DNA of 64,000 bases, taken from NCBI GenBank assembly GCA_041650835.1, contig JBAZKL010000002.1, positions 410,435 to 474,434 on the forward strand, read 5' to 3'. A program made the translations under genes and the position numbers. The DNA is from Candidatus Omnitrophota bacterium. Its GTDB lineage: Bacteria > Omnitrophota > Gorgyraeia > Gygaellales > Profunditerraquicolaceae. This document shows positions 1 to 64,000 of the stretch, one piece after another. How positions within the stretch are numbered: position 1 is the stretch's first letter; every line of letters begins with the position of its first letter. The notes beneath the pieces were generated by a model. It was not told where the DNA came from. It saw only the letters and a program-made list of their open reading frames with translations, and did not search any database.

Positions 1-326
1 AGCATAACCTGCGCGTATCCATCAGGAAGAATATCGGTAATAGCTGTATCATAAACTAATTCATCGGGTTCATAAGGGAACAATTTATTTAATTTGTAGC
101 CGGTGATCTTTTTGATCTCTTTAGGTTCAATAGACGGCACTTTGAGGGAACGGATGCTGACCTCGCTCCGGGAGAGAAATAACACAGGATCATACGATTG
201 ATCAACGTTATCCTTTAATGCAGATATAGCGATTTCACGCTCTTGGAGAAAAGCAGGATCGTCGCTTGAAGAATAAGCTAGCCTGACTGAATTTAAAGTT
301 ATAAAAATACCGCATGTTTTTTTCAT
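1..326 (-). CDS. partial CDS (N-terminal ~108 codons, runs off window start); hypothetical protein
   Basis: The minus-strand ATG at 326..324 opens a frame that stays open to position 1 (MKKTCGIFITLNSVRLAYSSSDDPAFLQEREIAIS...). It is absent from the ORF table because it has no stop inside the window. I recognise no family. Confidence 0.3.
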   Translation of the reverse strand, partial: MKKTCGIFITLNSVRLAYSSSDDPAFLQEREIAISALKDNVDQSYDPVLFLSRSEVSIRSLKVPSIEPKEIKKITGYKLNKLFPYEPDELVYDTAITDILPDGYAQVM

Positions 327-403
327 TAAGAATACTCCTAAAATGCATAATTAGCCTTATTATTATATCACAAAACAATATTGAGGGCGCACAATAATAA
401 TTT

Positions 404-433
404 AAGCGGGAATCTCAACTCAGATTCCCGCTT
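404..433. repeat. GC-rich hairpin repeat (AAGCGGGAATCT-caactc-AGATTCCCGCTT)
   Basis: A perfect 12-bp inverted repeat read directly in the sequence. It belongs to the GCGGGAATC/GATTCCCGC family that recurs at 532..598, 47461..47510, 60010..60050 and 60164..60190. It may act as a terminator for the 604..1419 gene. Confidence 0.7.
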
Positions 434-485
434 TAGGGGGGAAACATGAACCAATAAATACAAACTACCAGCACTTATTTCTTAG

Positions 486-522
486 ATGCCCGCTTAGAGC
501 CGAGTAAACTCGCGGGCATGAC
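486..522. repeat. GC-rich hairpin (ATGCCCGC...GCGGGCATGAC)
   Basis: An 8-bp inverted repeat with an 18-nt loop. It is the same GTCAT-GCCCGC flavour as the neighbouring elements. Confidence 0.6.
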
Positions 523-531
523 AATAGGGGC

Positions 532-598
532 GTCATTCCCGTTTACCCGCCAACGCTTTGTGGCGGGCCTCTCTTACTTACTGTTTATGCGGGAATCA
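532..598. repeat. composite hairpin repeat: GTCATTCCCG...[CCCGCC-loop-GGCGGG]...CCTCTCTTACTTACTGTTTATGCGGGAATC
   Basis: The 30-nt core 'cctctcttacttactgtttatgcgggaatc' is identical to the reverse complement of 47461..47490. An inner 6-bp hairpin is inserted in this copy. Confidence 0.75.
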
Positions 599-603
599 AA
601 CCT

Positions 604-1419
604 TCACTTACTCACCCGATACGTCAACCGCTTAAATTCACCGTTCCTCAATAAATTCAATTTAATTTCCGGCTGATTTTTGATCTTATGAGCAACAAGC
701 AATGCCTTTTGATAGCTATCTATCTTTTGATTATTGATCGTCAATATAACATCGTTATTACTTATACCCGCAGCTTTAACAATATTGCCCTCCTCCAAGC
801 CCTCGATCATAACCCCCCTTACAACACCAGCTTCATAATGAGGCTTCATTTTAACACTCGCCAGGCTTTTATAAACACTAAACGCGTCCTGCAATAAAAC
901 TCGCTTATTTACTTCGATCAATCCGGGAGATACTTCCACCAGGGCTAAAGCGCTTTTATTCTTAGATTTTAACCGGGAGTTTGCTAATAAAACTTCTTTT
1001 TCCCCTTCCCGGTCAAAAACTACTTTCCCCAGAGTGATTTCGATAATACGCGCTTCGCGGATCAAATGCCCTAATTTATACGTCCCGACTTTACCGGTTT
1101 TTAAATCTTTTATATACGCGACAGGATTCTTTATATTCCCGATCACTGTCCCCATAAGCTCCAATTCAAGAGTTTCTTTTTTATCCGCAAAAAACCTTTT
1201 CAGTGGTTCAATAGCCCTTTGATGAAATGCCGAAGGCGTTACTTCCGTGATTTCAGGAAGCTCCTTCAAAATAGCAGTTCCTAAACGAGTATCAATACGT
1301 TTAGATATGGTTAAAGAGAAGAAAATACTTATCGCTTCAACCAACAAGACTAAACCGATAATTATAATTAAATATCTCTTCTCTTTTCTTCCCATTTTAG
1401 GCTCTCTTTTATTACTCAT
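604..1419 (-). CDS. membrane-anchored PDZ-domain protein, GspC-like (T2SS protein C / PilP-like) architecture
   Basis: It has an N-terminal Lys/Arg-rich segment followed by one TM helix (RYLIIIIGLVLLVEAISIFF), a middle domain, and a C-terminal PDZ-like segment (GLEEGNIVKAAGISNNDVILTINNQKIDSYQ...). Start is assigned to ATG at 1419 (MSNKREPK...). An alternative ATG at 1395 (MGRKEK) has an AGAGAG Shine-Dalgarno-like motif. The 291-aa ORF start at 1479 is probably an over-extension. Confidence 0.45.
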   Translation of the reverse strand: MSNKREPKMGRKEKRYLIIIIGLVLLVEAISIFFSLTISKRIDTRLGTAILKELPEITEVTPSAFHQRAIEPLKRFFADKKETLELELMGTVIGNIKNPVAYIKDLKTGKVGTYKLGHLIREARIIEITLGKVVFDREGEKEVLLANSRLKSKNKSALALVEVSPGLIEVNKRVLLQDAFSVYKSLASVKMKPHYEAGVVRGVMIEGLEEGNIVKAAGISNNDVILTINNQKIDSYQKALLVAHKIKNQPEIKLNLLRNGEFKRLTYRVSK

Positions 1420-1670
1420 TAACCCGGCTTGCGCGCCCTCCGTGTCTTTGCAAACCTCGTTCTTTGCTTTAATGTACAATCAAATAAACCTACTTCTCCT
1501 ATTTAAACTATGCCACACAAAACGACACTTTTCAATACTGAGTTGAACATTAATCACCACCACGCACATACATAAGATATTATCTATCAAGCTATTACAT
1601 CAATTAATCATATAACAATAAACAAACATTCTGCAAAATTTGATTCAATTGATTTTATTTCAAACAAGAC

Positions 1671-1705
1671 TTGACAAAAAAATTTATTTATGATATTCTT
1701 ATACA
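1671..1705 (+). promoter_or_regulatory. putative sigma70-type promoter for the XRE-cupin regulator gene
   Basis: A TTGACA at 1671..1676 is followed by a 17-nt AT-rich spacer and then TATTCT (a 4/6 match to TATAAT). It lies about 45 nt upstream of the preferred start at 1749. Confidence 0.3.
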
Positions 1706-1748
1706 GATATGTATTTTAAAATTTAAATATACAACCGGAGTCAAGAAA

Positions 1749-2303
1749 ATGGAGATCGGCCAAAAAATAAGAGTTTTACGCGGGAACATGACTCAAGACG
1801 AACTTTCTCAACGTTCCGGTATTGATAAAGCCATTATCAGTAAGATCGAAAATGGCAAGATGCCTGGTACAATTGAAAGCCACAGGAAATTAGCAAAAGT
1901 TTTCGGCTTAAAATTGTCCGCCCTGTATGCCTATCTTGAAGAAGAAAAAATCGACCTTGTTGAATTTCACGACGGTAATTCTAAAACCGATGTCTACCAG
2001 GATTTTCTTGAAATTATCACCGCGCTTCCCCTTTCAAAGAAAATGCTGCCTACAGCGCTCGCGCTCAAACCGAACGAGGAACGCTACCTTGAAGAAACCT
2101 TAAAAAAAGCAGAACGTTTTATCATCATGCTTGAAGGTGAAATAGAAGTTGAGATCGAAAAGAAAATATACAAATTAAAAAAGGATCCCGCCGCGGAAAA
2201 AGGCGACAGTATTTATTCAAATAGTTCCCAACGCCACCGGATAAAAAATACCGGCACTATAATCTCCCGGGCGTTATGTATCAGTTCTCCGCCGGTATTA
2301 TAA
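1749..2303 (+). CDS. XRE-family HTH transcriptional regulator with C-terminal cupin domain
   Basis: The N-terminus has a Cro/C1-type HTH (IGQKIRVLRGNMTQDELSQRSGIDKAIISKIENGK). The C-terminus is a cupin-like beta-barrel (GEIEVEIEKKIYKLKKGDSIYSNSSQRHRIKN). The ATG at 1749 is preceded by GGAG. The upstream part of the 210-aa ORF, from 1671, is an extension. Confidence 0.75.
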   Translation: MEIGQKIRVLRGNMTQDELSQRSGIDKAIISKIENGKMPGTIESHRKLAKVFGLKLSALYAYLEEEKIDLVEFHDGNSKTDVYQDFLEIITALPLSKKMLPTALALKPNEERYLEETLKKAERFIIMLEGEIEVEIEKKIYKLKKDPAAEKGDSIYSNSSQRHRIKNTGTIISRALCISSPPVL

Positions 2304-2322
2304 AACTACAAGAGAGGGCTCA

Positions 2323-2682
2323 ATGAAGACAATTCTAATATGTGAAGATGAAAAATTCGCGCAGGAATCAATTAAGAATATTTTCGTAAAAAGGAATTTT
2401 ACCGTTCATACTGCCGGAGACGGAGAAGAATCCATTGAAAAAGCGAAAGAAACGAAGCCCGATGTAATCCTGTTGGATATCCGCATGCCTAAACTCGACG
2501 GCATTGAAGTAGCTAAAGAAATCAGAAAATTCGACACAAAAGCAAAAATTATCTTCATAACCGGCTTTCAAAGCCAGGAACTATCCAAAGAAGCCTCAAA
2601 ATACGACATATCGGATTATATCGTAAAACCAACCACTCCACAAGACATTATTCAGGCAGTCGAAGCGGCTCTCGCGTCATAG
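2323..2682 (+). CDS. single-domain response regulator receiver (CheY-like)
   Basis: Receiver-domain motifs are present: ILICEDE, DVILLDIRMPKLDG and IIFITGF. The protein is 119 aa with no output domain. It follows the XRE gene after a 20-nt gap. Confidence 0.85.
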   Translation: MKTILICEDEKFAQESIKNIFVKRNFTVHTAGDGEESIEKAKETKPDVILLDIRMPKLDGIEVAKEIRKFDTKAKIIFITGFQSQELSKEASKYDISDYIVKPTTPQDIIQAVEAALAS

Positions 2683-2739
2683 TAGTCAATAGTCCACAAG
2701 CCGATTGTCCGCAAATAAGCTACACTCCGCTACCACCGT

Positions 2740-2777
2740 GTCATTGCGAAGACCTGCGCAGCAGGGCTGAAGCAATC
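2740..2777. repeat. intergenic GC-rich repeat (GTCATTGCGAAGACCTGCGCAGCAGGGCTGAAGCAATC)
   Basis: It sits between the convergent 2323..2682 and 2792..12577 genes. It has the GTCATTGCGAAG...GAAGCAATC ends of the same family as 38222..38262, 47530..47570 and 52845..52870. Its centre contains the palindrome CTGCGCAG. Confidence 0.6.
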
Positions 2778-2791
2778 TTTTATGGAAGGCA

Positions 2792-12577
<9,786 letters not shown>

Positions 12578-12668
12578 GGCGTCACCATAGTTATATTTCT
12601 ATTAATTTTATTTATAATAACTTTTAACCTCATTTAAAATATGCCATATATATTTTGTACTGTCAAAT

Positions 12669-12693
12669 TGATATTGAATTAAATTCAATATCA
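12669..12693. promoter_or_regulatory. perfect 12-bp inverted repeat TGATATTGAATT-A-AATTCAATATCA (candidate operator) upstream of the giant gene
   Basis: The palindrome was read directly. It lies about 90 to 115 nt upstream of the giant-gene start codon at 12577, inside the 475-bp AT-rich intergenic region. Confidence 0.4.
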
Positions 12694-13052
12694 GTTCCTA
12701 ATTTCTAGCAGTTACCCAAAAATAGCACTAATACTCTATCATATTTTAATTAATATGGATACGGGTTAATCTGGGAAATATACAGTTTTTGCATTTCCGG
12801 GTTAAGCAATATTATTTTGCGCTACTTGATTTAAGAAATGAAAATTGAAGGACCGGTTATTCACCAAAAGAAAAGCGTAGGACATTAAAAACGAAAAACC
12901 ACAGGGAAAACATTTCAACTAACCGAAGAAAACCGAAAATACGCTTACACTCACCATTTATCCCAGCAGGCATAACGACCGACTCAAACTTCACGACCAT
13001 ATACCCGGCTGTTATTACCAGCGTCTTTAAAGGAAGTTTGGTTTTATTTTTA

Positions 13053-15029
13053 TTACAGGCTTTTCTTTACTAACCATATAACCGGCTCTAACACAATACG
13101 CACGAAAGCAGTAACGACAGACCCGGAATAGATCTTTTTTGCTAACTCCGGGCTGTGCCTATAATAAAACTCAACAAACCTTTTTCCATATCCATTGGAT
13201 AACAAATATTTATCCCGGAATAATCTTAAAACCTTTACTTCTGAAGCATCATAAGAACCATATACAGCGGTCGCTATAAAACATCCTCCTCCGCCACCGC
13301 CACCGCTGTCGGTTGATCCGGAAGTATTGGCCCCCGTATTAGCAAATACCTCGTTGGAATACAGAGAATTTGAGCTGCCACTGTAGGCGCGTACCCGGTA
13401 ATAATAGGTAGTACTACTGCTTAACCCTGTATCGCTGTATGAAGTTACGTTTTGACCGAGATCAGCTATTTGGCTATAGGTACCCGACGAACCCTCTTTT
13501 CTTTCCAGTTTAAAACCCTCTTCAATACCGGAATTATCGGTCCAGGCCAGATTAATAGCGCTTACGGATACCACGCTCGCAGTCAATCCTGACGGAGCAG
13601 CAACAACGTATATTTCAGCAGGTATAGTATTGCCTAAATATTCCCAAATATATTTTGTAAGCGTCGTCCCATCAGCACAAAAACCCCGGGTAGTAATATT
13701 TATTAGAGGCGCTACTCCCGCAGGAGGATCGTTGGTTTCCCTGAACAAATCCCTGAGCGCATCTTCATACGGCCACGGCCAAAGGCTGTCGCCGCTCAAA
13801 GTATCGTAACCAACTTCACCATAGAGGGTTCCTGAAGTCCCCATCCGCTTCTCTATGGTTGCGCCCTTTCCTACTTGAGGCGAACGCACAATATAAGAAA
13901 ATTCTACGGTATTCAAATTAGCCGTTCCCATGACCGAACTCATATTAACAATCGAAACACCATCCACCATGATATTATCAACGGCTTCACAAAAGCTAGC
14001 CCCATCATCTCCTCCATCGATAGGTTCAGTAGAGGTACAGTTATAAGCGCCAGATATTCCACTCGCAAGATGGCGCCACCACATCCCGTTATCGCTATCC
14101 CAATTAAGACAGTGCGTGTTACTATTATCGTGCGAAAGGCTGTCTTCGGAAGAATGAAAACCATATCCGTGATTCTTTAGACTAATACAGCCGTAGCGAT
14201 GCACATGCGAAGTCTCATGAGGCGCGCTAAAGCCGCCGGTAAAGGTAGCGCCAGTGCCATCGTTGCCGTCAAGGGCGATACAATTCTGTAACAGGATCTC
14301 ATCGTTAGGCGGTTCACCAGAAAAACCTCCGTATACAACGATAGCAGCACGAGGCTGCGCGGTCGTACAATAATCCCAGCGGACAACTACCCGGCGAGCG
14401 ATATTGTGGTGGCTGTCGCTACCGCCTCCAATCAATACGGAATACCGAGCCATGCCACACACAAACACATCTTCGATCAAACAATAGGTGCTTGAACCTA
14501 TATTAACTCCCCCTCCATATTCAGCTCCCGACCAGACTCCGTTTTTAATACCGATCCTCATAAGCCGGCAATGATCGCTTCCATTTACTTCTACAGCCGA
14601 CATCGCGTATACGCTAGACCCCGTACAATTCTTAATAACAAACCCCTGCAATGTAACATAACTTTTATGATACAAATTCACCGGTCCCTCTTCATTAATT
14701 GGAGCAGTCCCGGAATCTAACTCTGACAAAATAACGCCAAAGTCATTTTCAGCTTTTACAGTCGTGTAATGACCGGCAGACCCGCTAGGAATCCCCCGTA
14801 TCCTATTATTGTTACCCGTATAGGTCCCATCTTTAATGATCAGAGTATCTCCCGAGCCCAGCAACTGGATACCGGAATAAATGTACTTTTTTGCTGTTCC
14901 CCATGAAGTCCCGTTACCGGCGTCATTAGCCATCGCTCCATCGACATAGTAGGTAGCTGCATGAACAGTTCCAGGACGCATAAAAAAAATAACACAGCAG
15001 CATACAACCCCCATAATTATTCTTTTCAT
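13053..15029 (-). CDS. secreted beta-helix protein (658 aa), paralogue of the giant protein: beta-helix domain, FN3 domain, poly-Gly, same conserved C-terminal domain
   Basis: The signal peptide ends in ...VHA. The N-terminal roughly 450 aa align with the giant protein's N-terminus (YYVD...[27 protein letters not shown]...). An FN3-like segment matches LTASVVSVSAINLAWTDNS...YYYRVRAYS. The C-terminus is [35 protein letters not shown]... Confidence 0.85.
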   Translation of the reverse strand: MKRIIMGVVCCCVIFFMRPGTVHAATYYVDGAMANDAGNGTSWGTAKKYIYSGIQLLGSGDTLIIKDGTYTGNNNRIRGIPSGSAGHYTTVKAENDFGVILSELDSGTAPINEEGPVNLYHKSYVTLQGFVIKNCTGSSVYAMSAVEVNGSDHCRLMRIGIKNGVWSGAEYGGGVNIGSSTYCLIEDVFVCGMARYSVLIGGGSDSHHNIARRVVVRWDYCTTAQPRAAIVVYGGFSGEPPNDEILLQNCIALDGNDGTGATFTGGFSAPHETSHVHRYGCISLKNHGYGFHSSEDSLSHDNSNTHCLNWDSDNGMWWRHLASGISGAYNCTSTEPIDGGDDGASFCEAVDNIMVDGVSIVNMSSVMGTANLNTVEFSYIVRSPQVGKGATIEKRMGTSGTLYGEVGYDTLSGDSLWPWPYEDALRDLFRETNDPPAGVAPLINITTRGFCADGTTLTKYIWEYLGNTIPAEIYVVAAPSGLTASVVSVSAINLAWTDNSGIEEGFKLERKEGSSGTYSQIADLGQNVTSYSDTGLSSSTTYYYRVRAYSGSSNSLYSNEVFANTGANTSGSTDSGGGGGGGCFIATAVYGSYDASEVKVLRLFRDKYLLSNGYGKRFVEFYYRHSPELAKKIYSGSVVTAFVRIVLEPVIWLVKKSL

Positions 15030-15030
15030 T

Positions 15031-16149
15031 TTATTTACTGCCTTCTTTTCTATTTTTTTCTATAATATCCACGATTCGGGCTGCGGAACGGCCATCCCCG
15101 TACGGGCTTACCGCCTGTGACATTTTCTGGTACGACGAGGCGTTATGCAGTAATTCTTCCACGGACCTAATTATTCGTCCGATATCAGTGCCTACCAACC
15201 GTGCGACACCGGCCTGAACGCCTTCAGGGCGCTCCGTTTCACTTCTCATAACAAGTACCGGCTTACCAAGCGCCGGAGCTTCCTCTTGAATACCGCCGGA
15301 ATCCGTAAGCACAAGGTAACAATTTTTTAATAAAGAAACCAACTCGATGTATTCAACCGGTTCAAGCAAATGGACACCCTTAACTCTCTGCAATTTCGCG
15401 TAAACGACATTCCTCACATTCGGATTCAAATGGACAGGATAAACGATTTCAACATCTTCATTACGCGAGGCTATCGCTTTTAAGGCAGAACAGATATTCT
15501 CAAGCGGCCTGCCGAAATTTTCCCGACGATGAGCGGTTACAAGAATCATCTTTTTATTTTTAAGATCAAGGGGGAGAGAAAAGCTTGATTTCCTTTTTAA
15601 TATCATTTGTAACGCGTCAACAACCGTATTTCCGGTAAGATAAACTGCATCGCTTGGTATCCCGCATTTTTTCAGAGCGTTCACCGACAACCTGGTCGGA
15701 GCAAAGTGGTAAGCGGCTAACACTCCGATAACACTGCGATTGATCTCCTCAGGAAAAGGATTATATTTATCATTTGTCCGCAATCCGGCTTCAACATGCC
15801 CAACGGGTATTTTTTGATAAAAACTCGCCAATGCCGCAACCATCGCCGTCGTCGTATCCCCCTGAACAAGCACCAAATCGGGTTTTTCCTCAATCAGCGT
15901 ATTTGTTATCGCAGTAAGGCTGCGCGCAGTTAAAGAAGTGAGTGTTTGATTTTTCCTCATCAAGTTTAGGTCAATATCGGGTTTTATATCGAAAATCTCT
16001 AAGACCTGGTCCAGCATATGCCTATGCTGCGCAGTGACACATACAAGAGGACGGAAATATTTCGGCCGTTTTTGAAGTTCTTTAACGACTGGGGCCATCT
16101 TGATCGCTTCCGGCCTTGTCCCAAATACACACAGGATCTTTCTCTTCAT
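15031..16149 (-). CDS. wecB: UDP-N-acetylglucosamine 2-epimerase (non-hydrolysing)
   Basis: The protein is 372 aa. The N-terminal motif KILCVFGTRPEAIKMAPVV and the overall collinearity are typical of the WecB/MnaA family. Confidence 0.9.
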   Translation of the reverse strand: MKRKILCVFGTRPEAIKMAPVVKELQKRPKYFRPLVCVTAQHRHMLDQVLEIFDIKPDIDLNLMRKNQTLTSLTARSLTAITNTLIEEKPDLVLVQGDTTTAMVAALASFYQKIPVGHVEAGLRTNDKYNPFPEEINRSVIGVLAAYHFAPTRLSVNALKKCGIPSDAVYLTGNTVVDALQMILKRKSSFSLPLDLKNKKMILVTAHRRENFGRPLENICSALKAIASRNEDVEIVYPVHLNPNVRNVVYAKLQRVKGVHLLEPVEYIELVSLLKNCYLVLTDSGGIQEEAPALGKPVLVMRSETERPEGVQAGVARLVGTDIGRIIRSVEELLHNASSYQKMSQAVSPYGDGRSAARIVDIIEKNRKEGSK

Positions 16150-16164
16150 GGATTTTCCTTCCCC

Positions 16165-17205
16165 TTATTTTACCGGACGGACCGCAGAAGAAGCCCCTGG
16201 CCCGAACTGCGCGCTCTTGTTAATGTTTTCGCTGTTTTCCCTAAACCACGCGATCGCTTCTTTCACGCCAAATTCAAAGTCAAGCATCGGGTTAAACCCG
16301 AGCACTTTCTTTGCTTTTTCATTACACGCTAAGAGGCGAGTTTTTGTGTCCCATTTTCTTCTCGCCAGATATTTCACTCCCGCATCGTTGCCCACTAAAC
16401 GATTTACCATCTGGGCAAGATCTATAATCCTGATCTCTCTACCCGCGGCTAGGTTGAACGCCTCACCGATAGCCTCTTTAAAATACCCCATGCGTAACAG
16501 GCCATCAACAATATCGCCGACATACGTAAAATCACGCGTTTCCTCACCCGTTCCCGTGATCGGCAAAGGATTTTTCCCCATCGCCCAATAAATGAAGTTA
16601 GGAATCACGTTACGGTACTGTCCGGGCACTTCGCCTGCGCCGTAAGAATTAAAAAACCGCGCTTTCGATATAGGCATTTCTTTCATCTTATAAAAATAGT
16701 TCAAGTACAGTTCACCGAGCATTTTGGTAATCTGGTAGGGAGTCGTTAAATACATGCTCGCCCCTAATTCCTCTTTATACGGTAACGGCGCATCACTCGG
16801 ATAAATAGAACACCCGGACGAAGCATATACCACCCGCTCGATCTTTCCGTAAAGCGCGATATACTGCAAAAGGCGAAGCGTTCCCAGCCCGTTCGTATTC
16901 AGATCCTCTTCGGGATAATCAACCGAATTTTGGTTAGCGAAGAACGCCGCCAAGTGAAATATAACCTGGGGCTCCTCATTGAAAACCCTTTTGAGATCCA
17001 CCTCATTACGGATATCGCCTTTGACAAAAAGAAGCTTCTGATCATGCGCAGGTAAATTCCAAACATACCCTGAACTTAAATTATCGATCACAACAACCTG
17101 GCAATTAAGTTCCAATAATTTTCTTACCAGCACCGAGCCGACCGCTCCGGCGCCCCCTGTAATTAAAGCCCTCTTTCCTTCATAATACTTTAAATATTCA
17201 GACAT
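16165..17205 (-). CDS. NAD-dependent sugar epimerase/dehydratase (extended SDR)
   Basis: A Rossmann motif ALITGGAGAVGSVLVRKLL is present, with a YxxxK-type catalytic region. The protein is 346 aa. Confidence 0.85.
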   Translation of the reverse strand: MSEYLKYYEGKRALITGGAGAVGSVLVRKLLELNCQVVVIDNLSSGYVWNLPAHDQKLLFVKGDIRNEVDLKRVFNEEPQVIFHLAAFFANQNSVDYPEEDLNTNGLGTLRLLQYIALYGKIERVVYASSGCSIYPSDAPLPYKEELGASMYLTTPYQITKMLGELYLNYFYKMKEMPISKARFFNSYGAGEVPGQYRNVIPNFIYWAMGKNPLPITGTGEETRDFTYVGDIVDGLLRMGYFKEAIGEAFNLAAGREIRIIDLAQMVNRLVGNDAGVKYLARRKWDTKTRLLACNEKAKKVLGFNPMLDFEFGVKEAIAWFRENSENINKSAQFGPGASSAVRPVK

Positions 17206-17225
17206 TGTTTCCTCCTTTTAAATTA

Positions 17226-18443
17226 TTATAGTACTTTTTCGTATATACCAACACAGCTATTCAATGAAAAATGTTTTACCGCATACTCCCTTCCATTTCT
17301 GGCGCATGTTGTCCTGAATGCTTCATCAGAGTGCAATCTTTTTATCCCTTCCGCAAGCTCCTGTGCCTGCCCCGCATCCACGCAGATCCCGCAATTACTT
17401 TCCTGAATAATTTTCGGAGCATCTCCTTTCAGGGGCAAGCTGGCCGCGACCGCTCTGCCTGCTGCCATAATACTCAACAGTTTTGAGGGAACGACCGGAG
17501 TTTTAACCTCTTTATGGAGGTTAACCAGGCAGGCGTCAGAAGCAGCAAGTAGTTTAACGTATTTTTCCTTTTCCAACATCGGCAAAAACCTAACATTCTT
17601 TAAACCTAAAGACTCAACTTTCTGCTGCAGCCTTTTTTTCTCGACCCCTTCACCCACAATAAGAAAAAGGATATTTTCGTTCTTTAAGAAAACGGCTGAT
17701 TCTATCACTGTGTCTAGGTCCTGAGAATACCCGATTACTCCGGCGAATGAAATTATAAAAGAGTTCCCCAGATCAAACTCTTTACGGAATCCGGTATCGA
17801 GAGCTTCTGGTTTTATAGCATCGGTATCGATCCAGTTCGGGACAATGATGACCTTCTCCGGCCGGATCCCTTTCGAAAGGACATGATTACGGTTACCGTC
17901 TGAATGCACGGTAACGACATCAGCATGCCGATAAATGAACCCTTCGATGTTCTCGAACATCCTGATCAAAAATTTATTCTTGAGGATACCCAGGTCGATC
18001 GCGCTTTGCGGGAAAAGGTCTTGCACATTGAAAATAAACGGGATTCTTTTTATCTTGCTGAGCGCGAACGCGGCTAACCCCAGCGGTAATGGCGGAGAAT
18101 ATACCAATATCCGTTCAAAACTGCCTTTCTTAAGGAATAACCCTGCCAAAAGAAAATTGAACGCGGCAATAAACTGGTCGATCCCCCGGGCGACCGGTAT
18201 ATAGCGGGGCAAATTCATAGTAGCGACCCTATTAACGTTCATTCCTGCGATTTCCTCTCGCAAATAAAGACGGTTACGGTATTGAGGAGGGAGGGATTTC
18301 ACATCAACGTTATACCGGGGGAACCCGGTAATGACCGTGATCTCGTGCCCTTCTGAAGCAAGTTTTTTCCCCAACTCAAAGAACAAAAAAGATGCAGATC
18401 CGATTTCTGGCGGGAAATAGGAATTAATGATCAACCATTTCAT
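17226..18443 (-). CDS. glycosyltransferase family 4 (GT-B, group 1)
   Basis: The protein begins MKWLIINSYFPPEIGSAS..., with AAGRAV...E motifs near the C-terminus. The ATG at 18443 is preceded by AAGGAGAG. The upstream 42 codons of the tabulated ORF are an extension that overlaps the neighbouring gene. Confidence 0.8.
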   Translation of the reverse strand: MKWLIINSYFPPEIGSASFLFFELGKKLASEGHEITVITGFPRYNVDVKSLPPQYRNRLYLREEIAGMNVNRVATMNLPRYIPVARGIDQFIAAFNFLLAGLFLKKGSFERILVYSPPLPLGLAAFALSKIKRIPFIFNVQDLFPQSAIDLGILKNKFLIRMFENIEGFIYRHADVVTVHSDGNRNHVLSKGIRPEKVIIVPNWIDTDAIKPEALDTGFRKEFDLGNSFIISFAGVIGYSQDLDTVIESAVFLKNENILFLIVGEGVEKKRLQQKVESLGLKNVRFLPMLEKEKYVKLLAASDACLVNLHKEVKTPVVPSKLLSIMAAGRAVAASLPLKGDAPKIIQESNCGICVDAGQAQELAEGIKRLHSDEAFRTTCARNGREYAVKHFSLNSCVGIYEKVL

Positions 18444-18453
18444 ATTTCTCTCC

Positions 18454-20634
18454 TTATTTAACAGTTTGTACCGCCACGGGGGCGTTTTTCTCGATCGATT
18501 CAAGGACATTAAAAGTAGCCAACGTCGTATATACATAACCCGGAAACAAAGCATTGACATCCTGCACACTGCTCTTCAGGAAATAATCCAACTCATTCTG
18601 ATACCCCATTTCCTGGGCGAATTTCTTAATAGTTTTTTCCTTCCCGTTCTTAACGATAGTTGCTGATTTAAAATCATCAATAACAACAACCGAATCTGAG
18701 CCGAACACCTCTATCCTCTCCCGCGAATAAGACTTAGTTCCAGCGGCAGTATATACGATAGTGCCCAAAGAACCGTCAGAGAGATTTATCTGTATGCTCA
18801 CGTTATCGTCAGCGATATATTTTCCTTTTTGTCCGGATAGAGCGGTCGCGTAAACACTGATCGGATAAGCCCCTGAAATATACTGTAGCAGATCGATGAA
18901 ATGGCATACTTCTCCGACAATCCTTCCGCCTCCGACACTCTTATCCTGTGTCCAGTGCTCCGCAGGGATATACCCCGCGTTAACACGATAGAGCATCACC
19001 AGCGGGCTCGTCCTGTTGATCAGAGCAGGCATAACTTCTTCAATTAACGGACTGAAGCGGCGGTTAAACCCGACCATAAGCTTCACAACGCCGTTACATG
19101 CTTTATGCGCATCTACAATCTGCTCGAGTTCTTCCCGGCTGATACAAAGAGGCTTTTCGATAAATACGTGCTTGCCCGCTTTGAGCGCCTCAATACACAT
19201 TTTCGCGTGGGCATTATGACGGGTAGTTATTATAATACTATTCGTATCTTTATCGTTCAGAACATCATTATAGTCAGAAGTGCAGTATTCAAACCCGTAT
19301 TTCTTACCTAAATGATGCGATGTAATACCGGTAGTTGTAGAAACCCCTCTAAACTTGACCCCGGGGATTTTTGACAAAGCTGGCAGCAATACGTTCTTGG
19401 TAAACATACCTCCACCGATACAACTCACAGTCCTTGCGTTCGAAGCATACTCGCGAATTCCGCTTTTTATCACCACCCGCTGCACGAGATTCTCGCTGGC
19501 CAGCAGATCAGCGCCTTCATATTCCAGAACAACTCCGATACAACGCTCTTTACCCTCCAGGATCATCGCATATGCCGAAAGAGCATCTTTAATATTAAAC
19601 CGATGCGTGATCAATTTCAAGACATCCACGCTCTTTTTGGAAAGTAATGAAACAAAATGCTCGTGGTTTCTTTTTTCGGTCCACCGAACATATTGCAACG
19701 GATAATCATACCCCAACTGTTCATACACAGGATTAATACTACCGGGGCCGGCCGCCTTTGAAACGGTAAAACTTAGTTCTTTTTCCCAGAACGTTTTCCT
19801 GGTTAAGTTGATCTCAGCCACGCCAACCAGCACGATCCGTGCGTTGCTGCGGGCGATTGTTTCCGCCATTTCGATAGGTTTATTGTCCTTGCTGGAAGCT
19901 GTTATAATTACCGCGTCAACCCCGTGCCCTCTCGTAAAATTTTCTATTGCAGCAGCCGTATCGTCGCTTGCCGGATTAAGCCCCAATTGCGCGCCCGATT
20001 CCCTCGCAAGGTTGACCTTACTATCATCTATATCGATGCCGATTATTTCACAGCTATACGCACGCAGCATCTGAACAGTCAACTGCCCCAGAAGGCCTAA
20101 ACCTATAACAGCGACATTTTCTCCAAACGTGATCCCTGCTTGTCTAATGCCTTGCAGAGCTATTCCTCCTAACATAATAAATGAGGCTTCTTCAAAACTT
20201 ACTTGGGCAGGAAGCGACACACACAGGTTTTCCGGCACCCAAATAATTTCAGCGTGAGAAGCAAACCCTGCTCCGACACATGCGACCCTGTCACCAATCT
20301 TGAACTCAGAAACGCCGGAACCAACCTGTATGACCACGCCTGAAGCGCTATAACCGAGCGCCACCGGTTCATCAAGACGGTTCATTGCTTCTTTATACAC
20401 GTTCAACAAACCTTCTTTTCTTGCCTTATCAATAAAACGCTTGACCAAATCGGGCCGTGCTTTGGCTTTATCAAACAGATTCTTCTTAGCGATATCTATC
20501 ATCGATTTTTCAGTGCCAATACTTATTAATGAATTCTTGTTCCTAACCAGAACTCCTCCGGCTTTACACGCCGGCACCGGGATATCTAGCAGGCTGATCT
20601 GACCTGTTTTATAACTCTGTATCACTTGTTTCAT
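18454..20634 (-). CDS. bi-domain oxidoreductase: N-terminal MDR/zinc-type alcohol dehydrogenase-like domain fused to C-terminal Gfo/Idh/MocA NAD(P)-binding oxidoreductase domain
   Basis: The N-terminus resembles MDR dehydrogenases (GGVLVRNKNSLISIGTE...GDRVACVG...). The C-terminus has a Gfo/Idh/MocA Rossmann motif (VSCIGGGMFTKNVLLPAL) and the EKP motif (HVFIEKPLC). The protein is 726 aa. Confidence 0.8.
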   Translation of the reverse strand: MKQVIQSYKTGQISLLDIPVPACKAGGVLVRNKNSLISIGTEKSMIDIAKKNLFDKAKARPDLVKRFIDKARKEGLLNVYKEAMNRLDEPVALGYSASGVVIQVGSGVSEFKIGDRVACVGAGFASHAEIIWVPENLCVSLPAQVSFEEASFIMLGGIALQGIRQAGITFGENVAVIGLGLLGQLTVQMLRAYSCEIIGIDIDDSKVNLARESGAQLGLNPASDDTAAAIENFTRGHGVDAVIITASSKDNKPIEMAETIARSNARIVLVGVAEINLTRKTFWEKELSFTVSKAAGPGSINPVYEQLGYDYPLQYVRWTEKRNHEHFVSLLSKKSVDVLKLITHRFNIKDALSAYAMILEGKERCIGVVLEYEGADLLASENLVQRVVIKSGIREYASNARTVSCIGGGMFTKNVLLPALSKIPGVKFRGVSTTTGITSHHLGKKYGFEYCTSDYNDVLNDKDTNSIIITTRHNAHAKMCIEALKAGKHVFIEKPLCISREELEQIVDAHKACNGVVKLMVGFNRRFSPLIEEVMPALINRTSPLVMLYRVNAGYIPAEHWTQDKSVGGGRIVGEVCHFIDLLQYISGAYPISVYATALSGQKGKYIADDNVSIQINLSDGSLGTIVYTAAGTKSYSRERIEVFGSDSVVVIDDFKSATIVKNGKEKTIKKFAQEMGYQNELDYFLKSSVQDVNALFPGYVYTTLATFNVLESIEKNAPVAVQTVK

Positions 20635-20635
20635 T

Positions 20636-21823
20636 TTAGCCTCTTTTCTTTGATTTTACGTTAGACTCATAAAAACGGGTCATTTTCCTCACATTTTCAA
20701 CCCAGGTATGTTCAGCAATCACCTTTTCTCTGCCCAAACTCCCCATTCTGGCGCATAATCCATCATCCGAGAGCAATTGCATTAGCGCATCGACAAGTCC
20801 CTGTTTATCCCGCTGAGGAAAAAGCAGCCCTTGTCTGCCGTGAACGATCACAGATTCTATCGGAGACAACCGAGGTGCGACAATGGGTTTAGCCATGGCC
20901 ATATACTCGAATATCTTCATTGGTGACCCGTAATTGTTCGAATCCGGCATAACGCCAATATCAAAAGCCGCCAAGTACCCCGGCAGATTGTCGTGAGAAA
21001 CAGGGCCGGTAAAGATCACATAATCATTCAACCCTTCTCTGGCTACTTGTTCTTTAAGTTTCGCTGACATCTGTCCATCTCCGATCAACAATAAACGGAC
21101 ATCTCTGCGGAAAGCTAAAACCTCTTTATAAGCGTCAAGCAGAAAATCTACCCCGTGCCACGGATAAAAGCTGCCTACGAAGCCGATAACTTTATCGCCT
21201 TTTTGAATGCCGTGCCTTAAGCGTATTTCCTGCGGGTCACACTCAAGTTTAAATTTCTCAATATCAACCGCATTCGGTAAAACAATGATCTTTTCAAAAG
21301 CTACCCCCATCGCCGCGATATCATTCTTTAACTTATCAGAAATAACGATAATGATCACGGCGTGCCTGAATACCAACCTCTCTATCGCTGTCTCAAGCCA
21401 GGAGAAGATCCCTGTCCGTTTAGGGTAAACCGTGGTCTGGGTTGTAAAGTTCACCTCTAAGAAAAGCGGCTTTTTACCAAGCAGCGACATGCAGAATCCG
21501 CCAAGATTCAGAAAAGCGTAGCGCTCATACACAATATCAAAACGATGGATACATGCGTAATAAAGCAAATGTATACAGGCAGGCAGATTATACGCTAATT
21601 CCAAAAACTCGAATAAAAACCGTGGCATACGGATAAAAATGCTTTTCTTCTTTTTCTGCTGCGCTTTTTCAGGATCAGCCTTCTGCGAACACCCACCCCC
21701 GTAATTGCCGAGAGATATAATATCAACCTGATACCCAAGCTTTTCAAATCCCTGAACAACTCCCTTAATATGCGTACCGTCGGCCCCACTGCATCGCGTC
21801 CGGTGATGATAAAGGACTCTCAT
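20636..21823 (-). CDS. glycosyltransferase family 4
   Basis: The GT-B fold is recognisable. The C-terminal half has the GT4 motifs IGFVGSF...GPVSHDNLPGYLAAFDIGVMP...EYMAMAKPIVAP. Confidence 0.8.
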   Translation of the reverse strand: MRVLYHHRTRCSGADGTHIKGVVQGFEKLGYQVDIISLGNYGGGCSQKADPEKAQQKKKKSIFIRMPRFLFEFLELAYNLPACIHLLYYACIHRFDIVYERYAFLNLGGFCMSLLGKKPLFLEVNFTTQTTVYPKRTGIFSWLETAIERLVFRHAVIIIVISDKLKNDIAAMGVAFEKIIVLPNAVDIEKFKLECDPQEIRLRHGIQKGDKVIGFVGSFYPWHGVDFLLDAYKEVLAFRRDVRLLLIGDGQMSAKLKEQVAREGLNDYVIFTGPVSHDNLPGYLAAFDIGVMPDSNNYGSPMKIFEYMAMAKPIVAPRLSPIESVIVHGRQGLLFPQRDKQGLVDALMQLLSDDGLCARMGSLGREKVIAEHTWVENVRKMTRFYESNVKSKKRG

Positions 21824-22473
21824 GATCTCTTACTCCACAATTCTGATACCGTGTTAAAAATAAACCCTTTTTGTTTTAGGATACTAATGATCTCAGGCAA
21901 TGCTGTAAGCGTGTACGAATAATCCTCATGGAACAGGATCACGTCTCCGGGAAGAATCACCGCCTGTTTTATGTATTCTGCCAATTTCCGCGGGTCAGTA
22001 AGCATATAGTCCTGACTGTCAAACGACCATAACACTATCCTGATTTTGTGCAACAGGCAATAGACGATCGAGCTCGCCGTCAGCCTGCCCCATGGAGGCC
22101 TGAATAAACGGGAAGATTTTCCCGCGATCTTGATTATTTCATTTTCTGTCTTTTCAACACCCTCAACCAAGTCGGCATTCTTATCATGAAAATATGAGTG
22201 ATTGGCGACCTCATGTCCTCCCCGAAGCATCCCTGTTATTAGATCTGGAAACTCATGCGCCTGTTTCCCAACAACAAAAAAAGTCGCTTTCACCCCCGTT
22301 TCCTGAAGTATTCCGAGCAACTTCAGGGTATTTTCGCGGTGAGGTCCATCATCAAATGTCAACGCGATCATTTTTTCCCGTGTCCTTATTCTGTACAAGA
22401 AATACGGGGTTCGCGCGACGAGCCCCTTAACCAGGCGCAGTACGCGATCTTTTAAATATCTGATGACTGACAT
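21820..22473 (-). CDS. polysaccharide deacetylase (NodB homology domain, CE4)
   Basis: The motif IALTFDDGPHRENTLKLLGILQETGVKATFFVVG matches the NodB TFDDG signature. The protein is 217 aa. Confidence 0.85.
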   Translation of the reverse strand: MSVIRYLKDRVLRLVKGLVARTPYFLYRIRTREKMIALTFDDGPHRENTLKLLGILQETGVKATFFVVGKQAHEFPDLITGMLRGGHEVANHSYFHDKNADLVEGVEKTENEIIKIAGKSSRLFRPPWGRLTASSIVYCLLHKIRIVLWSFDSQDYMLTDPRKLAEYIKQAVILPGDVILFHEDYSYTLTALPEIISILKQKGFIFNTVSELWSKRS

Positions 22474-23429
22474 TTTTCTCTCAAGAGGCTTTTGATCCGT
22501 TTCGACCCTCTTATGATTCCTGGATTAACACATGCCAAAAGAAGGTACTTTACAACTGACATACTGAATTTATGCTGTAACGATACCCAGAAGTTCTTTC
22601 TGGCTTCTTGAAGCTCTCCCTGGCAAAAATAATGATACCCGATCTCAAAATAACATTTTGCTTCCCGAAAACGAAGGCCTATCCGACACTCTGGGTCATT
22701 TTGTATCTCAGGGAACCTCTGGATCGTATTCCGGATTACTCTTCTCACATTGGTATATGTCTTATTAATATCCCGGCGAACCAGATGTTCAGGATGTTCG
22801 CGGCAGCGAACTAATGCTTCGCCGATATATCCCGCTTTACAAATCTTAGCCGTCCGCAACCAATAATCATAATCCTCGCCTGAATAGGTCTCTTCAAATA
22901 ACCCGACTTTAGCAACACAACTTTTTTTGATCAAAACCGTTGAGGTTCTAACGATACACTCCCGCAGTAAATAAGGAAAAATATTCCCGGACATCTGGGA
23001 TTCCGCGGTTATACCAAAGCGATAATTATTAATAGGGCCTGTCGAACTGAAAAGTGAATTATCGGTATGGACAAACCCGACATCGGAACAACTCCTGAAT
23101 ACCTCAATTTGCAGTTGAAGCTTTCCTGGAAGCCAAATATCATCGGCGTCTAAAAAAGCAACATACCCCCCCCGCGCGCGGGCAATACCGGTGTTCCGCG
23201 CGGCCCCGGGCCCTTTGTTTTTTTGAAAGATATACGTTAGCGTACCGGGCAATTCTTTTACATACCGCGTAACAATTTCCCTGGTATTATCAGTCGAATC
23301 GTCATCAACCACGATAATTTCTAGGTCGTTATAGGTCTGTTTCAGCACCGAATCCAGAGCCTCAAAAATGAACTTCCCGTAATTATATGTCGGTATTATA
23401 ACACTCACTAATGAATTTCTCGTGTCCAT
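22452..23429 (-). CDS. glycosyltransferase family 2
   Basis: It has a GT-A N-terminus (VSVIIPTYNYGKFIFEALDSVLKQTY...IIVVDDDSTDNT) and a DAD motif (AFLDADD). Confidence 0.85.
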   Translation of the reverse strand: MDTRNSLVSVIIPTYNYGKFIFEALDSVLKQTYNDLEIIVVDDDSTDNTREIVTRYVKELPGTLTYIFQKNKGPGAARNTGIARARGGYVAFLDADDIWLPGKLQLQIEVFRSCSDVGFVHTDNSLFSSTGPINNYRFGITAESQMSGNIFPYLLRECIVRTSTVLIKKSCVAKVGLFEETYSGEDYDYWLRTAKICKAGYIGEALVRCREHPEHLVRRDINKTYTNVRRVIRNTIQRFPEIQNDPECRIGLRFREAKCYFEIGYHYFCQGELQEARKNFWVSLQHKFSMSVVKYLLLACVNPGIIRGSKRIKSLLREKCQSSDI

Positions 23430-23430
23430 A

Positions 23431-25293
23431 TTAATCGATATACTTCCTGTGCCAAAGCTCCAAAGTTACTAATGAGAATATCCTTTTACCGAGATCATGT
23501 TTCTTTTGGATATTCGTAAACAATCCTCTTACATATTCGGAATTAAAGTAACCCCGCGAAAGCGACTTTTCTTCCAACAAAAGCTGTTTTGCCTTCTCAT
23601 AGAGTCCCCCCCGGAACCAGCCAGTCAAAGGAACGGGAAAACCCATTTTTTTCCTAAAAACGATCTCCTCCGGCAGCAATTCTTTCATTATCTCTTTTAG
23701 GATGAATTTTCCTGTCCCGTTCCTGAGCTTAAACTCATCAGGTAGGCCTGCGCAAAATTCAACAAGCGTGTGGTCCAGAAACGGACATCTCATTTCTATT
23801 GAAGCAGCCATCGTCATCCGGTCTGATTTTGTAAGAATATCTTCCGCAAGCCACGTTTTTGTATCGATATACAACATTTTACCGAGCAAACTTTTTCCCT
23901 GGACAAGAGAATGCAACTTATTGAAATAACCTTCCATTTTTCCATCAAGGCTTTCGCGGAACCTGCGTGTATACATTTTTTCCCTGGTCATGCGTGTCAG
24001 GTCAAAAGATACTGATCGGTAACGCTCTTCAAACGGCATACATATCCATTCCAGGTATTTGTTTAATTTCTCGGTTGGAGCAATGCGAGGCGCCTGGTTT
24101 CTGATAAAACCGGGAATAAAACGCAATGCTCCATAGATGTTCTCGATCCGATGCATTTTTTCATATAACGCGTACCCAGCGAATATTTCATCCGAGCCCT
24201 CTCCAGAGAGAAGCACTGTCGCATGCGGCTTGGCAAGCTTTGAAAGTTTATACAACGCGATCCCCGCGCTTTCAACCAACGGCTCTTCGGTATGCTCCAA
24301 TAAGGTATCAATGGAACTAAAAAGATCATCGTGTGTCAGAAAAAACTCCTGGTGGTCGGTCTTAAACTTATCAGAAACGACCCGCGCGTATTTCAATTCG
24401 CTCATCTGCGGAGCATCTTTATATCCTACAGAAAACGTTTTAATCCTCTTGTCGCTGACCTCACTCATCAATGCGACAATAGCACTTGAATCAAGTCCAC
24501 CGCTTAAAAAGACCCCTAACGGAACCTCGCTCATGAGCCTCAAAGACACACTTTCCAACAAGATCTTTTTAATAGTTGTAAAAGCTTCCTGGAAGGAGAT
24601 GTCACGGGCAGGAACATTGACAATATCCCAATATTGCCTTACATTCAAGCTGCCGTGCTCCTCCAGCAAAAGATAATTCCCGGGTTCTAACTTGGAAATA
24701 TCCTTGAAAAATGTTTCCGCACCGGGAGTATATCCTAATGAAAGATAAAAATCAAAAAGCGATTCATTTACCTGCGCCCGCACTAAACCACTTTTTAACA
24801 TAGCTTTTATTTCTGAAGCAAACAAGAAGACATCATTACCGCGATAGTAATACAAAGGTTTTTTGCCCAGCCTGTCCCTGGCCACCATGAGCCTTTTACG
24901 AGGTTCATCCCAAAGAGCAAATACGAACATGCCTCTAAGTTTATTTACGCATTCAGGGCCGTATTCCTCATATAAATGGACAATAACCTCCGTATCGCTG
25001 TGAGTAAGAAACCGGTGACCCTTTTGGACCAAGTCATTGAACAGGTCCTTATAATTATAAATTTCTCCGTTAAAAACAATACAGATATTCTTATTTTCAT
25101 TAAAAATCGGCTGGTGCCCCGAAAAAAGATCAATGATGCTTAGCCTGCGGTGCCCAAGGGCAACACCCTGCTTCACAAAAAACCCTTCGTCATCAGGGCC
25201 CCGGTGGGTTAACGCGTCAGCCATCTTTTTAATCAAACTCAAAGAAGCTATCGGCTTACTAGACAGATCTATCATCCCGCAAATACCGCACAT
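23431..25293 (-). CDS. asparagine synthase (glutamine-hydrolysing) family amidotransferase
   Basis: The N-terminal MCGICGMI provides the class-II glutamine-amidotransferase Cys nucleophile. The synthetase PP-loop is SGGLDSS. The protein is 620 aa. Confidence 0.9.
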   Translation of the reverse strand: MCGICGMIDLSSKPIASLSLIKKMADALTHRGPDDEGFFVKQGVALGHRRLSIIDLFSGHQPIFNENKNICIVFNGEIYNYKDLFNDLVQKGHRFLTHSDTEVIVHLYEEYGPECVNKLRGMFVFALWDEPRKRLMVARDRLGKKPLYYYRGNDVFLFASEIKAMLKSGLVRAQVNESLFDFYLSLGYTPGAETFFKDISKLEPGNYLLLEEHGSLNVRQYWDIVNVPARDISFQEAFTTIKKILLESVSLRLMSEVPLGVFLSGGLDSSAIVALMSEVSDKRIKTFSVGYKDAPQMSELKYARVVSDKFKTDHQEFFLTHDDLFSSIDTLLEHTEEPLVESAGIALYKLSKLAKPHATVLLSGEGSDEIFAGYALYEKMHRIENIYGALRFIPGFIRNQAPRIAPTEKLNKYLEWICMPFEERYRSVSFDLTRMTREKMYTRRFRESLDGKMEGYFNKLHSLVQGKSLLGKMLYIDTKTWLAEDILTKSDRMTMAASIEMRCPFLDHTLVEFCAGLPDEFKLRNGTGKFILKEIMKELLPEEIVFRKKMGFPVPLTGWFRGGLYEKAKQLLLEEKSLSRGYFNSEYVRGLFTNIQKKHDLGKRIFSLVTLELWHRKYID

Positions 25294-26498
25294 TATAATC
25301 CCTTCTCCTTAAGCAAGACAACATCCTGGAACACGCGGAAATATTTGTCAGCAACTTTTGACCACGTTAAAGAAGCCACCGAATCCCTGATCTGTTTTTC
25401 ATCCCAAGTCATTTCCAGAGCGCGGCACAATGCTAGAGCAAGCATTTCGACATCTCTCGGTTGGCATACAAAACCATTCTTCCCCGAGATCAAATCAGGT
25501 ATACCTCCGACTTTAGAAGCGACTACCGGCCTGCCGCACGACAACGCCTCAACAACGACACAGGGAAATCCTTCTCGAATACTCGCAAGGCACAAGCAAT
25601 CGCTTGCTCCGATCCAATCGGGGATCTCGTCATAATTTCTCTTGCCGCACAATTTCACCTGCTCTTGGAGGCCCGAGCTTTCTACAAATGTTTCAACTTC
25701 ATGCCGCAAATCCCCGTCACCTACAACATATAGTGTGACATTACTTTGCCTGTTTTCCTTTATCCTTTTAATAGCTTCCAACAAATACATTACTCCCTTA
25801 ACTTCAATCAGCTGACCGATAAACAAAATGATCTTTCCGTCGCTTTTCAGATTAAGCTTTTTTCTGCATACAACTTTTTCCTTTAGGCTGAATTTTTCCT
25901 GGTCAACACCGTTTTGGACCACCTCCATCTTAACATAGCCAAGTTCCAATTCCTCAATAATAGATTTTTGGGCGTTACTGACAACCGTAAGTGCCCGGCA
26001 ATGCTTTATTGCCCCACTTATTTGAACTCGTCGAAAAAAAGTCTTCAGATACAAGTTTATATCGCATCCGTGCGCTGACAACACTATCGGCAATCGTAAA
26101 AAACGCGCCACCCATACAGCCGCAACTCCATCAGGAAATAACCAATGGGCGTTTATCAGGTCAATTTTTTGCGCACGCTTGAGCCTCATAAGAACGGGTA
26201 ACAACGCTATGAATAAAAACACCGGGTGCAAGATGCCCATTTTAGGCAACGCCAGGAACTTAGGGCTGATCACCGGAATTCCATCTTTAGTGAAACGAAA
26301 CGGTACTTGAGAGAACTTATACCAATTTTTAAATCGTTTAAGGATACTCGCTCTCGGGAACCAGGGCAACGGCGAAACAACAACAATATCACATTGCGTA
26401 CGAAGATTCTGCATGACCGACTCGACAAAATTGCCTCTCAGCGGCTCTTGCGGGTTAGGATAAAGATTGGTGATTATTATTACGTTAAATTTACTCAT
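25293..26498 (-). CDS. glycosyltransferase family 4
   Basis: A GT-B fold is recognisable, with C-terminal motifs ASIREGFPCVVVEALSCGRPVVAS. Confidence 0.8.
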   Translation of the reverse strand: MSKFNVIIITNLYPNPQEPLRGNFVESVMQNLRTQCDIVVVSPLPWFPRASILKRFKNWYKFSQVPFRFTKDGIPVISPKFLALPKMGILHPVFLFIALLPVLMRLKRAQKIDLINAHWLFPDGVAAVWVARFLRLPIVLSAHGCDINLYLKTFFRRVQISGAIKHCRALTVVSNAQKSIIEELELGYVKMEVVQNGVDQEKFSLKEKVVCRKKLNLKSDGKIILFIGQLIEVKGVMYLLEAIKRIKENRQSNVTLYVVGDGDLRHEVETFVESSGLQEQVKLCGKRNYDEIPDWIGASDCLCLASIREGFPCVVVEALSCGRPVVASKVGGIPDLISGKNGFVCQPRDVEMLALALCRALEMTWDEKQIRDSVASLTWSKVADKYFRVFQDVVLLKEKGL

Positions 26499-26503
26499 TC
26501 GGT

Positions 26504-27619
26504 TTATTGTTTAATGACCTCATCATACAGATGTTCGTATTCCTTTATCATTTTCGCAAAAGTAAAGCTCTCGAGTATACGCTTTCTTCCCTCAGAGCCG
26601 AAGCGGGTGACTTCATCCTTATTCCTGATTAATCGCAACAATGCCGCGGCAAAATGTTCAGGATCACGCGCATTGACAACCAAACCTGTTTTTTCATGCA
26701 AAACCAATTCCCCGTTACCATCTACATCAGTACAAACAACAGGCAGCCCCGAGATCATCGCTTCCAGCAAGACTACAGGAAACCCTTCTCGGATAGAAGA
26801 AAGAGCGAACATGTCGAAAACCTTTAACAGGTCAGGGATATCCCTGCGCGCTCCCAAGAAAACAACGGAATCCTGCAATCCTAATTCTACCGTATATTCT
26901 ATCAATGATGCCTTAAGCGGGCCATCACCGACAATCAACAATTTCACCTGATGAATCTGATGCCGTACGGTTTTAAACGCCTGCAAAAGTGTTCGATGGT
27001 CTTTATTATCCGTAAGCCGGGCAACACAGCCAATAACCACCTCAGACGTGCCAAGCCCAAGTTCTTTTTTCTTACCCGGGACATCGACATTCTTTTCATA
27101 GCTTTCAGGTTTAACGCCATTATATATCACCACAAGTTTTTTGCGAGCAATCCCTTCTTTCTCGATCATGAATTTCGCCACGCTTGCGGCGACGGTCGAG
27201 ATCTTTATGGTAAATTGCGCCAGTACCCACTCAAGCTTCATCCAGCGACCGCTATGATAATTAAAATAATCCGCTGTCGTATGCTGCGTATGCACCAACG
27301 GAACACCTGCTAATACGGCAGCAATACCTCCATATAACCAAGCGCACTGGTTCTGCGTATGAACAATACCGACACCTTCTTTCTTAATCAACTTAGCTAA
27401 GCGAAACGGCATTGCAAAATCAGTACCGCGAGATTTATTTAAGACATGGACGGTAATACCTGCCCGGGAAAACTCTTTTTCAAGCTCTCCGCCGCTTTCA
27501 AAAACACAAACCGACGCGCTGAACTTTTCTTGATCCAGTTTTTTGCAGAGTTCCAGGGTCAATGTTTCAATTCCGCCGATCCCTAACGAATAATTGACAA
27601 ACATAATTTTTCTTTTCAT
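26504..27619 (-). CDS. glycosyltransferase family 4
   Basis: An N-terminal MFVNYSLGIGGIE motif is followed by C-terminal SSIREGFPVVLLEAMISGLPVV. Confidence 0.8.
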   Translation of the reverse strand: MKRKIMFVNYSLGIGGIETLTLELCKKLDQEKFSASVCVFESGGELEKEFSRAGITVHVLNKSRGTDFAMPFRLAKLIKKEGVGIVHTQNQCAWLYGGIAAVLAGVPLVHTQHTTADYFNYHSGRWMKLEWVLAQFTIKISTVAASVAKFMIEKEGIARKKLVVIYNGVKPESYEKNVDVPGKKKELGLGTSEVVIGCVARLTDNKDHRTLLQAFKTVRHQIHQVKLLIVGDGPLKASLIEYTVELGLQDSVVFLGARRDIPDLLKVFDMFALSSIREGFPVVLLEAMISGLPVVCTDVDGNGELVLHEKTGLVVNARDPEHFAAALLRLIRNKDEVTRFGSEGRKRILESFTFAKMIKEYEHLYDEVIKQ

Positions 27620-27622
27620 TTT

Positions 27623-28915
27623 TTAAAATATTTCTTTCTCCGCTATAAGCCATATAAGTATTATAACGCCGCACGTTATACCAAACGAATTTATCCAGTC
27701 CCGTAGGTTAAACTCAAGCTTAAGGTCCTTAAACTCAGATCTTGCCAAGACATAACAGGTCGCGGTCAAAGCCCAGAATACGAACAAAACATCATGTTCC
27801 ATCAAAACAAAAAATGTCGCGAAGAAAAATCCGATCGCAGCGATTACGACCGACAATGATAGATCTTTTATTTCATCGTCATTGAGCGCCGTTGCTCTAT
27901 ACACAACAAAACAGCTTTTGATCGTTAAATAAACAAGCGCGATATACAAAAGGAGCCCAAAATAGCCTGTCTCGGACATGCTGGAAACATAATTATTGTG
28001 CGCGACTAATCCGGTCTGAAGAGGAAATTTCCCCCTACCGATGCCAAAAACAGGGTTTTCTTTGGCCATTCTCAACCCCCGCTCCCATGTCCATGTCCTT
28101 TCATGGGCAGAATCTTCTTTTGAATTCAGTTCCTTCATACGTGAGGGAGAAAAGATTAAAAATAGCGGCAAGCAAACCATTGCAAGAATGATCCCTTTTT
28201 TCACCCCAAACCGGAATACCACAAACAAAAGTATCATGGCCCCCAAAGAAAGAAACCCACCCCGTGAATTCGTCAAATAGATCCCGAATACCAGCATTCC
28301 AACAGAAAACAGATTAATAAACTTATACACGAAAGATTTCCCCTTTTTTATTATGTTACCGAAACAAAAAGGAACCGCGATCAAATACGCAAGGCACAGA
28401 ACATTGGGTCCATCCCATAAGCCGATCCAAAAAGTGCGCCCATCGAATACCGGAATCTGGAGATTCCCTTTTTCATCAAGGTTCCCGCTTGTATGCAGTA
28501 TCTGATGCGCCCAGCCCATCCCCCCATGCTGGCTTTGATAAATAGCCTGAAAACTTAAAATAACGGTAAAAACCATGATAATGAAAAACGTCTGCTTGAC
28601 CTTTTTGGGAGAATCCAACAGTAACAGAAACATGACATAGACCAGAAACCTTTTAAAGAATGCGACGCATTGAGAAAAACCGAACCCCGCATCACCATGT
28701 ACCGCGTTGCTGATAAAAGACAACAACACAAAAGCAATGATCAAAAACGTATGAGGTGTCTTTAAATCTCTTCCGGCCTTGGATTGATTAATGACACCCG
28801 CTATCAAACCTCCCCAAACAGAAACTTGATTCAACGGTAAGCCATATAAAGGACTGCCGGCCCAATCTTGCGGGCGAATGAACAATGTCAACAAAAACAG
28901 AAATATCCAGAACAT
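27623..28915 (-). CDS. O-antigen ligase / Wzy-type polymerase-like polytopic membrane protein
   Basis: It has about 10 to 12 predicted TM helices. A central periplasmic loop carries a TNSRGGFLSLGAM motif typical of the Wzy_C/O-antigen ligase family. Confidence 0.65.
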   Translation of the reverse strand: MFWIFLFLLTLFIRPQDWAGSPLYGLPLNQVSVWGGLIAGVINQSKAGRDLKTPHTFLIIAFVLLSFISNAVHGDAGFGFSQCVAFFKRFLVYVMFLLLLDSPKKVKQTFFIIMVFTVILSFQAIYQSQHGGMGWAHQILHTSGNLDEKGNLQIPVFDGRTFWIGLWDGPNVLCLAYLIAVPFCFGNIIKKGKSFVYKFINLFSVGMLVFGIYLTNSRGGFLSLGAMILLFVVFRFGVKKGIILAMVCLPLFLIFSPSRMKELNSKEDSAHERTWTWERGLRMAKENPVFGIGRGKFPLQTGLVAHNNYVSSMSETGYFGLLLYIALVYLTIKSCFVVYRATALNDDEIKDLSLSVVIAAIGFFFATFFVLMEHDVLFVFWALTATCYVLARSEFKDLKLEFNLRDWINSFGITCGVIILIWLIAEKEIF

Positions 28916-28920
28916 AGCAA

Positions 28921-30417
28921 TTACGGCTGTGACAAGACCGCCTTATGAACAAATCTTTGACGTATTAAAACAAGAAATAATTTCAATTTCGTTTTTTCTT
29001 CTTCTTTATAAAAAGAGAGTAAATGCAACAACACCGGAAAGCTCAACAGCATGAGCGCTTTGAACACGATAGCGATATACCATTTCAAATGCAACAGTGC
29101 TTCCGAAACGAATGTCGTTACCGCTAAGACTATCCCGACCGCAAATATCTTGAATAACCGGGAGAATTCATGCTGCAACGGGTATATCTTATTTGAAATA
29201 GCGTACGTTAAGATACAGGTAAACACACTCGTCAGCAACATCGCTATTGCCGCACCGTATGAACTCAAAGCAGGGATCAAAATCCGGTTGCACACAACGA
29301 CGACAATCGCCGAAAAAAAAGATATCATGAATATATATTTCGTTTTTTTCTGTATAAGAATGCCTGTCTCGAATATATAGCTCATACCGCCGATCGTTAC
29401 GGCGAATAATATAAAAGGCACCGGCTTGTAGGCATTCCAAAATTCGCTTCCGACGAACACATGCAATGCTTCTTTCGAAAAGAAGGATATCCCCAGGCAC
29501 AGAAAAGTCATTACGTAAGCGAAATAAATTAGCGTGCGCGCATATATCCGTTTGGCGTCATGATTCTTCATGATCGCAAAACGAGACTGGCCGAAATTCC
29601 TATTAAACGGTTCGATCACCAGATCCTTTATGAGCAAACCGAATTTTAAAGCGAGTGCGTAAATGCCGACGACAGTAAGATCACGGTAATTATTCAGCAT
29701 AATTCTATCCGCATTGTTAATGATGACGCCGGTTACGGTAGCCAAGAGGAAGGGAGAACAATAATGAGCCAGTAATTTGACCTTATGGAAATCAAAGTTA
29801 AAACCGCAAAACCTGATAGTAATGAATATCAGGATAATCCAGGTTATTATAATACTGACCAGGCTTGCCCACAAAATACCTTCAATACCCATATGTAAAG
29901 ACAGCACAAACCAAAGATTTAAGACCACCTGGATAATCAGTTGAACGATAGCGATGATAATGTACAAAAGAGACCTTTCTTTGACCCTCAAATACGACAG
30001 GCCGATCTCGCGCGAAAGCTCAAAGAAAACGATGAAGAACACGATATAGAACACATTTTGGTACTGAGTAGTCTTAAAGATCAACCGCGAGAGTTGCGGA
30101 GTGAAGTTCCACACGCTTAAAATAACCAGAGACGAGATGGCAGCGGATATCAATAAAGAAGTGCTAATCACCCGCTTTTTCTCTATTTCTTCGGTAAATT
30201 CGAAGTAAAACCGTATCGTCGCATGTCCTATCATAATCCCCAGGAATGTCCGCATCACGCTCGCTACTACATAAAACATTTCGAGAGAGCCATAATCAGC
30301 CGGTACAAGAGTCCTGGTATAGAGCGGGATCAATAAAAACGCAGCCGCTCGGTAAATCATGTTTCCGACGCTATACGTCATTGAATGTTTAACGAAATTC
30401 TTAAAATAATCGAACAT
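28921..30417 (-). CDS. polysaccharide flippase (Wzx/MOP superfamily)
   Basis: The protein is 498 aa and highly hydrophobic, with about 12 to 14 TM segments. Its context within glycosyltransferase genes fits a flippase role. Confidence 0.7.
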   Translation of the reverse strand: MFDYFKNFVKHSMTYSVGNMIYRAAAFLLIPLYTRTLVPADYGSLEMFYVVASVMRTFLGIMIGHATIRFYFEFTEEIEKKRVISTSLLISAAISSLVILSVWNFTPQLSRLIFKTTQYQNVFYIVFFIVFFELSREIGLSYLRVKERSLLYIIIAIVQLIIQVVLNLWFVLSLHMGIEGILWASLVSIIITWIILIFITIRFCGFNFDFHKVKLLAHYCSPFLLATVTGVIINNADRIMLNNYRDLTVVGIYALALKFGLLIKDLVIEPFNRNFGQSRFAIMKNHDAKRIYARTLIYFAYVMTFLCLGISFFSKEALHVFVGSEFWNAYKPVPFILFAVTIGGMSYIFETGILIQKKTKYIFMISFFSAIVVVVCNRILIPALSSYGAAIAMLLTSVFTCILTYAISNKIYPLQHEFSRLFKIFAVGIVLAVTTFVSEALLHLKWYIAIVFKALMLLSFPVLLHLLSFYKEEEKTKLKLFLVLIRQRFVHKAVLSQP

Positions 30418-30430
30418 TAATGCTCACCTT

Positions 30431-31633
30431 TCAACATAAATCGCCAGACAAAAAAGCCGGAAAACGGTCTTTAAAATGCTTTATATTCGAATCCCATTGG
30501 AACCTTTCCAATATCCTTTTGCGGCCGTTTTCGCCGAGCCTCGCCCGCAATTCGTCGTCTTTCAAAAGAAGACTGACTTTTGCGGCGATATCACGCGGAT
30601 CATACGGATCAACCAGCATCCCGGAAATACCATCTTCGACAGCATCCAGCGCCCCATTACACCTGCCCGCGACAACCGGCTTCCCGCATGATCCTGCCTC
30701 GATAAATACAATCCCGAAACCCTCCGCGTCGCCGTCTTCCAATTCCCTATTCGGCATTATGAAAATGTCGCACAAGTTATAATATAACGTTAGTTCATTC
30801 GCGCGGACATAGCCAAAACTCCTGACATATGCCTGCATTTTTGTTTCCTGAATAATTGTCTCGACCTCGCTTTTATACGGTCCATCGCCGATCAAAAGAT
30901 ATACCACATCCTTGTCAGCGGCGACGATCTCCGGCAAAGACCTAACAACCATATCCTGGCCTTTTCTTTTCTCAAGCCGGCTTATGGTCATAATGATCTT
31001 CTTGCCTTCAAGGCCAAGCTTTTTCCTCAACTCCTCAACCCCATCACCGGAAGGTTTGAATTTATCGGAATCGACCCCGGGATGAAGAATAGAGATCCTC
31101 TCTCGGGGATAAGAGAATTTTCTCATCAATCTGTCTTGCGCGAAAGCGGAATTCGTAATCACAAAGCAACAGTGATGCATCAAGATCCTTTTCAGGGGAT
31201 CGCTCTTAAGCCTGATTGAAGGAGAATCGACATCTCCGTGGTATACATTCCCATAGCGTTTCCCAAACAGCATTTTCATCAAAAAACAAAGAAACAACAG
31301 CGCCAAATTCGTATGGCCTTCAATAATAATATCTATTTTTTCTTTAAAAACGATTTTGGTGATAAAAATGAAAAGCCGTATTTTCCTGAAAATGAATCTA
31401 AGATTGAAAACAACCTCGTAATCATTCATGAGATCGGTCCTGTATACAGGGAACCCTAAACCTGCGTCAGGTTCACGGGAATCGGGGACCATGCTTGTTA
31501 AAACAACCATCGACCCTTTATCCCATCGGGTCGTCAAATAATGATAGTAAGTAGGCACTCCACCGATGACCGGCGGGTACTGTATCGTCAATAAAAGTAT
31601 TTTCGATTCTTTTCTCGGCCTCATAAGATTCAT
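30431..31633 (-). CDS. glycosyltransferase family 4
   Basis: The C-terminal half has motifs FIMPNRELEDGDAEGFGIVFIEAGSCGKPVVAGRCNG. Confidence 0.75.
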   Translation of the reverse strand: MNLMRPRKESKILLLTIQYPPVIGGVPTYYHYLTTRWDKGSMVVLTSMVPDSREPDAGLGFPVYRTDLMNDYEVVFNLRFIFRKIRLFIFITKIVFKEKIDIIIEGHTNLALLFLCFLMKMLFGKRYGNVYHGDVDSPSIRLKSDPLKRILMHHCCFVITNSAFAQDRLMRKFSYPRERISILHPGVDSDKFKPSGDGVEELRKKLGLEGKKIIMTISRLEKRKGQDMVVRSLPEIVAADKDVVYLLIGDGPYKSEVETIIQETKMQAYVRSFGYVRANELTLYYNLCDIFIMPNRELEDGDAEGFGIVFIEAGSCGKPVVAGRCNGALDAVEDGISGMLVDPYDPRDIAAKVSLLLKDDELRARLGENGRKRILERFQWDSNIKHFKDRFPAFLSGDLC

Positions 31634-33579
31634 TCTTGTTCTAAAACGTATTTCTTCATCAAAGAGGCGATGGAAGTATAATTAACCTCCCACCACTCTG
31701 AAGACAGACGAGAATCCGGCCCTTCTCGATACACAATATGATGCAACCAAAACATCACCAAGAGAGGCATGAACAATCCATCAGGAACATCTAAAGCAAC
31801 CTGGTATTTTTTTAAAAGTCCCGACTCGAACTCATTGAGATTTAAAGGAAGAAATTTATTCGCAAAGACCTCGCTGATATTGCGTTGGAGGAACAAAACA
31901 TCATTATATCCGAACAAATAGAGAATATCGAGAAGCGGCAAACCTTCTTTCCGGGAAAGGTCCCAATCAATGATCCCCTTGATCCGGAATGTACCGGGGG
32001 AAACGATAAAATTATCTATCTTATAATCCCCGTGCATCCAAACCAAATTAAGCCTTCTGTTCAACAGCCGCTTCTTTACATAAACCTCAAAGTCTTCCAA
32101 TGTATCGACTATTCCTCTTTTACGAAGCATAGCCCTACAATCACTAAAATAACCTGAGAAATAAGCGTCAAAAACCTCGACATCGATAAAAATCGACCGC
32201 GAGGTAGCCATATGAAAGTCGATGAGCGTTTCAACGGCCTGAAGCATGCATTCATTTATATGGGACGACTGATTAGTAAGCGTGATACCCAAGAGCTCGG
32301 TTTCAACGAAATACTTCTTTCCCTGATGTTCGCCTTCCGCTAATGCCGCCGGAACTTCCTTTTTGAGAATATCGTTGACCTGCCGCAAATTTCTCAATAT
32401 CTCAAAATTATCCATACAACGCTTAAGCCCCTCTTCGTTCAGAGGGATACGAATTATAGCCCCCCGTTTCTCGTTATCAAAATCAACCATAAGCAGTATA
32501 GTATGGGCGCTGCATATAAGGAATTTCTTTATGGAAATACGACATTCCGGAGCAAATCTTCTTCTATAATCATCAATAATCTCTTCAATGAATGACACAT
32601 ATCCCGTGTCAAAAGAGATTAAAACACCCAGGGCCGGAGCGAAATACTTAAAAAATCTCGAGCTTACTACAAAATATTTGATCAACTCCCGAAGACCTGG
32701 CTGGCGTTTATACTCATAGGGTTTTACCGAAACATCAACGATCTCTTCAGCAAACACCGATTCCGGCATTAACAAATAAGTCTTGTGAATCTTCAATGAT
32801 TCACTGCGAATCAATCGTTCTATATCAACCAGAGAAAAAGGCCTTTTTTCATTCAAATTCCGATTAACAATGAACCTCCCCATTCGATTTTTGAAGCTCA
32901 CGAATATAAATCCTGTCGGCGAGACCACGCGTGCGCATTCCTTCATAAGCGACTCAATAAACGTCATTTCAACTTTTCGCATTACGGGCCACTTTGTATC
33001 CCAGAGATTCTCAATGTTATGTAAAACGATCCCGTCAAAGAATGATTCGCGGAAAGGTAAGTGCTTTGCTGGACTTACCCGGGCAAAGCTTATGTTCTTT
33101 ACCCCTTTCAATGCTGCCCTCTCCTTGATGCATCGCACCATGTCCATCTCAGGATGCAAACAATAAACCCGTTCATAATCCTGCGCCAAAGACAATGTCG
33201 TCGTTCCGAACAAAGTATCGATCGTAAGCAGCCTTTTCCTGTTTTTTATGCTTAAGAGAAACTTAAAAGCAGCGCGTTCTTCCTGAAGCAGTTTAATCAT
33301 ATTAATGCTCACCTTTGGCGGTACTTTATCAAGAAACTCATGCAGCCCCACTTTCCATCCTAAACGCAGTACCGCTTCGGGCAGAGAAACCGCTGTCGAG
33401 GATGAATGAGTTTCCTCGCGCGAAACAGTCATCTTTCCCTCCGAGACAAGATCTATCACTCCGTCAGTAAAAACAAAAACACTACCGCATTTTTCACACG
33501 TAAAAACCTGCGTGTCGTCTACAAGTTCTCCGAAACAATTCGGGCACAGGAATTCCGATTTATCGGGATACTGTCTCAT
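31630..33579 (-). CDS. multidomain protein: N-terminal zinc ribbon, methyltransferase-like Rossmann region, C-terminal aminoglycoside/choline-kinase-like phosphotransferase (APH fold) domain
   Basis: The N-terminal zinc ribbon reads CPNCFGEL...CEKCG. A degenerate motif I (LLTIDTLFGTTTL) and an FDGIVLH segment suggest a methyltransferase-like region. The C-terminal kinase motifs are WMHGDYKIDNFIV and IIDWDLS. The protein is 649 aa. Its gene overlaps the upstream gene by 4 nt. Confidence 0.6.
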   Translation of the reverse strand: MRQYPDKSEFLCPNCFGELVDDTQVFTCEKCGSVFVFTDGVIDLVSEGKMTVSREETHSSSTAVSLPEAVLRLGWKVGLHEFLDKVPPKVSINMIKLLQEERAAFKFLLSIKNRKRLLTIDTLFGTTTLSLAQDYERVYCLHPEMDMVRCIKERAALKGVKNISFARVSPAKHLPFRESFFDGIVLHNIENLWDTKWPVMRKVEMTFIESLMKECARVVSPTGFIFVSFKNRMGRFIVNRNLNEKRPFSLVDIERLIRSESLKIHKTYLLMPESVFAEEIVDVSVKPYEYKRQPGLRELIKYFVVSSRFFKYFAPALGVLISFDTGYVSFIEEIIDDYRRRFAPECRISIKKFLICSAHTILLMVDFDNEKRGAIIRIPLNEEGLKRCMDNFEILRNLRQVNDILKKEVPAALAEGEHQGKKYFVETELLGITLTNQSSHINECMLQAVETLIDFHMATSRSIFIDVEVFDAYFSGYFSDCRAMLRKRGIVDTLEDFEVYVKKRLLNRRLNLVWMHGDYKIDNFIVSPGTFRIKGIIDWDLSRKEGLPLLDILYLFGYNDVLFLQRNISEVFANKFLPLNLNEFESGLLKKYQVALDVPDGLFMPLLVMFWLHHIVYREGPDSRLSSEWWEVNYTSIASLMKKYVLEQE

Positions 33580-34718
33580 ATCTGGTTAAGCCGAAAGATG
33601 ATATTATTGTTCTTCATCTCACCTATCGAGACTTCTGGTTGCCCGGCCTCAAGCGCCTTGATCACATTAACCGTTTCACGCGCACTAGTATAATACAACC
33701 GGTATTTCTTTCCGTCATTGTAATAACGTCCCAAATGTTCATACAGAAAAGGGAGTCCTTCATTCAATAAATATTCGCTATTATTCTCCTGACATCCATG
33801 AGTATACAATTTAATAAAGATATATTCAGGGGCATCCTTGACATGAACGTGCGCCTGAAGCCAGAGTTGTATCCGTGCAGCGGTAATCCGTTGATCGAAA
33901 CTGATACATCCATTCTCAATGCGAGGAAATATCCCGGATTTACGTTCTTTCCAATTTAAAAGGAGCGGCCCCTGTACCATCAATAAACCGTCTTTACCGA
34001 CACCATTTTTCCGGACATCAGTTCCGGAATTATGCGATTTCGGCTGATCGGACGCATTGACAGCGTAATAAATACTGTTAATCTTGGCGGTTTGAGTACA
34101 GTCCGGTGCCGAAGGCATGGTGAAATCAGCGTAACAACCGGTTTTCTGCAATATTTCCGTTTCATTATTAACACCACAAAACTTACCTTCCGGATGCGAG
34201 TTATTCAGGGCCCAGTTACCGTGAATAAAACCATAGACGACCTCTTTGGTCATTCGATCCTGGGACAACAAGCCGTGTTTCTCGGCCAAAATCTTTTTAA
34301 AATCGAGAAGCGTCTTTGACAGATTATCCGCAGTATCGTCCTTATGGTGCAAATGTATCTCTACCTCTGCAACGCCCTGGGAACAAATATCTGTTATCAG
34401 CTGTAGATACTCGAAAGAATACTCTTCTGCGGGATAAAAAAAGGTGTATTTCGGATGGTTACCGAGGAAATCGGAATAACTACTGGCTACTACAGGATAT
34501 TTGTCATGCCAGTTTTTCACCCTTGCAAGCCCTGTTACGGCATCGGCACTATTCCACAAAGGCTCGAAATGATCGCATATGCTCAAAAACACATGAGTAG
34601 GCCTCCCCCCGTGTTTCTTGCGGCCCAGGCTGAAAATAAATCCGGCCGCATATGAAGGAAGCCAATAATGAGTATTTCTGGTAGCCGAAGCTAATTTTTT
34701 ACTAGTCTTTTTCATCAT
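33576..34718 (-). CDS. hypothetical protein (380 aa)
   Basis: The ORF is long and contiguous with its neighbours, with 4-nt overlaps on both sides. I recognise no family. The His/Asp/Cys-rich segments VFLSICDHFEP, HLHHKDD and IHGNWALNNSHPEG could form a metal-dependent hydrolase-like site. Confidence 0.5.
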   Translation of the reverse strand: MMKKTSKKLASATRNTHYWLPSYAAGFIFSLGRKKHGGRPTHVFLSICDHFEPLWNSADAVTGLARVKNWHDKYPVVASSYSDFLGNHPKYTFFYPAEEYSFEYLQLITDICSQGVAEVEIHLHHKDDTADNLSKTLLDFKKILAEKHGLLSQDRMTKEVVYGFIHGNWALNNSHPEGKFCGVNNETEILQKTGCYADFTMPSAPDCTQTAKINSIYYAVNASDQPKSHNSGTDVRKNGVGKDGLLMVQGPLLLNWKERKSGIFPRIENGCISFDQRITAARIQLWLQAHVHVKDAPEYIFIKLYTHGCQENNSEYLLNEGLPFLYEHLGRYYNDGKKYRLYYTSARETVNVIKALEAGQPEVSIGEMKNNNIIFRLNQI

Positions 34719-34728
34719 TCGGTCTTTC

Positions 34729-35301
34729 TTAAACTTTCACGAAATCATCACTACCCCGGTAATTAACCACTCTTGCAGGGACACCGACGGCAGTTGCATT
34801 CGCCGGGATATCGGAAGTTACCACTGCATTCGCTCCAATCGCGGCTTTATCCCCAACGGTGATATTCCCGATGACTTTCGCGCCGACACCAATAAACACG
34901 TTATTACCGATACGAGGACAACCGGAGCGGTCGCCCCTGCCCCCATAACCGATTATGACACCTATCCCGATATTACAATTCTCACCTATAATCGTATTCG
35001 AATTGAGCACAAGCATACCGGTATGCCCAATATACAGCCCAGGACCGATCTGCGCTTCAAAAGGAATCTGTATTCCTGTCAATAAACCCAACAGGTTGTG
35101 AGAAATTCTGGTCGCGAGTTTCAGCACCTGCCTAACAAGAGGTACTCTACAATGTTCTCTGACCCATACCCCAAACCGATAACTAAGAATAACCCATAAA
35201 GAATAATTAAAAAGCACAAGATCAAAAACTCCACGTATCCCGGGTGTTTCATTATCAGTAAGCATATACCTGCGGATATCTTTTTTCACATTTTCAAGCA
35301 T
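34729..35301 (-). CDS. hexapeptide-repeat (left-handed beta-helix) acyltransferase, serine-acetyltransferase/WcaB-like
   Basis: Hexapeptide repeats are present (IGENCNIGIGVIIG, IGNNVFIGVGAKVIGNITVGDKAAIGANAVV). A hydrophobic N-terminal region precedes them. Confidence 0.75.
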   Translation of the reverse strand: MLENVKKDIRRYMLTDNETPGIRGVFDLVLFNYSLWVILSYRFGVWVREHCRVPLVRQVLKLATRISHNLLGLLTGIQIPFEAQIGPGLYIGHTGMLVLNSNTIIGENCNIGIGVIIGYGGRGDRSGCPRIGNNVFIGVGAKVIGNITVGDKAAIGANAVVTSDIPANATAVGVPARVVNYRGSDDFVKV

Positions 35302-35314
35302 GTTTCATCCTTTT

Positions 35315-36397
35315 CTAAATATCCATCTCGCCTTCGAAAATGAACCAATTATCCTTCTGCAAAAGCTCGTTCTTGTTAGTGATACCGCTCTCCGGCGAGA
35401 TGAAAACCATAGCCATACGGTCTGAGCAACGTTCTATAAAACCGGCATGTTTAAACAAGGCCTTACATTCGCGAGAATCCAAGATACTCGTTGTAATCTT
35501 TTCGGCCTTCTGGCGATTCATCAACTTCACGAAGTTTGCGATAAGTGCTTTTAAAGCGCTTATCCTGTTTTTCGCCAGCATATCCCAGATAACGGCAATA
35601 TTATCCTTGAGCGTAAAAACAATGAACCCTTCCAGAGATCCTGTTTTCCGGTCAAACATGCAAAAGTACCGGGAATCAAAGGCTTTACAACCGGAATAAC
35701 GCCATGAGAGATATTCGTAACTCTGTACGCCGAGGATACAATCGTTTTTCTCTGCGTTTTTCCAAAGCTCATTGAATCTTTTATCGATGGCATCAAGTAC
35801 CATGAATTCTGAATCATGACGCGTAAAAATATACCTGACAAAGTCGGCCAATCTCAACACTCCATTGATATACACTGTGACGATATAAGCCAAAACGCGG
35901 TTCTTAATGAATGCGCGCACCTTATTGCCGGAATTCAATATCCTAATCAAGTTACATTCATTGCCCAGCTTCACGAAACCGATGCGCTTAAAAATTCCCG
36001 CGGATGACTTATTGGGAAAGGCGAAAAGAAAGTCGATCCCTTTCTTCCCATAGCTCGATAAGATTGTCTGCTGCATTCTTAATGCCGGGCCGAAAACACG
36101 ATGCTCCTTGTTAACAGCAAAATCAGCAGCAACCCCCATTATAAGATCCCTCCCTTTTACCGAAACCTGACGGGGATAAACTGAAGCGCAGCCGACAACG
36201 TTATTTTGCTCATCGAGAGCAAGATAGGTTTTCGCGCTTCCGCTGGGATTCTCTTTATAGAGCCAGGTGTACCTGCCTTCAAAATTCTGAGAAAGATTCT
36301 TATCCCACAAAGCAAGGATATCCTTTGAATAACGGGACAAGAATTCGCCGGCATCACTCTGACTTTCTTCAACTACAAAATATTTTTTTTGATTCAT
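35315..36397 (-). CDS. GNAT-fold / FemAB-like acyltransferase-family protein
   Basis: The protein is 360 aa and has two GNAT-like halves. It lies near the acyl-CoA ligase and ACP genes. The fold assignment is tentative. Confidence 0.45.
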   Translation of the reverse strand: MNQKKYFVVEESQSDAGEFLSRYSKDILALWDKNLSQNFEGRYTWLYKENPSGSAKTYLALDEQNNVVGCASVYPRQVSVKGRDLIMGVAADFAVNKEHRVFGPALRMQQTILSSYGKKGIDFLFAFPNKSSAGIFKRIGFVKLGNECNLIRILNSGNKVRAFIKNRVLAYIVTVYINGVLRLADFVRYIFTRHDSEFMVLDAIDKRFNELWKNAEKNDCILGVQSYEYLSWRYSGCKAFDSRYFCMFDRKTGSLEGFIVFTLKDNIAVIWDMLAKNRISALKALIANFVKLMNRQKAEKITTSILDSRECKALFKHAGFIERCSDRMAMVFISPESGITNKNELLQKDNWFIFEGEMDI

Positions 36398-36402
36398 TCG
36401 AT

Positions 36403-37203
36403 TTATTTGTTTTTACAGGCTTGAGAAACAAATTCGAGCAGTTTCTTACCGATAAACTCACGTCCGACGCTGTTAAGATGCCCCCCGTCATCGGTAAATG
36501 AAGGATTCAGTGAATACCGGCCGGGCGACCTCGGATCGATCTCCAGCTTTGCCAAGTCGAATAAACGGTTATCCGCACCGTATCTGCCGGCCAACAGCAG
36601 ATTAAATCTTTTTCTTGCGTTATTATCAGAATCCTCTTCGATAGCAGCCCCGAGCATACGTTTAACCCGTGCCTGGATGCCTGAAGGATTTGTCATCAAT
36701 GGTACCATTACATGCAAAAACACAACTTGAGGGAATTCTTTTTGCAAAGCATCAAGAGTCACCGTGTAAGCGTTAAAGACCTCTTCAATATTCGTCCCAG
36801 AGACAATATCTACGAAACAGAACTTGAAGAAGGCTATATCCACGTTCTTCGCCAGCCCCGTCTCCATCTTTTTTTTGAAATCATCGATCTTTGAACGAGG
36901 ATCCTTATTGCGCCCGACATGGAAATGCGCAAAAACCGGCTTCACGAAATCAGCAGAATCGACCGTCTCCTTGACAGTAATGCCGCTCATCCGCTCGTTC
37001 GCGATGACGTCTTTAATGCCATCGACAATATTATCTCCTACGGACTGGTGACCAAACAGTATCCTCTTATTCTTCACACATTCCCAGTCAATGCTCGCGC
37101 TCCCGCTCTTTTGTGGAATTTTTGTGTTTTCCATGAATCTCCTTTCACAACCATTGCTTAAGATTAAGATAAAACAGACCATCAACAGATGAATCGCACG
37201 CAT
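36403..37203 (-). CDS. secreted/lipoprotein of SGNH-hydrolase-like fold (possible polysaccharide O-acyl esterase/transferase)
   Basis: The signal peptide has a Cys (MRAIHLLMVCFILILSNGC). A DGGH block near the C-terminus (TDDGGHLNSVG) resembles SGNH block V. A GTN block (IVSGTNIEE) resembles block III. The nucleophile block is atypical. Confidence 0.4.
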   Translation of the reverse strand: MRAIHLLMVCFILILSNGCERRFMENTKIPQKSGSASIDWECVKNKRILFGHQSVGDNIVDGIKDVIANERMSGITVKETVDSADFVKPVFAHFHVGRNKDPRSKIDDFKKKMETGLAKNVDIAFFKFCFVDIVSGTNIEEVFNAYTVTLDALQKEFPQVVFLHVMVPLMTNPSGIQARVKRMLGAAIEEDSDNNARKRFNLLLAGRYGADNRLFDLAKLEIDPRSPGRYSLNPSFTDDGGHLNSVGREFIGKKLLEFVSQACKNK

Positions 37204-37206
37204 CGC

Positions 37207-38205
37207 TCACTCCTTAAGGATACCCAACCGTTTTTTTACCGATTCGACCGAATCCGCATTGGCGTTCTCTTTCATTTTTTCCAACCCCTCGTTCCTACCC
37301 ATTTCTCCGCTCCTAACCATCCCCGCTATCTCATAAACATACGGGTGAAAACCAAAGCGCTCTATATGCACTAAATTTGCGTAGGAATTCATTACACAAT
37401 TGGTAGAATTAGAATCAAGGCCTTCCGGGAAAATCCAACCCAATGTCTTGATCTTTTCAATGATTTTCGTCTCATTATATTCCATGAATGCAAGCGGACT
37501 GACATTATACGGGAAATCTTCATTACGAGCAAACTGTTCTTCATTAAGAAAATACCGATTAAGCTCATCACCAGCAACTTGATGCATCGGTTTCCGGTAG
37601 GTTTCCTGCGATGCTTTAAACAAAGCAGGATTTATCTTCATGATGGAAGACCGGATCGGCGACTGTCCCGGTGACCAACCCCAGCCCATCATAGGGATTC
37701 GTTTTTCCAATGCTATCTTTAAGAATGAAAATTTAATAAGGCCGATACAGGAATTACATATTGTACTTGCCCGCTCTAACGCTTTCGAAGAATACATTGA
37801 CTCTTTAATGCCCGCGGCAAAGATCTTCTTGAGAAGGTGAAAATTAATTTTATAAACAATGCTGTCAACACCAAGGTTCTCTGTAACGGTACGGATATTT
37901 TTAAAAGCCTGATCAGAAACAAATCCGTTATCGAATGTCAACGGCAAAACTCGCAATTTAAAAACTTCTTTTAGCAGATAAAGCGTATAGGTACTGTCTT
38001 TTCCGCCGGAATAAGAAACCGTACAATCATAATCGCTTTTACCCTTACATTGAGCGATCAACTCTTTAAACTTAGCCAAATATGTTTCCTTTTCTTCCAT
38101 TAATTCTTCTTTTTTGAAACCACGGCAGAAGTTACAAACACCTTTTTCATCAAAATTGATACCGGGGAAGGTTTCTGGAAGTATACATTTGGTACAAATC
38201 TTCAT
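37207..38205 (-). CDS. N-acetyl sugar amidotransferase (PP-loop ATP pyrophosphatase family, WbuX-like)
   Basis: An N-terminal Cys4 cluster (CTKCILPE...CNFC) is followed by the PP-loop SYSGGKDSTYTLYLL. The ATG at 38205 (MKICTKC) is preceded by AGAGG. The upstream 21 codons of the tabulated ORF (VSLRGARSATKQS) are a translation of the intergenic repeat. Confidence 0.75.
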   Translation of the reverse strand: MKICTKCILPETFPGINFDEKGVCNFCRGFKKEELMEEKETYLAKFKELIAQCKGKSDYDCTVSYSGGKDSTYTLYLLKEVFKLRVLPLTFDNGFVSDQAFKNIRTVTENLGVDSIVYKINFHLLKKIFAAGIKESMYSSKALERASTICNSCIGLIKFSFLKIALEKRIPMMGWGWSPGQSPIRSSIMKINPALFKASQETYRKPMHQVAGDELNRYFLNEEQFARNEDFPYNVSPLAFMEYNETKIIEKIKTLGWIFPEGLDSNSTNCVMNSYANLVHIERFGFHPYVYEIAGMVRSGEMGRNEGLEKMKENANADSVESVKKRLGILKE

Positions 38206-38218
38206 AATTGACCTCTTT

Positions 38219-40258
38219 TTAGATTGCTTCGTCGCACTTCGCGCTCCTCGCAATGACACTTGCACCAATAACCTCTTTTACCACTATATCCTCATTATTC
38301 TGGTGCCCTGGGGTACTGGGAAACTGACGACTATTTTCAACTATAAATTGTTTATGCAATAAGAGTGCTGTAATAATACCGACAATAGCCATGTTGTCTT
38401 TGGCGCTCAATAATGATGTATCTGTTGTTTTACATTTTTTTACCAGATTAGTAACCATTAAAGGGTCAAAATAATTAGTTTTCTTTAAGTTGTTCTCTGA
38501 TAACAGCTCATCAACATATGCATGCTCTTTACCGTGAAAGAAACTCGCGCTATCAGGAGACCTGTACCCTTGTTTTTTTCGGTTACATATCTCTTCCGGT
38601 AAATAGGGCTTGGCGATTTTCTTTAAAAGATACTTTTCGTTCATTACTTTCAGCTTCATTTGAGGAGGAAGCTTCACGCAAAACTCAATAACCCTATAAT
38701 CGAGAAAAGGAAACCTTCCCTCCACAGAATTAGCCATCATCATTCGATCCCCTTGAGAAGATAAAAGGTTACCTGAAAGTAACGTATTTGCCTCAATATA
38801 TTGTGCCTGAGAAAGACTATCCCAATTTGAAAATTGTTTAGAAAAAGACTCTTCAAAATTATCAGTACTTTTGCAATCATTTAGCTTATTCTTAACATCA
38901 CTTGAAAATAACGATTTAATTCTTGAAGTTATATCCCATCTCGGTAAATGCGAATAAGATTTTGAATCTGTTTTCAACAAATGATTGCGATAAAACCCTT
39001 CCAAGAAAGCAGAAGTTGACTTTGGCCAGTTTGGTATATAGCTGTAAAGTTTTCGCATTAACAAAAACCTTAATCTTGAATCAGGATGTTTTGCCCAAAA
39101 ACGCCGGATCTTCATCTCTCGAAAAAGGTCATAACCGCCTAATATCTCATCAGCCCCTTCTCCGGTAAGTACAACTTTGATATTATTCTGACGCACGAGC
39201 TTAGATAAAATAAATAAAGGAGCCGGCGCGGTTCTGATCAATGGTTTCTCCGCGTGCCAAACAACCTCAGGGATTATCCCACCAATATCAGAATATCCAC
39301 AGGTAACACCTTTATGTACTGTTCCGAGAAACTCAGCCATGTGACGCTGAAAAGCGCCTTCATCGTAATTAGAATCGCTAAAGCTCACGGAAAAAGTTTC
39401 CAATTTATTATTAAAATGTTTTTTAACTAACGCGGTAATAAGTGAAGAATCCAACCCTCCGCTTAAATACGCTGCCACAGGAACGTCAGCGCGCAAGCGA
39501 AGCTTTATAGAATCTTTCAATAATTCAAGCAATTCCGACATATATTCATTTTCGCTTCTTTCTTTGGTTTGTCCGGGAGTATAAAAATCAAGTTCCCAAT
39601 ACCTTTGGATATCAATAGTTTCTTTACGCGCGAGAAGATAATGCGCGGCAGGTAATTCTTTTATTCCTTCAAAAACGGACTGTTCGCCAACCGTCGCCCA
39701 GAAAGTAAATAACTGATCAAGGCCTTTCAAATCAATTAAGCGCTTTACGCGGGTATCGCTAAAAATAGCCTTAATTTCTGAAGCAAATATCAAAGAACCA
39801 TCAACTGAGGTATAAAAAAGAGGGCGAATCCCCATCCTATCCCTGGCTAAAAGCAGGCTCTTCTGCCTGATATCCCAGATCGCGAATGAAAATTGGCCGT
39901 TTAAATCGGCAAACATCCCAGTTCCTTTTTCTTCATAAAGGTGGATGAGGACTTCTGTATCAGAATTGGTATAAAACCGGTGACCTTTCTTTAATAGTTC
40001 TGCCCGGATCTCCAGATAATTAAAGATCTCACCGTTGAATACGATCCAAATGCTCTTGTCTTCATTATGCATTGGCTGTTGTCCACCGCTGAGATCGATG
40101 ATACTTAACCGGGCATGACCCAATCCGATGTCAGCATCTTTGTATATGCCGAACTCGTCTGGGCCGCGATAGCGCATAGTGGTTATCATGCGCTTGAGGA
40201 GTTCGCTGTCTATTGGATGTTGTTTGGTTAAGTTTAGGGTTCCGGCTATGCCGCACAT
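38219..40258 (-). CDS. asparagine synthase (glutamine-hydrolysing) family amidotransferase, second copy
   Basis: MCGIAGTL at the preferred start provides the Cys nucleophile. The PP-loop is SGGLDSS. The tabulated start at 40330 adds 24 codons that are translated from the heptamer repeat. Confidence 0.85.
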   Translation of the reverse strand: MCGIAGTLNLTKQHPIDSELLKRMITTMRYRGPDEFGIYKDADIGLGHARLSIIDLSGGQQPMHNEDKSIWIVFNGEIFNYLEIRAELLKKGHRFYTNSDTEVLIHLYEEKGTGMFADLNGQFSFAIWDIRQKSLLLARDRMGIRPLFYTSVDGSLIFASEIKAIFSDTRVKRLIDLKGLDQLFTFWATVGEQSVFEGIKELPAAHYLLARKETIDIQRYWELDFYTPGQTKERSENEYMSELLELLKDSIKLRLRADVPVAAYLSGGLDSSLITALVKKHFNNKLETFSVSFSDSNYDEGAFQRHMAEFLGTVHKGVTCGYSDIGGIIPEVVWHAEKPLIRTAPAPLFILSKLVRQNNIKVVLTGEGADEILGGYDLFREMKIRRFWAKHPDSRLRFLLMRKLYSYIPNWPKSTSAFLEGFYRNHLLKTDSKSYSHLPRWDITSRIKSLFSSDVKNKLNDCKSTDNFEESFSKQFSNWDSLSQAQYIEANTLLSGNLLSSQGDRMMMANSVEGRFPFLDYRVIEFCVKLPPQMKLKVMNEKYLLKKIAKPYLPEEICNRKKQGYRSPDSASFFHGKEHAYVDELLSENNLKKTNYFDPLMVTNLVKKCKTTDTSLLSAKDNMAIVGIITALLLHKQFIVENSRQFPSTPGHQNNEDIVVKEVIGASVIARSAKCDEAI
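38222..38262. repeat. GC-rich repeat (GATTGCTTCGTCGCACTTCGCGCTCCTCGCAATGACAC)
   Basis: It belongs to the same family as 2740..2777 and 47530..47570. It supplies the C-terminal 12 codons (VIARSAKCDEAI) and the stop codon of the upstream asparagine-synthase gene. Confidence 0.65.
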
Positions 40259-40280
40259 TGTTTCTTCCTTATAATAATAT

Positions 40281-40350
40281 TGGTCACAAGACACATGACA
40301 CAGGTCTATAGTCCACAGTCCATGGACCATAGACTATGGACTGTAGACTA
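40281..40350. repeat. composite repeat: TGGTCACAAGACACATGACACAGGTC followed by inverted heptamer units (TAGTCCACAGTCCATGGACCATAGACTATGGACTGTAGACTA)
   Basis: The head segment is nearly identical to 57544..57569. The heptamer part is palindromic around AGTCCATGGACT. It provides the last five codons and the stop of the acyl-CoA ligase gene. Confidence 0.75.
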
Positions 40351-41806
40351 ATTCGCTTCTTCTAATTTTACCGGTTGAAGTTTTAGGTAATGAGTTACGA
40401 AATTCTACAACTTTAGGTAATTTATATGCGGCAAGGTTTTGTTTGCAAAATAGTAACACATCTTTTTCATTCATATTTGCGCCATTCTTAACCACACACA
40501 ATTTAATTGCTTCTCCTAAGATCTCGTCAGGAACCCCTACTGCGGCACATTCTAATATCCCCCGCATACGGCAAACCACTTCCTCTATTTCCAAGGGGCT
40601 TATCCGATTAGCCCCGCTTTTGATCATTTCTTTCTTACGGCTCACATGATAAATAAAACCCTCTTCATCAATTTTCGCTAAATCTCCTGTCCAAAGGCCT
40701 TCTTTCTTTAAAACCTTTTCTGTTTCTTCAGGAGAATTCCAATATCCTAACATTATATTTGCTCCCCTGGCTGTAATTTCACCTATTTCTCCAGTTTTAA
40801 TCTTACTGCCAGTTTCATCTAAAAGATCCAGTTCTACCCCCGGAATGGCTTTGCCGATCGAACCAGACTTTTTAACTAACAATTCAGGTTCCAAATAGGT
40901 CAACCTTGCGCTGGCTTCGGTTTGTCCATACATTACGTAAAACTTAATTTGCGGGAATAAATCCTGAAATTCCTTGATCATAGAAGGAGCCATAGCCCCT
41001 CCAGCTTGAGTTACATAACGCAACGTGATCAATGGATACTTACGCAGCGCTGATTTATGGAGTAAAATCGTATAATGCGAAGGTACACCGGCAAATCCGG
41101 TTACCTGCTCCCTTTCCATAAGATCTAAAACCACATTAGGATAGATAAAACGGTTATCAATGACCAATGCCGCTCCTGACTTCATATGGGTAGTTAACAG
41201 TGAATTACCATAGGAATAATAAAAGGGAAGGATAACCATCATTCGATCAGATGCCGTTATCCGCAAATAATTAATAATGGAATCCGCGTTGGCATCAAGG
41301 TTGCGGTGAGCGAGCATGACCCCTTTAGGCTTTCCCGTTGTGCCGCTGGTATAGATGATCATGGCGAGGTCGCTGTCGCTTAGTCCATAGTCCATAGTCC
41401 ATAATCCACAGTCCATAGTAAAATCAAATGAATCGATTAAAATGACTGAATTCTTATCAATTAAACCTACTAAGGACTGATTATGAGAAGAATCGGTAAT
41501 GACAAATTTAGGGGTACAATCTACAAGAAGAACACCTAATTCTCTGGGGACCAATTGGGTATTTAGGGGTACAACTACTCCGCCAGCTTTCAAAATCCCA
41601 AAGAAAGAACAAACATACTCAGGGGAGTTTTCTAAGAGCAGCGCAACCCTATCGCCTTTTATAAGCCCATTCTCCGCTAAATAACCAGAGACAGCATCAG
41701 AACGCAGAGCGAGTTCCTCATAGGTAAGGCGCTCTTTCTGATAAATAATAGCTATATTTTCAGGATATAGCTGAGCGTTCTTTTGTATATATTCATAGAG
41801 AAGCAT
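40334..41806 (-). CDS. acyl-CoA/acyl-ACP ligase (AMP-binding adenylate-forming enzyme)
   Basis: The AMP-binding motif IIYTSGTTGKPKGV is present, followed by YGQTE and GDLA...DEEGF motifs. The protein is 490 aa. It contains an in-frame insertion translated from a (GTCCATA)n heptamer array (FDFTMDCGLWTMDYGL). Confidence 0.85.
   Translation of the reverse strand: MLLYEYIQKNAQLYPENIAIIYQKERLTYEELALRSDAVSGYLAENGLIKGDRVALLLENSPEYVCSFFGILKAGGVVVPLNTQLVPRELGVLLVDCTPKFVITDSSHNQSLVGLIDKNSVILIDSFDFTMDCGLWTMDYGLSDSDLAMIIYTSGTTGKPKGVMLAHRNLDANADSIINYLRITASDRMMVILPFYYSYGNSLLTTHMKSGAALVIDNRFIYPNVVLDLMEREQVTGFAGVPSHYTILLHKSALRKYPLITLRYVTQAGGAMAPSMIKEFQDLFPQIKFYVMYGQTEASARLTYLEPELLVKKSGSIGKAIPGVELDLLDETGSKIKTGEIGEITARGANIMLGYWNSPEETEKVLKKEGLWTGDLAKIDEEGFIYHVSRKKEMIKSGANRISPLEIEEVVCRMRGILECAAVGVPDEILGEAIKLCVVKNGANMNEKDVLLFCKQNLAAYKLPKVVEFRNSLPKTSTGKIRRSELVYSP
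41381..41419. repeat. intragenic heptanucleotide array (TAGTCCA/ATGGACT x ~5) inside the acyl-CoA ligase ORF
   Basis: The plus strand reads tagtccatagtccatagtccataatccacagtccatagt. It is in frame at present. Confidence 0.8.
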
Positions 41807-41819
41807 ACGCCACCCGCCC

Positions 41820-42092
41820 TTACTTACCCTGTTTTCTCGCTATAAAAGAAGTCAGATTATTCAAAGAATCTAAATTATCAGGCAATAATTCATCGTCTTC
41901 AATCCTGAAACCGAAGGTTTTCTCGACAAAACTGACAACCTCAAGTATACCGGTAGAATCAATTATGCCTTTGGCCATGAATGAATCATCATCATTGAGG
42001 GTTGAGTCATTCCCTAACAAAAAATTTTCTTTAATAAAGTTCTTCATATCCTTTTTAATCTGTCCCTCAGGTAATGCTTCCATTGGTTCCAT
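41820..42092 (-). CDS. acyl carrier protein
   Basis: The protein is about 90 aa and acidic. A candidate phosphopantetheine-attachment Ser lies in GIIDSTGILEVV. The ATG at 42092 is preceded by GGGAGGA. The tabulated start at 42107 is a TTG. Confidence 0.7.
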   Translation of the reverse strand: MEPMEALPEGQIKKDMKNFIKENFLLGNDSTLNDDDSFMAKGIIDSTGILEVVSFVEKTFGFRIEDDELLPDNLDSLNNLTSFIARKQGK

Positions 42093-42130
42093 TGCTAATC
42101 CTCCCAAAAATGACTATAATTGATTTTAAA

Positions 42131-42886
42131 TTATTTTTTTTGCGTGCCGGACATTTGCCGGGATGCCTCTTTCAAAGCATCAAGATCCCCTAAATCAAAC
42201 CATGTACCGTTACAAATATTGCCATAGACCCTGTCATACTGAGTGAGCCACTTAATATATGAACCAGGGGTATCATGCTGATTTCCCTGCCCTATATATT
42301 TATTGATCAACTGTAATTTTTGTTGGGGGACATAGTAAATACAGGTAGCAATAAAACGTGATTTCGGGGCCTTTGGTTTCTCTTCGAAATCAGTTACCAT
42401 AGCATTCGAATCGATCTGCACGATCCCAAAACGCGTTAAGTCTGCTGCCGTATTATCGTCATGAAACAGGCAAATCGCGTGATACGGTGACTTTTGACGG
42501 GCAAACAGGATAAAATCATTCAAACTAAAATCAAACAAATTATCACCTGCTACGATAAGCAAGTCATCATCGATGGAGCATTCTTGAATTGAAAGGTTGA
42601 TATCCCCAACTGCCCCCAGCCTGTCCTCAACCGTATTACTGCCGTCATTGACTATCCGGTATTTCAACCGGTCTTGAGGTTTACGGGAAATCCATTCATT
42701 GAAATGGCCATAAAACTTATTATTTGAAACGATCACCACCTCATTAACAGCCTGCACAGCCTTGATCTTATCTATAATATAGTCAATGATAGGCTTACCC
42801 GCCACATCTAATAACGGTTTGGGCATATCCTTGGTTAACGGATATAGCCGTGTCGCGTACCCCGCGGCTAAAATAAGCGCCTTCAT
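42131..42886 (-). CDS. sugar-phosphate nucleotidyltransferase (NTP_transferase family)
   Basis: The N-terminal motif MKALILAAGYATRLYPLTKDMPKPLL is the G-x-G-T-R signature of sugar-1-phosphate nucleotidylyltransferases. Confidence 0.85.
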   Translation of the reverse strand: MKALILAAGYATRLYPLTKDMPKPLLDVAGKPIIDYIIDKIKAVQAVNEVVIVSNNKFYGHFNEWISRKPQDRLKYRIVNDGSNTVEDRLGAVGDINLSIQECSIDDDLLIVAGDNLFDFSLNDFILFARQKSPYHAICLFHDDNTAADLTRFGIVQIDSNAMVTDFEEKPKAPKSRFIATCIYYVPQQKLQLINKYIGQGNQHDTPGSYIKWLTQYDRVYGNICNGTWFDLGDLDALKEASRQMSGTQKK

Positions 42887-42889
42887 GAT

Positions 42890-44209
42890 TTAAAGCCTCC
42901 AATATAATAGACCAGTCTTTTCAAACATATCGGCGTTCATGCTCCCTTTGACATCCACAACTACACCTTTACTGCCATTTTTACTAAGATGGTTTTTCAA
43001 AGCATCAAGCGTCAAAACTGACTTAAAAGTATCATGGCTTACCGCGATCAAAACGGCATCCGCCTTCATGCTCTTCTTATACTGGCGCAACTCCACCCCG
43101 TATTCATGCTTTACGGCTTCTGAATCAGCTAACGGATCACAAATGATCACTTCAATACCATATTCTTTCAATTCATTAATAATATCAATGACCCTGGAAT
43201 TACGGATATCGCTTACATTTTCTTTAAAGGTGATCCCCATAACCATGACCCGCGCCCCTTTGACCGTCTTTTTAGCTTCAATGAGCAATTTTACCGTCTG
43301 CTCTGCGATATATTTACCCATATCATCATTGATCCGCCTTCCGGCAAGGATGACCTGAGGATGATATCCCAATTCTTCCGCCTTAAAGGTCAAATAATAA
43401 GGATCAACGCCAATGCAATGGCCTCCGACAAGCCCGGGAGACATTCTGATGAAATTCCATTTGGTCCCCGCGGCTTTAAGCACGGATTGCGTATCTATAC
43501 CCATCTTGTGAAAAATCACCGCCAGTTCATTCATAAGCGCAATATTTAGATCTCTCTGAGTATTTTCAATAACTTTAGCGGCTTCGGCGCACTTGATCGA
43601 TTCCGCTTTGAAAACACCGGCTTTGACGACTAAACCATAGACTCCTGCGACCTCTTCTAATGTTTCCTTATCAGAACCTGAAACTACTTTAATAACACTG
43701 GTTATCGTATGTTCCTTATCTCCCGGATTGATCCGTTCCGGGGAATAACCGACTTTAAAATCCTTTCCATACTTTAATTTTGAGAATTCTTCCAGTATAG
43801 GCACGCAAACATCTTCTGTAACTCCCGGATAAACGGTCGATTCAAAGACAACAATACTGCCTTTCCTTAAATTCCTCCCTACGATTTCTGAAGCGCTGGT
43901 CATACAGAATAAATCGGGCTGCTTATTTTTTGTTATCGGAGTAGGGACCGCGATAATGATAAACCGCGCTTCTTTAAGTTTCGCAGGATCACTGGTAACT
44001 TCCAAAAAACGGGAATCTTTAATTTCATCAGTTGAAGTCTCGCCGTTAACATCGATTTTATTCTTGAGTTCAGCGACCCTTTTCCTGTTTAAATCAAACC
44101 CGATAGTATGAACTATCTTTCCGAATTCGACCGCCAGCGGTAAACCCACATACCCTAAACCGACTACTGCGATCTTCCCTGTCTTGTTTTTTATCCCTTC
44201 GTATACCAT
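42890..44209 (-). CDS. nucleotide-sugar dehydrogenase (UDP-glucose/GDP-mannose dehydrogenase family; likely UDP-N-acetyl-hexosamine dehydrogenase)
   Basis: The N-terminal NAD motif is KIAVVGLGYVGLPLAVEF. A catalytic Cys lies in GGHCIG. The protein is 439 aa. It co-occurs with wecB. Confidence 0.85.
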   Translation of the reverse strand: MVYEGIKNKTGKIAVVGLGYVGLPLAVEFGKIVHTIGFDLNRKRVAELKNKIDVNGETSTDEIKDSRFLEVTSDPAKLKEARFIIIAVPTPITKNKQPDLFCMTSASEIVGRNLRKGSIVVFESTVYPGVTEDVCVPILEEFSKLKYGKDFKVGYSPERINPGDKEHTITSVIKVVSGSDKETLEEVAGVYGLVVKAGVFKAESIKCAEAAKVIENTQRDLNIALMNELAVIFHKMGIDTQSVLKAAGTKWNFIRMSPGLVGGHCIGVDPYYLTFKAEELGYHPQVILAGRRINDDMGKYIAEQTVKLLIEAKKTVKGARVMVMGITFKENVSDIRNSRVIDIINELKEYGIEVIICDPLADSEAVKHEYGVELRQYKKSMKADAVLIAVSHDTFKSVLTLDALKNHLSKNGSKGVVVDVKGSMNADMFEKTGLLYWRL

Positions 44210-44297
44210 TTATCTCTCCTATGTCAATTACTTTTTACGTATTACTAAATTACCTTTTAACCACTTTTTACTGGCATGTCTGGCTACCGTTAGAGCA

Positions 44298-45254
44298 TTA
44301 TTTATTAAACGCAACCTTAAACCAAGCTACCGTACGACGTAAACCTTCTTCAAAGTTTACCCTCGGCTCAAAATTAAGGACTTTCCTGATTTTTGAAATA
44401 TCAGCCAGGGTGCGAAAAACATCTCCCGCGCGAACCGGCAATAATTTCGGCTCGATATTCTTGCCGATTATCTTATTTATAAGCTCGACTAATTGTAATA
44501 CAGTGTTGTCTTTGCCGTTAGCGACATTTAGAACTTCATGTTTGATGCCCGGAGTCGTAGCCGCGAGGACATTTGCTTCCACAACGTTATCAATAAAGGT
44601 GAAATCCCTTGATTGTTTACCCGTGCCGAAAATCGGAGGTTGCTGGTCATTCAGGATACAATGAATGAATTTCGGGATAACGACGGCATATTCATCATCC
44701 AAAGCCTGCCGCGGCCCAAATACGTTAAAATACCGAAGACACACCGTTTCCACCCCAAAATGCTCGGAAAAGATCCTGCAATAATATTCATTAGCTAATT
44801 TGCTCAAAGCGTATGGTGAAATTAAAAGAGGATAATCTCCTTCTGACTCCGGGAATTTGCTTGTGTCTCCGTACACTGAACTTGATGAAGCCATGGCAAA
44901 ACGCTTAATTTTATTCTCGCGGGCGGCTTCCAACATATTCAACGTACCATCAATATTTACCTTATTATATTCGTGAGGAGCAGTCATCGATTTAGGCACA
45001 CTGCGTAAAGCCGCCTGGTGTAAAATAGCGTCAACTCCTTGAGTAGCTTTTAAACAAGTATCTTTATCGCAAATATCTCCTTTGATGAGCGTGTAGCGTG
45101 TAGGGTTCAACGAATAGTTCTTTGTAAAAGACAAATTTTCTTCTTTGCCACTTGAGAAATTGTCCAATACAACAACGTCATGCCTGTCTTTAAGCAAACG
45201 TTCAACAATATGTGAACCGATAAAACCTGCACCTCCAGTTACTAGAACTTTCAT
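44298..45254 (-). CDS. NAD-dependent nucleotide-sugar 4-epimerase (GalE/WbpP-like)
   Basis: The protein begins MKVLVTGGAGFIGSH and carries the YALSK catalytic motif. It is 318 aa. Confidence 0.85.
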   Translation of the reverse strand: MKVLVTGGAGFIGSHIVERLLKDRHDVVVLDNFSSGKEENLSFTKNYSLNPTRYTLIKGDICDKDTCLKATQGVDAILHQAALRSVPKSMTAPHEYNKVNIDGTLNMLEAARENKIKRFAMASSSSVYGDTSKFPESEGDYPLLISPYALSKLANEYYCRIFSEHFGVETVCLRYFNVFGPRQALDDEYAVVIPKFIHCILNDQQPPIFGTGKQSRDFTFIDNVVEANVLAATTPGIKHEVLNVANGKDNTVLQLVELINKIIGKNIEPKLLPVRAGDVFRTLADISKIRKVLNFEPRVNFEEGLRRTVAWFKVAFNK

Positions 45255-45269
45255 CTTAATTCACTCCTT

Positions 45270-45310
45270 GTTTAGTCCACAGTCCATAGTCGATGGTCCA
45301 TAGTCTATAA
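45270..45310. repeat. intergenic heptamer-type repeat (TAGTCCACAGTCCATAGTCGATGGTCCATAGTCTATA)
   Basis: It belongs to the same GTCCATA/GACCATA family as 40308..40350 and 41381..41419. Confidence 0.7.
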
Positions 45311-45317
45311 TTGATAG

Positions 45318-45911
45318 TTATTTCCTTACAATCAAGCGTGCGGGAACACCGACAACTACCCCGCCGTCAGGCACATGTTTATTCCTTGTTACCACCGCTC
45401 CTGCGCCCGTCATAGCTTTTCTTCCTACATTCACCGGAGCTACTAAGATCGAGCCACTCCCTATAAAAGCCCCTTTTTTAATACGAGTCTGGTGCTTATT
45501 TTTCCCGTCATAGTTGGCTACAATAGTGCCGGCGCCGATATTAACCCCTTCTTCCACAAAAGTATCTCCGATATAGGTCAAGTGCTTTACTTTAGACCCG
45601 CTTGAAATAATGGAGCGCACTATTTCAACAAAATTACCGATTGTAACATCATCCTTCAAAGTAACACCCTTACGAATACGCGCGAAAGGGCCGATGGCGC
45701 AACCTTTTCCGATCTTAACATCTGATTCTATGATCGTCGATGGATAAACCACGGTATCAGCGCCGATCTTCACATTTTCACCGATATGAGTGGTAAAGGG
45801 ATCGATGATTCTGACCCCTTTAGCGATAAATTTATAATTACGCGTGATGCGCTCTTTGTCTAACTGGATCATTTCTTCGATTATTTTACCGTTAGTGTTT
45901 TTCTTCTTCAT
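45318..45911 (-). CDS. left-handed beta-helix acetyltransferase resembling the C-terminal acetyltransferase domain of GlmU
   Basis: The segment ANYDGKNKHQTRIKKGAFIGSGSILVAPVNVG closely matches the GlmU LbH-domain consensus (NYDGxNKxxTxIGDxxFxGSxxxLVAPVxxG). The protein is 197 aa and stand-alone. Confidence 0.65.
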   Translation of the reverse strand: MKKKNTNGKIIEEMIQLDKERITRNYKFIAKGVRIIDPFTTHIGENVKIGADTVVYPSTIIESDVKIGKGCAIGPFARIRKGVTLKDDVTIGNFVEIVRSIISSGSKVKHLTYIGDTFVEEGVNIGAGTIVANYDGKNKHQTRIKKGAFIGSGSILVAPVNVGRKAMTGAGAVVTRNKHVPDGGVVVGVPARLIVRK

Positions 45912-45973
45912 TAAAACCTCGATTTAAGTTGGTATTCAAATAATGTTAATCTTTTCAAACTTATCAAATACAC

Positions 45974-46020
45974 CCCGCGCTTATCGGTTTTGCGCGGGTG
46001 TGCGGCATTCTGCCGCAGAC
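45974..46020 (-). terminator. tandem GC hairpins downstream of glmM (putative terminator)
   Basis: Two hairpins are present: CCCGCGC-ttatcggttttg-GCGCGGG and TGCGGCA-ttc-TGCCGCA. They lie 30 to 70 nt past the glmM stop. Confidence 0.4.
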
Positions 46021-46047
46021 AATATCAAAGTGACAGTCACTTTTCTT

Positions 46048-47415
46048 TTACACACCGAGTTCTTGTTTGATGACGGAGGCTAAAGAGTGAGCGATTGATT
46101 CTATTTCTGACTTGTCTTTACCTTCTACCATGACGCGTGCCAGCGCTTCAGTGCCTGAATATCGTAAAAGTATCCTGCCATTATTCTTGATCTGCGACAA
46201 ACTGTCTTTCAACGCCTTACAAACCGCGGGGACCTCTTCAAAGGGCTTTTTTTCCTTAACTTTGATGTTTACCAATATCTGCGGATACTTCTTCATGCAT
46301 GAAGAAAGACTGCTCAAGCTCTTTTTTGACTGCTGCATAACTTTTAAGAGCTCTAAAGAGACAATCAACGCGTCTCCTGATGTTGACTGCTGCAGGAAAA
46401 TAATATGGCCTGCTTGTTCTCCCCCGAAAATCAGGTTGTTCTTTAACATGGCCTCAGTAACATTTCTATCTCCTACGTCCGTGCGAATAAGCTTGCCACC
46501 AGCGTTTCCCAAGGCTTCTTCAAGGCCATAATTACTCATAACAGTAGCAACAACACTTTTCATAGGCAGCTTATTTTCATTGATGAGTTTTGTACCGACA
46601 ATAGCCATGATGAAATCACCGTCAAGCACATTGCCTTTTTCATCAGATAAAATAACCCTGTCCCCGTCACCATCATATGAAAAACCGATATCGGCATTAT
46701 GCTTAATTACCGCCTTGGCCATGCTTTCAGGATGGAGCGCCCCGCAGCCTAAATTTATATTCTTTCCGTTCGGCTGGTCGTTTAAAACAAACACTTTCGC
46801 TCCTAATTCTTTGAATAGTTTTGCCGCGATGCTATAGAGAGCGCCATGAGCGCAATCAAGGACAATTTTGAGTTCGCTTAAATCCAACAATGACGCTTTT
46901 GACTTTAAGAAATCAATATAAAGCCTCTCTGCGTTATGCTCATGAGCCACTAAGCCCGATTCATCAACCGATGATTTATCGGAATCGATGAAGCTGCCGC
47001 CTACTAATTCTTCCATATTTTTTTCTTGCGTATCAGAAAGCTTATACCCGGAGTTTGAAAAAAACTTAATGCCATTTTCTTCCGCGCAATTGTGAGAGGC
47101 GGAGATCATGATCCCCATATCGGCTTTTAGTCTTCTGGTCAAGAATGATAACCCGGGCGTAGATATGATCCCAACTAAAGATACATCAACGCCGCAGGCA
47201 GAAATACCTCCTACCAACAGCTTCTCGATTACTTCACAACTCATCCTGGTATCCTTGCCGATAATGATCTTATAATGCTTATCCCTTGTGCTTCTCTGAT
47301 TATGCAACAAGATAGCGGCTGCTTTGCCGATCTTAAGTATCATTTCATCGGTTAAAGGGTATTCGCCGGGTGTTCCTCGTATCCCATCAGTTCCGAAAAG
47401 TTTATTTTTGCTCAT
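46048..47415 (-). CDS. glmM: phosphoglucosamine mutase (phosphohexomutase superfamily)
   Basis: The N-terminus has LFGTDGIRG. An active-site Ser lies in SASHNCAEENGIKFF. The 455-aa length is typical of GlmM. Confidence 0.75.
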   Translation of the reverse strand: MSKNKLFGTDGIRGTPGEYPLTDEMILKIGKAAAILLHNQRSTRDKHYKIIIGKDTRMSCEVIEKLLVGGISACGVDVSLVGIISTPGLSFLTRRLKADMGIMISASHNCAEENGIKFFSNSGYKLSDTQEKNMEELVGGSFIDSDKSSVDESGLVAHEHNAERLYIDFLKSKASLLDLSELKIVLDCAHGALYSIAAKLFKELGAKVFVLNDQPNGKNINLGCGALHPESMAKAVIKHNADIGFSYDGDGDRVILSDEKGNVLDGDFIMAIVGTKLINENKLPMKSVVATVMSNYGLEEALGNAGGKLIRTDVGDRNVTEAMLKNNLIFGGEQAGHIIFLQQSTSGDALIVSLELLKVMQQSKKSLSSLSSCMKKYPQILVNIKVKEKKPFEEVPAVCKALKDSLSQIKNNGRILLRYSGTEALARVMVEGKDKSEIESIAHSLASVIKQELGV

Positions 47416-47460
47416 ATTTTAGACCTATTAAGTGATAAATAATTTAGTATTTATTACTTT

Positions 47461-47570
47461 TTAGATTCCCGCATAAACAGTAAGTAAGAGAGGCGGGAAT
47501 GACTAAGTGTTTCTGATTTCTCCTGCCTGACGAAAGTCAGGCTTCGTCGCTTCGCTCCTCGCTATGACAC
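47461..47570. repeat. cluster of intergenic repeats: TTAGATTCCCGC...GCGGGAATGACTAAG hairpin element, a CTGCCTGACGAAAGTCAGGC hairpin, and a TTCGTCGCTTCGCTCCTCGCTATGACAC element
   Basis: Positions 47461..47505 are the reverse-complement counterpart of 532..598. The final segment belongs to the same family as 38222..38262. Confidence 0.75.
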
Positions 47571-47575
47571 ATAAA

Positions 47576-48364
47576 CTACAGGTATCGATAAATATATTCG
47601 GGGATATGGTATTGCACATTGGTCAAGACAAACCCTAAGATATTGACGCGCGCTTGACGTAATATGTCTTCACCATGCTTAATGATTCCTCGCTGAGTAC
47701 GATTAGCTTGAATCACCATTACAACTCCATCAGTTTGAGCCCCAATTAATCCTGCATCAGTTACCGGAATGATCGGAGGTGAATCAAAGATTACGTAATC
47801 AAACTTTTCTTTAAGTGTAGTTATTAAATTCTTGAATTTCATAGAGTTAAGAAGTTCTGCCGGATTATGAGGCACTTTCCCTGCAGGTAAAAACATTAAA
47901 TTATCAATCCCGATTTTAACGACAGCCTCATCAACATTAATTCCATTGCTGATCACTTCAGATAAGCCGGCTTCAGACTTAATACCTATATATTTGCTTG
48001 ATTTACCACGACGCAGATCTGCATCAACTAAAAGGATGCGTTTTTTGTTCAAATCGTGAGCCATTGAGACCGCAAGATTAATTGAAGTAACGCTTTTCCC
48101 TTCGCTATGGATTGAACTCGTAATAGTAATTGCCTTAATAGGTTTTTCTGAATTAATCGCCTGTATATTAGTCCTTAAAGTACGATACTGCTCCGCGACA
48201 GTTGAATGAAGATCGTAAAATGTGACAATACGCGGATCATATTTCGCGTCAACGGTCTTTTGAGCGACAAATTGATACGTGATCTCTGATTTTTCATCCA
48301 GTTTATCTATGCGGGATAGCCGTTCTTCAGCGGCTTTTTTTAATGCGTCGGTGATCTTACCCAT
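47576..48364 (-). CDS. BY-kinase (tyrosine autokinase) catalytic domain protein, CpsD/EpsG-like
   Basis: It has a P-loop ATPase motif (SSIHSEGKSVTSINLA) and a Walker B motif (ILLVDADLR). The C-terminal Tyr cluster is HIPEYIYRYL. The protein is 262 aa and lacks a transmembrane activator domain. Confidence 0.8.
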   Translation of the reverse strand: MGKITDALKKAAEERLSRIDKLDEKSEITYQFVAQKTVDAKYDPRIVTFYDLHSTVAEQYRTLRTNIQAINSEKPIKAITITSSIHSEGKSVTSINLAVSMAHDLNKKRILLVDADLRRGKSSKYIGIKSEAGLSEVISNGINVDEAVVKIGIDNLMFLPAGKVPHNPAELLNSMKFKNLITTLKEKFDYVIFDSPPIIPVTDAGLIGAQTDGVVMVIQANRTQRGIIKHGEDILRQARVNILGFVLTNVQYHIPEYIYRYL

Positions 48365-48397
48365 ATTTTCTCCTTAAAACTTGATTTCGTTTACAAA

Positions 48398-49408
48398 TTA
48401 AAGCGTTTTTGCCTGCTTTGTTGCATCAGGATTTTGCAAACACGCTAAATAATTATAGCAACTGTTACAACAAAATTGTTCTTCTCCTTTAGTTCCCCGC
48501 TCCCATTTGAGGCCGCAATCATTATAATGCAGGCAGCGAGTACAGCAATGGATCTTCCGAACGGCAAGAAGGGATATACCGCTCAGACCATTTTGCTCTT
48601 CCATTAATTCCCTATCTTTTATGACTTCTAAAACCATTCCTTCATTAATCGTCTTTGTATCAGCAATATATCCTGAAAGTAACGCGCTATCGCAAATGAG
48701 ATTTATGACCCGGGGAACGCCTCGAGAATGACGAAAAATCAGATCAATCGCTTGCGGCTGGAATATTTCAGCGTGTCCGTTTGAGCTCACCAGCGAAAGC
48801 CTATGCAGAATATAAGCAGTTGTTTCATCTTGAGTTAAAGGAGAGATATGGTAGTGCAAAGCAATACGCTGCCTAAATTGTTCGAGTGTCTTATGCCCTA
48901 GCTTCTTTTTCAACTCCGGTTGGCCGATAAGTATTATTTGTAAAAGTTTATCGGTTTCGGTCTCAAGATTTGAAAGCATCCTTACTTCTTCCAAAACATT
49001 ATGGCTTAAGTTCTGCGCTTCATCTATCATAAGAACAACGTTAATATTTTGAGAAAGTTGTTTGATCAAATAATCATTTAATTGAGACAACATCTTTTGT
49101 TTGCTTCCTGAGATACGAGCGATCTCAAATTCCTCCAGAATCTGAGAAATCAGCTCCTTCGCGCTCATATGGGTATTGGTGATCAACGCCACTTTAGTCC
49201 CGGCATCAAGCTTCTTTAATACTGCCCTGGTTACCGTGGTTTTGCCCGCGCCTATCTCGCCTGTAATAACCACAAACCCTTTTCTTTCCTCAATAGCATA
49301 GATCAAGCTATTCAATGCTTCTGTATGCTTAGAACTGGGGAAGAAAAATTTCGGATTCGGTGTTACATTAAACGGCTTATCTTTAAAACAAAAGAATTTT
49401 TCGTACAT
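48398..49408 (-). CDS. ExeA/MshM-like AAA ATPase with Cys-rich C-terminal tail
   Basis: Walker A is VVITGEIGAGKTT and Walker B is MIDEAQNL. The Cys-rich C-terminal tail reads CCTRCLHYNDCGLKW...CCNSCYNYLAC. The protein is 336 aa. Confidence 0.8.
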   Translation of the reverse strand: MYEKFFCFKDKPFNVTPNPKFFFPSSKHTEALNSLIYAIEERKGFVVITGEIGAGKTTVTRAVLKKLDAGTKVALITNTHMSAKELISQILEEFEIARISGSKQKMLSQLNDYLIKQLSQNINVVLMIDEAQNLSHNVLEEVRMLSNLETETDKLLQIILIGQPELKKKLGHKTLEQFRQRIALHYHISPLTQDETTAYILHRLSLVSSNGHAEIFQPQAIDLIFRHSRGVPRVINLICDSALLSGYIADTKTINEGMVLEVIKDRELMEEQNGLSGISLLAVRKIHCCTRCLHYNDCGLKWERGTKGEEQFCCNSCYNYLACLQNPDATKQAKTL

Positions 49409-49410
49409 AG

Positions 49411-50706
49411 TTATTGTTTAAGCAGCGAATAAAGCATTGAGATCACCATCACAAATATACCACCTGCTAACCCGGTAATTATAAATAAGCGTTTTCTATG
49501 CTTCTCATTATCAATTTCTTCACGTGTTGTTATACGAGAAATAGCCCCTAAAATAGGAAATTTTAGATGACGTTTAGCATCCTCAATATCAAGGAATGAT
49601 TGGTCCATAAACTCTCGCGTAAATACTAATCCTACTCCAGCAGCTCCTCCAAGAAAAAAACCAATCACTACAAAGAGCACCTTAGGCATCTTCGGCTGTA
49701 AAGGAAGCCGAGGAGGATCAATGATGGTATAGCGGGTGCCTTGTTTGGAAGCTTCAAGCCGCTGAGTGATCTTAGCCGTTTCTAACCTCTGAAGCAGCAT
49801 ATTGTAGATCTGCTCATTGACCCTGATATCTTGAGCCTTTGCTGAATCTAATTTATCCATTAAGAATAACTTATATATTGTTCCATTGACATCGCTTGTA
49901 CTATTATCAACAGCCATAGGAGCAGCAGCGCTATCTGTATTAAGCTTTTCTAGTTCGACCTGAAGCGTTTCACGCATTGCTTTTGTGATTGGCTTCTCAG
50001 AATCAGCGATCTTATATTCTCCGGACTCAAGCGCTTTCTTAGCCTGGTCAACCTTATGTTTTAATTCTTTGACTAACGGATGCTCTTCCGTGGAATTAAT
50101 AGTCAATACCCTTAACTGTTCCTCCAAATCAGCGATCTCTGATTCTTTAACCTTTCTTTTATAAACCTGGAGCTGCTCTTTAAGAAAGTTGATCGCTACA
50201 TCAGTTTCTTTAGTTTGGGAACGCATGCTTTCTTCAACAAACAGATCAGTCAATGTCTTAACCACTTTAAAAGCAGTTTGGGGATCTTTATCTCCATACG
50301 ATATCCTGATGATACTTTGCGCATTCAAATCTACCCTGATCTTCCTTGCCAGCGTTTTAATAAAATTTTCAAACTGAGATTGGCTTTCTACATTTTTTGC
50401 TAATTCCAGTTTTTTAACTAAATCTGTCAGATTATTCCAGCCAAGCAATCTTTCCCGTATCGTCTGCAGCCTTTGAGAAAAACTGGCGGAAACCGCTAAA
50501 TCCTGTATCAAAGGATTAATAGTCCTTTGTTCTTCGACTAAGATCGCGGTTGATGACTCATAGGTTGCCGGTAGAACAAAATATGCAACCACCCCTAAAA
50601 CCAATCCTATATACAGAGGCGTTAAAATAAACCATTTTCTGCGGAAAAAAAGCTTCAGGTATGCTATAGGATTGTTATATTTTTGTAACGGACTTTCATT
50701 TTCCAT
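49411..50706 (-). CDS. polysaccharide co-polymerase / chain-length determinant (Wzz/GumC/EpsF-like)
   Basis: An N-terminal TM helix (WFILTPLYIGLVLGVVAYFVL) is followed by a long coiled-coil periplasmic region and a C-terminal TM helix (LFIITGLAGGIFVMVISML). It lies 3 nt upstream of the ATPase gene. Confidence 0.75.
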   Translation of the reverse strand: MENESPLQKYNNPIAYLKLFFRRKWFILTPLYIGLVLGVVAYFVLPATYESSTAILVEEQRTINPLIQDLAVSASFSQRLQTIRERLLGWNNLTDLVKKLELAKNVESQSQFENFIKTLARKIRVDLNAQSIIRISYGDKDPQTAFKVVKTLTDLFVEESMRSQTKETDVAINFLKEQLQVYKRKVKESEIADLEEQLRVLTINSTEEHPLVKELKHKVDQAKKALESGEYKIADSEKPITKAMRETLQVELEKLNTDSAAAPMAVDNSTSDVNGTIYKLFLMDKLDSAKAQDIRVNEQIYNMLLQRLETAKITQRLEASKQGTRYTIIDPPRLPLQPKMPKVLFVVIGFFLGGAAGVGLVFTREFMDQSFLDIEDAKRHLKFPILGAISRITTREEIDNEKHRKRLFIITGLAGGIFVMVISMLYSLLKQ

Positions 50707-50723
50707 ATTAGTTTCCTCTAATT

Positions 50724-51617
50724 TTATTGTGTCGGCCTTGTAGGAGTTCTTATAGCTGTAACTGCTCCCGTCCCGGTAGTTGCCGCGGCTGCGCCGCTTG
50801 CTGCCGCTGTTAAAGGTTCGGTAACCGGATTAATGATCCGGGTAACTTTTGCCATTATAGTTGAAGGAACATATAGCACATCCCCGGGATGCATATCGAT
50901 ATTCTGTTTAAGATTCCCTCCATAAAGTAGGGAATATAAATTAACGTATTTAGTTTTGGGGTTGCCTTTCTTATCTGGAGTGATCAAACGGCATTTCCGC
51001 GTAGCGGATGCTATCGTAGGAAGCCCTGCTTCAACAATCGCTTCCCGTACAGGAATAGTTTCAGAACGCATATAATATTTACCCGGCCGGCCCACTTCTC
51101 CTAATACGTAGTAAACTTTACTACGGTATTCTAAGATAGTGACGTTAACTTCAGGATTGACCGCATAAGTTGATATCAATTGTTTTATTTTAGCCTCTAG
51201 TTCCTTTTTTGTCAGGCCTGTTACCACAATATCTCCAACATAATTATACTGAACCTTTCCCTCTAAATTAACAGGGAAAACTCCGCTGAATTCTGAATGA
51301 CGCTGAATGGTTATCTCAATAATATCATCAGGGCCCAGGGTATAGACCACTTCTTCATTGACCTTAACGGCTTTAGCCTCTGGAGCGGGCTGAACAAGTT
51401 GCTCTTGAGCCTGGGCTTCGGTCTTTACTTGATTCTGCGCCTGATCTACCACTGGAGTCACTTGAGCAGGTTCCTGAACCGTAGACTGAGTAACTACTAC
51501 GGTTTCTTGCTGTGTTTTAGTTATAGTTTCTTGAGCGTTCACCCAGGAAACACAAAAAAAACATATAATAAAAGCTAAACTTAAGCTAAATTTCTTTACC
51601 ATTTCCATCCTCCTCAA
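50724..51617 (-). CDS. polysaccharide export outer-membrane protein (Wza-like; Poly_export + SLBB domains)
   Basis: It has a signal peptide and a Poly_export-like region (YTLGPDDIIEITI...). An SLBB-like segment is present (PGDVLYVPS). The start is ambiguous among M1, M4 and M6. The gene overlaps the 51586..51786 gene by a few codons. Confidence 0.8.
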   Translation of the reverse strand: MRRMEMVKKFSLSLAFIICFFCVSWVNAQETITKTQQETVVVTQSTVQEPAQVTPVVDQAQNQVKTEAQAQEQLVQPAPEAKAVKVNEEVVYTLGPDDIIEITIQRHSEFSGVFPVNLEGKVQYNYVGDIVVTGLTKKELEAKIKQLISTYAVNPEVNVTILEYRSKVYYVLGEVGRPGKYYMRSETIPVREAIVEAGLPTIASATRKCRLITPDKKGNPKTKYVNLYSLLYGGNLKQNIDMHPGDVLYVPSTIMAKVTRIINPVTEPLTAAASGAAAATTGTGAVTAIRTPTRPTQ

Positions 51618-51786
51618 AAAAGATTATAGTTTCTTTAAAGTCTTTAAGCTTTCTGAAATCCTGCTTATCGTAAATCCTCCAGCCTCGCCAATCACGCTTA
51701 GGCTGTTGGACTTTACCGGATTTCTCCCAGCGCACGATCGTTTTAGGAGTTACTCCGATCCGATCTGCAACATCCGTTATGGTCAT
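51586..51786 (-). CDS. small MerR/excisionase-family HTH DNA-binding protein
   Basis: The sequence MTITDVADRIGVTPKTIVRWEKSGKV matches the excisionase/MerR-type HTH signature. The ATG is at 51786. The tabulated ORF starts at a GTG at 51801. Confidence 0.55.
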   Translation of the reverse strand: MTITDVADRIGVTPKTIVRWEKSGKVQQPKRDWRGWRIYDKQDFRKLKDFKETIIFFEEDGNGKEI

Positions 51787-52247
51787 TTTGCTGTTTGCCA
51801 CCGCATCCCCCTTGTAGTATTATATAACTTAACTGTCCTACTATGTCCTGGTATGTCTAGGTCTGTCTGATAAGTACATATATATAATATATAAGCACTA
51901 TCCATGCCAAGTCAAGCATTTAATTAAACAATTAACAATAACGACTGTAACCTATTTAAGATAAAATACTTATGGATGTTCTGCGATTTCGATAAATTTG
52001 CAGAAAACGGAGGTAAAACAGGGATGTTGCAGAAATGAAACTTTCAACTTTAGATCAGATTTTGTTATTGCTACGGAATGCCTACCTTAAGTTACTGCAG
52101 AACAAGGCGTTATAATGCGTGTTGCTTTATGTAAACAGATGTTGATTAACATTAGAGAAAAGGTGACAATCACAACACCCTTGCGCAAAAGTCGTGAAAG
52201 TCACCTTTCTCCGAAAACCGCTAACTGAATTTACTTAAGCTCCGATG

Positions 52248-52568
52248 CTATTGTTGAGGCGGCTGCTGCCCCTGAGGAGGCATATTCATTCTCTGCTGAG
52301 GGAAATCCATCCTCATGCGATTCTTCTGAAAATTACTCATCATCATAGCATTCTTACTCGGGCACATTTTAGACATGAGGAACAGGTTATTCACAATTAG
52401 AAAGAAGCTCAAAATAATAACAAAAACGCCGATAGCGACCCCTATCTGCTTCATAGTCTTCTCTTCCTGATTCGCGAAATAACACACAATATAACCTAAT
52501 GCTAACGCTACCAATAAAACCGCCTCATTCGCCAGGCTCATTTCAAAACTAGGCATGCCACCCATCAT
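52248..52568 (-). CDS. small membrane protein with Met/Gln/Pro-rich C-terminal tail
   Basis: Two predicted TM helices are followed by MMMSNFQKNRMRMDFPQQRMNMPPQGQQPPQQ. I recognise no family. Confidence 0.4.
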   Translation of the reverse strand: MMGGMPSFEMSLANEAVLLVALALGYIVCYFANQEEKTMKQIGVAIGVFVIILSFFLIVNNLFLMSKMCPSKNAMMMSNFQKNRMRMDFPQQRMNMPPQGQQPPQQ

Positions 52569-52602
52569 ATGTCCTCCTTATAGATTATAACCTGATTATT
52601 TT

Positions 52603-52785
52603 TTATCTGATACAATCACTCCTCCAGCAGCAAGACATTTGCTCGCAATAACTTCTCATACTTGCGAAACAATCGAAATTCCCTTCTTTTCGCTGTATCA
52701 TCCTTATCAACTCTTTTTTGGGATATTTCCATGGATCCCGCATGCCTAACCCTTTTGCTTTTTTCTGGACCTCAGAAAGACGCAT
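52603..52785 (-). CDS. small protein with Rho_N/SAP-like N-terminus and Cys-rich C-terminus
   Basis: The segment LSEVQKKAKGLGM...KKELIRMIQ resembles the Rho termination factor N-terminal helix-hairpin. The C-terminal CFASMRSYCEQMSCCWRSDC carries 6 Cys. The ORF is only 60 codons, so it is speculative. Confidence 0.3.
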   Translation of the reverse strand: MRLSEVQKKAKGLGMRDPWKYPKKELIRMIQRKEGNFDCFASMRSYCEQMSCCWRSDCIR

Positions 52786-52844
52786 CGCACACCTCCCTTT
52801 ACCTATATATGTAATGACCTTGTATCCTTAAAAAGATTGCTTCA

Positions 52845-52870
52845 CCCCTTCGGGGTTCGCAATGACACAA
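52845..52870. repeat. CCCCTTCGGGG hairpin + TTCGCAATGACAC repeat fragment
   Basis: It belongs to the same family as 2740..2777, read directly in the sequence. Confidence 0.55.
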
Positions 52871-52921
52871 TAGATTCTTCGTAAGAGCCTACACTCTAGC
52901 CCAGAATGGCACGTGCTAACC

Positions 52922-53635
52922 CTAAATATAGAAAGCTCTTCTTAAATCATCCCTGCGGCGTTCCGCAGCCAGGACAAATTCACTGATCTTAGCCTGATCA
53001 TAAAGCGCAAAGCTGTTATTAAGCGAAAACGACGCCAATTGTATCCCTTTACTGACCTTACCATCCTGAGAAGCAGTTTCCATGATCGCAAACGTTGCCA
53101 ATTCCAAGCTATGGCTTAACGAAATTTCTTTTGTATATAACGTATTCAATAAATAAGTTGCCAATGGAGTGATCCCTATGGCCATAAATCCCAGCAAAGT
53201 CCAGCGGTGCGGCGCGAAATTACGCTCGCTATGCAACGTAAATATTTCCGGAGAATCGATAAAACGAGCGTTCCCGATATCTTTCCTATATCCGGTCAGA
53301 ATAATATGCAGGGTCGGACGGTCTTCGAAAGCCACCTGGTCGAACCATTCATTATATTTCTTTATCGCGCAATCCCGGCAGATAATAAGCAATTCATCGA
53401 CGCTCAAGAGGCGGTAATTCGCAAGTTGATGCAATTCATAATAAATAACATCGATGATACTTGCCCCGAGCCCCCCGTCTCCGGCGATCGCCAATCCGCA
53501 AAAATCGCCGAGCTCGAATACTTTTTTGACCGTATCATTAACCGTCGTCGGCCCGCGCGGGTCGCCGCTGGTGACTCTGCTGTCAGAGGCGATCGCAATC
53601 CCGTTTTTCGTGATAATACCAATAGCTAGGGTCAT
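52922..53635 (-). CDS. proteasome-type (Ntn-hydrolase) peptidase homologue, HslV/Anbu-like
   Basis: The N-terminal M-TLAIGIITKNGIAIASDSRVTSG, followed by ...GLAIAGDGGLGASII, follows the proteasome beta-subunit pattern T-x-x-G-I-x-x-x-G-V-x-x-A-D-x-R...AG-x-x-AD. The protein is 237 aa and has no propeptide. Confidence 0.5.
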   Translation of the reverse strand: MTLAIGIITKNGIAIASDSRVTSGDPRGPTTVNDTVKKVFELGDFCGLAIAGDGGLGASIIDVIYYELHQLANYRLLSVDELLIICRDCAIKKYNEWFDQVAFEDRPTLHIILTGYRKDIGNARFIDSPEIFTLHSERNFAPHRWTLLGFMAIGITPLATYLLNTLYTKEISLSHSLELATFAIMETASQDGKVSKGIQLASFSLNNSFALYDQAKISEFVLAAERRRDDLRRAFYI

Positions 53636-54040
53636 TTATACTTTGTAAACTTTGTCTTTGGTCCTAACCCGGGAATCGACTAATAGCCCTATTTCATCGC
53701 CCTTTTTAGCCTGTTGAATTGGCACCCGGTCGATCTGCAGGGAACTTATTTTCTGTTTAAAATCAGTTGTATAGCCCTTGATCCGTATCGTATCCCCTAC
53801 AGCAACAGCAGTCTTTAATTTTATCACCGCGGCCCTTACTTGCGAGAAATAATGCGTGATTTCCCCTAAAAGAAGCTCTTTCCCCTTGGATTTCCGGGAT
53901 GATCGATTGGCTTCGCGAGAGGGTTTCTTCTTTGCAAGGGGCTTTTTTATAACAGTTTTTCTGGAAACGGCCTTTTTAAGCGGCTTTTTCTTAACGATCT
54001 TTTTCGCTGAAGCTGATTTCGTTTTCTTTTTCAAAACCAT
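53636..54040 (-). CDS. small protein with histone-H1-like Lys-rich N-terminal tail and C-terminal beta-barrel-like domain
   Basis: The first roughly 55 residues are about 45% Lys/Arg (KKKTKSASAKKIVKKKPLKKAVSRK...). The C-terminal ~75 residues resemble an EF-Tu domain-2-like barrel (GDTIRIKG...GDEIGLLV). The gene abuts the proteasome-like gene, stop to start. Confidence 0.5.
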   Translation of the reverse strand: MVLKKKTKSASAKKIVKKKPLKKAVSRKTVIKKPLAKKKPSREANRSSRKSKGKELLLGEITHYFSQVRAAVIKLKTAVAVGDTIRIKGYTTDFKQKISSLQIDRVPIQQAKKGDEIGLLVDSRVRTKDKVYKV

Positions 54041-54156
54041 GTTCCCTCCTCATCTCTATCGAAAACCAAACAATCGCGAATGCAAAAGAATGACGATATT
54101 CCCGCTACGCCATACTTTAACCTGCTCGGTTAATACGTAAGATAATAAAGGAGATA

Positions 54157-55233
54157 CTAAACTTCAACTAGGGAATCCATCTGGCCGTATGGATTCAATG
54201 CTTTTGTAGGATTACTGGGGTCTTCAGTCCAGACACCGTCAACGACAAAACGATAACGGTAACTCCCCGGACCGACGTTTAGTTTCCTCGTCCACATGCC
54301 GTCCTTTTTCTCCATACTGCTTTGTTTATCGAGTTTCCAATCGTTAAACTCACCCACCAGGAACACCTCTTTTGCCGCAGGGGCATAAATAGAGAAAGTC
54401 AATTGGTTTAATTTCGGGATCTCTTCTTTTAAGATCTCCACCAATTTATCATGAAGAACAGGCATAACATTAGAGAATTTTTCATTCAAAATGACCTCAC
54501 GGGACAAGCTGAAATAATCCTTAGTCCCGCGGGAATATTTATCGTACGCCAGGACATGTTTACCGGCGTTCTGGGCTTCTTTAAGCTTTACATTAACATG
54601 CACGATCGTGTTGAATAACCGGTCCTTGAACGCGGCCTTGATCTTATCCAGCATGGTAAATGAATGACGAAGCCTTGAATCAAAATTAGTCAATAAAACC
54701 CACCAGGAAACCGTGTGGCTGAGCCGGTCGCGCACGAGATCCATGATCTCAACTAACTGATTTAACCCTTCCAGGGAAAACCTGCTCGCCTCAACAGGTA
54801 TGATGATCTCATCCGTCGCGCGGATCGCATTGATGGTCAAAAGGCCTAAGTTAGGCGGGCAATCGATGATAACATAGTCATAACTATGTTTAAATTCATT
54901 AAGCTTCTCCCAAAGACGCGATTCACGGCCAATTTCACCGGCTAATTCCTGTTCAAGCGTGCTTAAAACTATTCTTGACGGAGCGATATCGAAATTATCG
55001 TCAACCTTCTGGACAATATCACTGAATTTCGCCTTCTTAGGCGTTAATTTTGAAAGGACATTATAAATACTGAGATCGGCTTTTATATTTAAACCTAATG
55101 TCGCATGCGCCTGGGGATCCAAATCTACCAGCAATACTTTACGCTTATTTACCGCCAGCGATGCAGCCAGGTTCACTGCCGTCGTTGTCTTGCCGCAACC
55201 ACCTTTTTGATTCGTGATTGAGATGATGCGCAT
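54157..55233 (-). CDS. ParA/MinD-family ATPase fused to C-terminal CBM48 / AMPK-beta glycogen-binding domain
   Basis: The deviant Walker A motif is ITNQKGGCGKTTTAVNLA and Walker B is YVIIDCPP. The C-terminal 80 aa match the AMPK1_CBM/CBM48 consensus: FSIYAPAAKEVFLVGEFNDWK...MWTRKLNVGPGSYRYRFVVDGVWTEDPSNP. Confidence 0.85.
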   Translation of the reverse strand: MRIISITNQKGGCGKTTTAVNLAASLAVNKRKVLLVDLDPQAHATLGLNIKADLSIYNVLSKLTPKKAKFSDIVQKVDDNFDIAPSRIVLSTLEQELAGEIGRESRLWEKLNEFKHSYDYVIIDCPPNLGLLTINAIRATDEIIIPVEASRFSLEGLNQLVEIMDLVRDRLSHTVSWWVLLTNFDSRLRHSFTMLDKIKAAFKDRLFNTIVHVNVKLKEAQNAGKHVLAYDKYSRGTKDYFSLSREVILNEKFSNVMPVLHDKLVEILKEEIPKLNQLTFSIYAPAAKEVFLVGEFNDWKLDKQSSMEKKDGMWTRKLNVGPGSYRYRFVVDGVWTEDPSNPTKALNPYGQMDSLVEV

Positions 55234-55293
55234 ACCTCATCCTCCTTTTTCTCAACAGATTATTAACCTACTTCTCCCCGAGCAACAAGTGGA

Positions 55294-55950
55294 TCAACGC
55301 AATAACCGGACATTATCTAAATAGACAGCCCCGTCTTTATTAAGGACGTTCCATTCTTCTATGATAAAAGACACACTGGTCATTTCCGTCCAGTCGGTTA
55401 TATTCTTAAAATCATCGAGGTTAATCTTAAAGGCCTGCCATTTATTGCTTAAGTCTTTGATATATACTTCCGATCTTTCATTGAAGGAATTAACAAACTC
55501 AACGCGCAGCGCCAGAGAATCCATATAGTTTGATTTCTTGCCGGAGAATTCCAGGACTTTATAAAAAACAAGGTTCTGCTTATTCAGATTAATGCTAAAA
55601 AGTTGTTTTTGGGAAGGATTAAAATTAAAGCCTATCTTAATGACTTCCGGGTGCAGGACGTGAGAAACGTGTGAGGTAACCGGGATATTTTTCCCTCTGG
55701 TGAGGGCGAATGAAACCAGGAACAAGAACACAACCAGGACTACGCCGATACCGATGAAAACGATATGCTTTGACTCTCTGGGTTTTTCTTTTATATTCTG
55801 TTCCCGCCGCAGAGGAGTATCTAAATATATTTTCGCAAGGTGTTCATAAATATCTTTTTTTTCCATTTCATCTTTTTTATAACATAAAACCGAATCCATG
55901 TCAACAGGTTTAAACATTTTTAACTTGCGAATGCGTTTACGCGCGGGCAT
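55294..55950 (-). CDS. single-pass membrane protein with C-terminal beta-sandwich (carbohydrate-binding-module-like) domain
   Basis: It has a Lys-rich N-terminus, a TM helix (IVFIGIGVVLVVFLFLVSFAL), and a C-terminal ~130-aa domain ending EEWNVLNKDGAVYLDNVRL, which is reminiscent of CBM/CIA30-like folds. Confidence 0.5.
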   Translation of the reverse strand: MPARKRIRKLKMFKPVDMDSVLCYKKDEMEKKDIYEHLAKIYLDTPLRREQNIKEKPRESKHIVFIGIGVVLVVFLFLVSFALTRGKNIPVTSHVSHVLHPEVIKIGFNFNPSQKQLFSINLNKQNLVFYKVLEFSGKKSNYMDSLALRVEFVNSFNERSEVYIKDLSNKWQAFKINLDDFKNITDWTEMTSVSFIIEEWNVLNKDGAVYLDNVRLLR

Positions 55951-55961
55951 TTTTAAGCTCT

Positions 55962-57524
55962 TTAGAATGAATCCAATGGTTTTTTTAAATACTCGGGGAT
56001 TTCCTTATCGATCAATGTATAAAAATTAGATAAATGCGTGCGGAAAAGTTTATCGAACCTCCCCCCGTCATCGCCATCGCCGTACCACCAGAACCAATCG
56101 CTGCCTTCACAGATGTACATCTGCTTCCACGCTGTTTCACTGACGGCCCCGCCTGAATCAAGTATCTTTTTTAATTCTTCCCGGGCAAGCGCTAAATATT
56201 CCCAGGCGCGGACCTTATAGGGGTTGCCGATCCATTTCGCGAAATCGCCATAGATCCATGACCCGGTGCCCAAAGTATCGATTTCATGTTTAGCGGGGAA
56301 TCTTTCCAGGTATTCAGAAACGGTAACAGTTTTTAAGAATGTTGATTCGGAAAGCTTCTGATACAATACGTCCAGGAAATCATGCCCGTCATTGGTAAAG
56401 TGCTCCCAGGCATTCTCTCCATCCATGGCTATCGTCACCAGAACATCTTCATGCTTAAAAGCGTTGGCGATATTCTCCAGATGCTTTAAAAGGTCGGCTA
56501 CCGCGTCCTGCGGCTTCCAATCATGATAGACAAATCCGATCAAATCGGAAAGGTTACGGTCCCTGAATATTATATTAAGATCTCCTTCCCGGCGTTTTAG
56601 AAGATGCGGCTGGTATAATAACGCGGTATCCCTCTTCTTTTTTTTCAACGATTTAAAAAGGATCGCTTCATCAGTAACGATCCATTTAACCCCCGATTGA
56701 ATAAAGAACGGCAGCACCTGCTCGCAAACCGACTCTTCAGACGGCCACATACCGGCCGCAGGGGCCGCGAACCTGTTTTTAAAGAACTCAAGGGCGCTCT
56801 TGACCTGCGCCAAGGCATCCTCAGGGTATGCGAACGGGATGCTCGGCAATATTGTTTTAGGATTGGCGTCCCGCGCGGTATTAGTGCTGTATAAAAGAGG
56901 CAGTATCGGATGGTAATAGGGGCTTACCGTAACCTCGAGCTGTTTACCGGCAACACATTTCTTGTACGCGGGGATAATCTCGTCAATGATCTCGAACTGT
57001 TTATCAAGGACGGTAAGTTTATCGTCTTCGGAGAAAAACCTGGCCTTATTCACGATAGCCCGCAATTCAGGCACATTCCGGCGAAAATACGGGTCAAACC
57101 ACGCCAAATTGAACCAAACCTGCAGGTCTAAATAATCCTGAGTGCTGTACTCCTTACGATGTTCTTTCTTAAAGAATAATTCATAATACCGGGGATGCAT
57201 CGCGATAACTTTATCCCGGTTGATCATGAAAAAGTTATTCAGGATAAACTCTTTTTCTTCAAGAAGTAACTCAGCCGCGGGTTTATACGAAAGCTCTAAG
57301 AACTTATCTTTTATTATTCCATGCGAATAATCTTCTAACTGCTCTAATAAAGACGGGACAAGATTAAAAGTCAAGTGGACTTGAGGATATTTCTCAACGA
57401 TCTTGAGCATGTCCAGGTAATCTTTTATCGCGTGCAGGCGTACCCAAGGCAACTCAGTCTCCTGAGTAATGAGGTTCTTGTAGTACGGTTGGTGCATGTG
57501 AAAGATTATGGCAAGATAAAGCAT
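55962..57524 (-). CDS. glycoside hydrolase family 57 protein (glycogen branching-enzyme-like)
   Basis: The N-terminal IIFHMHQPYY is the GH57 signature. The 520-aa length is typical of GH57 branching enzymes. A WxxxGSDWFWW-like motif lies near the C-terminus. Confidence 0.85.
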   Translation of the reverse strand: MLYLAIIFHMHQPYYKNLITQETELPWVRLHAIKDYLDMLKIVEKYPQVHLTFNLVPSLLEQLEDYSHGIIKDKFLELSYKPAAELLLEEKEFILNNFFMINRDKVIAMHPRYYELFFKKEHRKEYSTQDYLDLQVWFNLAWFDPYFRRNVPELRAIVNKARFFSEDDKLTVLDKQFEIIDEIIPAYKKCVAGKQLEVTVSPYYHPILPLLYSTNTARDANPKTILPSIPFAYPEDALAQVKSALEFFKNRFAAPAAGMWPSEESVCEQVLPFFIQSGVKWIVTDEAILFKSLKKKKRDTALLYQPHLLKRREGDLNIIFRDRNLSDLIGFVYHDWKPQDAVADLLKHLENIANAFKHEDVLVTIAMDGENAWEHFTNDGHDFLDVLYQKLSESTFLKTVTVSEYLERFPAKHEIDTLGTGSWIYGDFAKWIGNPYKVRAWEYLALAREELKKILDSGGAVSETAWKQMYICEGSDWFWWYGDGDDGGRFDKLFRTHLSNFYTLIDKEIPEYLKKPLDSF

Positions 57525-57543
57525 AGGATATTTAAGATTACAG

Positions 57544-57622
57544 GGTCACAAGTCACATGACACATGTCTTTAGGTGTTCTTTAGTCTTTAGTCTTGTGTC
57601 TTGTGTCTTGTGTCTTGTGTGT
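57544..57622. repeat. composite repeat: GGTCACAAGTCACATGACACATGTC head + heptamer array (TCTTTAG)x3(TCTTGTG)x4
   Basis: The head is nearly identical to 40282..40306. The heptamer periodicity was read directly (gtctttagtctttagtcttgtgtcttgtgtcttgtgtcttgtgtgtg). Confidence 0.8.
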
Positions 57623-57770
57623 GCCGCTTGCTGTCCAGAAAGGACGCACCCAGCGTTCCTCTTAAGCTGGGGTGCTGCGGCAACTTACACCCGGCGCTAA
57701 TCGCACCCCGCCTAATTGGTGTGGCGGGGTACGCCGCTTGCTGCGGCGGTATTGCGCCGGTGTGTTGTTT
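57623..57770. other. GC-rich structured intergenic island (possible small ncRNA)
   Basis: The GC content is locally far above the flanks. Several short hairpins are present: GTCC-agaaa-GGAC, CCCAGC-gttcctcttaa-GCTGGG and CACCCCGCC-taattggtgt-GGCGGGGT. The motif CCGCTTGCTG occurs twice as a direct repeat. Confidence 0.3.
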
Positions 57771-57812
57771 TCTACAACAAAAAACCCTCGGGGGAGAAAA
57801 TCCCCCCGAGGG
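57771..57812 (-). terminator. rho-independent terminator of the outer-membrane-protein gene
   Basis: The minus strand reads CCCTCGGGGGG-attttct-CCCCCGAGGG followed by TTTTTTTTGTTG. It lies 25 nt downstream of the stop at 57838. Confidence 0.75.
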
Positions 57813-57837
57813 CATTATAATTACTTGATCACTACTA

Positions 57838-59265
57838 TTAGAATGTCACCTTCATAGAACCGATTACCTGGGTCGCCTTCTTATTATTCTCAGCTGAGAA
57901 TACATTACCCGGCATGAACACTCCGGTATTTAAACCGAACTGTACATCTTCAGTATAATCATAGGTAACACCTAAATCAACTTCACTACCAAGATACTTC
58001 TTGCCGCCTTTTACCACGTAGGTAGGATCACCCGCGACTCCCGAGAAATTAACCGCAGAAGCACCGGTAAAAGAATGGTTAAGCCTTAAATAATAATAAT
58101 TCAACGCTATTTTTAAGTCTTCCATCGGCTTAATGCTGCCATTAAGGTTCAACAACTGCGCATTCGAATACCCTAAGATCTTATTGAATAAGGTCCCGCC
58201 TGCCTGATCTTCGTACATCGGATCCCAACCTCTATAGGTATCGGCAGTGCTGGCAGCTTTATCACCTGAAAGGAATGTATAGCTACCGCCAATGCTTGGG
58301 GTATATTTCGTGCTCGGCATCATCATATTCGCTACCGCTTGAAGAGCATACGCGGTAACTTTACGATTTAATCCGGTGTTTGAACCTTCATTCGGATACA
58401 AGGTTGTATTTGCCTGATGTTCGCCAAACTGGAAAGCAGCTTCCAAACCTAACATACAATTCTCGATACCGGTAAAAGCTAACCTGGCACCGGTTGTATT
58501 CAGGATCTCGGAGCTGGATATGCTTGCGACGCTTCCGCTATCTCTGTTTCTGGAGAACAAGTAAACTTCGGCATTCAAGTTCTTGTCAATCTCGAAGCCG
58601 GCGTTTACTCCGTACAAATTGATATCATTATCGATCGCGACGCTATTTTCAGTGATCTTGGAATAAATAATATCAAGCACCAAAGGATCGAAATTCAAAG
58701 TTGCCCTGATCGCGTCAAACGCTTTGCTGCTGCTTAAATCATCCAAGGAATCAGGTAAACCATGCTTATCGGTAGTACCATGTCCATCACCAATACCATT
58801 GGTTGTAGAGTCACCGATTATCAAACCATTACCGAATTTCATTTCCTGACGGCCGATGCTTAACGTTAAATGAGGATTCAAGAATTCTTTTAACGTAACA
58901 TACGCCAAGTCCAGGTCGATCTCGGTAGTATTGGCAACCGTAGTTGTTCCTGCGGCATTAAGCTGATTTGTCGCTCCCCAAACTCTTTCGTTCAATAATC
59001 TGACTACGGTAGAGACATTATCGGTAAGGTCAGCTTCAACTTTGACCCTGACGTTTGAAATTAAGGCCGTGATCTTACGGCTGAAACCGCTCGCGGTCAC
59101 ACCGCCCAGATCAGGCGCTTTCAAAGCCAAATAATTTCTATCAACGCCCATTACCGTGATATCTCCGCTAACTTTCACATTCTGGACCTCTGCGAATGCA
59201 GTAAAAGCCATTCCGACTACAAACGCAAGAGCAAGTACTACGATTAAACGTTTACTCATTTGCAT
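57838..59265 (-). CDS. outer-membrane beta-barrel protein (porin-like)
   Basis: The signal peptide is MQMSKRLIVVLALAFVVGMAFTAFA. The sequence has an alternating amphipathic beta-strand pattern rich in G/S/T/N/Y. The C-terminus ends in a Phe (...SMKVTF). Confidence 0.65.
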   Translation of the reverse strand: MQMSKRLIVVLALAFVVGMAFTAFAEVQNVKVSGDITVMGVDRNYLALKAPDLGGVTASGFSRKITALISNVRVKVEADLTDNVSTVVRLLNERVWGATNQLNAAGTTTVANTTEIDLDLAYVTLKEFLNPHLTLSIGRQEMKFGNGLIIGDSTTNGIGDGHGTTDKHGLPDSLDDLSSSKAFDAIRATLNFDPLVLDIIYSKITENSVAIDNDINLYGVNAGFEIDKNLNAEVYLFSRNRDSGSVASISSSEILNTTGARLAFTGIENCMLGLEAAFQFGEHQANTTLYPNEGSNTGLNRKVTAYALQAVANMMMPSTKYTPSIGGSYTFLSGDKAASTADTYRGWDPMYEDQAGGTLFNKILGYSNAQLLNLNGSIKPMEDLKIALNYYYLRLNHSFTGASAVNFSGVAGDPTYVVKGGKKYLGSEVDLGVTYDYTEDVQFGLNTGVFMPGNVFSAENNKKATQVIGSMKVTF

Positions 59266-59499
59266 ACCTCCTTTAAGAATAAGAATGAAGAATATAATGA
59301 ACTAGGTATTTAAGGATTTACTCCTAGGGAATTACATATATAGGTATATCATTGGATTTTCCTGACTTCAGGCTTATTTTAACGTTCACCTCCTTCATGC
59401 CGTGGATTAAAGTCATCTCCAATGGTATAACACCCGAATTGTCTTATTTTTTAACATAATCGCCGATATTTGTCAAGCATTTTTTTAGTTGTTGGCGAG

Positions 59500-59979
59500 C
59501 TATTTTATCGGGTCTTTCATTGCTGTAGCCGCCTTAACAGGCGCTTGTGATTTCGGGCCAAAAGAAACGGTAATGGCGACCGCGCTCCCCTTAGCCGACA
59601 CATTAACGATACATGTTTCTGTTTCGCGTTCAAAATTAAGCACGCGCTGTCCATATTCAATGATATTCAAAAGATTCCACTTACTCATCGCCATCTGCTC
59701 TTTATAAAAATTAACGACCAGGTCAAGGTCAGCCTTCCCCTGGTATCTTAAAACGCCGACCCGCACACCCGTGGCTTCAAAAGAATACGAATCTTTAGTG
59801 ATCAACTTAAAACCCGCAGGTACCGGTATATCGCTAAAACGCATCACCGGCGCGGGCTCAAGCAAGCCTTGAGCCTTTGATGAAGGATCATTGGTGAACG
59901 AAGCGCATCCGCATAAAAAGATCAGAACCGCGATCATCACTGATACTATACCTGCATTGGGTTTCATGAGAACCTCCAA
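59500..59979 (-). CDS. lipoprotein, hypothetical
   Basis: The signal peptide carries a lipobox (IAVLIFLCGCAS). The protein is 159 aa. Confidence 0.5.
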   Translation of the reverse strand: MEVLMKPNAGIVSVMIAVLIFLCGCASFTNDPSSKAQGLLEPAPVMRFSDIPVPAGFKLITKDSYSFEATGVRVGVLRYQGKADLDLVVNFYKEQMAMSKWNLLNIIEYGQRVLNFERETETCIVNVSAKGSAVAITVSFGPKSQAPVKAATAMKDPIK

Positions 59980-60009
59980 CTTTTATAATTCTCTACAAAA
60001 CTAATTGTT

Positions 60010-60050
60010 TTAGATTCCCGCTTAAAGCATGCGGGAATGACTAATTGGGG
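60010..60050. repeat. hairpin repeat TTAGATTCCCGC-ttaaagcat-GCGGGAATGACTAA
   Basis: It has the same ends as the 47461..47505 element but a different loop. Confidence 0.7.
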
Positions 60051-60163
60051 TCGCATACGGAAATGAATCTCAAGGTAACATTCGGGAATAATCAATGGAT
60101 AGTATAGTGGCCCCTGATACTCAATCCATTGGTTTTAATCATTATCACCGTTTTTCTTTAATT

Positions 60164-60190
60164 GTCATCCCCGCGAAAGCGGGGATCTAA
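60164..60190. repeat. hairpin GTCATCCCCGC-gaaa-GCGGGGATC
   Basis: It is a variant of the GTCATTCCCGC...GCGGGAATC family. It lies just downstream of the PHP gene stop on the minus strand. Confidence 0.65.
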
Positions 60191-60216
60191 AAAACTGAAT
60201 TGCTTTCACGATAACG

Positions 60217-60876
60217 CTATTTCCTGCTCTTAACTACCAGGAACTTACTCACATCTTTACTAACCGCCTCAACATCTTTACTGCTCAATCCGGCTTTTAA
60301 AGCAACCCGCATTAAAGCCGCAGGTGTAATGATATCCGATGGCTGATGGCTGTCTGTACTCAACACCATCTTCGCTCCCAATTTCAAAGCAAGCCCGGCA
60401 ACATGACCATTCGTCTTGCCATGGCCGTGACGGCTGGTTATCTCCAAAAATATGCCTTTTTTTCCGGCCAGGATGACGTCTGCTTCGCTAATAAGCCCCG
60501 GATGCGCCAGGATATCAATATCCGCCTCTAACGCGGCCTTATTGGTCCCGGGCACAACCGGTTCAACACCTGTCTCTCCATGAGCAACAATGATCTTAAT
60601 CCCGTTTTTTCTGGCAAGTAAGGATAACGGTTTAAATTGAGTAACAGGCACGTGGGTCAATTCCACGCCCGGTAAGACCTTAATAGGAGAATTTTTCGGC
60701 CAATGGCGGCAAAATTCAACAATAGCTTTGCTGTTCGATTCTATATTACTATAATCGGCATGATCGGTAATAGCGATAAGTTTATACCCTAACGCGCCGT
60801 AGCGTGCGGCAACTTCCGAAGGAAGTAAAACACCGTCGCTTAATAATGAATGGCAATGTAAATTGAAATTATACAT
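60217..60876 (-). CDS. PHP-domain metal-dependent phosphoesterase (histidinol-phosphatase-like)
   Basis: The N-terminal MYNFNLHCHSLLSDG is the PHP motif. The ATG is at 60876. The tabulated ORF start at 60921 would overlap the tRNA. Confidence 0.7.
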   Translation of the reverse strand: MYNFNLHCHSLLSDGVLLPSEVAARYGALGYKLIAITDHADYSNIESNSKAIVEFCRHWPKNSPIKVLPGVELTHVPVTQFKPLSLLARKNGIKIIVAHGETGVEPVVPGTNKAALEADIDILAHPGLISEADVILAGKKGIFLEITSRHGHGKTNGHVAGLALKLGAKMVLSTDSHQPSDIITPAALMRVALKAGLSSKDVEAVSKDVSKFLVVKSRK

Positions 60877-60891
60877 AGGGATTAAAGGTAA

Positions 60892-60965
60892 TGCCCCTGG
60901 CTGGAATCGAACCAGCCACACGCAGTTTAGGAAACTGCTGCTCTATCCTTATGAGCTACAGGGGC
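60892..60965 (-). tRNA. tRNA-Arg (anticodon CCT)
   Basis: The reverse complement folds as a cloverleaf. The acceptor stem is GCCCCTG/CAGGGGC, the D-arm GCTC...GAGC, the anticodon stem GCAGT/ACTGC with loop TTCCTAA, the T-arm GCTGG-TTCGATT-CCAGC, and the discriminator A. No CCA is encoded. Confidence 0.9.
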
Positions 60966-61004
60966 GACAAGGGCATTACTTAATTTTCTCCACAACCGGA
61001 TATT

Positions 61005-61517
61005 TTAGTATTTTATTAACGCAAAAAACGGGTAGCCTTTGATCTTTTCTTTGCCTTTTAAACCGGTAAGCTCAATAAGACAGGCAACACCAATGATCTT
61101 GCCCTGAAGCTGTTTAACCAGATCTATAACTGCCTTGATCGTCCCTCCGGTAGCCAAAAGGTCATCAATGATCAAAACCCGCTCTCCCGGCTCTATGGCA
61201 TCCTGATGGATTTCCAGGGTATCTGTACCATATTCTAGATCATAGGTAACTGAACTTGTTTTCCAGGGAAGCTTCCCTTTTTTACGCACCGGAACGAACC
61301 CCGCGCCCAATTTGTGCGCCAAAGCGCCCCCGAGAATAAATCCCCGGGACTCTACAGCAATGATCTTAGCGATCTTTTTAGCCTTATATTTGCGGACAAG
61401 CTCGTCGACTGCCTTTTTAAAAGCCTTTTTATCCTTCAAAAGAGTAGTAATATCACGGAATAAGATCCCCGCTTTCGGAAAATCAGGGATATCGCGGATA
61501 GCAGCCTTAAGTTCCAT
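61005..61517 (-). CDS. apt: adenine phosphoribosyltransferase
   Basis: The N-terminal IRDIPDFPKAGILFRDIT and the PRPP-binding motif VLIIDDLLATGGT are present. The protein is 170 aa. Confidence 0.9.
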   Translation of the reverse strand: MELKAAIRDIPDFPKAGILFRDITTLLKDKKAFKKAVDELVRKYKAKKIAKIIAVESRGFILGGALAHKLGAGFVPVRKKGKLPWKTSSVTYDLEYGTDTLEIHQDAIEPGERVLIIDDLLATGGTIKAVIDLVKQLQGKIIGVACLIELTGLKGKEKIKGYPFFALIKY

Positions 61518-62334
61518 ATTTCCACTCCTTCTCCTGTTGTTTGATAAAACTACGCAGCTTCTTTAATGCTTCTTCCTCGATCTGGCGGATACGCTCCCGG
61601 GAAAGCCCCAGCTTCTTTGCCACCTCTGCCAAGGTATGAGTCGTTCCGTCCATAAGCCCAAAACGGTAATCTAAGACCTTACGCTCTCTTTCAGACATCT
61701 TTCCCATAAGGTTTTCAACGCGCTCTTTGTTCAAGAAGCGCTCTACATCAGCGTTCGGCGGCGCTATGCTTTCATCCTGCACAAGGTCCATGACCGAACC
61801 ATCATCATCTTCCCCGACAGGAGCTTCAAGCGAAGATGTCTTTGTCGACAACCAGAAATTTATCTCTTCCACTTTTTCTTTGGCGATCTTCATCTTCTTA
61901 GCGATCTCTTCATCCTGGGGGACGCGTTTGAGCTTCTGCGTCAACTGTTCCCTGGTCTTCTTCCATTTAGAGATCATCTCGTTCATATAAACCGGCAGGC
62001 GGATGACCTTGCCCTGCTGGCCGATAGCCCGGATAATCCCCTGGCGGATCCACCATGCGGCATATGTTGAGAAACGGAATCCCTTTTTCGGGTTGAATTT
62101 ATCCACGGCTTTCATTAATCCGAGGTTGCCTTCTTCGATCAAATCCAAAAGCGGCGTTCCGAAATGGATATACCGCTTGGCAATATTAATGACCAGCCGC
62201 AGGTTGGAACGTATCATTTTCTTGCGGGCTTCGTCATTTCCTCGACGTGCTTTAGTGCCGAACTCAACTTCTTGCTGCGCGGTCAAAAGAGGGATAGTCC
62301 TTACTTCTTTAAGGTACGTTTTGAGAGATTCCAT
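61507..62334 (-). CDS. RNA polymerase sigma factor, sigma-70 family (regions 2-4; RpoS/group-2-like)
   Basis: Region 2.x contains FSTYAAWWIRQGI. A region-4 HTH is present (LAEVAKKLGLSRERIRQIEEEALKKLR). The protein is 275 aa. Confidence 0.85.
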   Translation of the reverse strand: MESLKTYLKEVRTIPLLTAQQEVEFGTKARRGNDEARKKMIRSNLRLVINIAKRYIHFGTPLLDLIEEGNLGLMKAVDKFNPKKGFRFSTYAAWWIRQGIIRAIGQQGKVIRLPVYMNEMISKWKKTREQLTQKLKRVPQDEEIAKKMKIAKEKVEEINFWLSTKTSSLEAPVGEDDDGSVMDLVQDESIAPPNADVERFLNKERVENLMGKMSERERKVLDYRFGLMDGTTHTLAEVAKKLGLSRERIRQIEEEALKKLRSFIKQQEKEWKYGT

Positions 62335-62418
62335 TATTTAAATCCTTAGGCTAAAGGCCGACGGCAGATCCCGCCCTGAACCATACGGTCCAAAGCGGGA
62401 TGTGCCGGTGACATTGAA

Positions 62419-64000
62419 CTATTTCTTCTTTGAAACTTTATCTTTTAAAACAACCTGAGCTGCCGCCAATTTAGCGATAGGGACCCTAAAAGGCGAACAA
62501 CTCACATAATCCATACCGATACGATGGCAGAACTCCACCGATCGCGGCTCACCGCCGTGTTCACCGCAAATACCCACTTCAAGGGCTTTATTGGTTGAAC
62601 GGCCGCGCTGAATGCCGATCTTGATCAATTCCCCGACACCCACCTGGTCGATCGTCTGGAACGGATCTTCAGGAAGGATGCCTTTCTTGACATATTCGGG
62701 TAAAAATCCGCCGATATCATCACGGGAAAACCCAAAGCTCATCTGGGTAAGGTCATTGGTCCCGAAGGAAAAGAACTGCGCGACCGTAGCCAGCTTATCC
62801 GCTACCAATGCCGCGCGGGGGATCTCGATCATCGTCCCGAACATATGCTTGATCTTTTTGATATTATATTTCTTCAAGACATCCGCGTATACTTTCTTTG
62901 CCAAGGCTAACTGATCTTCCAACTCTTTAACGTCGCAAACCACGGGGATCATGATCTCAGGATAAGGCTTTTTCCCTTCTTTCATAAGCTCCGCAGCTGC
63001 TTCAAAGATGGCCTGGATCTGCATAGCGCTTACCTCTGGATACGTCACCCCTAACCGGACACCACGGTGCCCCATCATGGGATTTGATTCATGTAAAGCG
63101 TCAGCGCGCTTGGAAAGTTCAGCCAAAGTTACATTCAAATCCTTTGCTAACTGTTCCAGTTTGCTTTGTTCACGCGGCACGAACTCATGCAACGGAGGAT
63201 CAAGGAGCCGGAAAACAACCGGAAACCCGTCCATAGCGGCAAGAGTACCCTTAATATCCTTTTTAACATACGGGAACAGTTCGTTGACCGCTTTCTGTCT
63301 CTCTTCTTCCGTCTTGGACATGATCATTTTACGTAAGATAAACAGCGCCTCATCAGAACCTTTACCGTAAAACATATGTTCGGTCCTGAACAACCCGATA
63401 CCTTCAGCGCCAAACTGCCTGGCTTTCCGGGCATCATCAGGAGTATCAGCATTGGTACGGATCCCCAGTTTCTTAATGGCTCCGCAAATATTAAGGAATT
63501 CAGTCAAGAGCTTGTTTTCTTCACTGGCATCCATCATCGCCAATTCTCCGGCATAGACGTTACCTTTGGTCCCATTGAGAGTAACCCAATCGCCTTCCTT
63601 TAAAACTTTACCGTCAATAAGCATTTCTTTCTTGTTGTGTTCAACATGAATGGCGCTGCAGCCGACAATACAGCATTTACCCCATCCACGAGCGACCAAT
63701 GCCGCATGTGAAGTCATCCCGCCCCGGGCAGTAAGAATCGCCTGCGCGGCACGCATACCTTCAACATCTTCGGGGTTAGTCTCTTCACGCACAAGGATGA
63801 CCTTTTTGCCGTGTTTTGCCCACTCAACAGCATCATGCGATGAGAAAACGATCTGGCCTTTTGCTCCACCCGGGCCTGCCGGTAAGCCTTTGGCTAACGG
63901 TTTTTGGGTCAATTCTACTTTCGGGTCAATGATCGGATGCAATAATTCATCCAATTGAGAAGGTGTTACTCTCATCACCGCTTCTTCTTTGGTAATGAGC
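62419..64000 (-). CDS. ppdK: pyruvate, phosphate dikinase (C-terminal ~527 codons; N-terminus lies beyond window end)
   Basis: The phospho-His domain motif GGMTSHAALVARGWGKCCIVGC is present. The PEP-utilising TIM-barrel C-terminus has GTNDLTQ and a CGEHGG Cys motif. The frame stays open past 63978 to the window edge. Confidence 0.9.
   Translation of the reverse strand, partial: LITKEEAVMRVTPSQLDELLHPIIDPKVELTQKPLAKGLPAGPGGAKGQIVFSSHDAVEWAKHGKKVILVREETNPEDVEGMRAAQAILTARGGMTSHAALVARGWGKCCIVGCSAIHVEHNKKEMLIDGKVLKEGDWVTLNGTKGNVYAGELAMMDASEENKLLTEFLNICGAIKKLGIRTNADTPDDARKARQFGAEGIGLFRTEHMFYGKGSDEALFILRKMIMSKTEEERQKAVNELFPYVKKDIKGTLAAMDGFPVVFRLLDPPLHEFVPREQSKLEQLAKDLNVTLAELSKRADALHESNPMMGHRGVRLGVTYPEVSAMQIQAIFEAAAELMKEGKKPYPEIMIPVVCDVKELEDQLALAKKVYADVLKKYNIKKIKHMFGTMIEIPRAALVADKLATVAQFFSFGTNDLTQMSFGFSRDDIGGFLPEYVKKGILPEDPFQTIDQVGVGELIKIGIQRGRSTNKALEVGICGEHGGEPRSVEFCHRIGMDYVSCSPFRVPIAKLAAAQVVLKDKVSKKK

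Follow-up and report, generated by a model that had tools for sequence, protein, structure and literature searches.

The closest described relatives of the locus reported here are the XrtA/PEP-CTERM exopolysaccharide (EPS) systems, such as the pDV system of Nitratidesulfovibrio vulgaris Hildenborough (NC_005863.1, 41-69 kb; hereafter D. vulgaris pDV) and the EpsH system of Methylobacillus (PMC1569441). For EpsH systems, delivery of PEP-CTERM proteins to the cell surface or the EPS matrix has been proposed (Haft et al. 2006, PMC1569441). Like the present locus, XrtA systems combine an export module consisting of an outer-membrane polysaccharide export protein (OPX), a chain-length determinant (PCP), a BY-kinase and a GspA-like ATPase with a polysaccharide deacetylase, an O-antigen-ligase-family protein, a flippase and GT4 enzymes. 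Both also have a priming transferase of the Bac_transf type, several small PEP-CTERM proteins in a cluster, and a distal exosortase gene with a separate EpsI gene immediately after it; a TPR protein, a histidine kinase and a sigma-54 response regulator lie nearby. A second parallel is found in group-1-like Wzx/Wzy capsule and EPS pathways with a split PCP-2b and BY-kinase, which share with the locus Wzx, Wzy, PCP, a separate cytoplasmic BY-kinase, OPX and conserved flanks that enclose a variable core of glycosyltransferases. To that plan, the present locus adds the GspA-like ATPase and the link to exosortase and PEP-CTERM cargo.

Omnitrophota are a phylum of mostly uncultured nanobacteria. The window examined here is a 64-kb stretch of an 868,238-bp Candidatus Omnitrophota contig, of which about 81 kb were read in all. 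Profile searches of the window ORFs place a Wzx/Wzy-type EPS cluster at 15031-51617, co-directional on the minus strand. With a probability of about 0.88, the window covers the proximal part (~52 kb) of an exosortase/PEP-CTERM-associated EPS supercluster of ~70 kb in this uncultured bacterium. The identities and positions of its genes (Table 1), their synteny in relatives and the conservation of their motifs are direct observations. In the order of transcription, the supercluster begins with MerR, OPX, PCP, the ExeA-like ATPase and the BY-kinase, and continues with precursor genes for UDP-GlcNAc, uronic acid and ManNAc. The ligase/ACP pair, amidotransferases, acetyl- and methyl-transferases, six glycosyltransferases, Wzx and Wzy follow, with WecB last. 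Next come a beta-helix protein, its start codon 2 nt downstream of wecB, and a giant repeat protein, both ending in a CFI-box; two divergently transcribed regulators on the opposite strand; and GspC, PilM/N, a secretin, a second GspC and a GspE/PilB ATPase. The distal part consists of the exosortase, EpsI, the priming phosphoglycosyl transferase (PGT) and three PEP-CTERM proteins, then a membrane protein of unknown function, a TPR protein, a GAF histidine kinase and a sigma-54 response regulator.

Table 1. Features of the supercluster. Positions are those of the window or, where marked L092, of the overlapping segment of the same contig; scores are in bits.
Feature	Position	Strand	Profile evidence
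MerR-family HTH regulator, locus head	51586-51801	-	NCBIfam MerR/BldC-type matches
OPX, Wza-like outer-membrane polysaccharide export protein	50724-51617	-	Pfam Poly_export/SLBB_2; TIGR03027 83.3 (cut-off 180); PRK15078 83.5
PCP chain-length determinant, Wzz/GNVR	49411-50706	-	TIGR03007 254.2 (cut-off 278.85)
ExeA/GspA-like AAA ATPase, XrtA-system-associated type	48398-49408	-	TIGR03015 311.4 (cut-off 324.5)
BY-kinase, cytoplasmic	47576-48364	-	TIGR01007 168.4 (above cut-off 108.05); TIGR03018 161.5 (below 230.65)
Nucleotide-sugar supply block, five genes, GlmM to NTP-transferase	42131-47415	-	TIGR03026 386.7 (above cut-off 189.8)
GlmM	46048-47415	-	TIGR01455 532.7 (above cut-off 447.55)
GlmU-C-like acetyltransferase	45318-45911	-	
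TviC-like epimerase	44298-45254	-	PRK15181 (TviC) 244.6, below cut-off
TviB-like UDP-GlcNAc 6-dehydrogenase	42890-44209	-	PRK15182 (TviB) 514.5 (below cut-off 592)
NTP-transferase	42131-42886	-	
ACP, stand-alone	41820-42107	-	PP-binding and ACP models, every score below cut-off
AMP-dependent ligase	40334-41806	-	TIGR03098 386.5 (cut-off 592)
AsnB-type amidotransferase 2	38219-40330	-	TIGR01536 526.3 (above cut-off 267.1); TIGR03108 466.8 (below 816.9)
WbuX-like N-acetyl-sugar amidotransferase	37207-38268	-	TIGR03573 160.1 (below cut-off 203.2)
Unknown lipoprotein	36403-37203	-	soluble, non-membrane
GNAT	35315-36397	-	PF13527 (Acetyltransf_9)
Hexapeptide O-acetyltransferase	34729-35301	-	EpsC/CysE-like acetyltransferase matches, below cut-off
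Unknown soluble protein	33576-34718	-	soluble, non-membrane
Glycosyltransferase/tailoring block	16165-31633	-	TIGR03088 250 (below cut-off 409); TIGR04063 168.6 (below 442)
Methyltransferase/APH-kinase fusion	31630-33579	-	Pfam APH and Methyltransf_11
GT4	30431-31633	-	
Wzx flippase	28921-30417	-	PF01943 and PF13440
Wzy-type polymerase / O-antigen-ligase family	27623-28915	-	PF04932 62.1; TIGR03097 48.3 (below cut-off 188)
GT4, stp2-like	26504-27619	-	
GT4	25293-26498	-	
AsnB-type amidotransferase 1	23431-25293	-	TIGR01536 519.9 (above cut-off 267.1); TIGR03108 592.8 (below 816.9)
GT2	22452-23429	-	
NodB deacetylase	21820-22473	-	
GT4	20636-21823	-	
ADH/Gfo-Idh-MocA oxidoreductase fusion	18454-20634	-	
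WcaI-like GT4	17226-18569	-	
SDR epimerase/dehydratase	16165-17205	-	
WecB, UDP-GlcNAc 2-epimerase, final biosynthetic gene	15031-16149	-	TIGR00236 497.5 (above cut-off 210.15)
Pel9A-like right-handed beta-helix + fn3 protein, secreted, poly-Gly linker and CFI-box-CTERM end	13053-15029	-	NF041770 88.7 (above cut-off 40)
Tandem-95 repeat protein, 3261 aa, CFI-box-CTERM	2792-12577	-	NF012211 409.5 (above cut-off 90); NF041770 86.9 (above 40)
GspC-like PDZ protein	604-1479	-	GspC_delta 69.3, below cut-off
Exosortase	L092 10001-10813 (6,072-6,884 nt past window edge)	as EPS cluster	PF09721 Exosortase_EpsH
EpsI	L092 10820-11440		PF11984; TIGR02914 87.9 (cut-off 42.8)
Priming phosphoglycosyl transferase	L092 11974-12846		PF02397 Bac_transf; TIGR03025 294.9 (cut-off 295.55)
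PEP-CTERM proteins, three	L092 12861-13589, 13741-14805, 14898-15488		PF07589

The EPS genes listed in an earlier sequence-only reading of this DNA are all present on the minus strand where it placed them, and only its "FemAB/GNAT-like" protein needs renaming, as a plain GNAT that shows no similarity by tblastn (E = 0.58) to a true FemAB protein of the XrtA-associated kind. The clustering of these genes is not due to chance, since they form a single co-directional array whose head keeps its gene order in other Omnitrophota contigs, where the MerR gene likewise precedes that of OPX. The set for a Wzx/Wzy-dependent pathway is complete in flippase, polymerase, PCP and OPX, with the priming transferase lying off-window. 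The same reading held that neither an exosortase nor a PEP-CTERM protein occurs in the 64 kb, and within those limits it was right. None of the window ORFs of at least 100 aa matched an exosortase model, D. vulgaris pDV XrtA and EpsI queries gave a best tblastn E of 3.9, and a six-frame search revealed no PEP, PEF or PGF tail with a hydrophobic stretch. The only polytopic proteins are Wzx and Wzy. Three unannotated ORFs considered as divergent exosortases (33576-34718, 36403-37203 and 55294-55950) were rejected as soluble or single-pass.

The apparent lack of an exosortase is instead an artefact of the window edge, because the gene lies 6.1 kb past position 1 on the same contig and strand. Window position 1 corresponds to position 3929 of the segment L092, and the two overlap exactly. 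The edge cuts the secretin module between its first GspC gene and the PilM/N gene, and this module, which resembles those of type II secretion and type IV pili, runs on until it ends at the exosortase. The exosortase, EpsI, the PGT and the three PEP-CTERM proteins are found 6-12 kb beyond the left edge, with EpsI starting 7 nt downstream of the end of the exosortase gene. The exosortase is of the EpsH-family type, with eight transmembrane segments and the Cys/Arg/His residues, and exceeds the cut-offs of TIGR02602 (156.8 versus 105.55 bits) and TIGR04178 (69.2 versus 23). In an alignment with D. vulgaris XrtA, its Cys181, Arg226 and His247 are invariant. The three adjacent PEP-CTERM proteins pass TIGR02595 (20.9, 17.2 and 21.1 versus a cut-off of 16), and their tails show VPEP or IPEP, a hydrophobic helix and a basic cluster. 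The TPR protein, GAF histidine kinase and sigma-54 response regulator that accompany this module score below the PrsT, PrsK and PrsR cut-offs (29/312, 103/300 and 421/503, respectively). Of the two explanations offered by the sequence-only reading, a sortase encoded elsewhere is thus the one borne out, and the idea of a system lacking its canonical sortase falls with the discovery of an exosortase and multiple PEP-CTERM proteins elsewhere in the genome. The main outcome is the removal of a false lead. A truly missing sortase would have implied either "XrtA-associated" EPS genes that act independently of an exosortase or a new sorting signal. Neither is the case, since the sortase sits 6 kb past the edge.

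Does the exosortase belong with the EPS genes? They could be independent neighbours, the EPS genes forming a Wzx/Wzy capsule system complete in itself, with the exosortase serving unrelated surface proteins. In this genome, the exosortase and the last EPS gene are on the same strand, 21 kb apart, and the ~20 kb between them hold other genes (the CFI-box proteins, the two oppositely oriented regulators and the secretin module), which makes co-transcription unlikely. The EPS genes all fall short of XrtA-associated cut-offs, and EpsH alone lacks homologues in PEP-CTERM-negative genomes (Haft et al., PMC1569441). Against independence, the sole priming transferase found is in the exosortase module, and the EPS block has none. 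In addition, the head module (MerR-OPX-PCP-ATPase-BY-kinase) recurs on the strand of the exosortase tail in two further Omnitrophota contigs, at distances of 17 and 31 kb. In the larger, of 183 kb, the distance from ATPase to exosortase is 31 kb. The smaller, of 48 kb, is from end to end one uninterrupted locus running from MerR, OPX, PCP, ATPase and BY-kinase through Wzx, Wzy and a beta-helix protein to exosortase, EpsI and PGT, after which come eight PEP-CTERM genes, a TPR protein and a histidine kinase; here the exosortase is contiguous with the EPS genes and 16.7 kb from the ATPase. Among other Omnitrophota loci, L010 and L012 share the order CFI-box giant protein, GspC, secretin, GspE, exosortase and EpsI, and L080 has a CFI-box beta-helix protein, exosortase, EpsI, PGT and PEP-CTERM protein. 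D. vulgaris pDV has a like order, with xrt and epsI ~17 kb downstream of the ATPase. Independent neighbours are therefore decidedly improbable, and the conserved synteny suggests that the EPS genes are functionally coupled to the exosortase. The system is an exosortase-linked EPS locus of the ordinary kind, here in an Omnitrophota genome; a literature search on exosortases and PEP-CTERM proteins in this phylum found no relevant paper.

The gene set was correctly recognized as resembling "exosortase A-associated" loci: XrtA-associated NCBIfam models are the best or near-best matches of the EPS genes, yet every score is below its curated cut-off (TIGR03015 311/324.5, 03007 254/279, 03018 161/231, 03027 83/180, 03108 593/817, 03098 386/592, 03097 48/188, 03088 250/409 and 03006 44/276). 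The exosortase likewise reaches no named Xrt subtype among the NCBIfam models, scoring 178.1 for XrtA (TIGR03109, cut-off 208), 177.6 for XrtW (425) and 170.2 for XrtD (400). Judged by these profile scores, the locus does not qualify as an XrtA system under the curated definition. The ATPase is 41% identical to the XrtA/PEP-CTERM system-associated ATPase of D. vulgaris pDV. In contrast to XrtA systems, the Omnitrophota locus remains below every subtype-specific cut-off, has the ATPase and kinase in swapped order, and has its priming transferase, which bears an N-terminal PEP-like segment, next to the exosortase and not at the locus head. Furthermore, the TIGR03016 outer-membrane protein, FemAB and the large PrsT were not found in the locus (no homologue in the window by tblastn), and in this genome the secretin/GspE module and the two CFI-box proteins are inserted before the exosortase. 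Since Omnitrophota exosortase and EPS genes lie just below the cut-offs for XrtA systems, annotation pipelines give them only generic names.

Turning to the secreted proteins after wecB, their "CFIATA" tail had been taken for a different C-terminal signal, possibly of another sorting system coupled to the same EPS machinery in place of the exosortase. This tail is already curated, as the CFI-box-CTERM domain NF041770, which comprises the C-terminal ~69 aa, and with scores of 87-89 bits (cut-off 40) the two proteins are indistinguishable from the family. In both, a poly-Gly linker leads to GCFIATAxYGS. The two lie directly after the last EPS gene, and a 646-kb relative has an orthologue of the beta-helix protein at the same locus position, also with a CFI-box. 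Homologues of the beta-helix protein, which carry PF22842/PF13229, end in variable C-terminal modules, T9SS sorting domains among them, suggestive of a role in anchoring. These observations would favor sorting by the CFI-box; however, an intact exosortase system adjoins, and the beta-helix protein of the compact 48-kb relative has no CFI-box. The domain is also widespread: reference genomes of many bacterial phyla and of Hadarchaeota archaea contain over 557 sites. Of 80 CFI-box loci sampled outside this genome, just one had OPX and BY-kinase genes within 10 kb. When the 917 neighboring ORFs were clustered, the commonest families were generic (OmpR-type response regulators at 14/80 loci, ABC ATPases at 10/80), GspC-like proteins and secretins appeared at 5/80 each, no partner gene was common to more than 14 loci, and no candidate for a dedicated processing enzyme emerged. 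The AlphaFold2 model is a confident four-helix domain of soluble type (pLDDT 90.3), unlike the motif, transmembrane helix and basic cluster of a sorting signal. The CFI-box shows no specific association with the genes of EPS export, and its having replaced exosortase sorting is the least probable of the readings considered, very remote indeed. It is a common helical domain, predicted to fold confidently; a Foldseek search of the PDB gave no match at E <= 0.001, and neither its name nor its motif turned up a paper in full-text searches.

For the exosortase-linked EPS locus, the gene families suggest a likely sequence of events. The off-window Bac_transf enzyme would prime undecaprenyl phosphate, on which the glycosyltransferases may assemble a repeat unit rich in N-acetyl-hexosaminuronic acid that is amidated, acylated and acetylated. 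Wzx would flip the unit and Wzy polymerize it under the control of PCP and the BY-kinase, with export through OPX. The exosortase, by means of Cys181, Arg226 and His247, would cleave the PEP-CTERM tails of the neighboring small secreted proteins, which may then be delivered to the cell surface or the EPS matrix as for EpsH systems (PMC1569441).

What is new here is small: an exosortase outside the named Xrt subtypes, and a PEP-like segment embedded in the PGT. This segment lies N-terminal to the catalytic domain and consists of A-P-E-P/F, a hydrophobic helix and a basic cluster. It is conceivable, though unlikely, that the Omnitrophota exosortase is a distinct unnamed subtype that recognizes or cleaves the conserved segment of the PGT, thereby coupling sorting to EPS priming. 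If so, protein sorting would be physically tied to the step that starts EPS synthesis, which would bear directly on the long-open question of the exosortase attachment target. Omnitrophota widely encode a conserved 270-aa exosortase together with an EPS module of their own, with at least 120 homologues above 60% identity.

The EPS genes of the window form a co-directional polysaccharide cluster, and nearly all long ORFs of the window are on the minus strand; the coordinates are collected in the table. All ORFs of at least 100 aa, plus small ORFs in the gaps, were searched against the NCBIfam and Pfam profiles. Behind a leading MerR regulator come export genes for a Wza-like OPX protein, a Wzz/GNVR chain-length determinant, an ExeA/GspA-like AAA ATPase and a cytoplasmic BY-kinase. 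The precursor genes encode GlmM, a GlmU-C-like acetyltransferase, a TviC-like epimerase, a TviB-like UDP-GlcNAc 6-dehydrogenase and an NTP-transferase. The remainder consists of a stand-alone ACP with an AMP-ligase, two AsnB-type amidotransferases and one WbuX-like, a GNAT protein, an O-acetyltransferase, a methyltransferase/kinase fusion, six glycosyltransferases, Wzx, a Wzy_C-family protein, a NodB deacetylase, oxidoreductases and WecB. Every gene listed in the sequence-only reading was thus recovered, with one correction: its "FemAB/GNAT-like" protein is a plain GNAT and has no similarity to the genuine FemAB protein associated with exosortase A (XrtA). For many cluster genes an XrtA-associated TIGRFAM is the best or near-best match, in all cases under the curated cut-off (TIGR03015, 311.4 versus 324.5; TIGR03007, 254.2 versus 278.85; TIGR03108, 592.8 versus 816.9).

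Features of the window and of its fetched left flank (L092); positions are those of the window unless marked L092
Feature	Position	Strand	Remark
GH57 enzyme	55962-57524		
ParA-like ATPase/CBM48 fusion	54157-55233		
Proteasome beta-subunit-like protein	52922-53635		237 aa
MerR regulator	51586-51801	-	first gene in transcription direction
Polysaccharide (EPS) cluster	15031-51617		co-directional
Secreted protein, Pel9A-like beta-helix and fn3	13053-15029		658 aa; directly downstream of wecB; tail at 13053-13290
Tandem-repeat protein	2792-12577		3261 aa; second gene downstream of wecB; tail at 2792-3000
XRE/cupin HTH regulator and stand-alone CheY-like response regulator	1671-2682	+	
T2SS/type-IV-pilus-like module	604-1479 and L092 3604-9995		
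Exosortase	L092 10001-10813	that of the EPS genes	270 aa; 6,072-6,884 nt outside window
Bac_transf priming phosphoglycosyl transferase	L092 11974-12846	that of the EPS genes	adjoins exosortase

That reading had also found the locus to be devoid of an exosortase and of PEP-CTERM proteins across the 64 kb, and within these limits it is borne out. No ORF in the window matched an exosortase or archaeosortase model of NCBIfam or Pfam, and a six-frame scan of the window found no PEP-type tail with a hydrophobic helix. When XrtA, EpsI, the TIGR03016 outer-membrane protein, FemAB, the TIGR03013 transferase and PrsT from the canonical XrtA/PEP-CTERM locus of D. vulgaris pDV were used as tblastn queries against the window, the best E value was 0.2. 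The EPS cluster likewise holds no priming phosphoglycosyl transferase.

The missing sortase is an artefact of the window edge. An alignment of C-terminal "CFIATA" (CFI-box) tails was scanned against reference genomes, and tblastn of D. vulgaris XrtA on the neighbourhoods of the matches placed exosortase homologues within 10 kb of a CFI-box match in three Omnitrophota loci. The GspC encoded at L010, one of the three, is 84% identical to that of the window. Sequence flanking the window on its own contig was fetched twice, through the GspC gene and then through the exosortase; it overlaps the window exactly, window position 1 being L092 position 3929. Outside the window, and on the strand of the EPS genes, lie genes for a PilM/N-like protein, two small proteins without a family match, a secretin, a second GspC-like PDZ protein and a GspE/PilB ATPase. 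These are followed by the exosortase, EpsI, the Bac_transf transferase, three PEP-CTERM proteins, an unknown membrane protein, a TPR protein, a GAF histidine kinase and a sigma-54 response regulator. An exosortase and multiple PEP-CTERM proteins elsewhere in the genome are what the sequence-only reading had itself named as its refutation.

The exosortase scores above both the general model (TIGR02602, 156.8 versus 105.55) and the family signature (TIGR04178, 69.2 versus 23), and its Cys181, Arg226 and His247 are invariant in an alignment with D. vulgaris XrtA. EpsI exceeds TIGR02914 (87.9 versus 42.8). All three PEP-CTERM proteins exceed the TIGR02595 cut-off of 16 (20.9, 17.2 and 21.1) and end in canonical tails (...VPEPASLSLLGIGLLGLLGGMKKK, ...VVPEPVSMLLFGVGGLTLAAAKKLRKKKVL and ...AIPEPTSMMLLGMGILGLFGLKRKS). 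A new point is that the system is XrtA-like and, by cut-off, outside every named Xrt subtype (XrtA, 178 versus 208; XrtW, 178 versus 425; XrtD, 170 versus 400); since no subtype cut-off is reached, the NCBI name is only "exosortase/archaeosortase family protein".

By synteny, the EPS genes and the exosortase module make up a single conserved unit in Omnitrophota. At least 120 homologues share more than 60% identity with the exosortase; those with an organism name are nearly all from Omnitrophota, and several sit on contigs that also carry the ATPase. A 48-kb contig (JGI 3300038439), covered by two overlapping fetches, presents the whole locus: MerR, OPX, PCP, ATPase, BY-kinase, a glycosyltransferase, Wzx, a pyruvyl transferase, glycosyltransferases, Wzy, a Pel9A-like beta-helix protein, a deacetylase, a GT2, exosortase, EpsI, the priming transferase, eight PEP-CTERM proteins, a TPR protein and a GAF kinase, with 16.7 kb between ATPase and exosortase. 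On a 183-kb contig (JGI 3300035660), read in two stretches 11 kb apart, 31 kb separate the two genes, which share a strand and have EPS genes on either side. Two further loci, L010 and L012, repeat the order of the window genome (CFI-box giant, GspC, PilMN, secretin, GspC, GspE, exosortase, EpsI), and L080 runs from a CFI-box beta-helix protein through exosortase, EpsI, priming transferase, PEP-CTERM and TPR proteins to a sigma-54 regulator. In the canonical D. vulgaris locus, too, about 17 kb separate the ATPase from xrt and epsI, which lie downstream of it. According to Haft et al. (PMC1569441), epsH almost always sits among EPS genes, and PrsK/R/T-type regulators occur nearby.

The priming transferase offers a second new point, in that a PEP-like segment stands ahead of its catalytic domain. 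Its N-terminal extension consists of a signal-like helix, about 40 residues and then the PEP-CTERM-like segment (QAPEPSSFLFVLGGIGGLIVSFVRRSFRK). The segment is conserved in four further Omnitrophota loci (L093, L039, L080 and L095), the motif reading APEPS, APEPN, AAEP or APEFS across genomes, with a hydrophobic helix and then a basic cluster behind it. It could be an exosortase recognition site.

Judged by the protein families, polymer synthesis would be Wzx/Wzy-dependent, and its priming would be done by the Bac_transf enzyme next to the exosortase. The precursor genes, for GlmM, the split GlmU functions, TviB-like dehydrogenase, TviC-like epimerase and WecB, suggest a polymer rich in N-acetyl-hexosaminuronic acids and ManNAc-derived sugars. 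Amidotransferases of the AsnB and WbuX types, together with the ligase/ACP/GNAT set and the acetyl- and methyltransferases, would decorate it. Such a polyuronate could plausibly be the substrate of the Pel9A-like beta-helix protein, acting as a lyase or epimerase, and the adjacent small PEP-CTERM proteins would be processed by the exosortase.

The alternative raised beforehand was that this lineage couples the EPS machinery to a different sorting system, signalled by the CFI-box tails. The beta-helix protein is among the conserved members of the cluster, and both it and the tandem-repeat giant end in a poly-Gly linker, GCFIATAxYGS and some 60 residues, matching NCBIfam CFI-box-CTERM (NF041770) at 88.7 and 86.9 bits, respectively, against a cut-off of 40. 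In the compact 48-kb relative the beta-helix protein is without a CFI-box. In reference genomes the exact pattern GGGCFIATA was confirmed at more than 557 sites, the taxa including Omnitrophota, Nitrospirota, Gamma- and Deltaproteobacteria, Spirochaetota, NC10, Chloroflexota, Bacteroidota and Hadarchaeota archaea. Among 80 sampled CFI-box loci, OPX and BY-kinase genes lay within 10 kb in only one and an exosortase was present in four; when ORFs within 10 kb were clustered, no gene family recurred in more than 14. AlphaFold2 models the domain as a compact four-helix fold (mean pLDDT 90.3), a predicted structure that differs from a sorting signal of motif, transmembrane helix and basic tail. Given the widespread sites, the rare OPX/BY-kinase linkage in the sampled loci, the lack of a widely shared neighbour family and the predicted helical fold, a CFI-box sorting system tied to the EPS machinery is very unlikely. 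Foldseek found no PDB relative of the model, and no mention of the domain was found in the literature. An invariant Cys stands at its N-terminus, after the poly-Gly linker.

Between the CFI-box giant and the exosortase lies the T2SS/type-IV-pilus-like module, comprising two GspC-like PDZ proteins, a PilM/N fusion, a secretin and a GspE/PilB ATPase in an order that recurs in L010 and L012. Secretion of the giant CFI-box protein may be its role. ATPases of the GspA-like family, to which that of the EPS module belongs, help secretin assembly in other bacteria. Of the annotated genes in this stretch, only the XRE/cupin and CheY-like genes, which stand between the giant gene and the secretin module, are on the opposite strand.

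In a 646-kb relative (L003/L007), the MerR-to-AsnB head and the WecB/CFI-box beta-helix tail of the cluster are conserved, and the ATPase is 84% identical to that of the window. The central glycosyltransferase region differs, containing a radical-SAM/SPASM gene and a 993-aa multi-GT fusion; such conserved flanks around a variable core are the typical pattern of a surface-polysaccharide locus. Upstream of the cluster, and conserved there in several Omnitrophota contigs, is a protein with a proteasome beta-subunit-like N-terminus (PF00227) that matches the archaeal proteasome beta model at E = 1e-10, under the cut-off; its neighbours are the ParA-like ATPase/CBM48 fusion and the GH57 enzyme.

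Follow-up and report, generated by a model that had tools for sequence, protein, structure and literature searches.

The DNA analysed here, referred to as the window, is a 64,000 nucleotide stretch of a Candidatus Omnitrophota contig, and all positions are those of this stretch. It carries a gene for an acyl ligase whose product matches the Pfam models PF00501 (1.7e-85) and PF13193 (3.1e-16). The A3 motif YTSGTTGKPKG is intact, and with both the AMP-binding and AMP-binding_C domains present the protein has the makeup of an ANL adenylate-forming enzyme. Homologues are found in the PDB (3e-71), and a protein from a Candidatus Omnitrophota MAG is 100% identical. The closest NCBIfam model is TIGR03098, the exosortase-A-associated acyl-CoA ligase, with a score of 386 bits, which is below the cut-off of 592. 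An asnB-type amidotransferase gene and WbuX-like genes lie downstream, and the setting is a sugar-nucleotide/polysaccharide cluster. Heptanucleotide repeats are found within the ligase gene, at its 3′ end and at several other sites in the window (Table 1).

Table 1. Genes and heptamer repeats of the window.
Feature	Position	Strand	Basis or description
AMP-binding (ANL family) acyl ligase	40334..41806	(-)	490 aa; ORF list, PF00501 and PF13193
ACP-like ORF	41820..42107		Precedes ligase; matches ACP models
In-frame heptamer array	41381..41419	(-)	39 nt; TRF and codon layout
Palindromic heptamer run	40304..40350	(.)	GTCTATA GTCCACA GTCCATG, then inverted units
Head GGTCACAAGACACATGACACAGGTC	40282..40306	(.)	Three heptamers of nGnCACA type; 24 nt upstream of asnB start codon
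True start of asnB-type amidotransferase (M-CGIAG)	40256..40258	(-)	TIGR01536 and comparison with L169
Second in-ORF heptamer site	45088..45103	(-)	CTACACG x2.3; TRF
Intergenic GTCCATA-family array	45274..45310	(-)	~5 units, no head
Second head copy and heptamer runs	57544..57622	(.)	GTCTTTA and GTCTTGT units after head; TRF
Short GTCAATA/GTCCACA run	2678..2700	(+)	Adjoins TAG stop of receiver-domain ORF 2323..2682

The array inside the ligase ORF, which the initial annotation correctly placed there, is called by TRF with period 7, unit TAGTCCA, 5.6 copies, 87% matches and a score of 64. On the coding strand the units read ACTATGG, ACTGTGG and ATTATGG, with at most 3 perfect units in a row. 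The array is translated as TMDCGLWTMDYGL, codons 130–142 of the ligase; the residues FDF, previously included in the array peptide, derive from flanking sequence. Nine residues separate its 3′ end from YTSGTTGKPKG, in agreement with the position just 5′ of the AMP-binding motif described before. In the AlphaFold model residues 127–146 are coil, and block 131–140 has a pLDDT of 60 compared with 90 or more in the flanks. On alignment to solved ANL enzymes the segment falls in a gapped variable region. The array peptide thus looks like a floppy surface loop of the modelled enzyme. It was also rightly pointed out that gain or loss of one unit would frameshift the gene: loss leads to a predicted stop at aa 139 and gain to one at aa 162, and both precede the A3–A10 motifs.

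At the other end of the gene, the palindromic run supplies the codons GTC TAC AGT CCA TAG, i.e. V-Y-S-P-stop. The stop codon is therefore encoded by the repeat as first described, together with four residues and not five. A predicted RNA hairpin of this run (40304 to about 40350) has ~20 bp and −34.4 kcal/mol (z −4.3), and none of 200 shuffles was equally stable. There is no T-run 3′ of the hairpin and a scan for Rho-independent terminators makes no call; as no U-tract follows, the structure is not termed a terminator. On the basis of the folding prediction, 40304..40348 would be an intercistronic mRNA structure. An ATG at 40330, within the repeat, prefixes the asnB-type protein with 24 aa (MVHGLWTIDLCHVSCDQ...). 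This extension is spurious, as had been suspected, and the TIGR01536 alignment begins at residue 2 of the protein started at 40258 (MCGIAG).

The syntenic relative L169 does not have the palindromic run. Its ligase ends in RRNELV*, 11 nt before the asnB ATG, and the homologous ATG TGT GGC comes directly after the ligase. Since L169 is devoid of the intergenic arrays and has a native ELV* end, comparison of the two loci supports the intergenic heptamer elements of the window as insertions relative to L169, which would have displaced the native stop. The boundaries of these elements coincide with heptamer runs.

Array 45274..45310 fills the spacer between the hexapeptide transferase stop (45318) and the Shine-Dalgarno sequence and ATG (45254) of an NAD-dependent epimerase gene (44298..45254). 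It is also present in the orthologous spacer of L001 and is absent in L169, where the spacer is 21 nt. The second in-ORF site encodes a variable loop (about aa 50–56) of the epimerase. The same loop in relatives has CTACACG x4 (L001), CTCCGAA x4 (L002) and CAGCTAT units (L166). The epimerase gene of L001 appears split, and this is due to a run of N and not to a frameshift. The array at 57544..57622 has a terminator-like hairpin (57784..57813) on one side and the start of ORF 55962..57524 on the other. The head, GGTCACAAG(A/T)CACATGACACA(G/T)GTC, is found in the window at 40282 and 57544 only. The recurrence of a head-bearing element was thus correctly noted for 57544; the run said to extend over 45270..45310 is a plain GTCCATA-type run with no head. 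The 40282 head has a weak 9/12 promoter-like match that is not reproduced at 57544. Promoter and terminator consensus scans are at background level, Rfam gives no match at any array, and folds of 57525–57640 (which encompasses the 57544..57622 array; z −1.6) and of 45255–45320 are no better than shuffles.

These repeats are far in excess of chance. Three strong period-7 arrays are found in the window with 0.02 expected, and none of periods 4–6 or 8–11. The sequence GTCCAYRGTCYAYR, with one mismatch at most, is found 15 times with 0.27 expected, and GTCCATA occurs at 4 sites in the window and at 3 sites in L001. In the Omnitrophota-like loci, those with a ligase at least 60% identical, there are 22 period-7 arrays in 207 kb, or 10.6 per 100 kb. 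Distant genomes (1.3 Mb) have 0.69 per 100 kb, and none occurs in 570 kb from further metagenome loci; in this comparison, periods 5, 6 and 8–11 show about 0–1 arrays. The repeats therefore have the properties of a dispersed heptameric SSR family: tandem units that are scattered and are in excess both over chance and over other periods. Within the 64 kb, the intergenic runs 40282–40350, 45274–45310, 57544–57622 and 2678–2700 all adjoin start or stop codons. The proposal of a single heptamer family in coding and intergenic DNA, represented by the ligase array, 45274..45310 and others, is thus borne out.

A 7-nt period is seen at this ligase loop in 11 orthologues (the window and 10 others) at 60–84% identity. 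All 11 are in frame, a count from different species, not strains, found via intact proteins and so biased against frameshifted (OFF) alleles. Loop length is identical in 7 of the 11, and the rest differ by whole codons. All the arrays are immediately 5′ of codons for SDSDLAMIIYTSG. Their units differ, and belong to at least six genome-specific families. ACTATGG/CCATGGA is found in the window, L001, L089 and L002, and L001 has 4 perfect units. AACTATT is found in L164, GAGCTAT in L165, TAGCTAT in L166, ACTGGGG in L163 and L083, and ATGAACC in L168; the CCTGMAG units of L167 were predicted from the peptide and then confirmed. Orthologues L084, L086, L087 and L088 (64–68% identity) show no period 7 at the loop site, nor do distant homologues of other phyla used as outgroups (36–49% identity, among the matches listed). 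The ligase array was initially regarded as an insertion. Alignment speaks against this, as the variable loop is of much the same length in orthologues that are not periodic.

The units of the window array resemble each other more than they resemble those at the same position in other genomes. Unit identity within the window array is 0.89, compared with a same-position identity of 0.40–0.54 to L164–L166, and the last three bases of the unit change in concert per genome. Coding and non-coding copies share units: L165 has ATAGCTG-like units in the loop, at the ligase stop and in the upstream spacer alike, and in L166 the ligase and epimerase loops have AGCCATnAGCTATnAGCTATCAGCT and the peptide AISYQL in common. 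Positional variants are shared by L002, L164, L165 and L166, with CCAT in upstream units and CTAT in downstream units. Over 13 sites only, third-codon-position identity of the array is 0.92, 0.85 and 0.77 to L001, L089 and L002, compared with 0.68, 0.63 and 0.43 gene-wide; to L164 it is 0.62 vs 0.42, again for 13 sites only.

The 39-nt array is probably a translated member of a lineage-wide Omnitrophota heptamer family that is tolerated in spacers and loops, and probably not an on/off switch. The repeats would occupy DNA left free by selection, namely the spacers that separate co-directional genes and those surface loops of enzymes that are unstructured and hypervariable. For the ligase this would be the disordered linker that directly precedes the P-loop (A3) motif, and the array would be older than the divergence of orthologues to about 60% identity. 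Alternatively, loop arrays may have been gained recurrently, in place of one ancient array with losses, since L084, L086, L087 and L088 have no period 7 at the site. Within the array, and probably also between it and other arrays of the same genome, slippage and gene conversion may keep the 7-nt periodicity and let the unit sequence drift in a genome-specific manner. Conversion between arrays is suggested by the sharing of units.

Purifying selection would retain only those array lengths that are divisible by 3 and have no in-frame stop. Such selection for frame and against stops may explain the "open" orientation of the ligase array. The unit TATGGAC reads YGLWTMD through all three registers and, like ACTGGGG, CTACACG and CTCCGAA, is open in all registers. 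In the units of L164, L165 and L166 one register has a stop codon, and it is precisely at the place where this stop would fall in frame that the ORF copy deviates. The GTCCATA orientation has TAG in every register within 7 codons, and thus an array inserted at the 3′ end of a gene would shorten or lengthen the ORF by a few codons and supply a stop. The ligase end at 40334..40350 may be an example of this.

A further-reaching explanation, and an improbable one, is that heptamer arrays are actively written and homogenised throughout the genome in Omnitrophota, by a process that repeatedly overwrites the same unconstrained loops of conserved enzymes (ligase and epimerase) with the unit family current in that genome. 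Ectopic conversion among the arrays is one candidate for such a process, and an unknown activity that copies from a template is another. If true, it would represent a natural loop-rewriting mechanism, as opposed to one old microsatellite that passively persists.

The array was originally proposed to be a classical slipped-strand phase-variation switch, whereby gain or loss of heptamers turns the ligase, and with it polysaccharide modification, ON and OFF, as in neuO. Several properties would fit. The unit is not a multiple of 3 and a change by one unit leads to stops upstream of all catalytic motifs, the gene is in a surface-polysaccharide cluster, which is typical of phase-variable genes, and the perfect units in L001 number four. 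In addition, a difference of 7 aa, or 3 units, in loop length is seen within the L163/P0017 subclade, and thus units were gained and lost over evolutionary time. However, the tract of the window is short and imperfect, and the orthologues at 60–84% identity are without exception in frame, most with the same loop length. Known heptanucleotide switches have 6–53 perfect units, vary within species and are OFF in most genomes (PMC13001214, PMC2651432). In addition, the heptamers are also found in the loop of a housekeeping-type epimerase and in intergenic DNA. Thus, of the features of a neuO-type locus, the array has the frame-breaking location in an ORF but not the tract of identical units; variation in unit number with common OFF alleles is not seen among the intact-protein orthologues of different species. 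A protein search for truncated alleles with the N-terminal 139 aa of the ligase found 2 unrelated fragments and did not recover the parent protein itself. Frame breaks in the ligase of L150, a distant homologue on a short contig, have no heptamers at the breaks. A role as a switch is unsupported by the comparison of orthologues and appears unlikely.

The repeat was also initially called a mobile mini-repeat, and a mini-element similar to a MITE or RPE, the end of which would be the head, may have inserted recently into the ligase ORF and the intergenic sites. The two head copies are 25–30 nt in length with 3 mismatches and are 17 kb apart, and the intergenic elements are inserted relative to L169. 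The ligase loop of L169, L083 and L163 has also received small repeats of another kind, GGGACTGTCCC palindromes, and Rickettsia RPEs provide a precedent for in-frame insertion (PMC10969869). The array in the ORF, however, has no head, occupies the same site in orthologues of as little as 60% identity and makes the loop no longer than it is in orthologues that have no array. The sequences of the two head-bearing copies are wholly different beyond 30 nt, the head is absent from all 166 related loci, and the units vary continuously and are not copies of one master. An unsystematic inspection of the two head copies showed neither target-site duplications nor terminal inverted repeats, nor defined ends. 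With two copies of the head in the window and none in related loci, recent insertion of a mobile element appears unlikely. It is most improbable that a repeated peptide [TA][MI]xYxL is a selected ligase motif with the DNA periodicity as a by-product: a loose [TA]-[MI]-x-Y-x-L-S-D is common to the window, L002, L164, L165 and L166, but one heptamer is read in three frames and protein-level selection cannot produce a 7-nt period, identical units are found in non-coding spacers, the site is taken up in other orthologues by unrelated peptides such as GDWKLGTGNWGTG and ACSLKPAACS or is free of repeats, and the model gives low-confidence coil.

[quoted passage not shown] Heptameric SSR families include GGGNATC, GGGGA(C/T)T and the cyanobacterial STRR of Calothrix, Nostoc and Anabaena (Rehm et al., 2015; PMC4692102). 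The Omnitrophota repeats are similar to the cyanobacterial and Xanthomonas heptamers in having few-copy tandem 7-nt units, many dispersed loci and lineage-specific unit sequences, and in being mostly between co-directional genes, within ~50 bp of ORF ends, with some overlapping stops (PMC4692102). The window units GTCCATA, GTCTTGT, GACACAn and CTACACG are likened to STRR by type of repeat only. The Omnitrophota repeats differ in host, and in units that are not G-rich and have no G-quadruplex potential. Many species retain an in-frame copy at one and the same loop, with unit families shared with intergenic arrays, whereas Xanthomonas and Nostoc repeats are reported to be under-represented in coding regions. 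A search of the literature returned nothing relevant on heptamer repeats of Omnitrophota. Heptamer families, known mainly from cyanobacteria and Xanthomonas, appear to pervade this uncultured phylum as well. Here the same loops of conserved enzymes are translated from repeats in different species, and the genome-specific units are common to coding and non-coding copies.

The neuO gene of Escherichia coli K1, which encodes a capsule O-acetyltransferase, likewise has a translated heptanucleotide repeat within the gene of a polysaccharide-modifying enzyme, and a full-length product is made only if the unit count keeps the frame (PMC13001214). It has 3–53 perfect AAGACTC units at the 5′ end that vary between strains, and 65.6% of genomes are OFF (PMC13001214); heptanucleotide tracts of H. 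influenzae have 6–38 units (PMC2651432). In contrast, the 5.6 units of the ligase array are imperfect and in the N-terminal third (codons 130–142 of 490), and the loop either keeps its length between orthologues or changes it by whole codons. Rickettsia RPEs and intragenic MITEs are comparable as small genome-wide repeats that lie in frame within unrelated enzymes, where the fold can accommodate them (PMC10969869). RPEs, however, are palindromic, about 150 bp long, encode a conserved peptide and add length, whereas the 39-nt ligase array shows no net gain and no ends.

A unit length that is not divisible by 3 is by itself no ground to propose a phase switch, and the comparative data here point in the opposite direction. 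The Omnitrophota arrays offer a tractable case of concerted tandem-repeat evolution under reading-frame constraint, and may be used to learn which protein loops tolerate arbitrary sequence. They also appear to be examples of repeats that reshape gene ends, by replacement of stop codons and by false starts that mislead annotation.

HIP1 occurs only 3 times in the window. GTCTACA has 2 occurrences, one of which is part of the arrays (as TGTAGAC at 40342) and the other is at 33517.

In the window (43% GC), sugar-nucleotide and polysaccharide genes form a long cluster on the minus strand. The ligase is one of its members, with an ACP-like ORF before it and an asnB-type and a WbuX-like amidotransferase after it. 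Its nearest solved relatives are malonyl-CoA and fatty-acyl-CoA synthetases (3e-71), and a Candidatus Omnitrophota MAG protein on an 868-kb contig is 100% identical to it. The top family likeness is to TIGR03098 (exosortase-A-associated acyl-CoA ligase), scoring 386 bits where the model's cut-off is 592; a role in polysaccharide modification is therefore plausible from gene context only.

The heptamer array that the initial annotation placed in frame within this ORF, upstream of the AMP-binding motif, is confirmed by TRF and by the codon layout. The coding strand reads ACT ATG GAC TGT GGA TTA TGG ACT ATG GAC TAT GGA CTA and is translated as residues 130-142, TMDCGLWTMDYGL, ending 9 residues short of YTSGTTGKPKG; the longest perfect run is 3 units. 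In an AlphaFold model with the orthologue alignment as input (mean pLDDT 82), residues 127-146 form a coil, within which pLDDT falls to 60 over block 131-140, from at least 90 in the flanks. The array segment pairs with a gapped region in the alignment to solved homologues.

Features of the window and of orthologous loci (L numbers, fetched DNA loci carrying ligase orthologues)
Feature	Position	Strand	Details
ANL-type adenylate-forming enzyme (ligase)	40334..41806	-	490 aa; PF00501 1.7e-85, PF13193 3.1e-16
Ligase array	41381..41419	- (coding)	period 7, TAGTCCA, 5.6 copies, 87% matches; TRF
Ligase-stop element	40282..40350		ten units in a row: three nGnCACA (head), three GTCyAyA, four inverted
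Heptamer run without head	45274..45310		hexapeptide-transferase to epimerase spacer
Epimerase-loop array	45088..45103		CTACACG x2.3; TRF
GTCATTGCGA-(hairpin)-GAAGCAATC	38222..38257	-	
GTCATTGCGA-(hairpin)-GAAGCAATC	2740..2777	+	
GTCATTGCGA-(hairpin)-GAAGCAATC	52835..52866	-	
PF05635 genes, L163	41-454, 5120-5500, 11932-12354, 13424-13777		
Ligase-loop unit ACTATGG / CCATGGA			window, L001, L089, L002
Ligase-loop unit AACTATT			L164
Ligase-loop unit GAGCTAT			L165
Ligase-loop unit TAGCTAT			L166
Ligase-loop unit ACTGGGG / ACTGGAA			L163, L083
Ligase-loop unit CCTGMAG			L167
Ligase-loop unit ATGAACC			L168

Orthologue DNA was fetched for comparison, the orthologues being picked via intact proteins. 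Period-7 DNA lies directly 5' of the SDSDLAMIIYTSG codons in eleven ligase genes (60-84% protein identity); the peptide ACSLKPAACS, with its 7-aa periodicity, had allowed the L167 unit to be predicted before the DNA bore it out. All eleven loops are in frame, with length identical in seven and off by whole codons in the remainder. Distant homologues, and some at 64-68% identity, show no periodicity, although the loop there is variable and of similar length. The ligase array is therefore not a net insertion. Distant arrays have position-specific variants in common (upstream units with CCAT, downstream ones with CTAT), and the last three bases of the units vary jointly within each genome. Unit identity inside the window array is 0.89, versus a same-position identity to L164-L166 of 0.40-0.54. 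Shared variants together with joint change are characteristic of an old array whose units evolve concertedly. In an NJ tree the array-bearing ligases are spread over several subclades with array-free ones interleaved, which fits either a single ancient array that some lineages lost or repeated gains.

The period-7 signal in the window is far beyond chance: there are three strong arrays, against 0.02 in simulations, none at periods 4-6 or 8-11, and 15 matches to the heptamer family motif, against 0.27 expected. Period-7 arrays number 10.6 per 100 kb within 207 kb of Omnitrophota-like sequence, 0.69 per 100 kb in distant genomes (1.3 Mb) and 0 in other metagenome loci (570 kb); periods other than 7 show no comparable excess across the same loci. 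Coding and non-coding arrays in a genome belong together. GTCCAnA units are common to the window's ligase array, ligase-stop element, 45274 spacer and 2678 run, and L001 mirrors this, its loop, ELVHSP* stop and orthologous spacer sharing the pattern. L165 has units of ATAGCTG type at its ligase loop, its ligase stop and an upstream spacer, and in L166 about 26 nt and the peptide AISYQL are common to the ligase loop and the neighbouring epimerase loop. The latter is a second conserved in-ORF heptamer site, with CTACACG x4 in L001 and CTCCGAA x4 in L002. Compared with the window epimerase, that of L002 (ORF 2700-3683) has 11 truly inserted residues (KLPTPNSQLPT), which correspond to a CTCCCAA x4 array at L002:3392-3433; in L163 an unrelated insertion occupies this point. 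Unit families are also common to different genomes in different contexts: CCTGCAG/CCTGAAG is intergenic just 3' of the ligase in L002 (5490-5518) and in frame in the L167 ligase loop (1949-1994).

Three heptamers span all three reading frames, and a unit is therefore translatable only if stop-free in each register; stop-free units are TATGGAC (YGLWTMD), ACTGGGG, CTACACG and CTCCGAA. In reverse orientation GTCCATA reads VHSP*, and an ORF entering such an array stops within 7 codons. Because this orientation ends any ORF, VYSP* arises in the window, VHSP* in L001, and a run at the 2682 stop. The units TAGCTAT, GAGCTAT and AACTATT each have a stop in one register, and their ORF copies are changed precisely there, as in L166, with TAT CAG in place of TAT TAG.

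The distal part of the ligase-stop element provides the final four codons and stop of the ligase (GTC TAC AGT CCA TAG); the initial annotation had the stop right, and the five residues claimed are four (VYSP). The spurious N-terminal extension that it ascribed to the next gene is borne out: an ATG at 40330 within the element gives a 24-residue false extension of asnB, whose genuine start, MCGIAG, is at 40258. Recurrence of the same headed element was only partly upheld, since the head is found in the window at 40282 and 57544 only, continuing at 57544 into other units (GTCTTTA and GTCTTGT), and the spacer run has none. Among family-motif matches, a short heptamer run adjoins the stop at the end of ORF 2323..2682. 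Folding of the inverted heptamers at 40304..40348 gives a hairpin of about 20 bp (-34.4 kcal/mol, z -4.3), a putative intercistronic mRNA structure; no U-tract comes after it, and the terminator scan does not call it. Folding of the other two intergenic arrays is no better than that of shuffles, and an Rfam search gave no match to the arrays. A strong terminator-like hairpin (57784..57813, minus strand; 12 pairs, 9 GC, T-run) lies 3' of gene 57838..59265. Between this hairpin and the start of ORF 55962..57524 is the head-plus-heptamer element at 57544..57622; the N-terminus encoded by that ORF, FHMHQPYY, appears GH57-like.

The fully syntenic locus L169 (P0003, 75% identity), part of a 646-kb contig, is free of strong period-7 arrays over 21 kb. 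Its ligase terminates in RRNELV*, followed by 11 nt including GGAG and then the asnB ATG, and 21 nt separate its hexapeptide-transferase and epimerase genes. By comparison with L169, about 50-80 nt have been inserted at each intergenic element of the window, and the insertion at the ligase end displaced the native stop. The L169 ligase loop (L169:10001-11407) has two GGGACTGTCCC palindromes and a 22-aa deletion instead of heptamers; L083 and L163 have one such palindrome beside the ligase array. In these three loops GGGACTGTCCC / GGGGAACCGTCCCC palindromes translate as RDCPRF, GDCPRF, LGTVPIF or EGEPSPS, and the orthologue proteins P0005, P0011, P0013 and P0020 carry the same palindrome-type peptides. 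Small repeats have entered the ligase loop recurrently, and the palindromes are a second class that colonises it.

Slipped-strand on/off switching of the ligase is possible in principle. The initial annotation proposed a classical phase-variation switch and correctly held that a single-unit change frameshifts the gene: one heptamer more or less leads to truncation at aa 139 or aa 162, and in one subclade loop lengths are 7 aa, or 3 units, apart. However, the tract has just three perfect units, all period-7 orthologues are in frame and most are equal in loop length (in a sample picked via intact proteins), and the heptamers also occur in the epimerase and in non-coding DNA; a classical switch is thus not supported. 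Established heptanucleotide switches differ: neuO has 3-53 AAGACTC units among strains, with 65.6% of genomes OFF (PMC13001214), and H. influenzae tracts have 6-38 units (PMC2651432). The best explanation, which we regard as probable, is that a tolerated heptamer microsatellite, evolving concertedly, sits in a disordered ligase loop, and that repeat insertions remodel gene ends.

An excess of heptameric SSRs is reported for many bacterial genomes. Those of Xanthomonas and Nostoc are described by Rehm et al. as dispersed repeats that lie for the most part between ORFs of the same direction and no more than 50 bp from an ORF end, in some cases over a stop codon, and that are under-represented in coding sequence (PMC4692102). 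Rickettsia RPEs are small repeats that colonise enzymes in frame (PMC10969869), and STRR heptamers also lie inside the cyanobacterial RNase P RNA gene, going by the title of a paper (Vioque 1997) in the references of PMC2858038. A literature search found no paper on heptamer repeats in Omnitrophota. What is new is the phylum, along with the fact that different species have long retained in-frame arrays at a single loop and that coding and intergenic arrays of a genome have unit families in common.

Other small repeats were observed. The GTCATTGCGA-(hairpin)-GAAGCAATC class has three copies in the window versus 0 expected. The 38222 copy provides the last residues of asnB (VIARSAKCDEAI) and its stop, and gives the gene that follows a spurious start (TTG at 38268) in addition to its real ATG at 38204; a related sequence comes after the ligase in L001. 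Small 23S_rRNA_IVP / bAvd-like four-helix-bundle genes (PF05635) are dotted over the orthologous polysaccharide clusters of L163, L165, L166 and L167, and L163 heptamer arrays at 467-498, 5079-5110 and 5476-5511 directly flank them. Variable heptameric repeats also precede the Coxiella IVS ORF (PMC4990558). A giant secreted-type protein of 3261 aa (2792..12577, minus strand) has about nine tandem 270-nt (90-aa) domain repeats (6154..8662) and, just ahead of its C-terminal segment, a 13-glycine run from a CCG/CCA repeat (3033..3071). At 51831..51869, upstream of a small helix-turn-helix-like ORF (51586..51801), direct repeats (TGTCCTACTA / TGTCCTGGTA / TGTCTAGG / TCTGTCTG) recur irregularly, about every 8-10 nt, and seem to resemble an operator more than the heptamer family; the gene at the equivalent position in L166 and L169 has a Pfam MerR match.

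Follow-up and report, generated by a model that had tools for sequence, protein, structure and literature searches.

A Soj-type ParA ATPase fused to an AMPK-beta-type CBM48 module in Omnitrophota and other bacteria, with a predicted link to cytoplasmic glycogen

The window analysed here is a 64-kb stretch (64,000 nucleotides) of contig JBAZKL010000002.1 of a Candidatus Omnitrophota bacterium. It contains a group of five minus-strand open reading frames, all found at the coordinates given in an earlier, sequence-only reading of this DNA, which had proposed a system positioning glycogen granules; two of the descriptions in that reading are borne out by structure predictions. From the GH57 gene to the proteasome-like gene the intergenic gaps are 11, 60, 116 and 0 bp. 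The shared gene direction carries little weight, because all large open reading frames of the window are on the minus strand. A strong terminator (57813-57784) separates the GH57 gene from an upstream porin gene and is likely the upstream limit of the transcription unit that includes the GH57 and ParA-CBM48 genes. The features of the locus are as follows.

57784..57813, minus strand: intrinsic-terminator-like hairpin, stem of 12 bp, 9 of them G-C, then a T-run
55962..57524, minus strand: GH57 glycoside hydrolase, amylopullulanase-like
55294..55950, minus strand: 218-aa bitopic membrane protein, candidate ParA partner
55819..55866, minus strand: N-terminal peptide of the partner, MEKKDIYEHLAKIYLD
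54157..55233, minus strand: ParA-CBM48 fusion, 358 aa (AAA_31, AMPK1_CBM and CBM_48)
54484..55233, minus strand: ParA domain, residues 1-250
54421..54483, minus strand: linker between ParA and CBM48, residues 251-271
54160..54420, minus strand: CBM48 / AMPK-beta-type module, residues 272-358 (AMPK1_CBM, CBM_48)
53636..54040, minus strand: Lys-rich 134-aa protein (Lys-rich tail and beta-barrel)
52922..53635, minus strand: proteasome-type Ntn-hydrolase-like gene
52603..52785, minus strand: conserved 60-aa protein (cluster c8), in 14 loci
52248..52568, minus strand: small membrane protein (cluster c18), homologs in 9 loci

Searches with the PADLOC defence models gave two weak P-loop matches for the fusion (E about 1e-5) and no match for the other six proteins.

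As judged from its sequence, the 358-aa protein joins a Soj-type ParA to a CBM48 of the AMPK-beta type. The ParA and CBM48 assignments of the sequence-only reading hold in Pfam, both above the curated cut-offs, and the peptide strings quoted there occur in the translation. The AAA_31 domain covers residues 1-174 (185.6 bits, cut-off 27, E 1e-54), CbiA is also matched (63.8 bits, cut-off 25.4), and the closest solved ParA relative is Myxococcus xanthus ParA (8RAY, E 8e-54, 43.6% identity). Residue roles were mapped onto the fusion from the study of M. xanthus ParA (PMC12462528). The window protein's deviant Walker A motif reads NQKGGCGKTT and includes the signature Lys. Residues K10, K15, D39 and D124 are invariant in 121/121 fusions; D39 corresponds to the catalytic Asp (M. 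xanthus D60, B. subtilis Soj D40), and D124 is the Walker B Asp. With all catalytic residues of an active deviant-Walker-A ATPase in place, ATPase activity is predicted. The basic residues with which Soj/ParA proteins contact DNA non-specifically are kept as well, R187 (B. subtilis Soj R189, M. xanthus R238) in 109/121 fusions and R or K at position 216 in 97/121, and the fusion is predicted to bind DNA. It also retains the hydrophobic pocket for the ParB N-terminal peptide, with positions L129/G130/L131 conserved across fusions, and would thus be able to bind such a peptide.

Three other identities of the ATPase were considered and rejected. The MinD model TIGR01968 scores 53.7 against a cut-off of 212.9, and the C-terminus is a CBM48 with no amphipathic membrane-targeting helix. 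The BcsQ model TIGR03371 scores 75.5 against a cut-off of 157.85, and no bcsA or bcsB is found in any locus. McdA is matched much more weakly (E 4e-15 to 5e-15, the latter for structure 6NOO) than the Soj type (8e-54), with no carboxysome genes nearby; cyanobacterial McdA is not known to carry the signature Lys, which the fusion has.

The C-terminal module is matched by AMPK1_CBM at residues 286-358 (47.4 bits, cut-off 26.8, E 2e-12), by CBM_48 (36.5 bits, cut-off 22.4, E 6e-9) and by the AMPK beta1 CBM structure 1Z0N (E 2e-9). The aromatic platform residues, whose absence would have spoken against alpha-glucan binding, are present family-wide. Beta1 W100 corresponds to W299 (kept in 121/121 fusions), K126 to K/R328 (118/121), W133 to W335 (117/121) and N150 to N/D353 (111/121); we take W100, K126, W133 and N150 to be the glucan-contact residues of AMPK-beta1 in the 1Z0N complex. 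Since the aromatic and polar glycogen-binding residues of AMPK-beta CBM48 are kept, glycogen binding is predicted. By sequence the module belongs to the same fold family as the CBM48 of AMPK beta and of plant SEX4/LSF1, sharing the Trp/Lys/Trp/Asn set, and in all of them a non-catalytic CBM is carried by a cytoplasmic regulatory or scaffolding protein; here, however, the carrier is a bacterial P-loop ATPase rather than a kinase scaffold or a phosphatase. Among 120 fusions, the linker joining the two domains has a median length of 41 residues, the extremes being 3 and 356, and A, E, P and S are abundant in it.

The concern that the fusion might be a sporadic artefact can be dismissed. ParA-CBM48 is a large conserved family: among the best 150 representatives of clusters at 50% identity, 126 have this architecture. 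Fusion loci come from at least seven phyla (Omnitrophota, Planctomycetota, Thermodesulfobacteriota, Zixibacteria, Krumholzibacteriota, Nitrospirota and NC10) and form several distinct subfamilies with different partners. We sorted the neighbourhoods of 65 fusion loci into Types I-V, of which Types I and II account for 40/65; these and the other counts over loci are not phylogenetically independent. The literature search yielded no prior description of ParA-CBM48 or of a ParA-type glycogen-organising system, in agreement with the sequence-only reading, which knew of none.

The content of the neighbourhoods connects the fusion to alpha-glucan metabolism. In the window, the catalytic domain of the GH57 enzyme begins at residue 2 (Pfam Glyco_hydro_57, E 1e-61), and no signal peptide was found, which indicates a cytoplasmic protein. 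It had been described as branching-enzyme-like, but is amylopullulanase-like instead. The branching-enzyme domain BE_C (PF09210) is missing, and with a score of 19.8 the protein stays under the cut-off of 1000 set for the NCBIfam branching model. Among solved structures the enzyme is closest to AaApu of Aquifex aeolicus (8ZYI/9JLQ, E 3e-82), whose catalytic dyad Glu256/Asp352 aligns with E263 (WPSE) and D368 (DGEN). In the first conserved region, which is of the HxHLP type in branching enzymes, the window enzyme reads FHMHQPYY, whereas true GH57 branching enzymes of related loci read HGHLPF and carry BE_C. Because the catalytic Glu and Asp and the HQP-type motif are kept and BE_C is absent, the enzyme is read as a degradative or debranching type with predicted amylopullulanase activity.

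The fusion is enriched near alpha-glucan genes. The expected co-occurrence with GH57 stands in part: GH57 genes lie in the examined flanks of 22/65 fusions, in at least four arrangements, one of which combines a true GH57 branching enzyme with DUF4912, but the association is not universal, and neither GH57 nor other glucan genes were found in the examined flanks of about two thirds of the loci (Types II, IV and V). Standalone CBM48 proteins of the same subfamily are encoded within alpha-glucan operons (L076/L078) and in a GH13-GH13-CBM-GH77 cluster of Desulfatitalea alkaliphila. Genomes of Omnitrophota assembled from metagenomes encode glycogen synthesis (PMC8542988). The glycogen linkage of the fusion is therefore supported, though not universal.

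The gene directly upstream of the fusion likely encodes its ATPase partner, to judge from the sequence of its product. The 218-aa open reading frame probably starts at Met29 (position 55866). From the N-terminus, its product is predicted to have a helix in the cytoplasm, then a basic linker, a single transmembrane helix and an extracytoplasmic CBM-like beta-sandwich. The first 16 residues of the partner are near-invariant in 46 homologs, while the remainder is about 50% identical. We propose that this peptide, MEKKDIYEHLAKIYLD, is a ParA-binding, ATPase-activating motif. The peptide MEKKDIYEHLAKIYLDTP is proposed as a candidate ATPase-binding or ATPase-stimulating peptide, with the L129/G130/L131 pocket as its candidate site.

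The motif class is found at the N-terminus of the adjacent gene product in 44/62 loci, compared with 26/1376 background open reading frames (1.9%). Among three loci examined prospectively it is present in two, and the third has no partner. It occurs in two unrelated partner families, as judged by hhalign (c4~c9 98%, c38~c79 97%, c4 vs c38 0.1%). In other lineages the partner peptide is ParB-like, LGKGLEDISHLFLS; the motif of c38 partners is of this kind, and that of Type III partners reads LGKGLEDI, in essence the ParB consensus LG(R/K)GL. The position and features of the ParA-binding peptide of ParB are given for M. xanthus (PMC12462528). Partners of Types I and II are bitopic, spanning the membrane with a cytoplasmic N-terminus, and those of Types III and V are soluble; in Type II loci the partner is the sole non-housekeeping neighbour of the fusion. 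No motif was found in the neighbours of Type IV fusions (Thermodesulfobacteriota).

The best reading of these data would be a two-component ParA-type system by which cytoplasmic alpha-glucan is linked to the nucleoid and, in Omnitrophota, also to the membrane; that the system is wired to glycogen in this way is a functional prediction to which we give about even chances. An ATP-bound dimer of the fusion would sit on the nucleoid and hold glycogen particles by its two flexibly linked CBM48 modules. The partner encoded next door would contact the ParA dimer through its short N-terminal helix, which together with DNA would trigger ATP hydrolysis and release. Through repeated binding and release, glycogen could be distributed over the nucleoid or tethered along it, and would thus remain accessible and be divided among daughter cells rather than accumulate at the poles. 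In the window lineage, activation would take place at the membrane, because the partner has its anchor in the inner membrane and its carbohydrate-binding-like domain outside the cytoplasm. The co-transcribed amylopullulanase-like GH57 may act on the same polymer. If this reading is true, glycogen stores are probably organised inside the cell by a dedicated ParA system that was previously undescribed.

A ParA-family ATPase with a dedicated non-ParB partner next door, a presumed nucleoid matrix and a cytoplasmic body as cargo are features shared with McdAB, which positions carboxysomes, and with other orphan ParA/MinD cargo systems (PomXYZ, ParC-ParP and PpfA-TlpT). There, cargo binding falls to the partner and not to ParA, whereas here the cargo domain is fused to ParA. 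Classical ParA systems in general have the activator on the cargo; here the cargo module is on the ATPase and the Omnitrophota activator would be in the membrane. This geometry counts against the proposed reading, as do the Type IV loci and the prospective locus that lack a motif-bearing partner and the loci with no glucan genes in their flanks.

An alternative, which we consider unlikely, is that a CBM48 was appended to the chromosome's own Soj/ParA and that the fusion works with a ParB encoded elsewhere; the CBM would then be a glycogen sensor, as in AMPK-beta, tying segregation or replication control to carbon reserves. The best solved relatives of the ParA domain are indeed chromosomal ParAs, and the protein is of the same ATPase type as ParA of the M. 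xanthus ParA-ParB (ParABS) system, sharing the signature Lys, the catalytic Asp, the DNA-binding basic residues and the ParB-peptide pocket. In addition, the c38 partner motif resembles that of ParB, and in Type II loci mnmG/gidA, a neighbour of soj-spo0J in many bacteria, is two to three genes away. However, no canonical ParB was found within 10 kb of any fusion in the 65 loci. A tblastn search with Spo0J that covered 88 loci (+-8-10 kb) and the window gave no match, and no ParB was found in the precomputed Pfam tables of the loci. In place of a CTPase or parS-binding protein, the fusion has a motif-bearing non-ParB neighbour, either a CBM-like membrane protein or a protein with a degenerate P-loop, and the ATPase bears its own cargo-binding module, the presumed cargo being polysaccharide rather than DNA. 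The NCBIfam model ParA_partition gives 108 bits against a cut-off of 180, and in a crude neighbour-joining tree with few references the three Soj references group with ParA-only proteins, apart from the fusions. Several fusion subfamilies with differing partners also argue against a chromosomal Soj.

The membrane anchor of the partner allows another explanation, in which its cytoplasmic helix recruits the fusion in a MinD-like manner and glycogen or its enzymes are anchored at the inner membrane with the nucleoid uninvolved. The bitopic partners of 40/65 loci fit this scheme, and Omnitrophota cells are very small, which would bring membrane and nucleoid close together. We regard it as improbable, since DNA-binding residues are conserved family-wide, partners of Types III and V are soluble, and the fusion ends in a CBM instead of an amphipathic membrane-targeting helix.

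The sequence-only reading suggested the Lys-rich 134-aa protein as a possible ATPase-activating partner, acting through its basic N-terminal tail. The protein is encoded downstream of the fusion and conserved in 29 Type I loci, its tail is disordered with conserved Lys positions, and basic tails stimulate some ParA ATPases. Even so, we find this role quite doubtful. Outside Type I the protein occurs only in one Type II locus (L015); DUF4870-like, nitroreductase-like and OsmC-like genes often lie between its gene and the fusion; it has no ParB-type hydrophobic helix motif; and the motif-bearing 218-aa membrane protein, which directly adjoins the fusion as such partners do in most lineages, is the better candidate. 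Its only Pfam match is a sub-threshold one to EF-Tu domain 2, and the beta-barrel, similar to U32-C or translation-factor domain II, resembles RNA- or ribosome-binding domains. It is possibly a nucleic-acid-binding accessory of the Type I neighbourhood. PhaM/PhaF are a possible analogy. The sequence-only reading had listed PHB granules among the cargoes of ParA ATPases, which was not confirmed: PHB segregation uses the Lys-rich nucleoid tethers PhaM/PhaF. These place PHB granules on the nucleoid for equal inheritance, and their Lys-rich tails resemble that of the 134-aa protein; unlike the fusion system, they tether passively, with no ATPase cycle, and act on another polymer.

Very improbable is a BcsQ-like synthesis or export machine in which the porin and GH57 would handle extracellular alpha-glucan together with the ParA-like ATPase and the membrane protein whose CBM-like domain is periplasmic, given that the strong terminator parts the porin gene from the cluster, no glycosyltransferase or synthase is present in the cluster, the GH57 protein lacks a signal peptide, neither porin nor EPS genes occur in Types II-V, CBM48 is cytoplasmic and the NCBIfam BcsQ model stays below its cut-off. 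BcsQ is also a ParA/MinD-family ATPase associated with polysaccharide machinery, including BcsB, a membrane protein with periplasmic carbohydrate-binding domains; the fusion differs in falling below the family-specific cut-offs, in having no synthase and in its cytoplasmic CBM48, predicted to be alpha-glucan-specific.

The remaining genes of the locus are more restricted in distribution. The proteasome-like gene abuts the Lys-rich gene, and its Proteasome domain is matched at residues 4-70 only (Pfam, E 4e-11). It is present in the window and in its closest relative (L093, 87% identical) and in none of the other Type I loci; listed by the sequence-only reading among the five genes, it is instead read as a lineage-specific insert that is probably outside the ParA-CBM48 system. 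The c8 protein has no Pfam match; its N-terminus is helix-extended-helix-like and its C-terminus Cys-rich. Both c8 and the small membrane protein c18 accompany the Type I neighbourhood, and together with the Lys-rich protein they are placed in the proposed system as lineage-restricted accessories.

The fusion, a 358-aa Soj-type ParA ATPase with a C-terminal AMPK-beta-type CBM48 module, lies within a minus-strand run of seven co-directional genes (window 52248-57524); close relatives are found among Candidatus Omnitrophota MAGs.

Genes of the fusion cluster in the window
55962-57524, minus strand, GH57 protein, amylopullulanase-like
55294-55950, minus strand, 218-aa protein, candidate membrane partner
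54157-55233, minus strand, ParA-CBM48 fusion
53636-54040, minus strand, Lys-rich 134-aa protein
52922-53635, minus strand, proteasome-like 237-aa protein
52603-52785, minus strand, 60-aa Cys-rich protein
52248-52568, minus strand, 106-aa membrane protein

The intergenic gaps from GH57 to the 106-aa gene are 11, 60, 116, 0, 136 and 34 bp, and a scan of them found no terminator as strong as the hairpin at 57813-57784. Since the latter separates the upstream porin gene from GH57, the porin was rejected as an operon member. The coordinates of the co-directional genes described in the sequence-only reading hold, but their shared direction is weak evidence for a cluster because all the large ORFs of the window are on the minus strand. 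For 1-47500 this covers every ORF of 150 aa or more, and for 47500-62300 every gene that was identified. Across 1-64000 each 2-kb bin has a negative GC skew, as would fit an extended piece of a single replichore.

Domain searches bore out the proposed ParA and CBM48 assignments. Pfam AAA_31 matches residues 1-174 (1e-54) and the C-terminus matches AMPK1_CBM (2e-12) and CBM_48 (6e-9), all above curated cut-offs. Among solved structures, Myxococcus xanthus chromosomal ParA (8RAY, E 8e-54, 43.6% identity) is the best match to the ATPase half, with the Soj proteins of Thermus and Helicobacter next; the C-terminal half best matches the glycogen-binding domain of AMPK beta1 (1Z0N, E 2e-9). Functional ParA residues were placed on 121 diverse fusions, guided by a 2025 study of M. 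xanthus ParA and ParB (PMC12462528). The signature Lys, Walker A Lys, catalytic Asp and Walker B Asp are each present in all 121; among the DNA-binding positions, R187 is found in 109 and Arg or Lys at position 216 in 97. The ParB-peptide pocket L150/G151/L152 keeps its hydrophobic/Gly/hydrophobic character. The glucan contacts of AMPK beta1 are near-invariant (W299 in 121/121, K/R328 in 118/121, W335 in 117/121, N/D353 in 111/121), and thus the aromatic platform, whose loss would have spoken against glucan binding, is in place. On these domain matches and residues, the fusion is real and functional-looking. Because it has no signal peptide, the CBM48 module should face the cytoplasm, where glycogen would be the sole alpha-glucan available to it.

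More than 120 full-length fusions with 66-99% identity, all from Omnitrophota, came up in a word-indexed search. In an exhaustive search, both domains were present in 126 of the best 150 representatives at 50% identity, which counters the worry that the fusion is a sporadic annotation artefact; the linker between them measures 3 to 356 residues. Members with a taxon name belong to Planctomycetota, Nitrospirota, Krumholzibacteriia, NC10 and Sedimentisphaerales. A scan of species-representative genomes, seeded with ten CBM sequences sharing the motif Y[KR]FVVDGxW and so biased to it, gave more than 588 matches. The fusion is present in 57 of the best 80 loci, including one in the complete genome of Ca. 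Velamenicoccus archaeovorus (NZ_CP019384.1), and a further two have it as a split copy; contigs JAMWCX010000001.1 and CAVXWK010000001.1 also bear it. The neighbourhoods of certain MAGs with a Planctomycetia label are of the Omnitrophota type, and this label may be wrong.

Clustering of all ORFs around 65 fusion loci yielded five recurrent neighbourhood types. Type I, that of the window (about 26 loci), comprises the porin, GH57, a membrane protein of about 190 aa, the fusion, optional inserts, the Lys-rich protein and small proteins. Type II (about 14-17 loci) has a membrane protein of about 240 aa and the fusion amid unrelated housekeeping genes (PurL/PurQ, RmuC, UvrD; LOG, MnmG, M48 peptidase, EndoIII). 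Type III (Omnitrophota, Zixibacteria, Nitrospirota and others) consists of the fusion, a soluble protein of about 300 aa and a protein of about 200 aa, accompanied in three loci by DUF4912 and a true GH57 branching enzyme. The fusion is followed by a 145-aa protein in Type IV (Thermodesulfobacteriota) and by a 500-590-aa protein in Type V (Phycisphaerae). In a crude NJ tree, the types correspond to subclades, and three canonical Soj references are placed with ParA-only proteins, apart from the fusions. The Type IV fusions (L032, L041, L050, L054 and L034; 377-440 aa) nest within the Omnitrophota Type II clade of this tree, which suggests horizontal transfer; their downstream neighbour (145-164 aa, MPFIRKRRIWWEP...) lacks the motif typical of partners. 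At one locus with a long-linker fusion (L095 12045-15802), the fusion and two partners are just upstream of a division and cell-wall cluster (mraZ, rsmH and a PBP/FtsI-like gene).

The feature common to most types is a directly adjacent protein, the candidate partner, with a short motif, [ED]-x-[LIV]-[AS]-x-[LIVT]-[YF]-[LF], in its first 10-40 residues. The window's version is EHLAKIYL and that of V. archaeovorus DHIASTFF; Type II proteins have EELAKTYF, those of Type III LGKGLEDISHLFLS and those of Type V LSDISHLFLS. With a relaxed pattern, and among loci that are not phylogenetically independent, it occurs in the adjacent gene at 44 of 62 loci versus 26 of 1376 other ORFs; at three loci fetched later, the downstream gene has it in two. 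Profile comparison of the ORF clusters assigns the motif to two mutually unrelated families (c4 with c9, 98%; c38 with c79, 97%; c4 with c38, 0.1%). In the window the candidate partner is the 218-aa bitopic membrane protein, whose family keeps the 16 N-terminal residues MxKKDIYEHLAKIYLD near-invariant in 46 homologs while the remainder is about 50% identical. Typical family members begin at the Met corresponding to Met29 of the 218-aa ORF, which is therefore probably the true start. The Type III partner (L060 10264-11181; L081 9126-10058; L008 9168-10190; L042 6843-7796) has about 300 aa and is followed by a conserved protein of about 200 aa. Its N-terminal peptide KKLGKGLEDISHLFLS is ParB-like, and its body resembles ParA/MinD in a degenerate form (Pfam CbiA, E 0.002; 37% versus ParA by hhalign). 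The Type III motif LGKGLEDI resembles ParB's motif for binding ParA, which in M. xanthus takes the form of a short helix that has four hydrophobic residues plus an Arg or Lys at its centre and docks in a pocket at the dimer interface (PMC12462528). From conservation, adjacency and this analogy, we infer that the N-terminal peptides of the partners bind and activate the fusion; the candidate activating peptide of the window would be the 16-residue MEKKDIYEHLAKIYLDTP.

The sequence-only reading had assigned the activating role to the Lys-rich protein. We down-weighted it as a partner: it is confined to Type I with a single exception, is often parted from the fusion by nitroreductase-like, OsmC-like or DUF4870-like inserts, and has no feature that marks it as an activator. 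Its homologs are found only in Omnitrophota, and it combines a disordered 54-residue tail with a barrel like the C-terminal domain of U32 peptidases or domain II of translation factors. PHB granules have Lys-rich nucleoid tethers, and by analogy the Lys-rich protein may bind nucleic acid. The start codon of the proteasome-type Ntn-hydrolase-like gene (52922-53635, minus strand) abuts the stop codon of the Lys-rich gene. This lineage-specific gene was seen only in the window and an 87%-identical relative; the Pfam match covers residues 4-70 only, and the protein begins with MT, so that Thr would become N-terminal once Met is removed. A conserved 60-aa protein (window 52603-52785, minus strand; L001 9891-10073; L004 9873-10055) accompanies Type I. 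It belongs to no Pfam family and has a helix-extended-helix-like N-terminus, with a weak Rho_N match in one homolog, and a C-terminal cysteine motif CFG...C.Q..CCW..DC. Relatives also have a 61-aa zinc-ribbon-like companion gene (MKYRCQIC...) that is absent from the window. Also absent is a 108-aa neighbour whose faint MamF/MmsF label was rejected in favour of a weak, below-cut-off DUF4870-like membrane protein.

The GH57 protein, previously taken for a branching-enzyme-like one, is most similar to the GH57 amylopullulanase of Aquifex aeolicus (E 3e-82), whose catalytic Glu256 and Asp352 align with E263 and D368. The HQP-type motif is present and the BE_C domain absent, so we predict an enzyme of the hydrolytic or debranching type. 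Of the 65 fusion loci, 22 have a GH57 gene within the examined flanks, and the arrangements are of at least four kinds; among the 36 loci with at least 3 kb on each side, 16 have one; the expected co-occurrence is thus recurrent but not universal. Standalone CBM48 proteins of the same subfamily occur inside a GH57-DUF4912-GH57 branching-enzyme cluster in two Omnitrophota, and in a GH13-GH13-CBM-GH77 cluster of the cultured Desulfatitalea alkaliphila M08but (L083 5444-12070), where the gene for a 189-aa protein has two GH13 genes on one side and a GH77 4-alpha-glucanotransferase gene on the other. The latter locus is a tractable place to learn the ligand of the subfamily. Glycogen synthesis is reported to be encoded in Omnitrophota MAGs (PMC8542988). 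On these genomic associations, the glycogen link is well supported for the CBM subfamily, and for the fusion it is enriched but not universal. Tandem proteins of the subfamily with up to 18 CBM48 copies (P0121 with 1812 aa, P0137, P0228, P0229, P0232, P0259; loci L066, L067, L086, L087), some from Krumholzibacteriota and Hydrogenedentota, are possible glycogen-scaffolding or surface starch-binding proteins.

The ATPase is clearly derived from Soj and Type II loci lie near mnmG, as would suit the chromosome's own ParA working with a ParB encoded elsewhere and bearing an appended CBM48. However, searches of the 8-10 kb around each fusion and of the window found no ParB, the fusion scores below the cut-off of the curated ParA-partition model, and its adjacent partner is not ParB; we therefore consider this explanation improbable. 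The closest ParA-only relatives are orphan ParAs of 319-330 aa without ParB, which says nothing either way on canonical ParA-ParB pairs, and our literature search found nothing on ParB in Omnitrophota. A BcsQ-like secretion role was down-weighted by the family-model score and the terminator parting the porin from the cluster, and no PADLOC model for a defence system matched.

ParA/MinD ATPases are the general means by which bacteria place large objects, among them chromosomes, plasmids, carboxysomes, chemoreceptor arrays and division sites, and glycogen is the commonest carbon store. The fusion belongs with these cargo systems; the presumed cargo, the architecture and the partner families are new. 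Unusually among them, the ATPase itself carries the presumed cargo-binding module, and the candidate activator of Omnitrophota is membrane-fixed with a carbohydrate-binding-like ectodomain. We tentatively propose an organelle-like glycogen positioning system, present in at least seven phyla, in which a ParA with its own glycogen-binding module and ParB-mimicking peptides on non-ParB partners could spread the storage polysaccharide over the nucleoid and between daughter cells. In Omnitrophota the partner would be a membrane protein whose carbohydrate-binding-like domain lies outside the cytoplasm; in other lineages it would be a degenerate ParA-like protein. The ATP-bound dimer would bind the nucleoid and hold glycogen by its two flexibly linked CBM48 modules; DNA and the partner peptide would jointly set off hydrolysis and release, and repeated cycles would tether or spread the glycogen. 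A bolder variant is that in some Omnitrophota the fusion took over the chromosomal ParA slot, coupling inheritance of the chromosome and the carbon store.

In line with the sequence-only reading, which knew of no ParA-based glycogen partitioning system, searches of open-access papers and bioRxiv turned up no account of a ParA-CBM48 protein or of glycogen positioning by ParA, and no positioning machinery is known for glycogen as far as literature could be found. In E. coli, glycogen collects at the poles. The title of a 2025 study of this species (PMC12706056) names phase separation of glycogen as the driver of macromolecular rearrangement and asymmetric division, which indicates that glycogen location influences cell organisation. 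If confirmed, the system would add a new cargo class for ParA-type systems, a new design in which the ATPase itself bears the cargo-binding domain, and a clear reuse of the activating peptide of ParB on unrelated partners. The reagents for testing it are simple (a 16-residue peptide, a CBM48 whose point mutants can be predicted, a Soj-like ATPase), and it offers a first functional hypothesis for several large unannotated protein families of Omnitrophota and further little-known phyla.

Immediately downstream of the cluster is an exopolysaccharide (EPS) export locus (window 46048-51801, minus strand) encoding a MerR-family 71-aa regulator, Poly_export, a Wzz/GNVR chain-length determinant, an AAA ATPase, a tyrosine-kinase-like ParA-fold protein and phosphoglucomutase, in an order kept in relatives L002 and L093. 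Giant adhesin-like proteins have been reported for Omnitrophota. The 3261-aa ORF at window 2792-12577 (minus strand) is, by its domain content, such an adhesin-like giant protein, made of repeats in 18 He_PIG, 17 Big_9, 8-10 cadherin-like and 2 PKD stretches.
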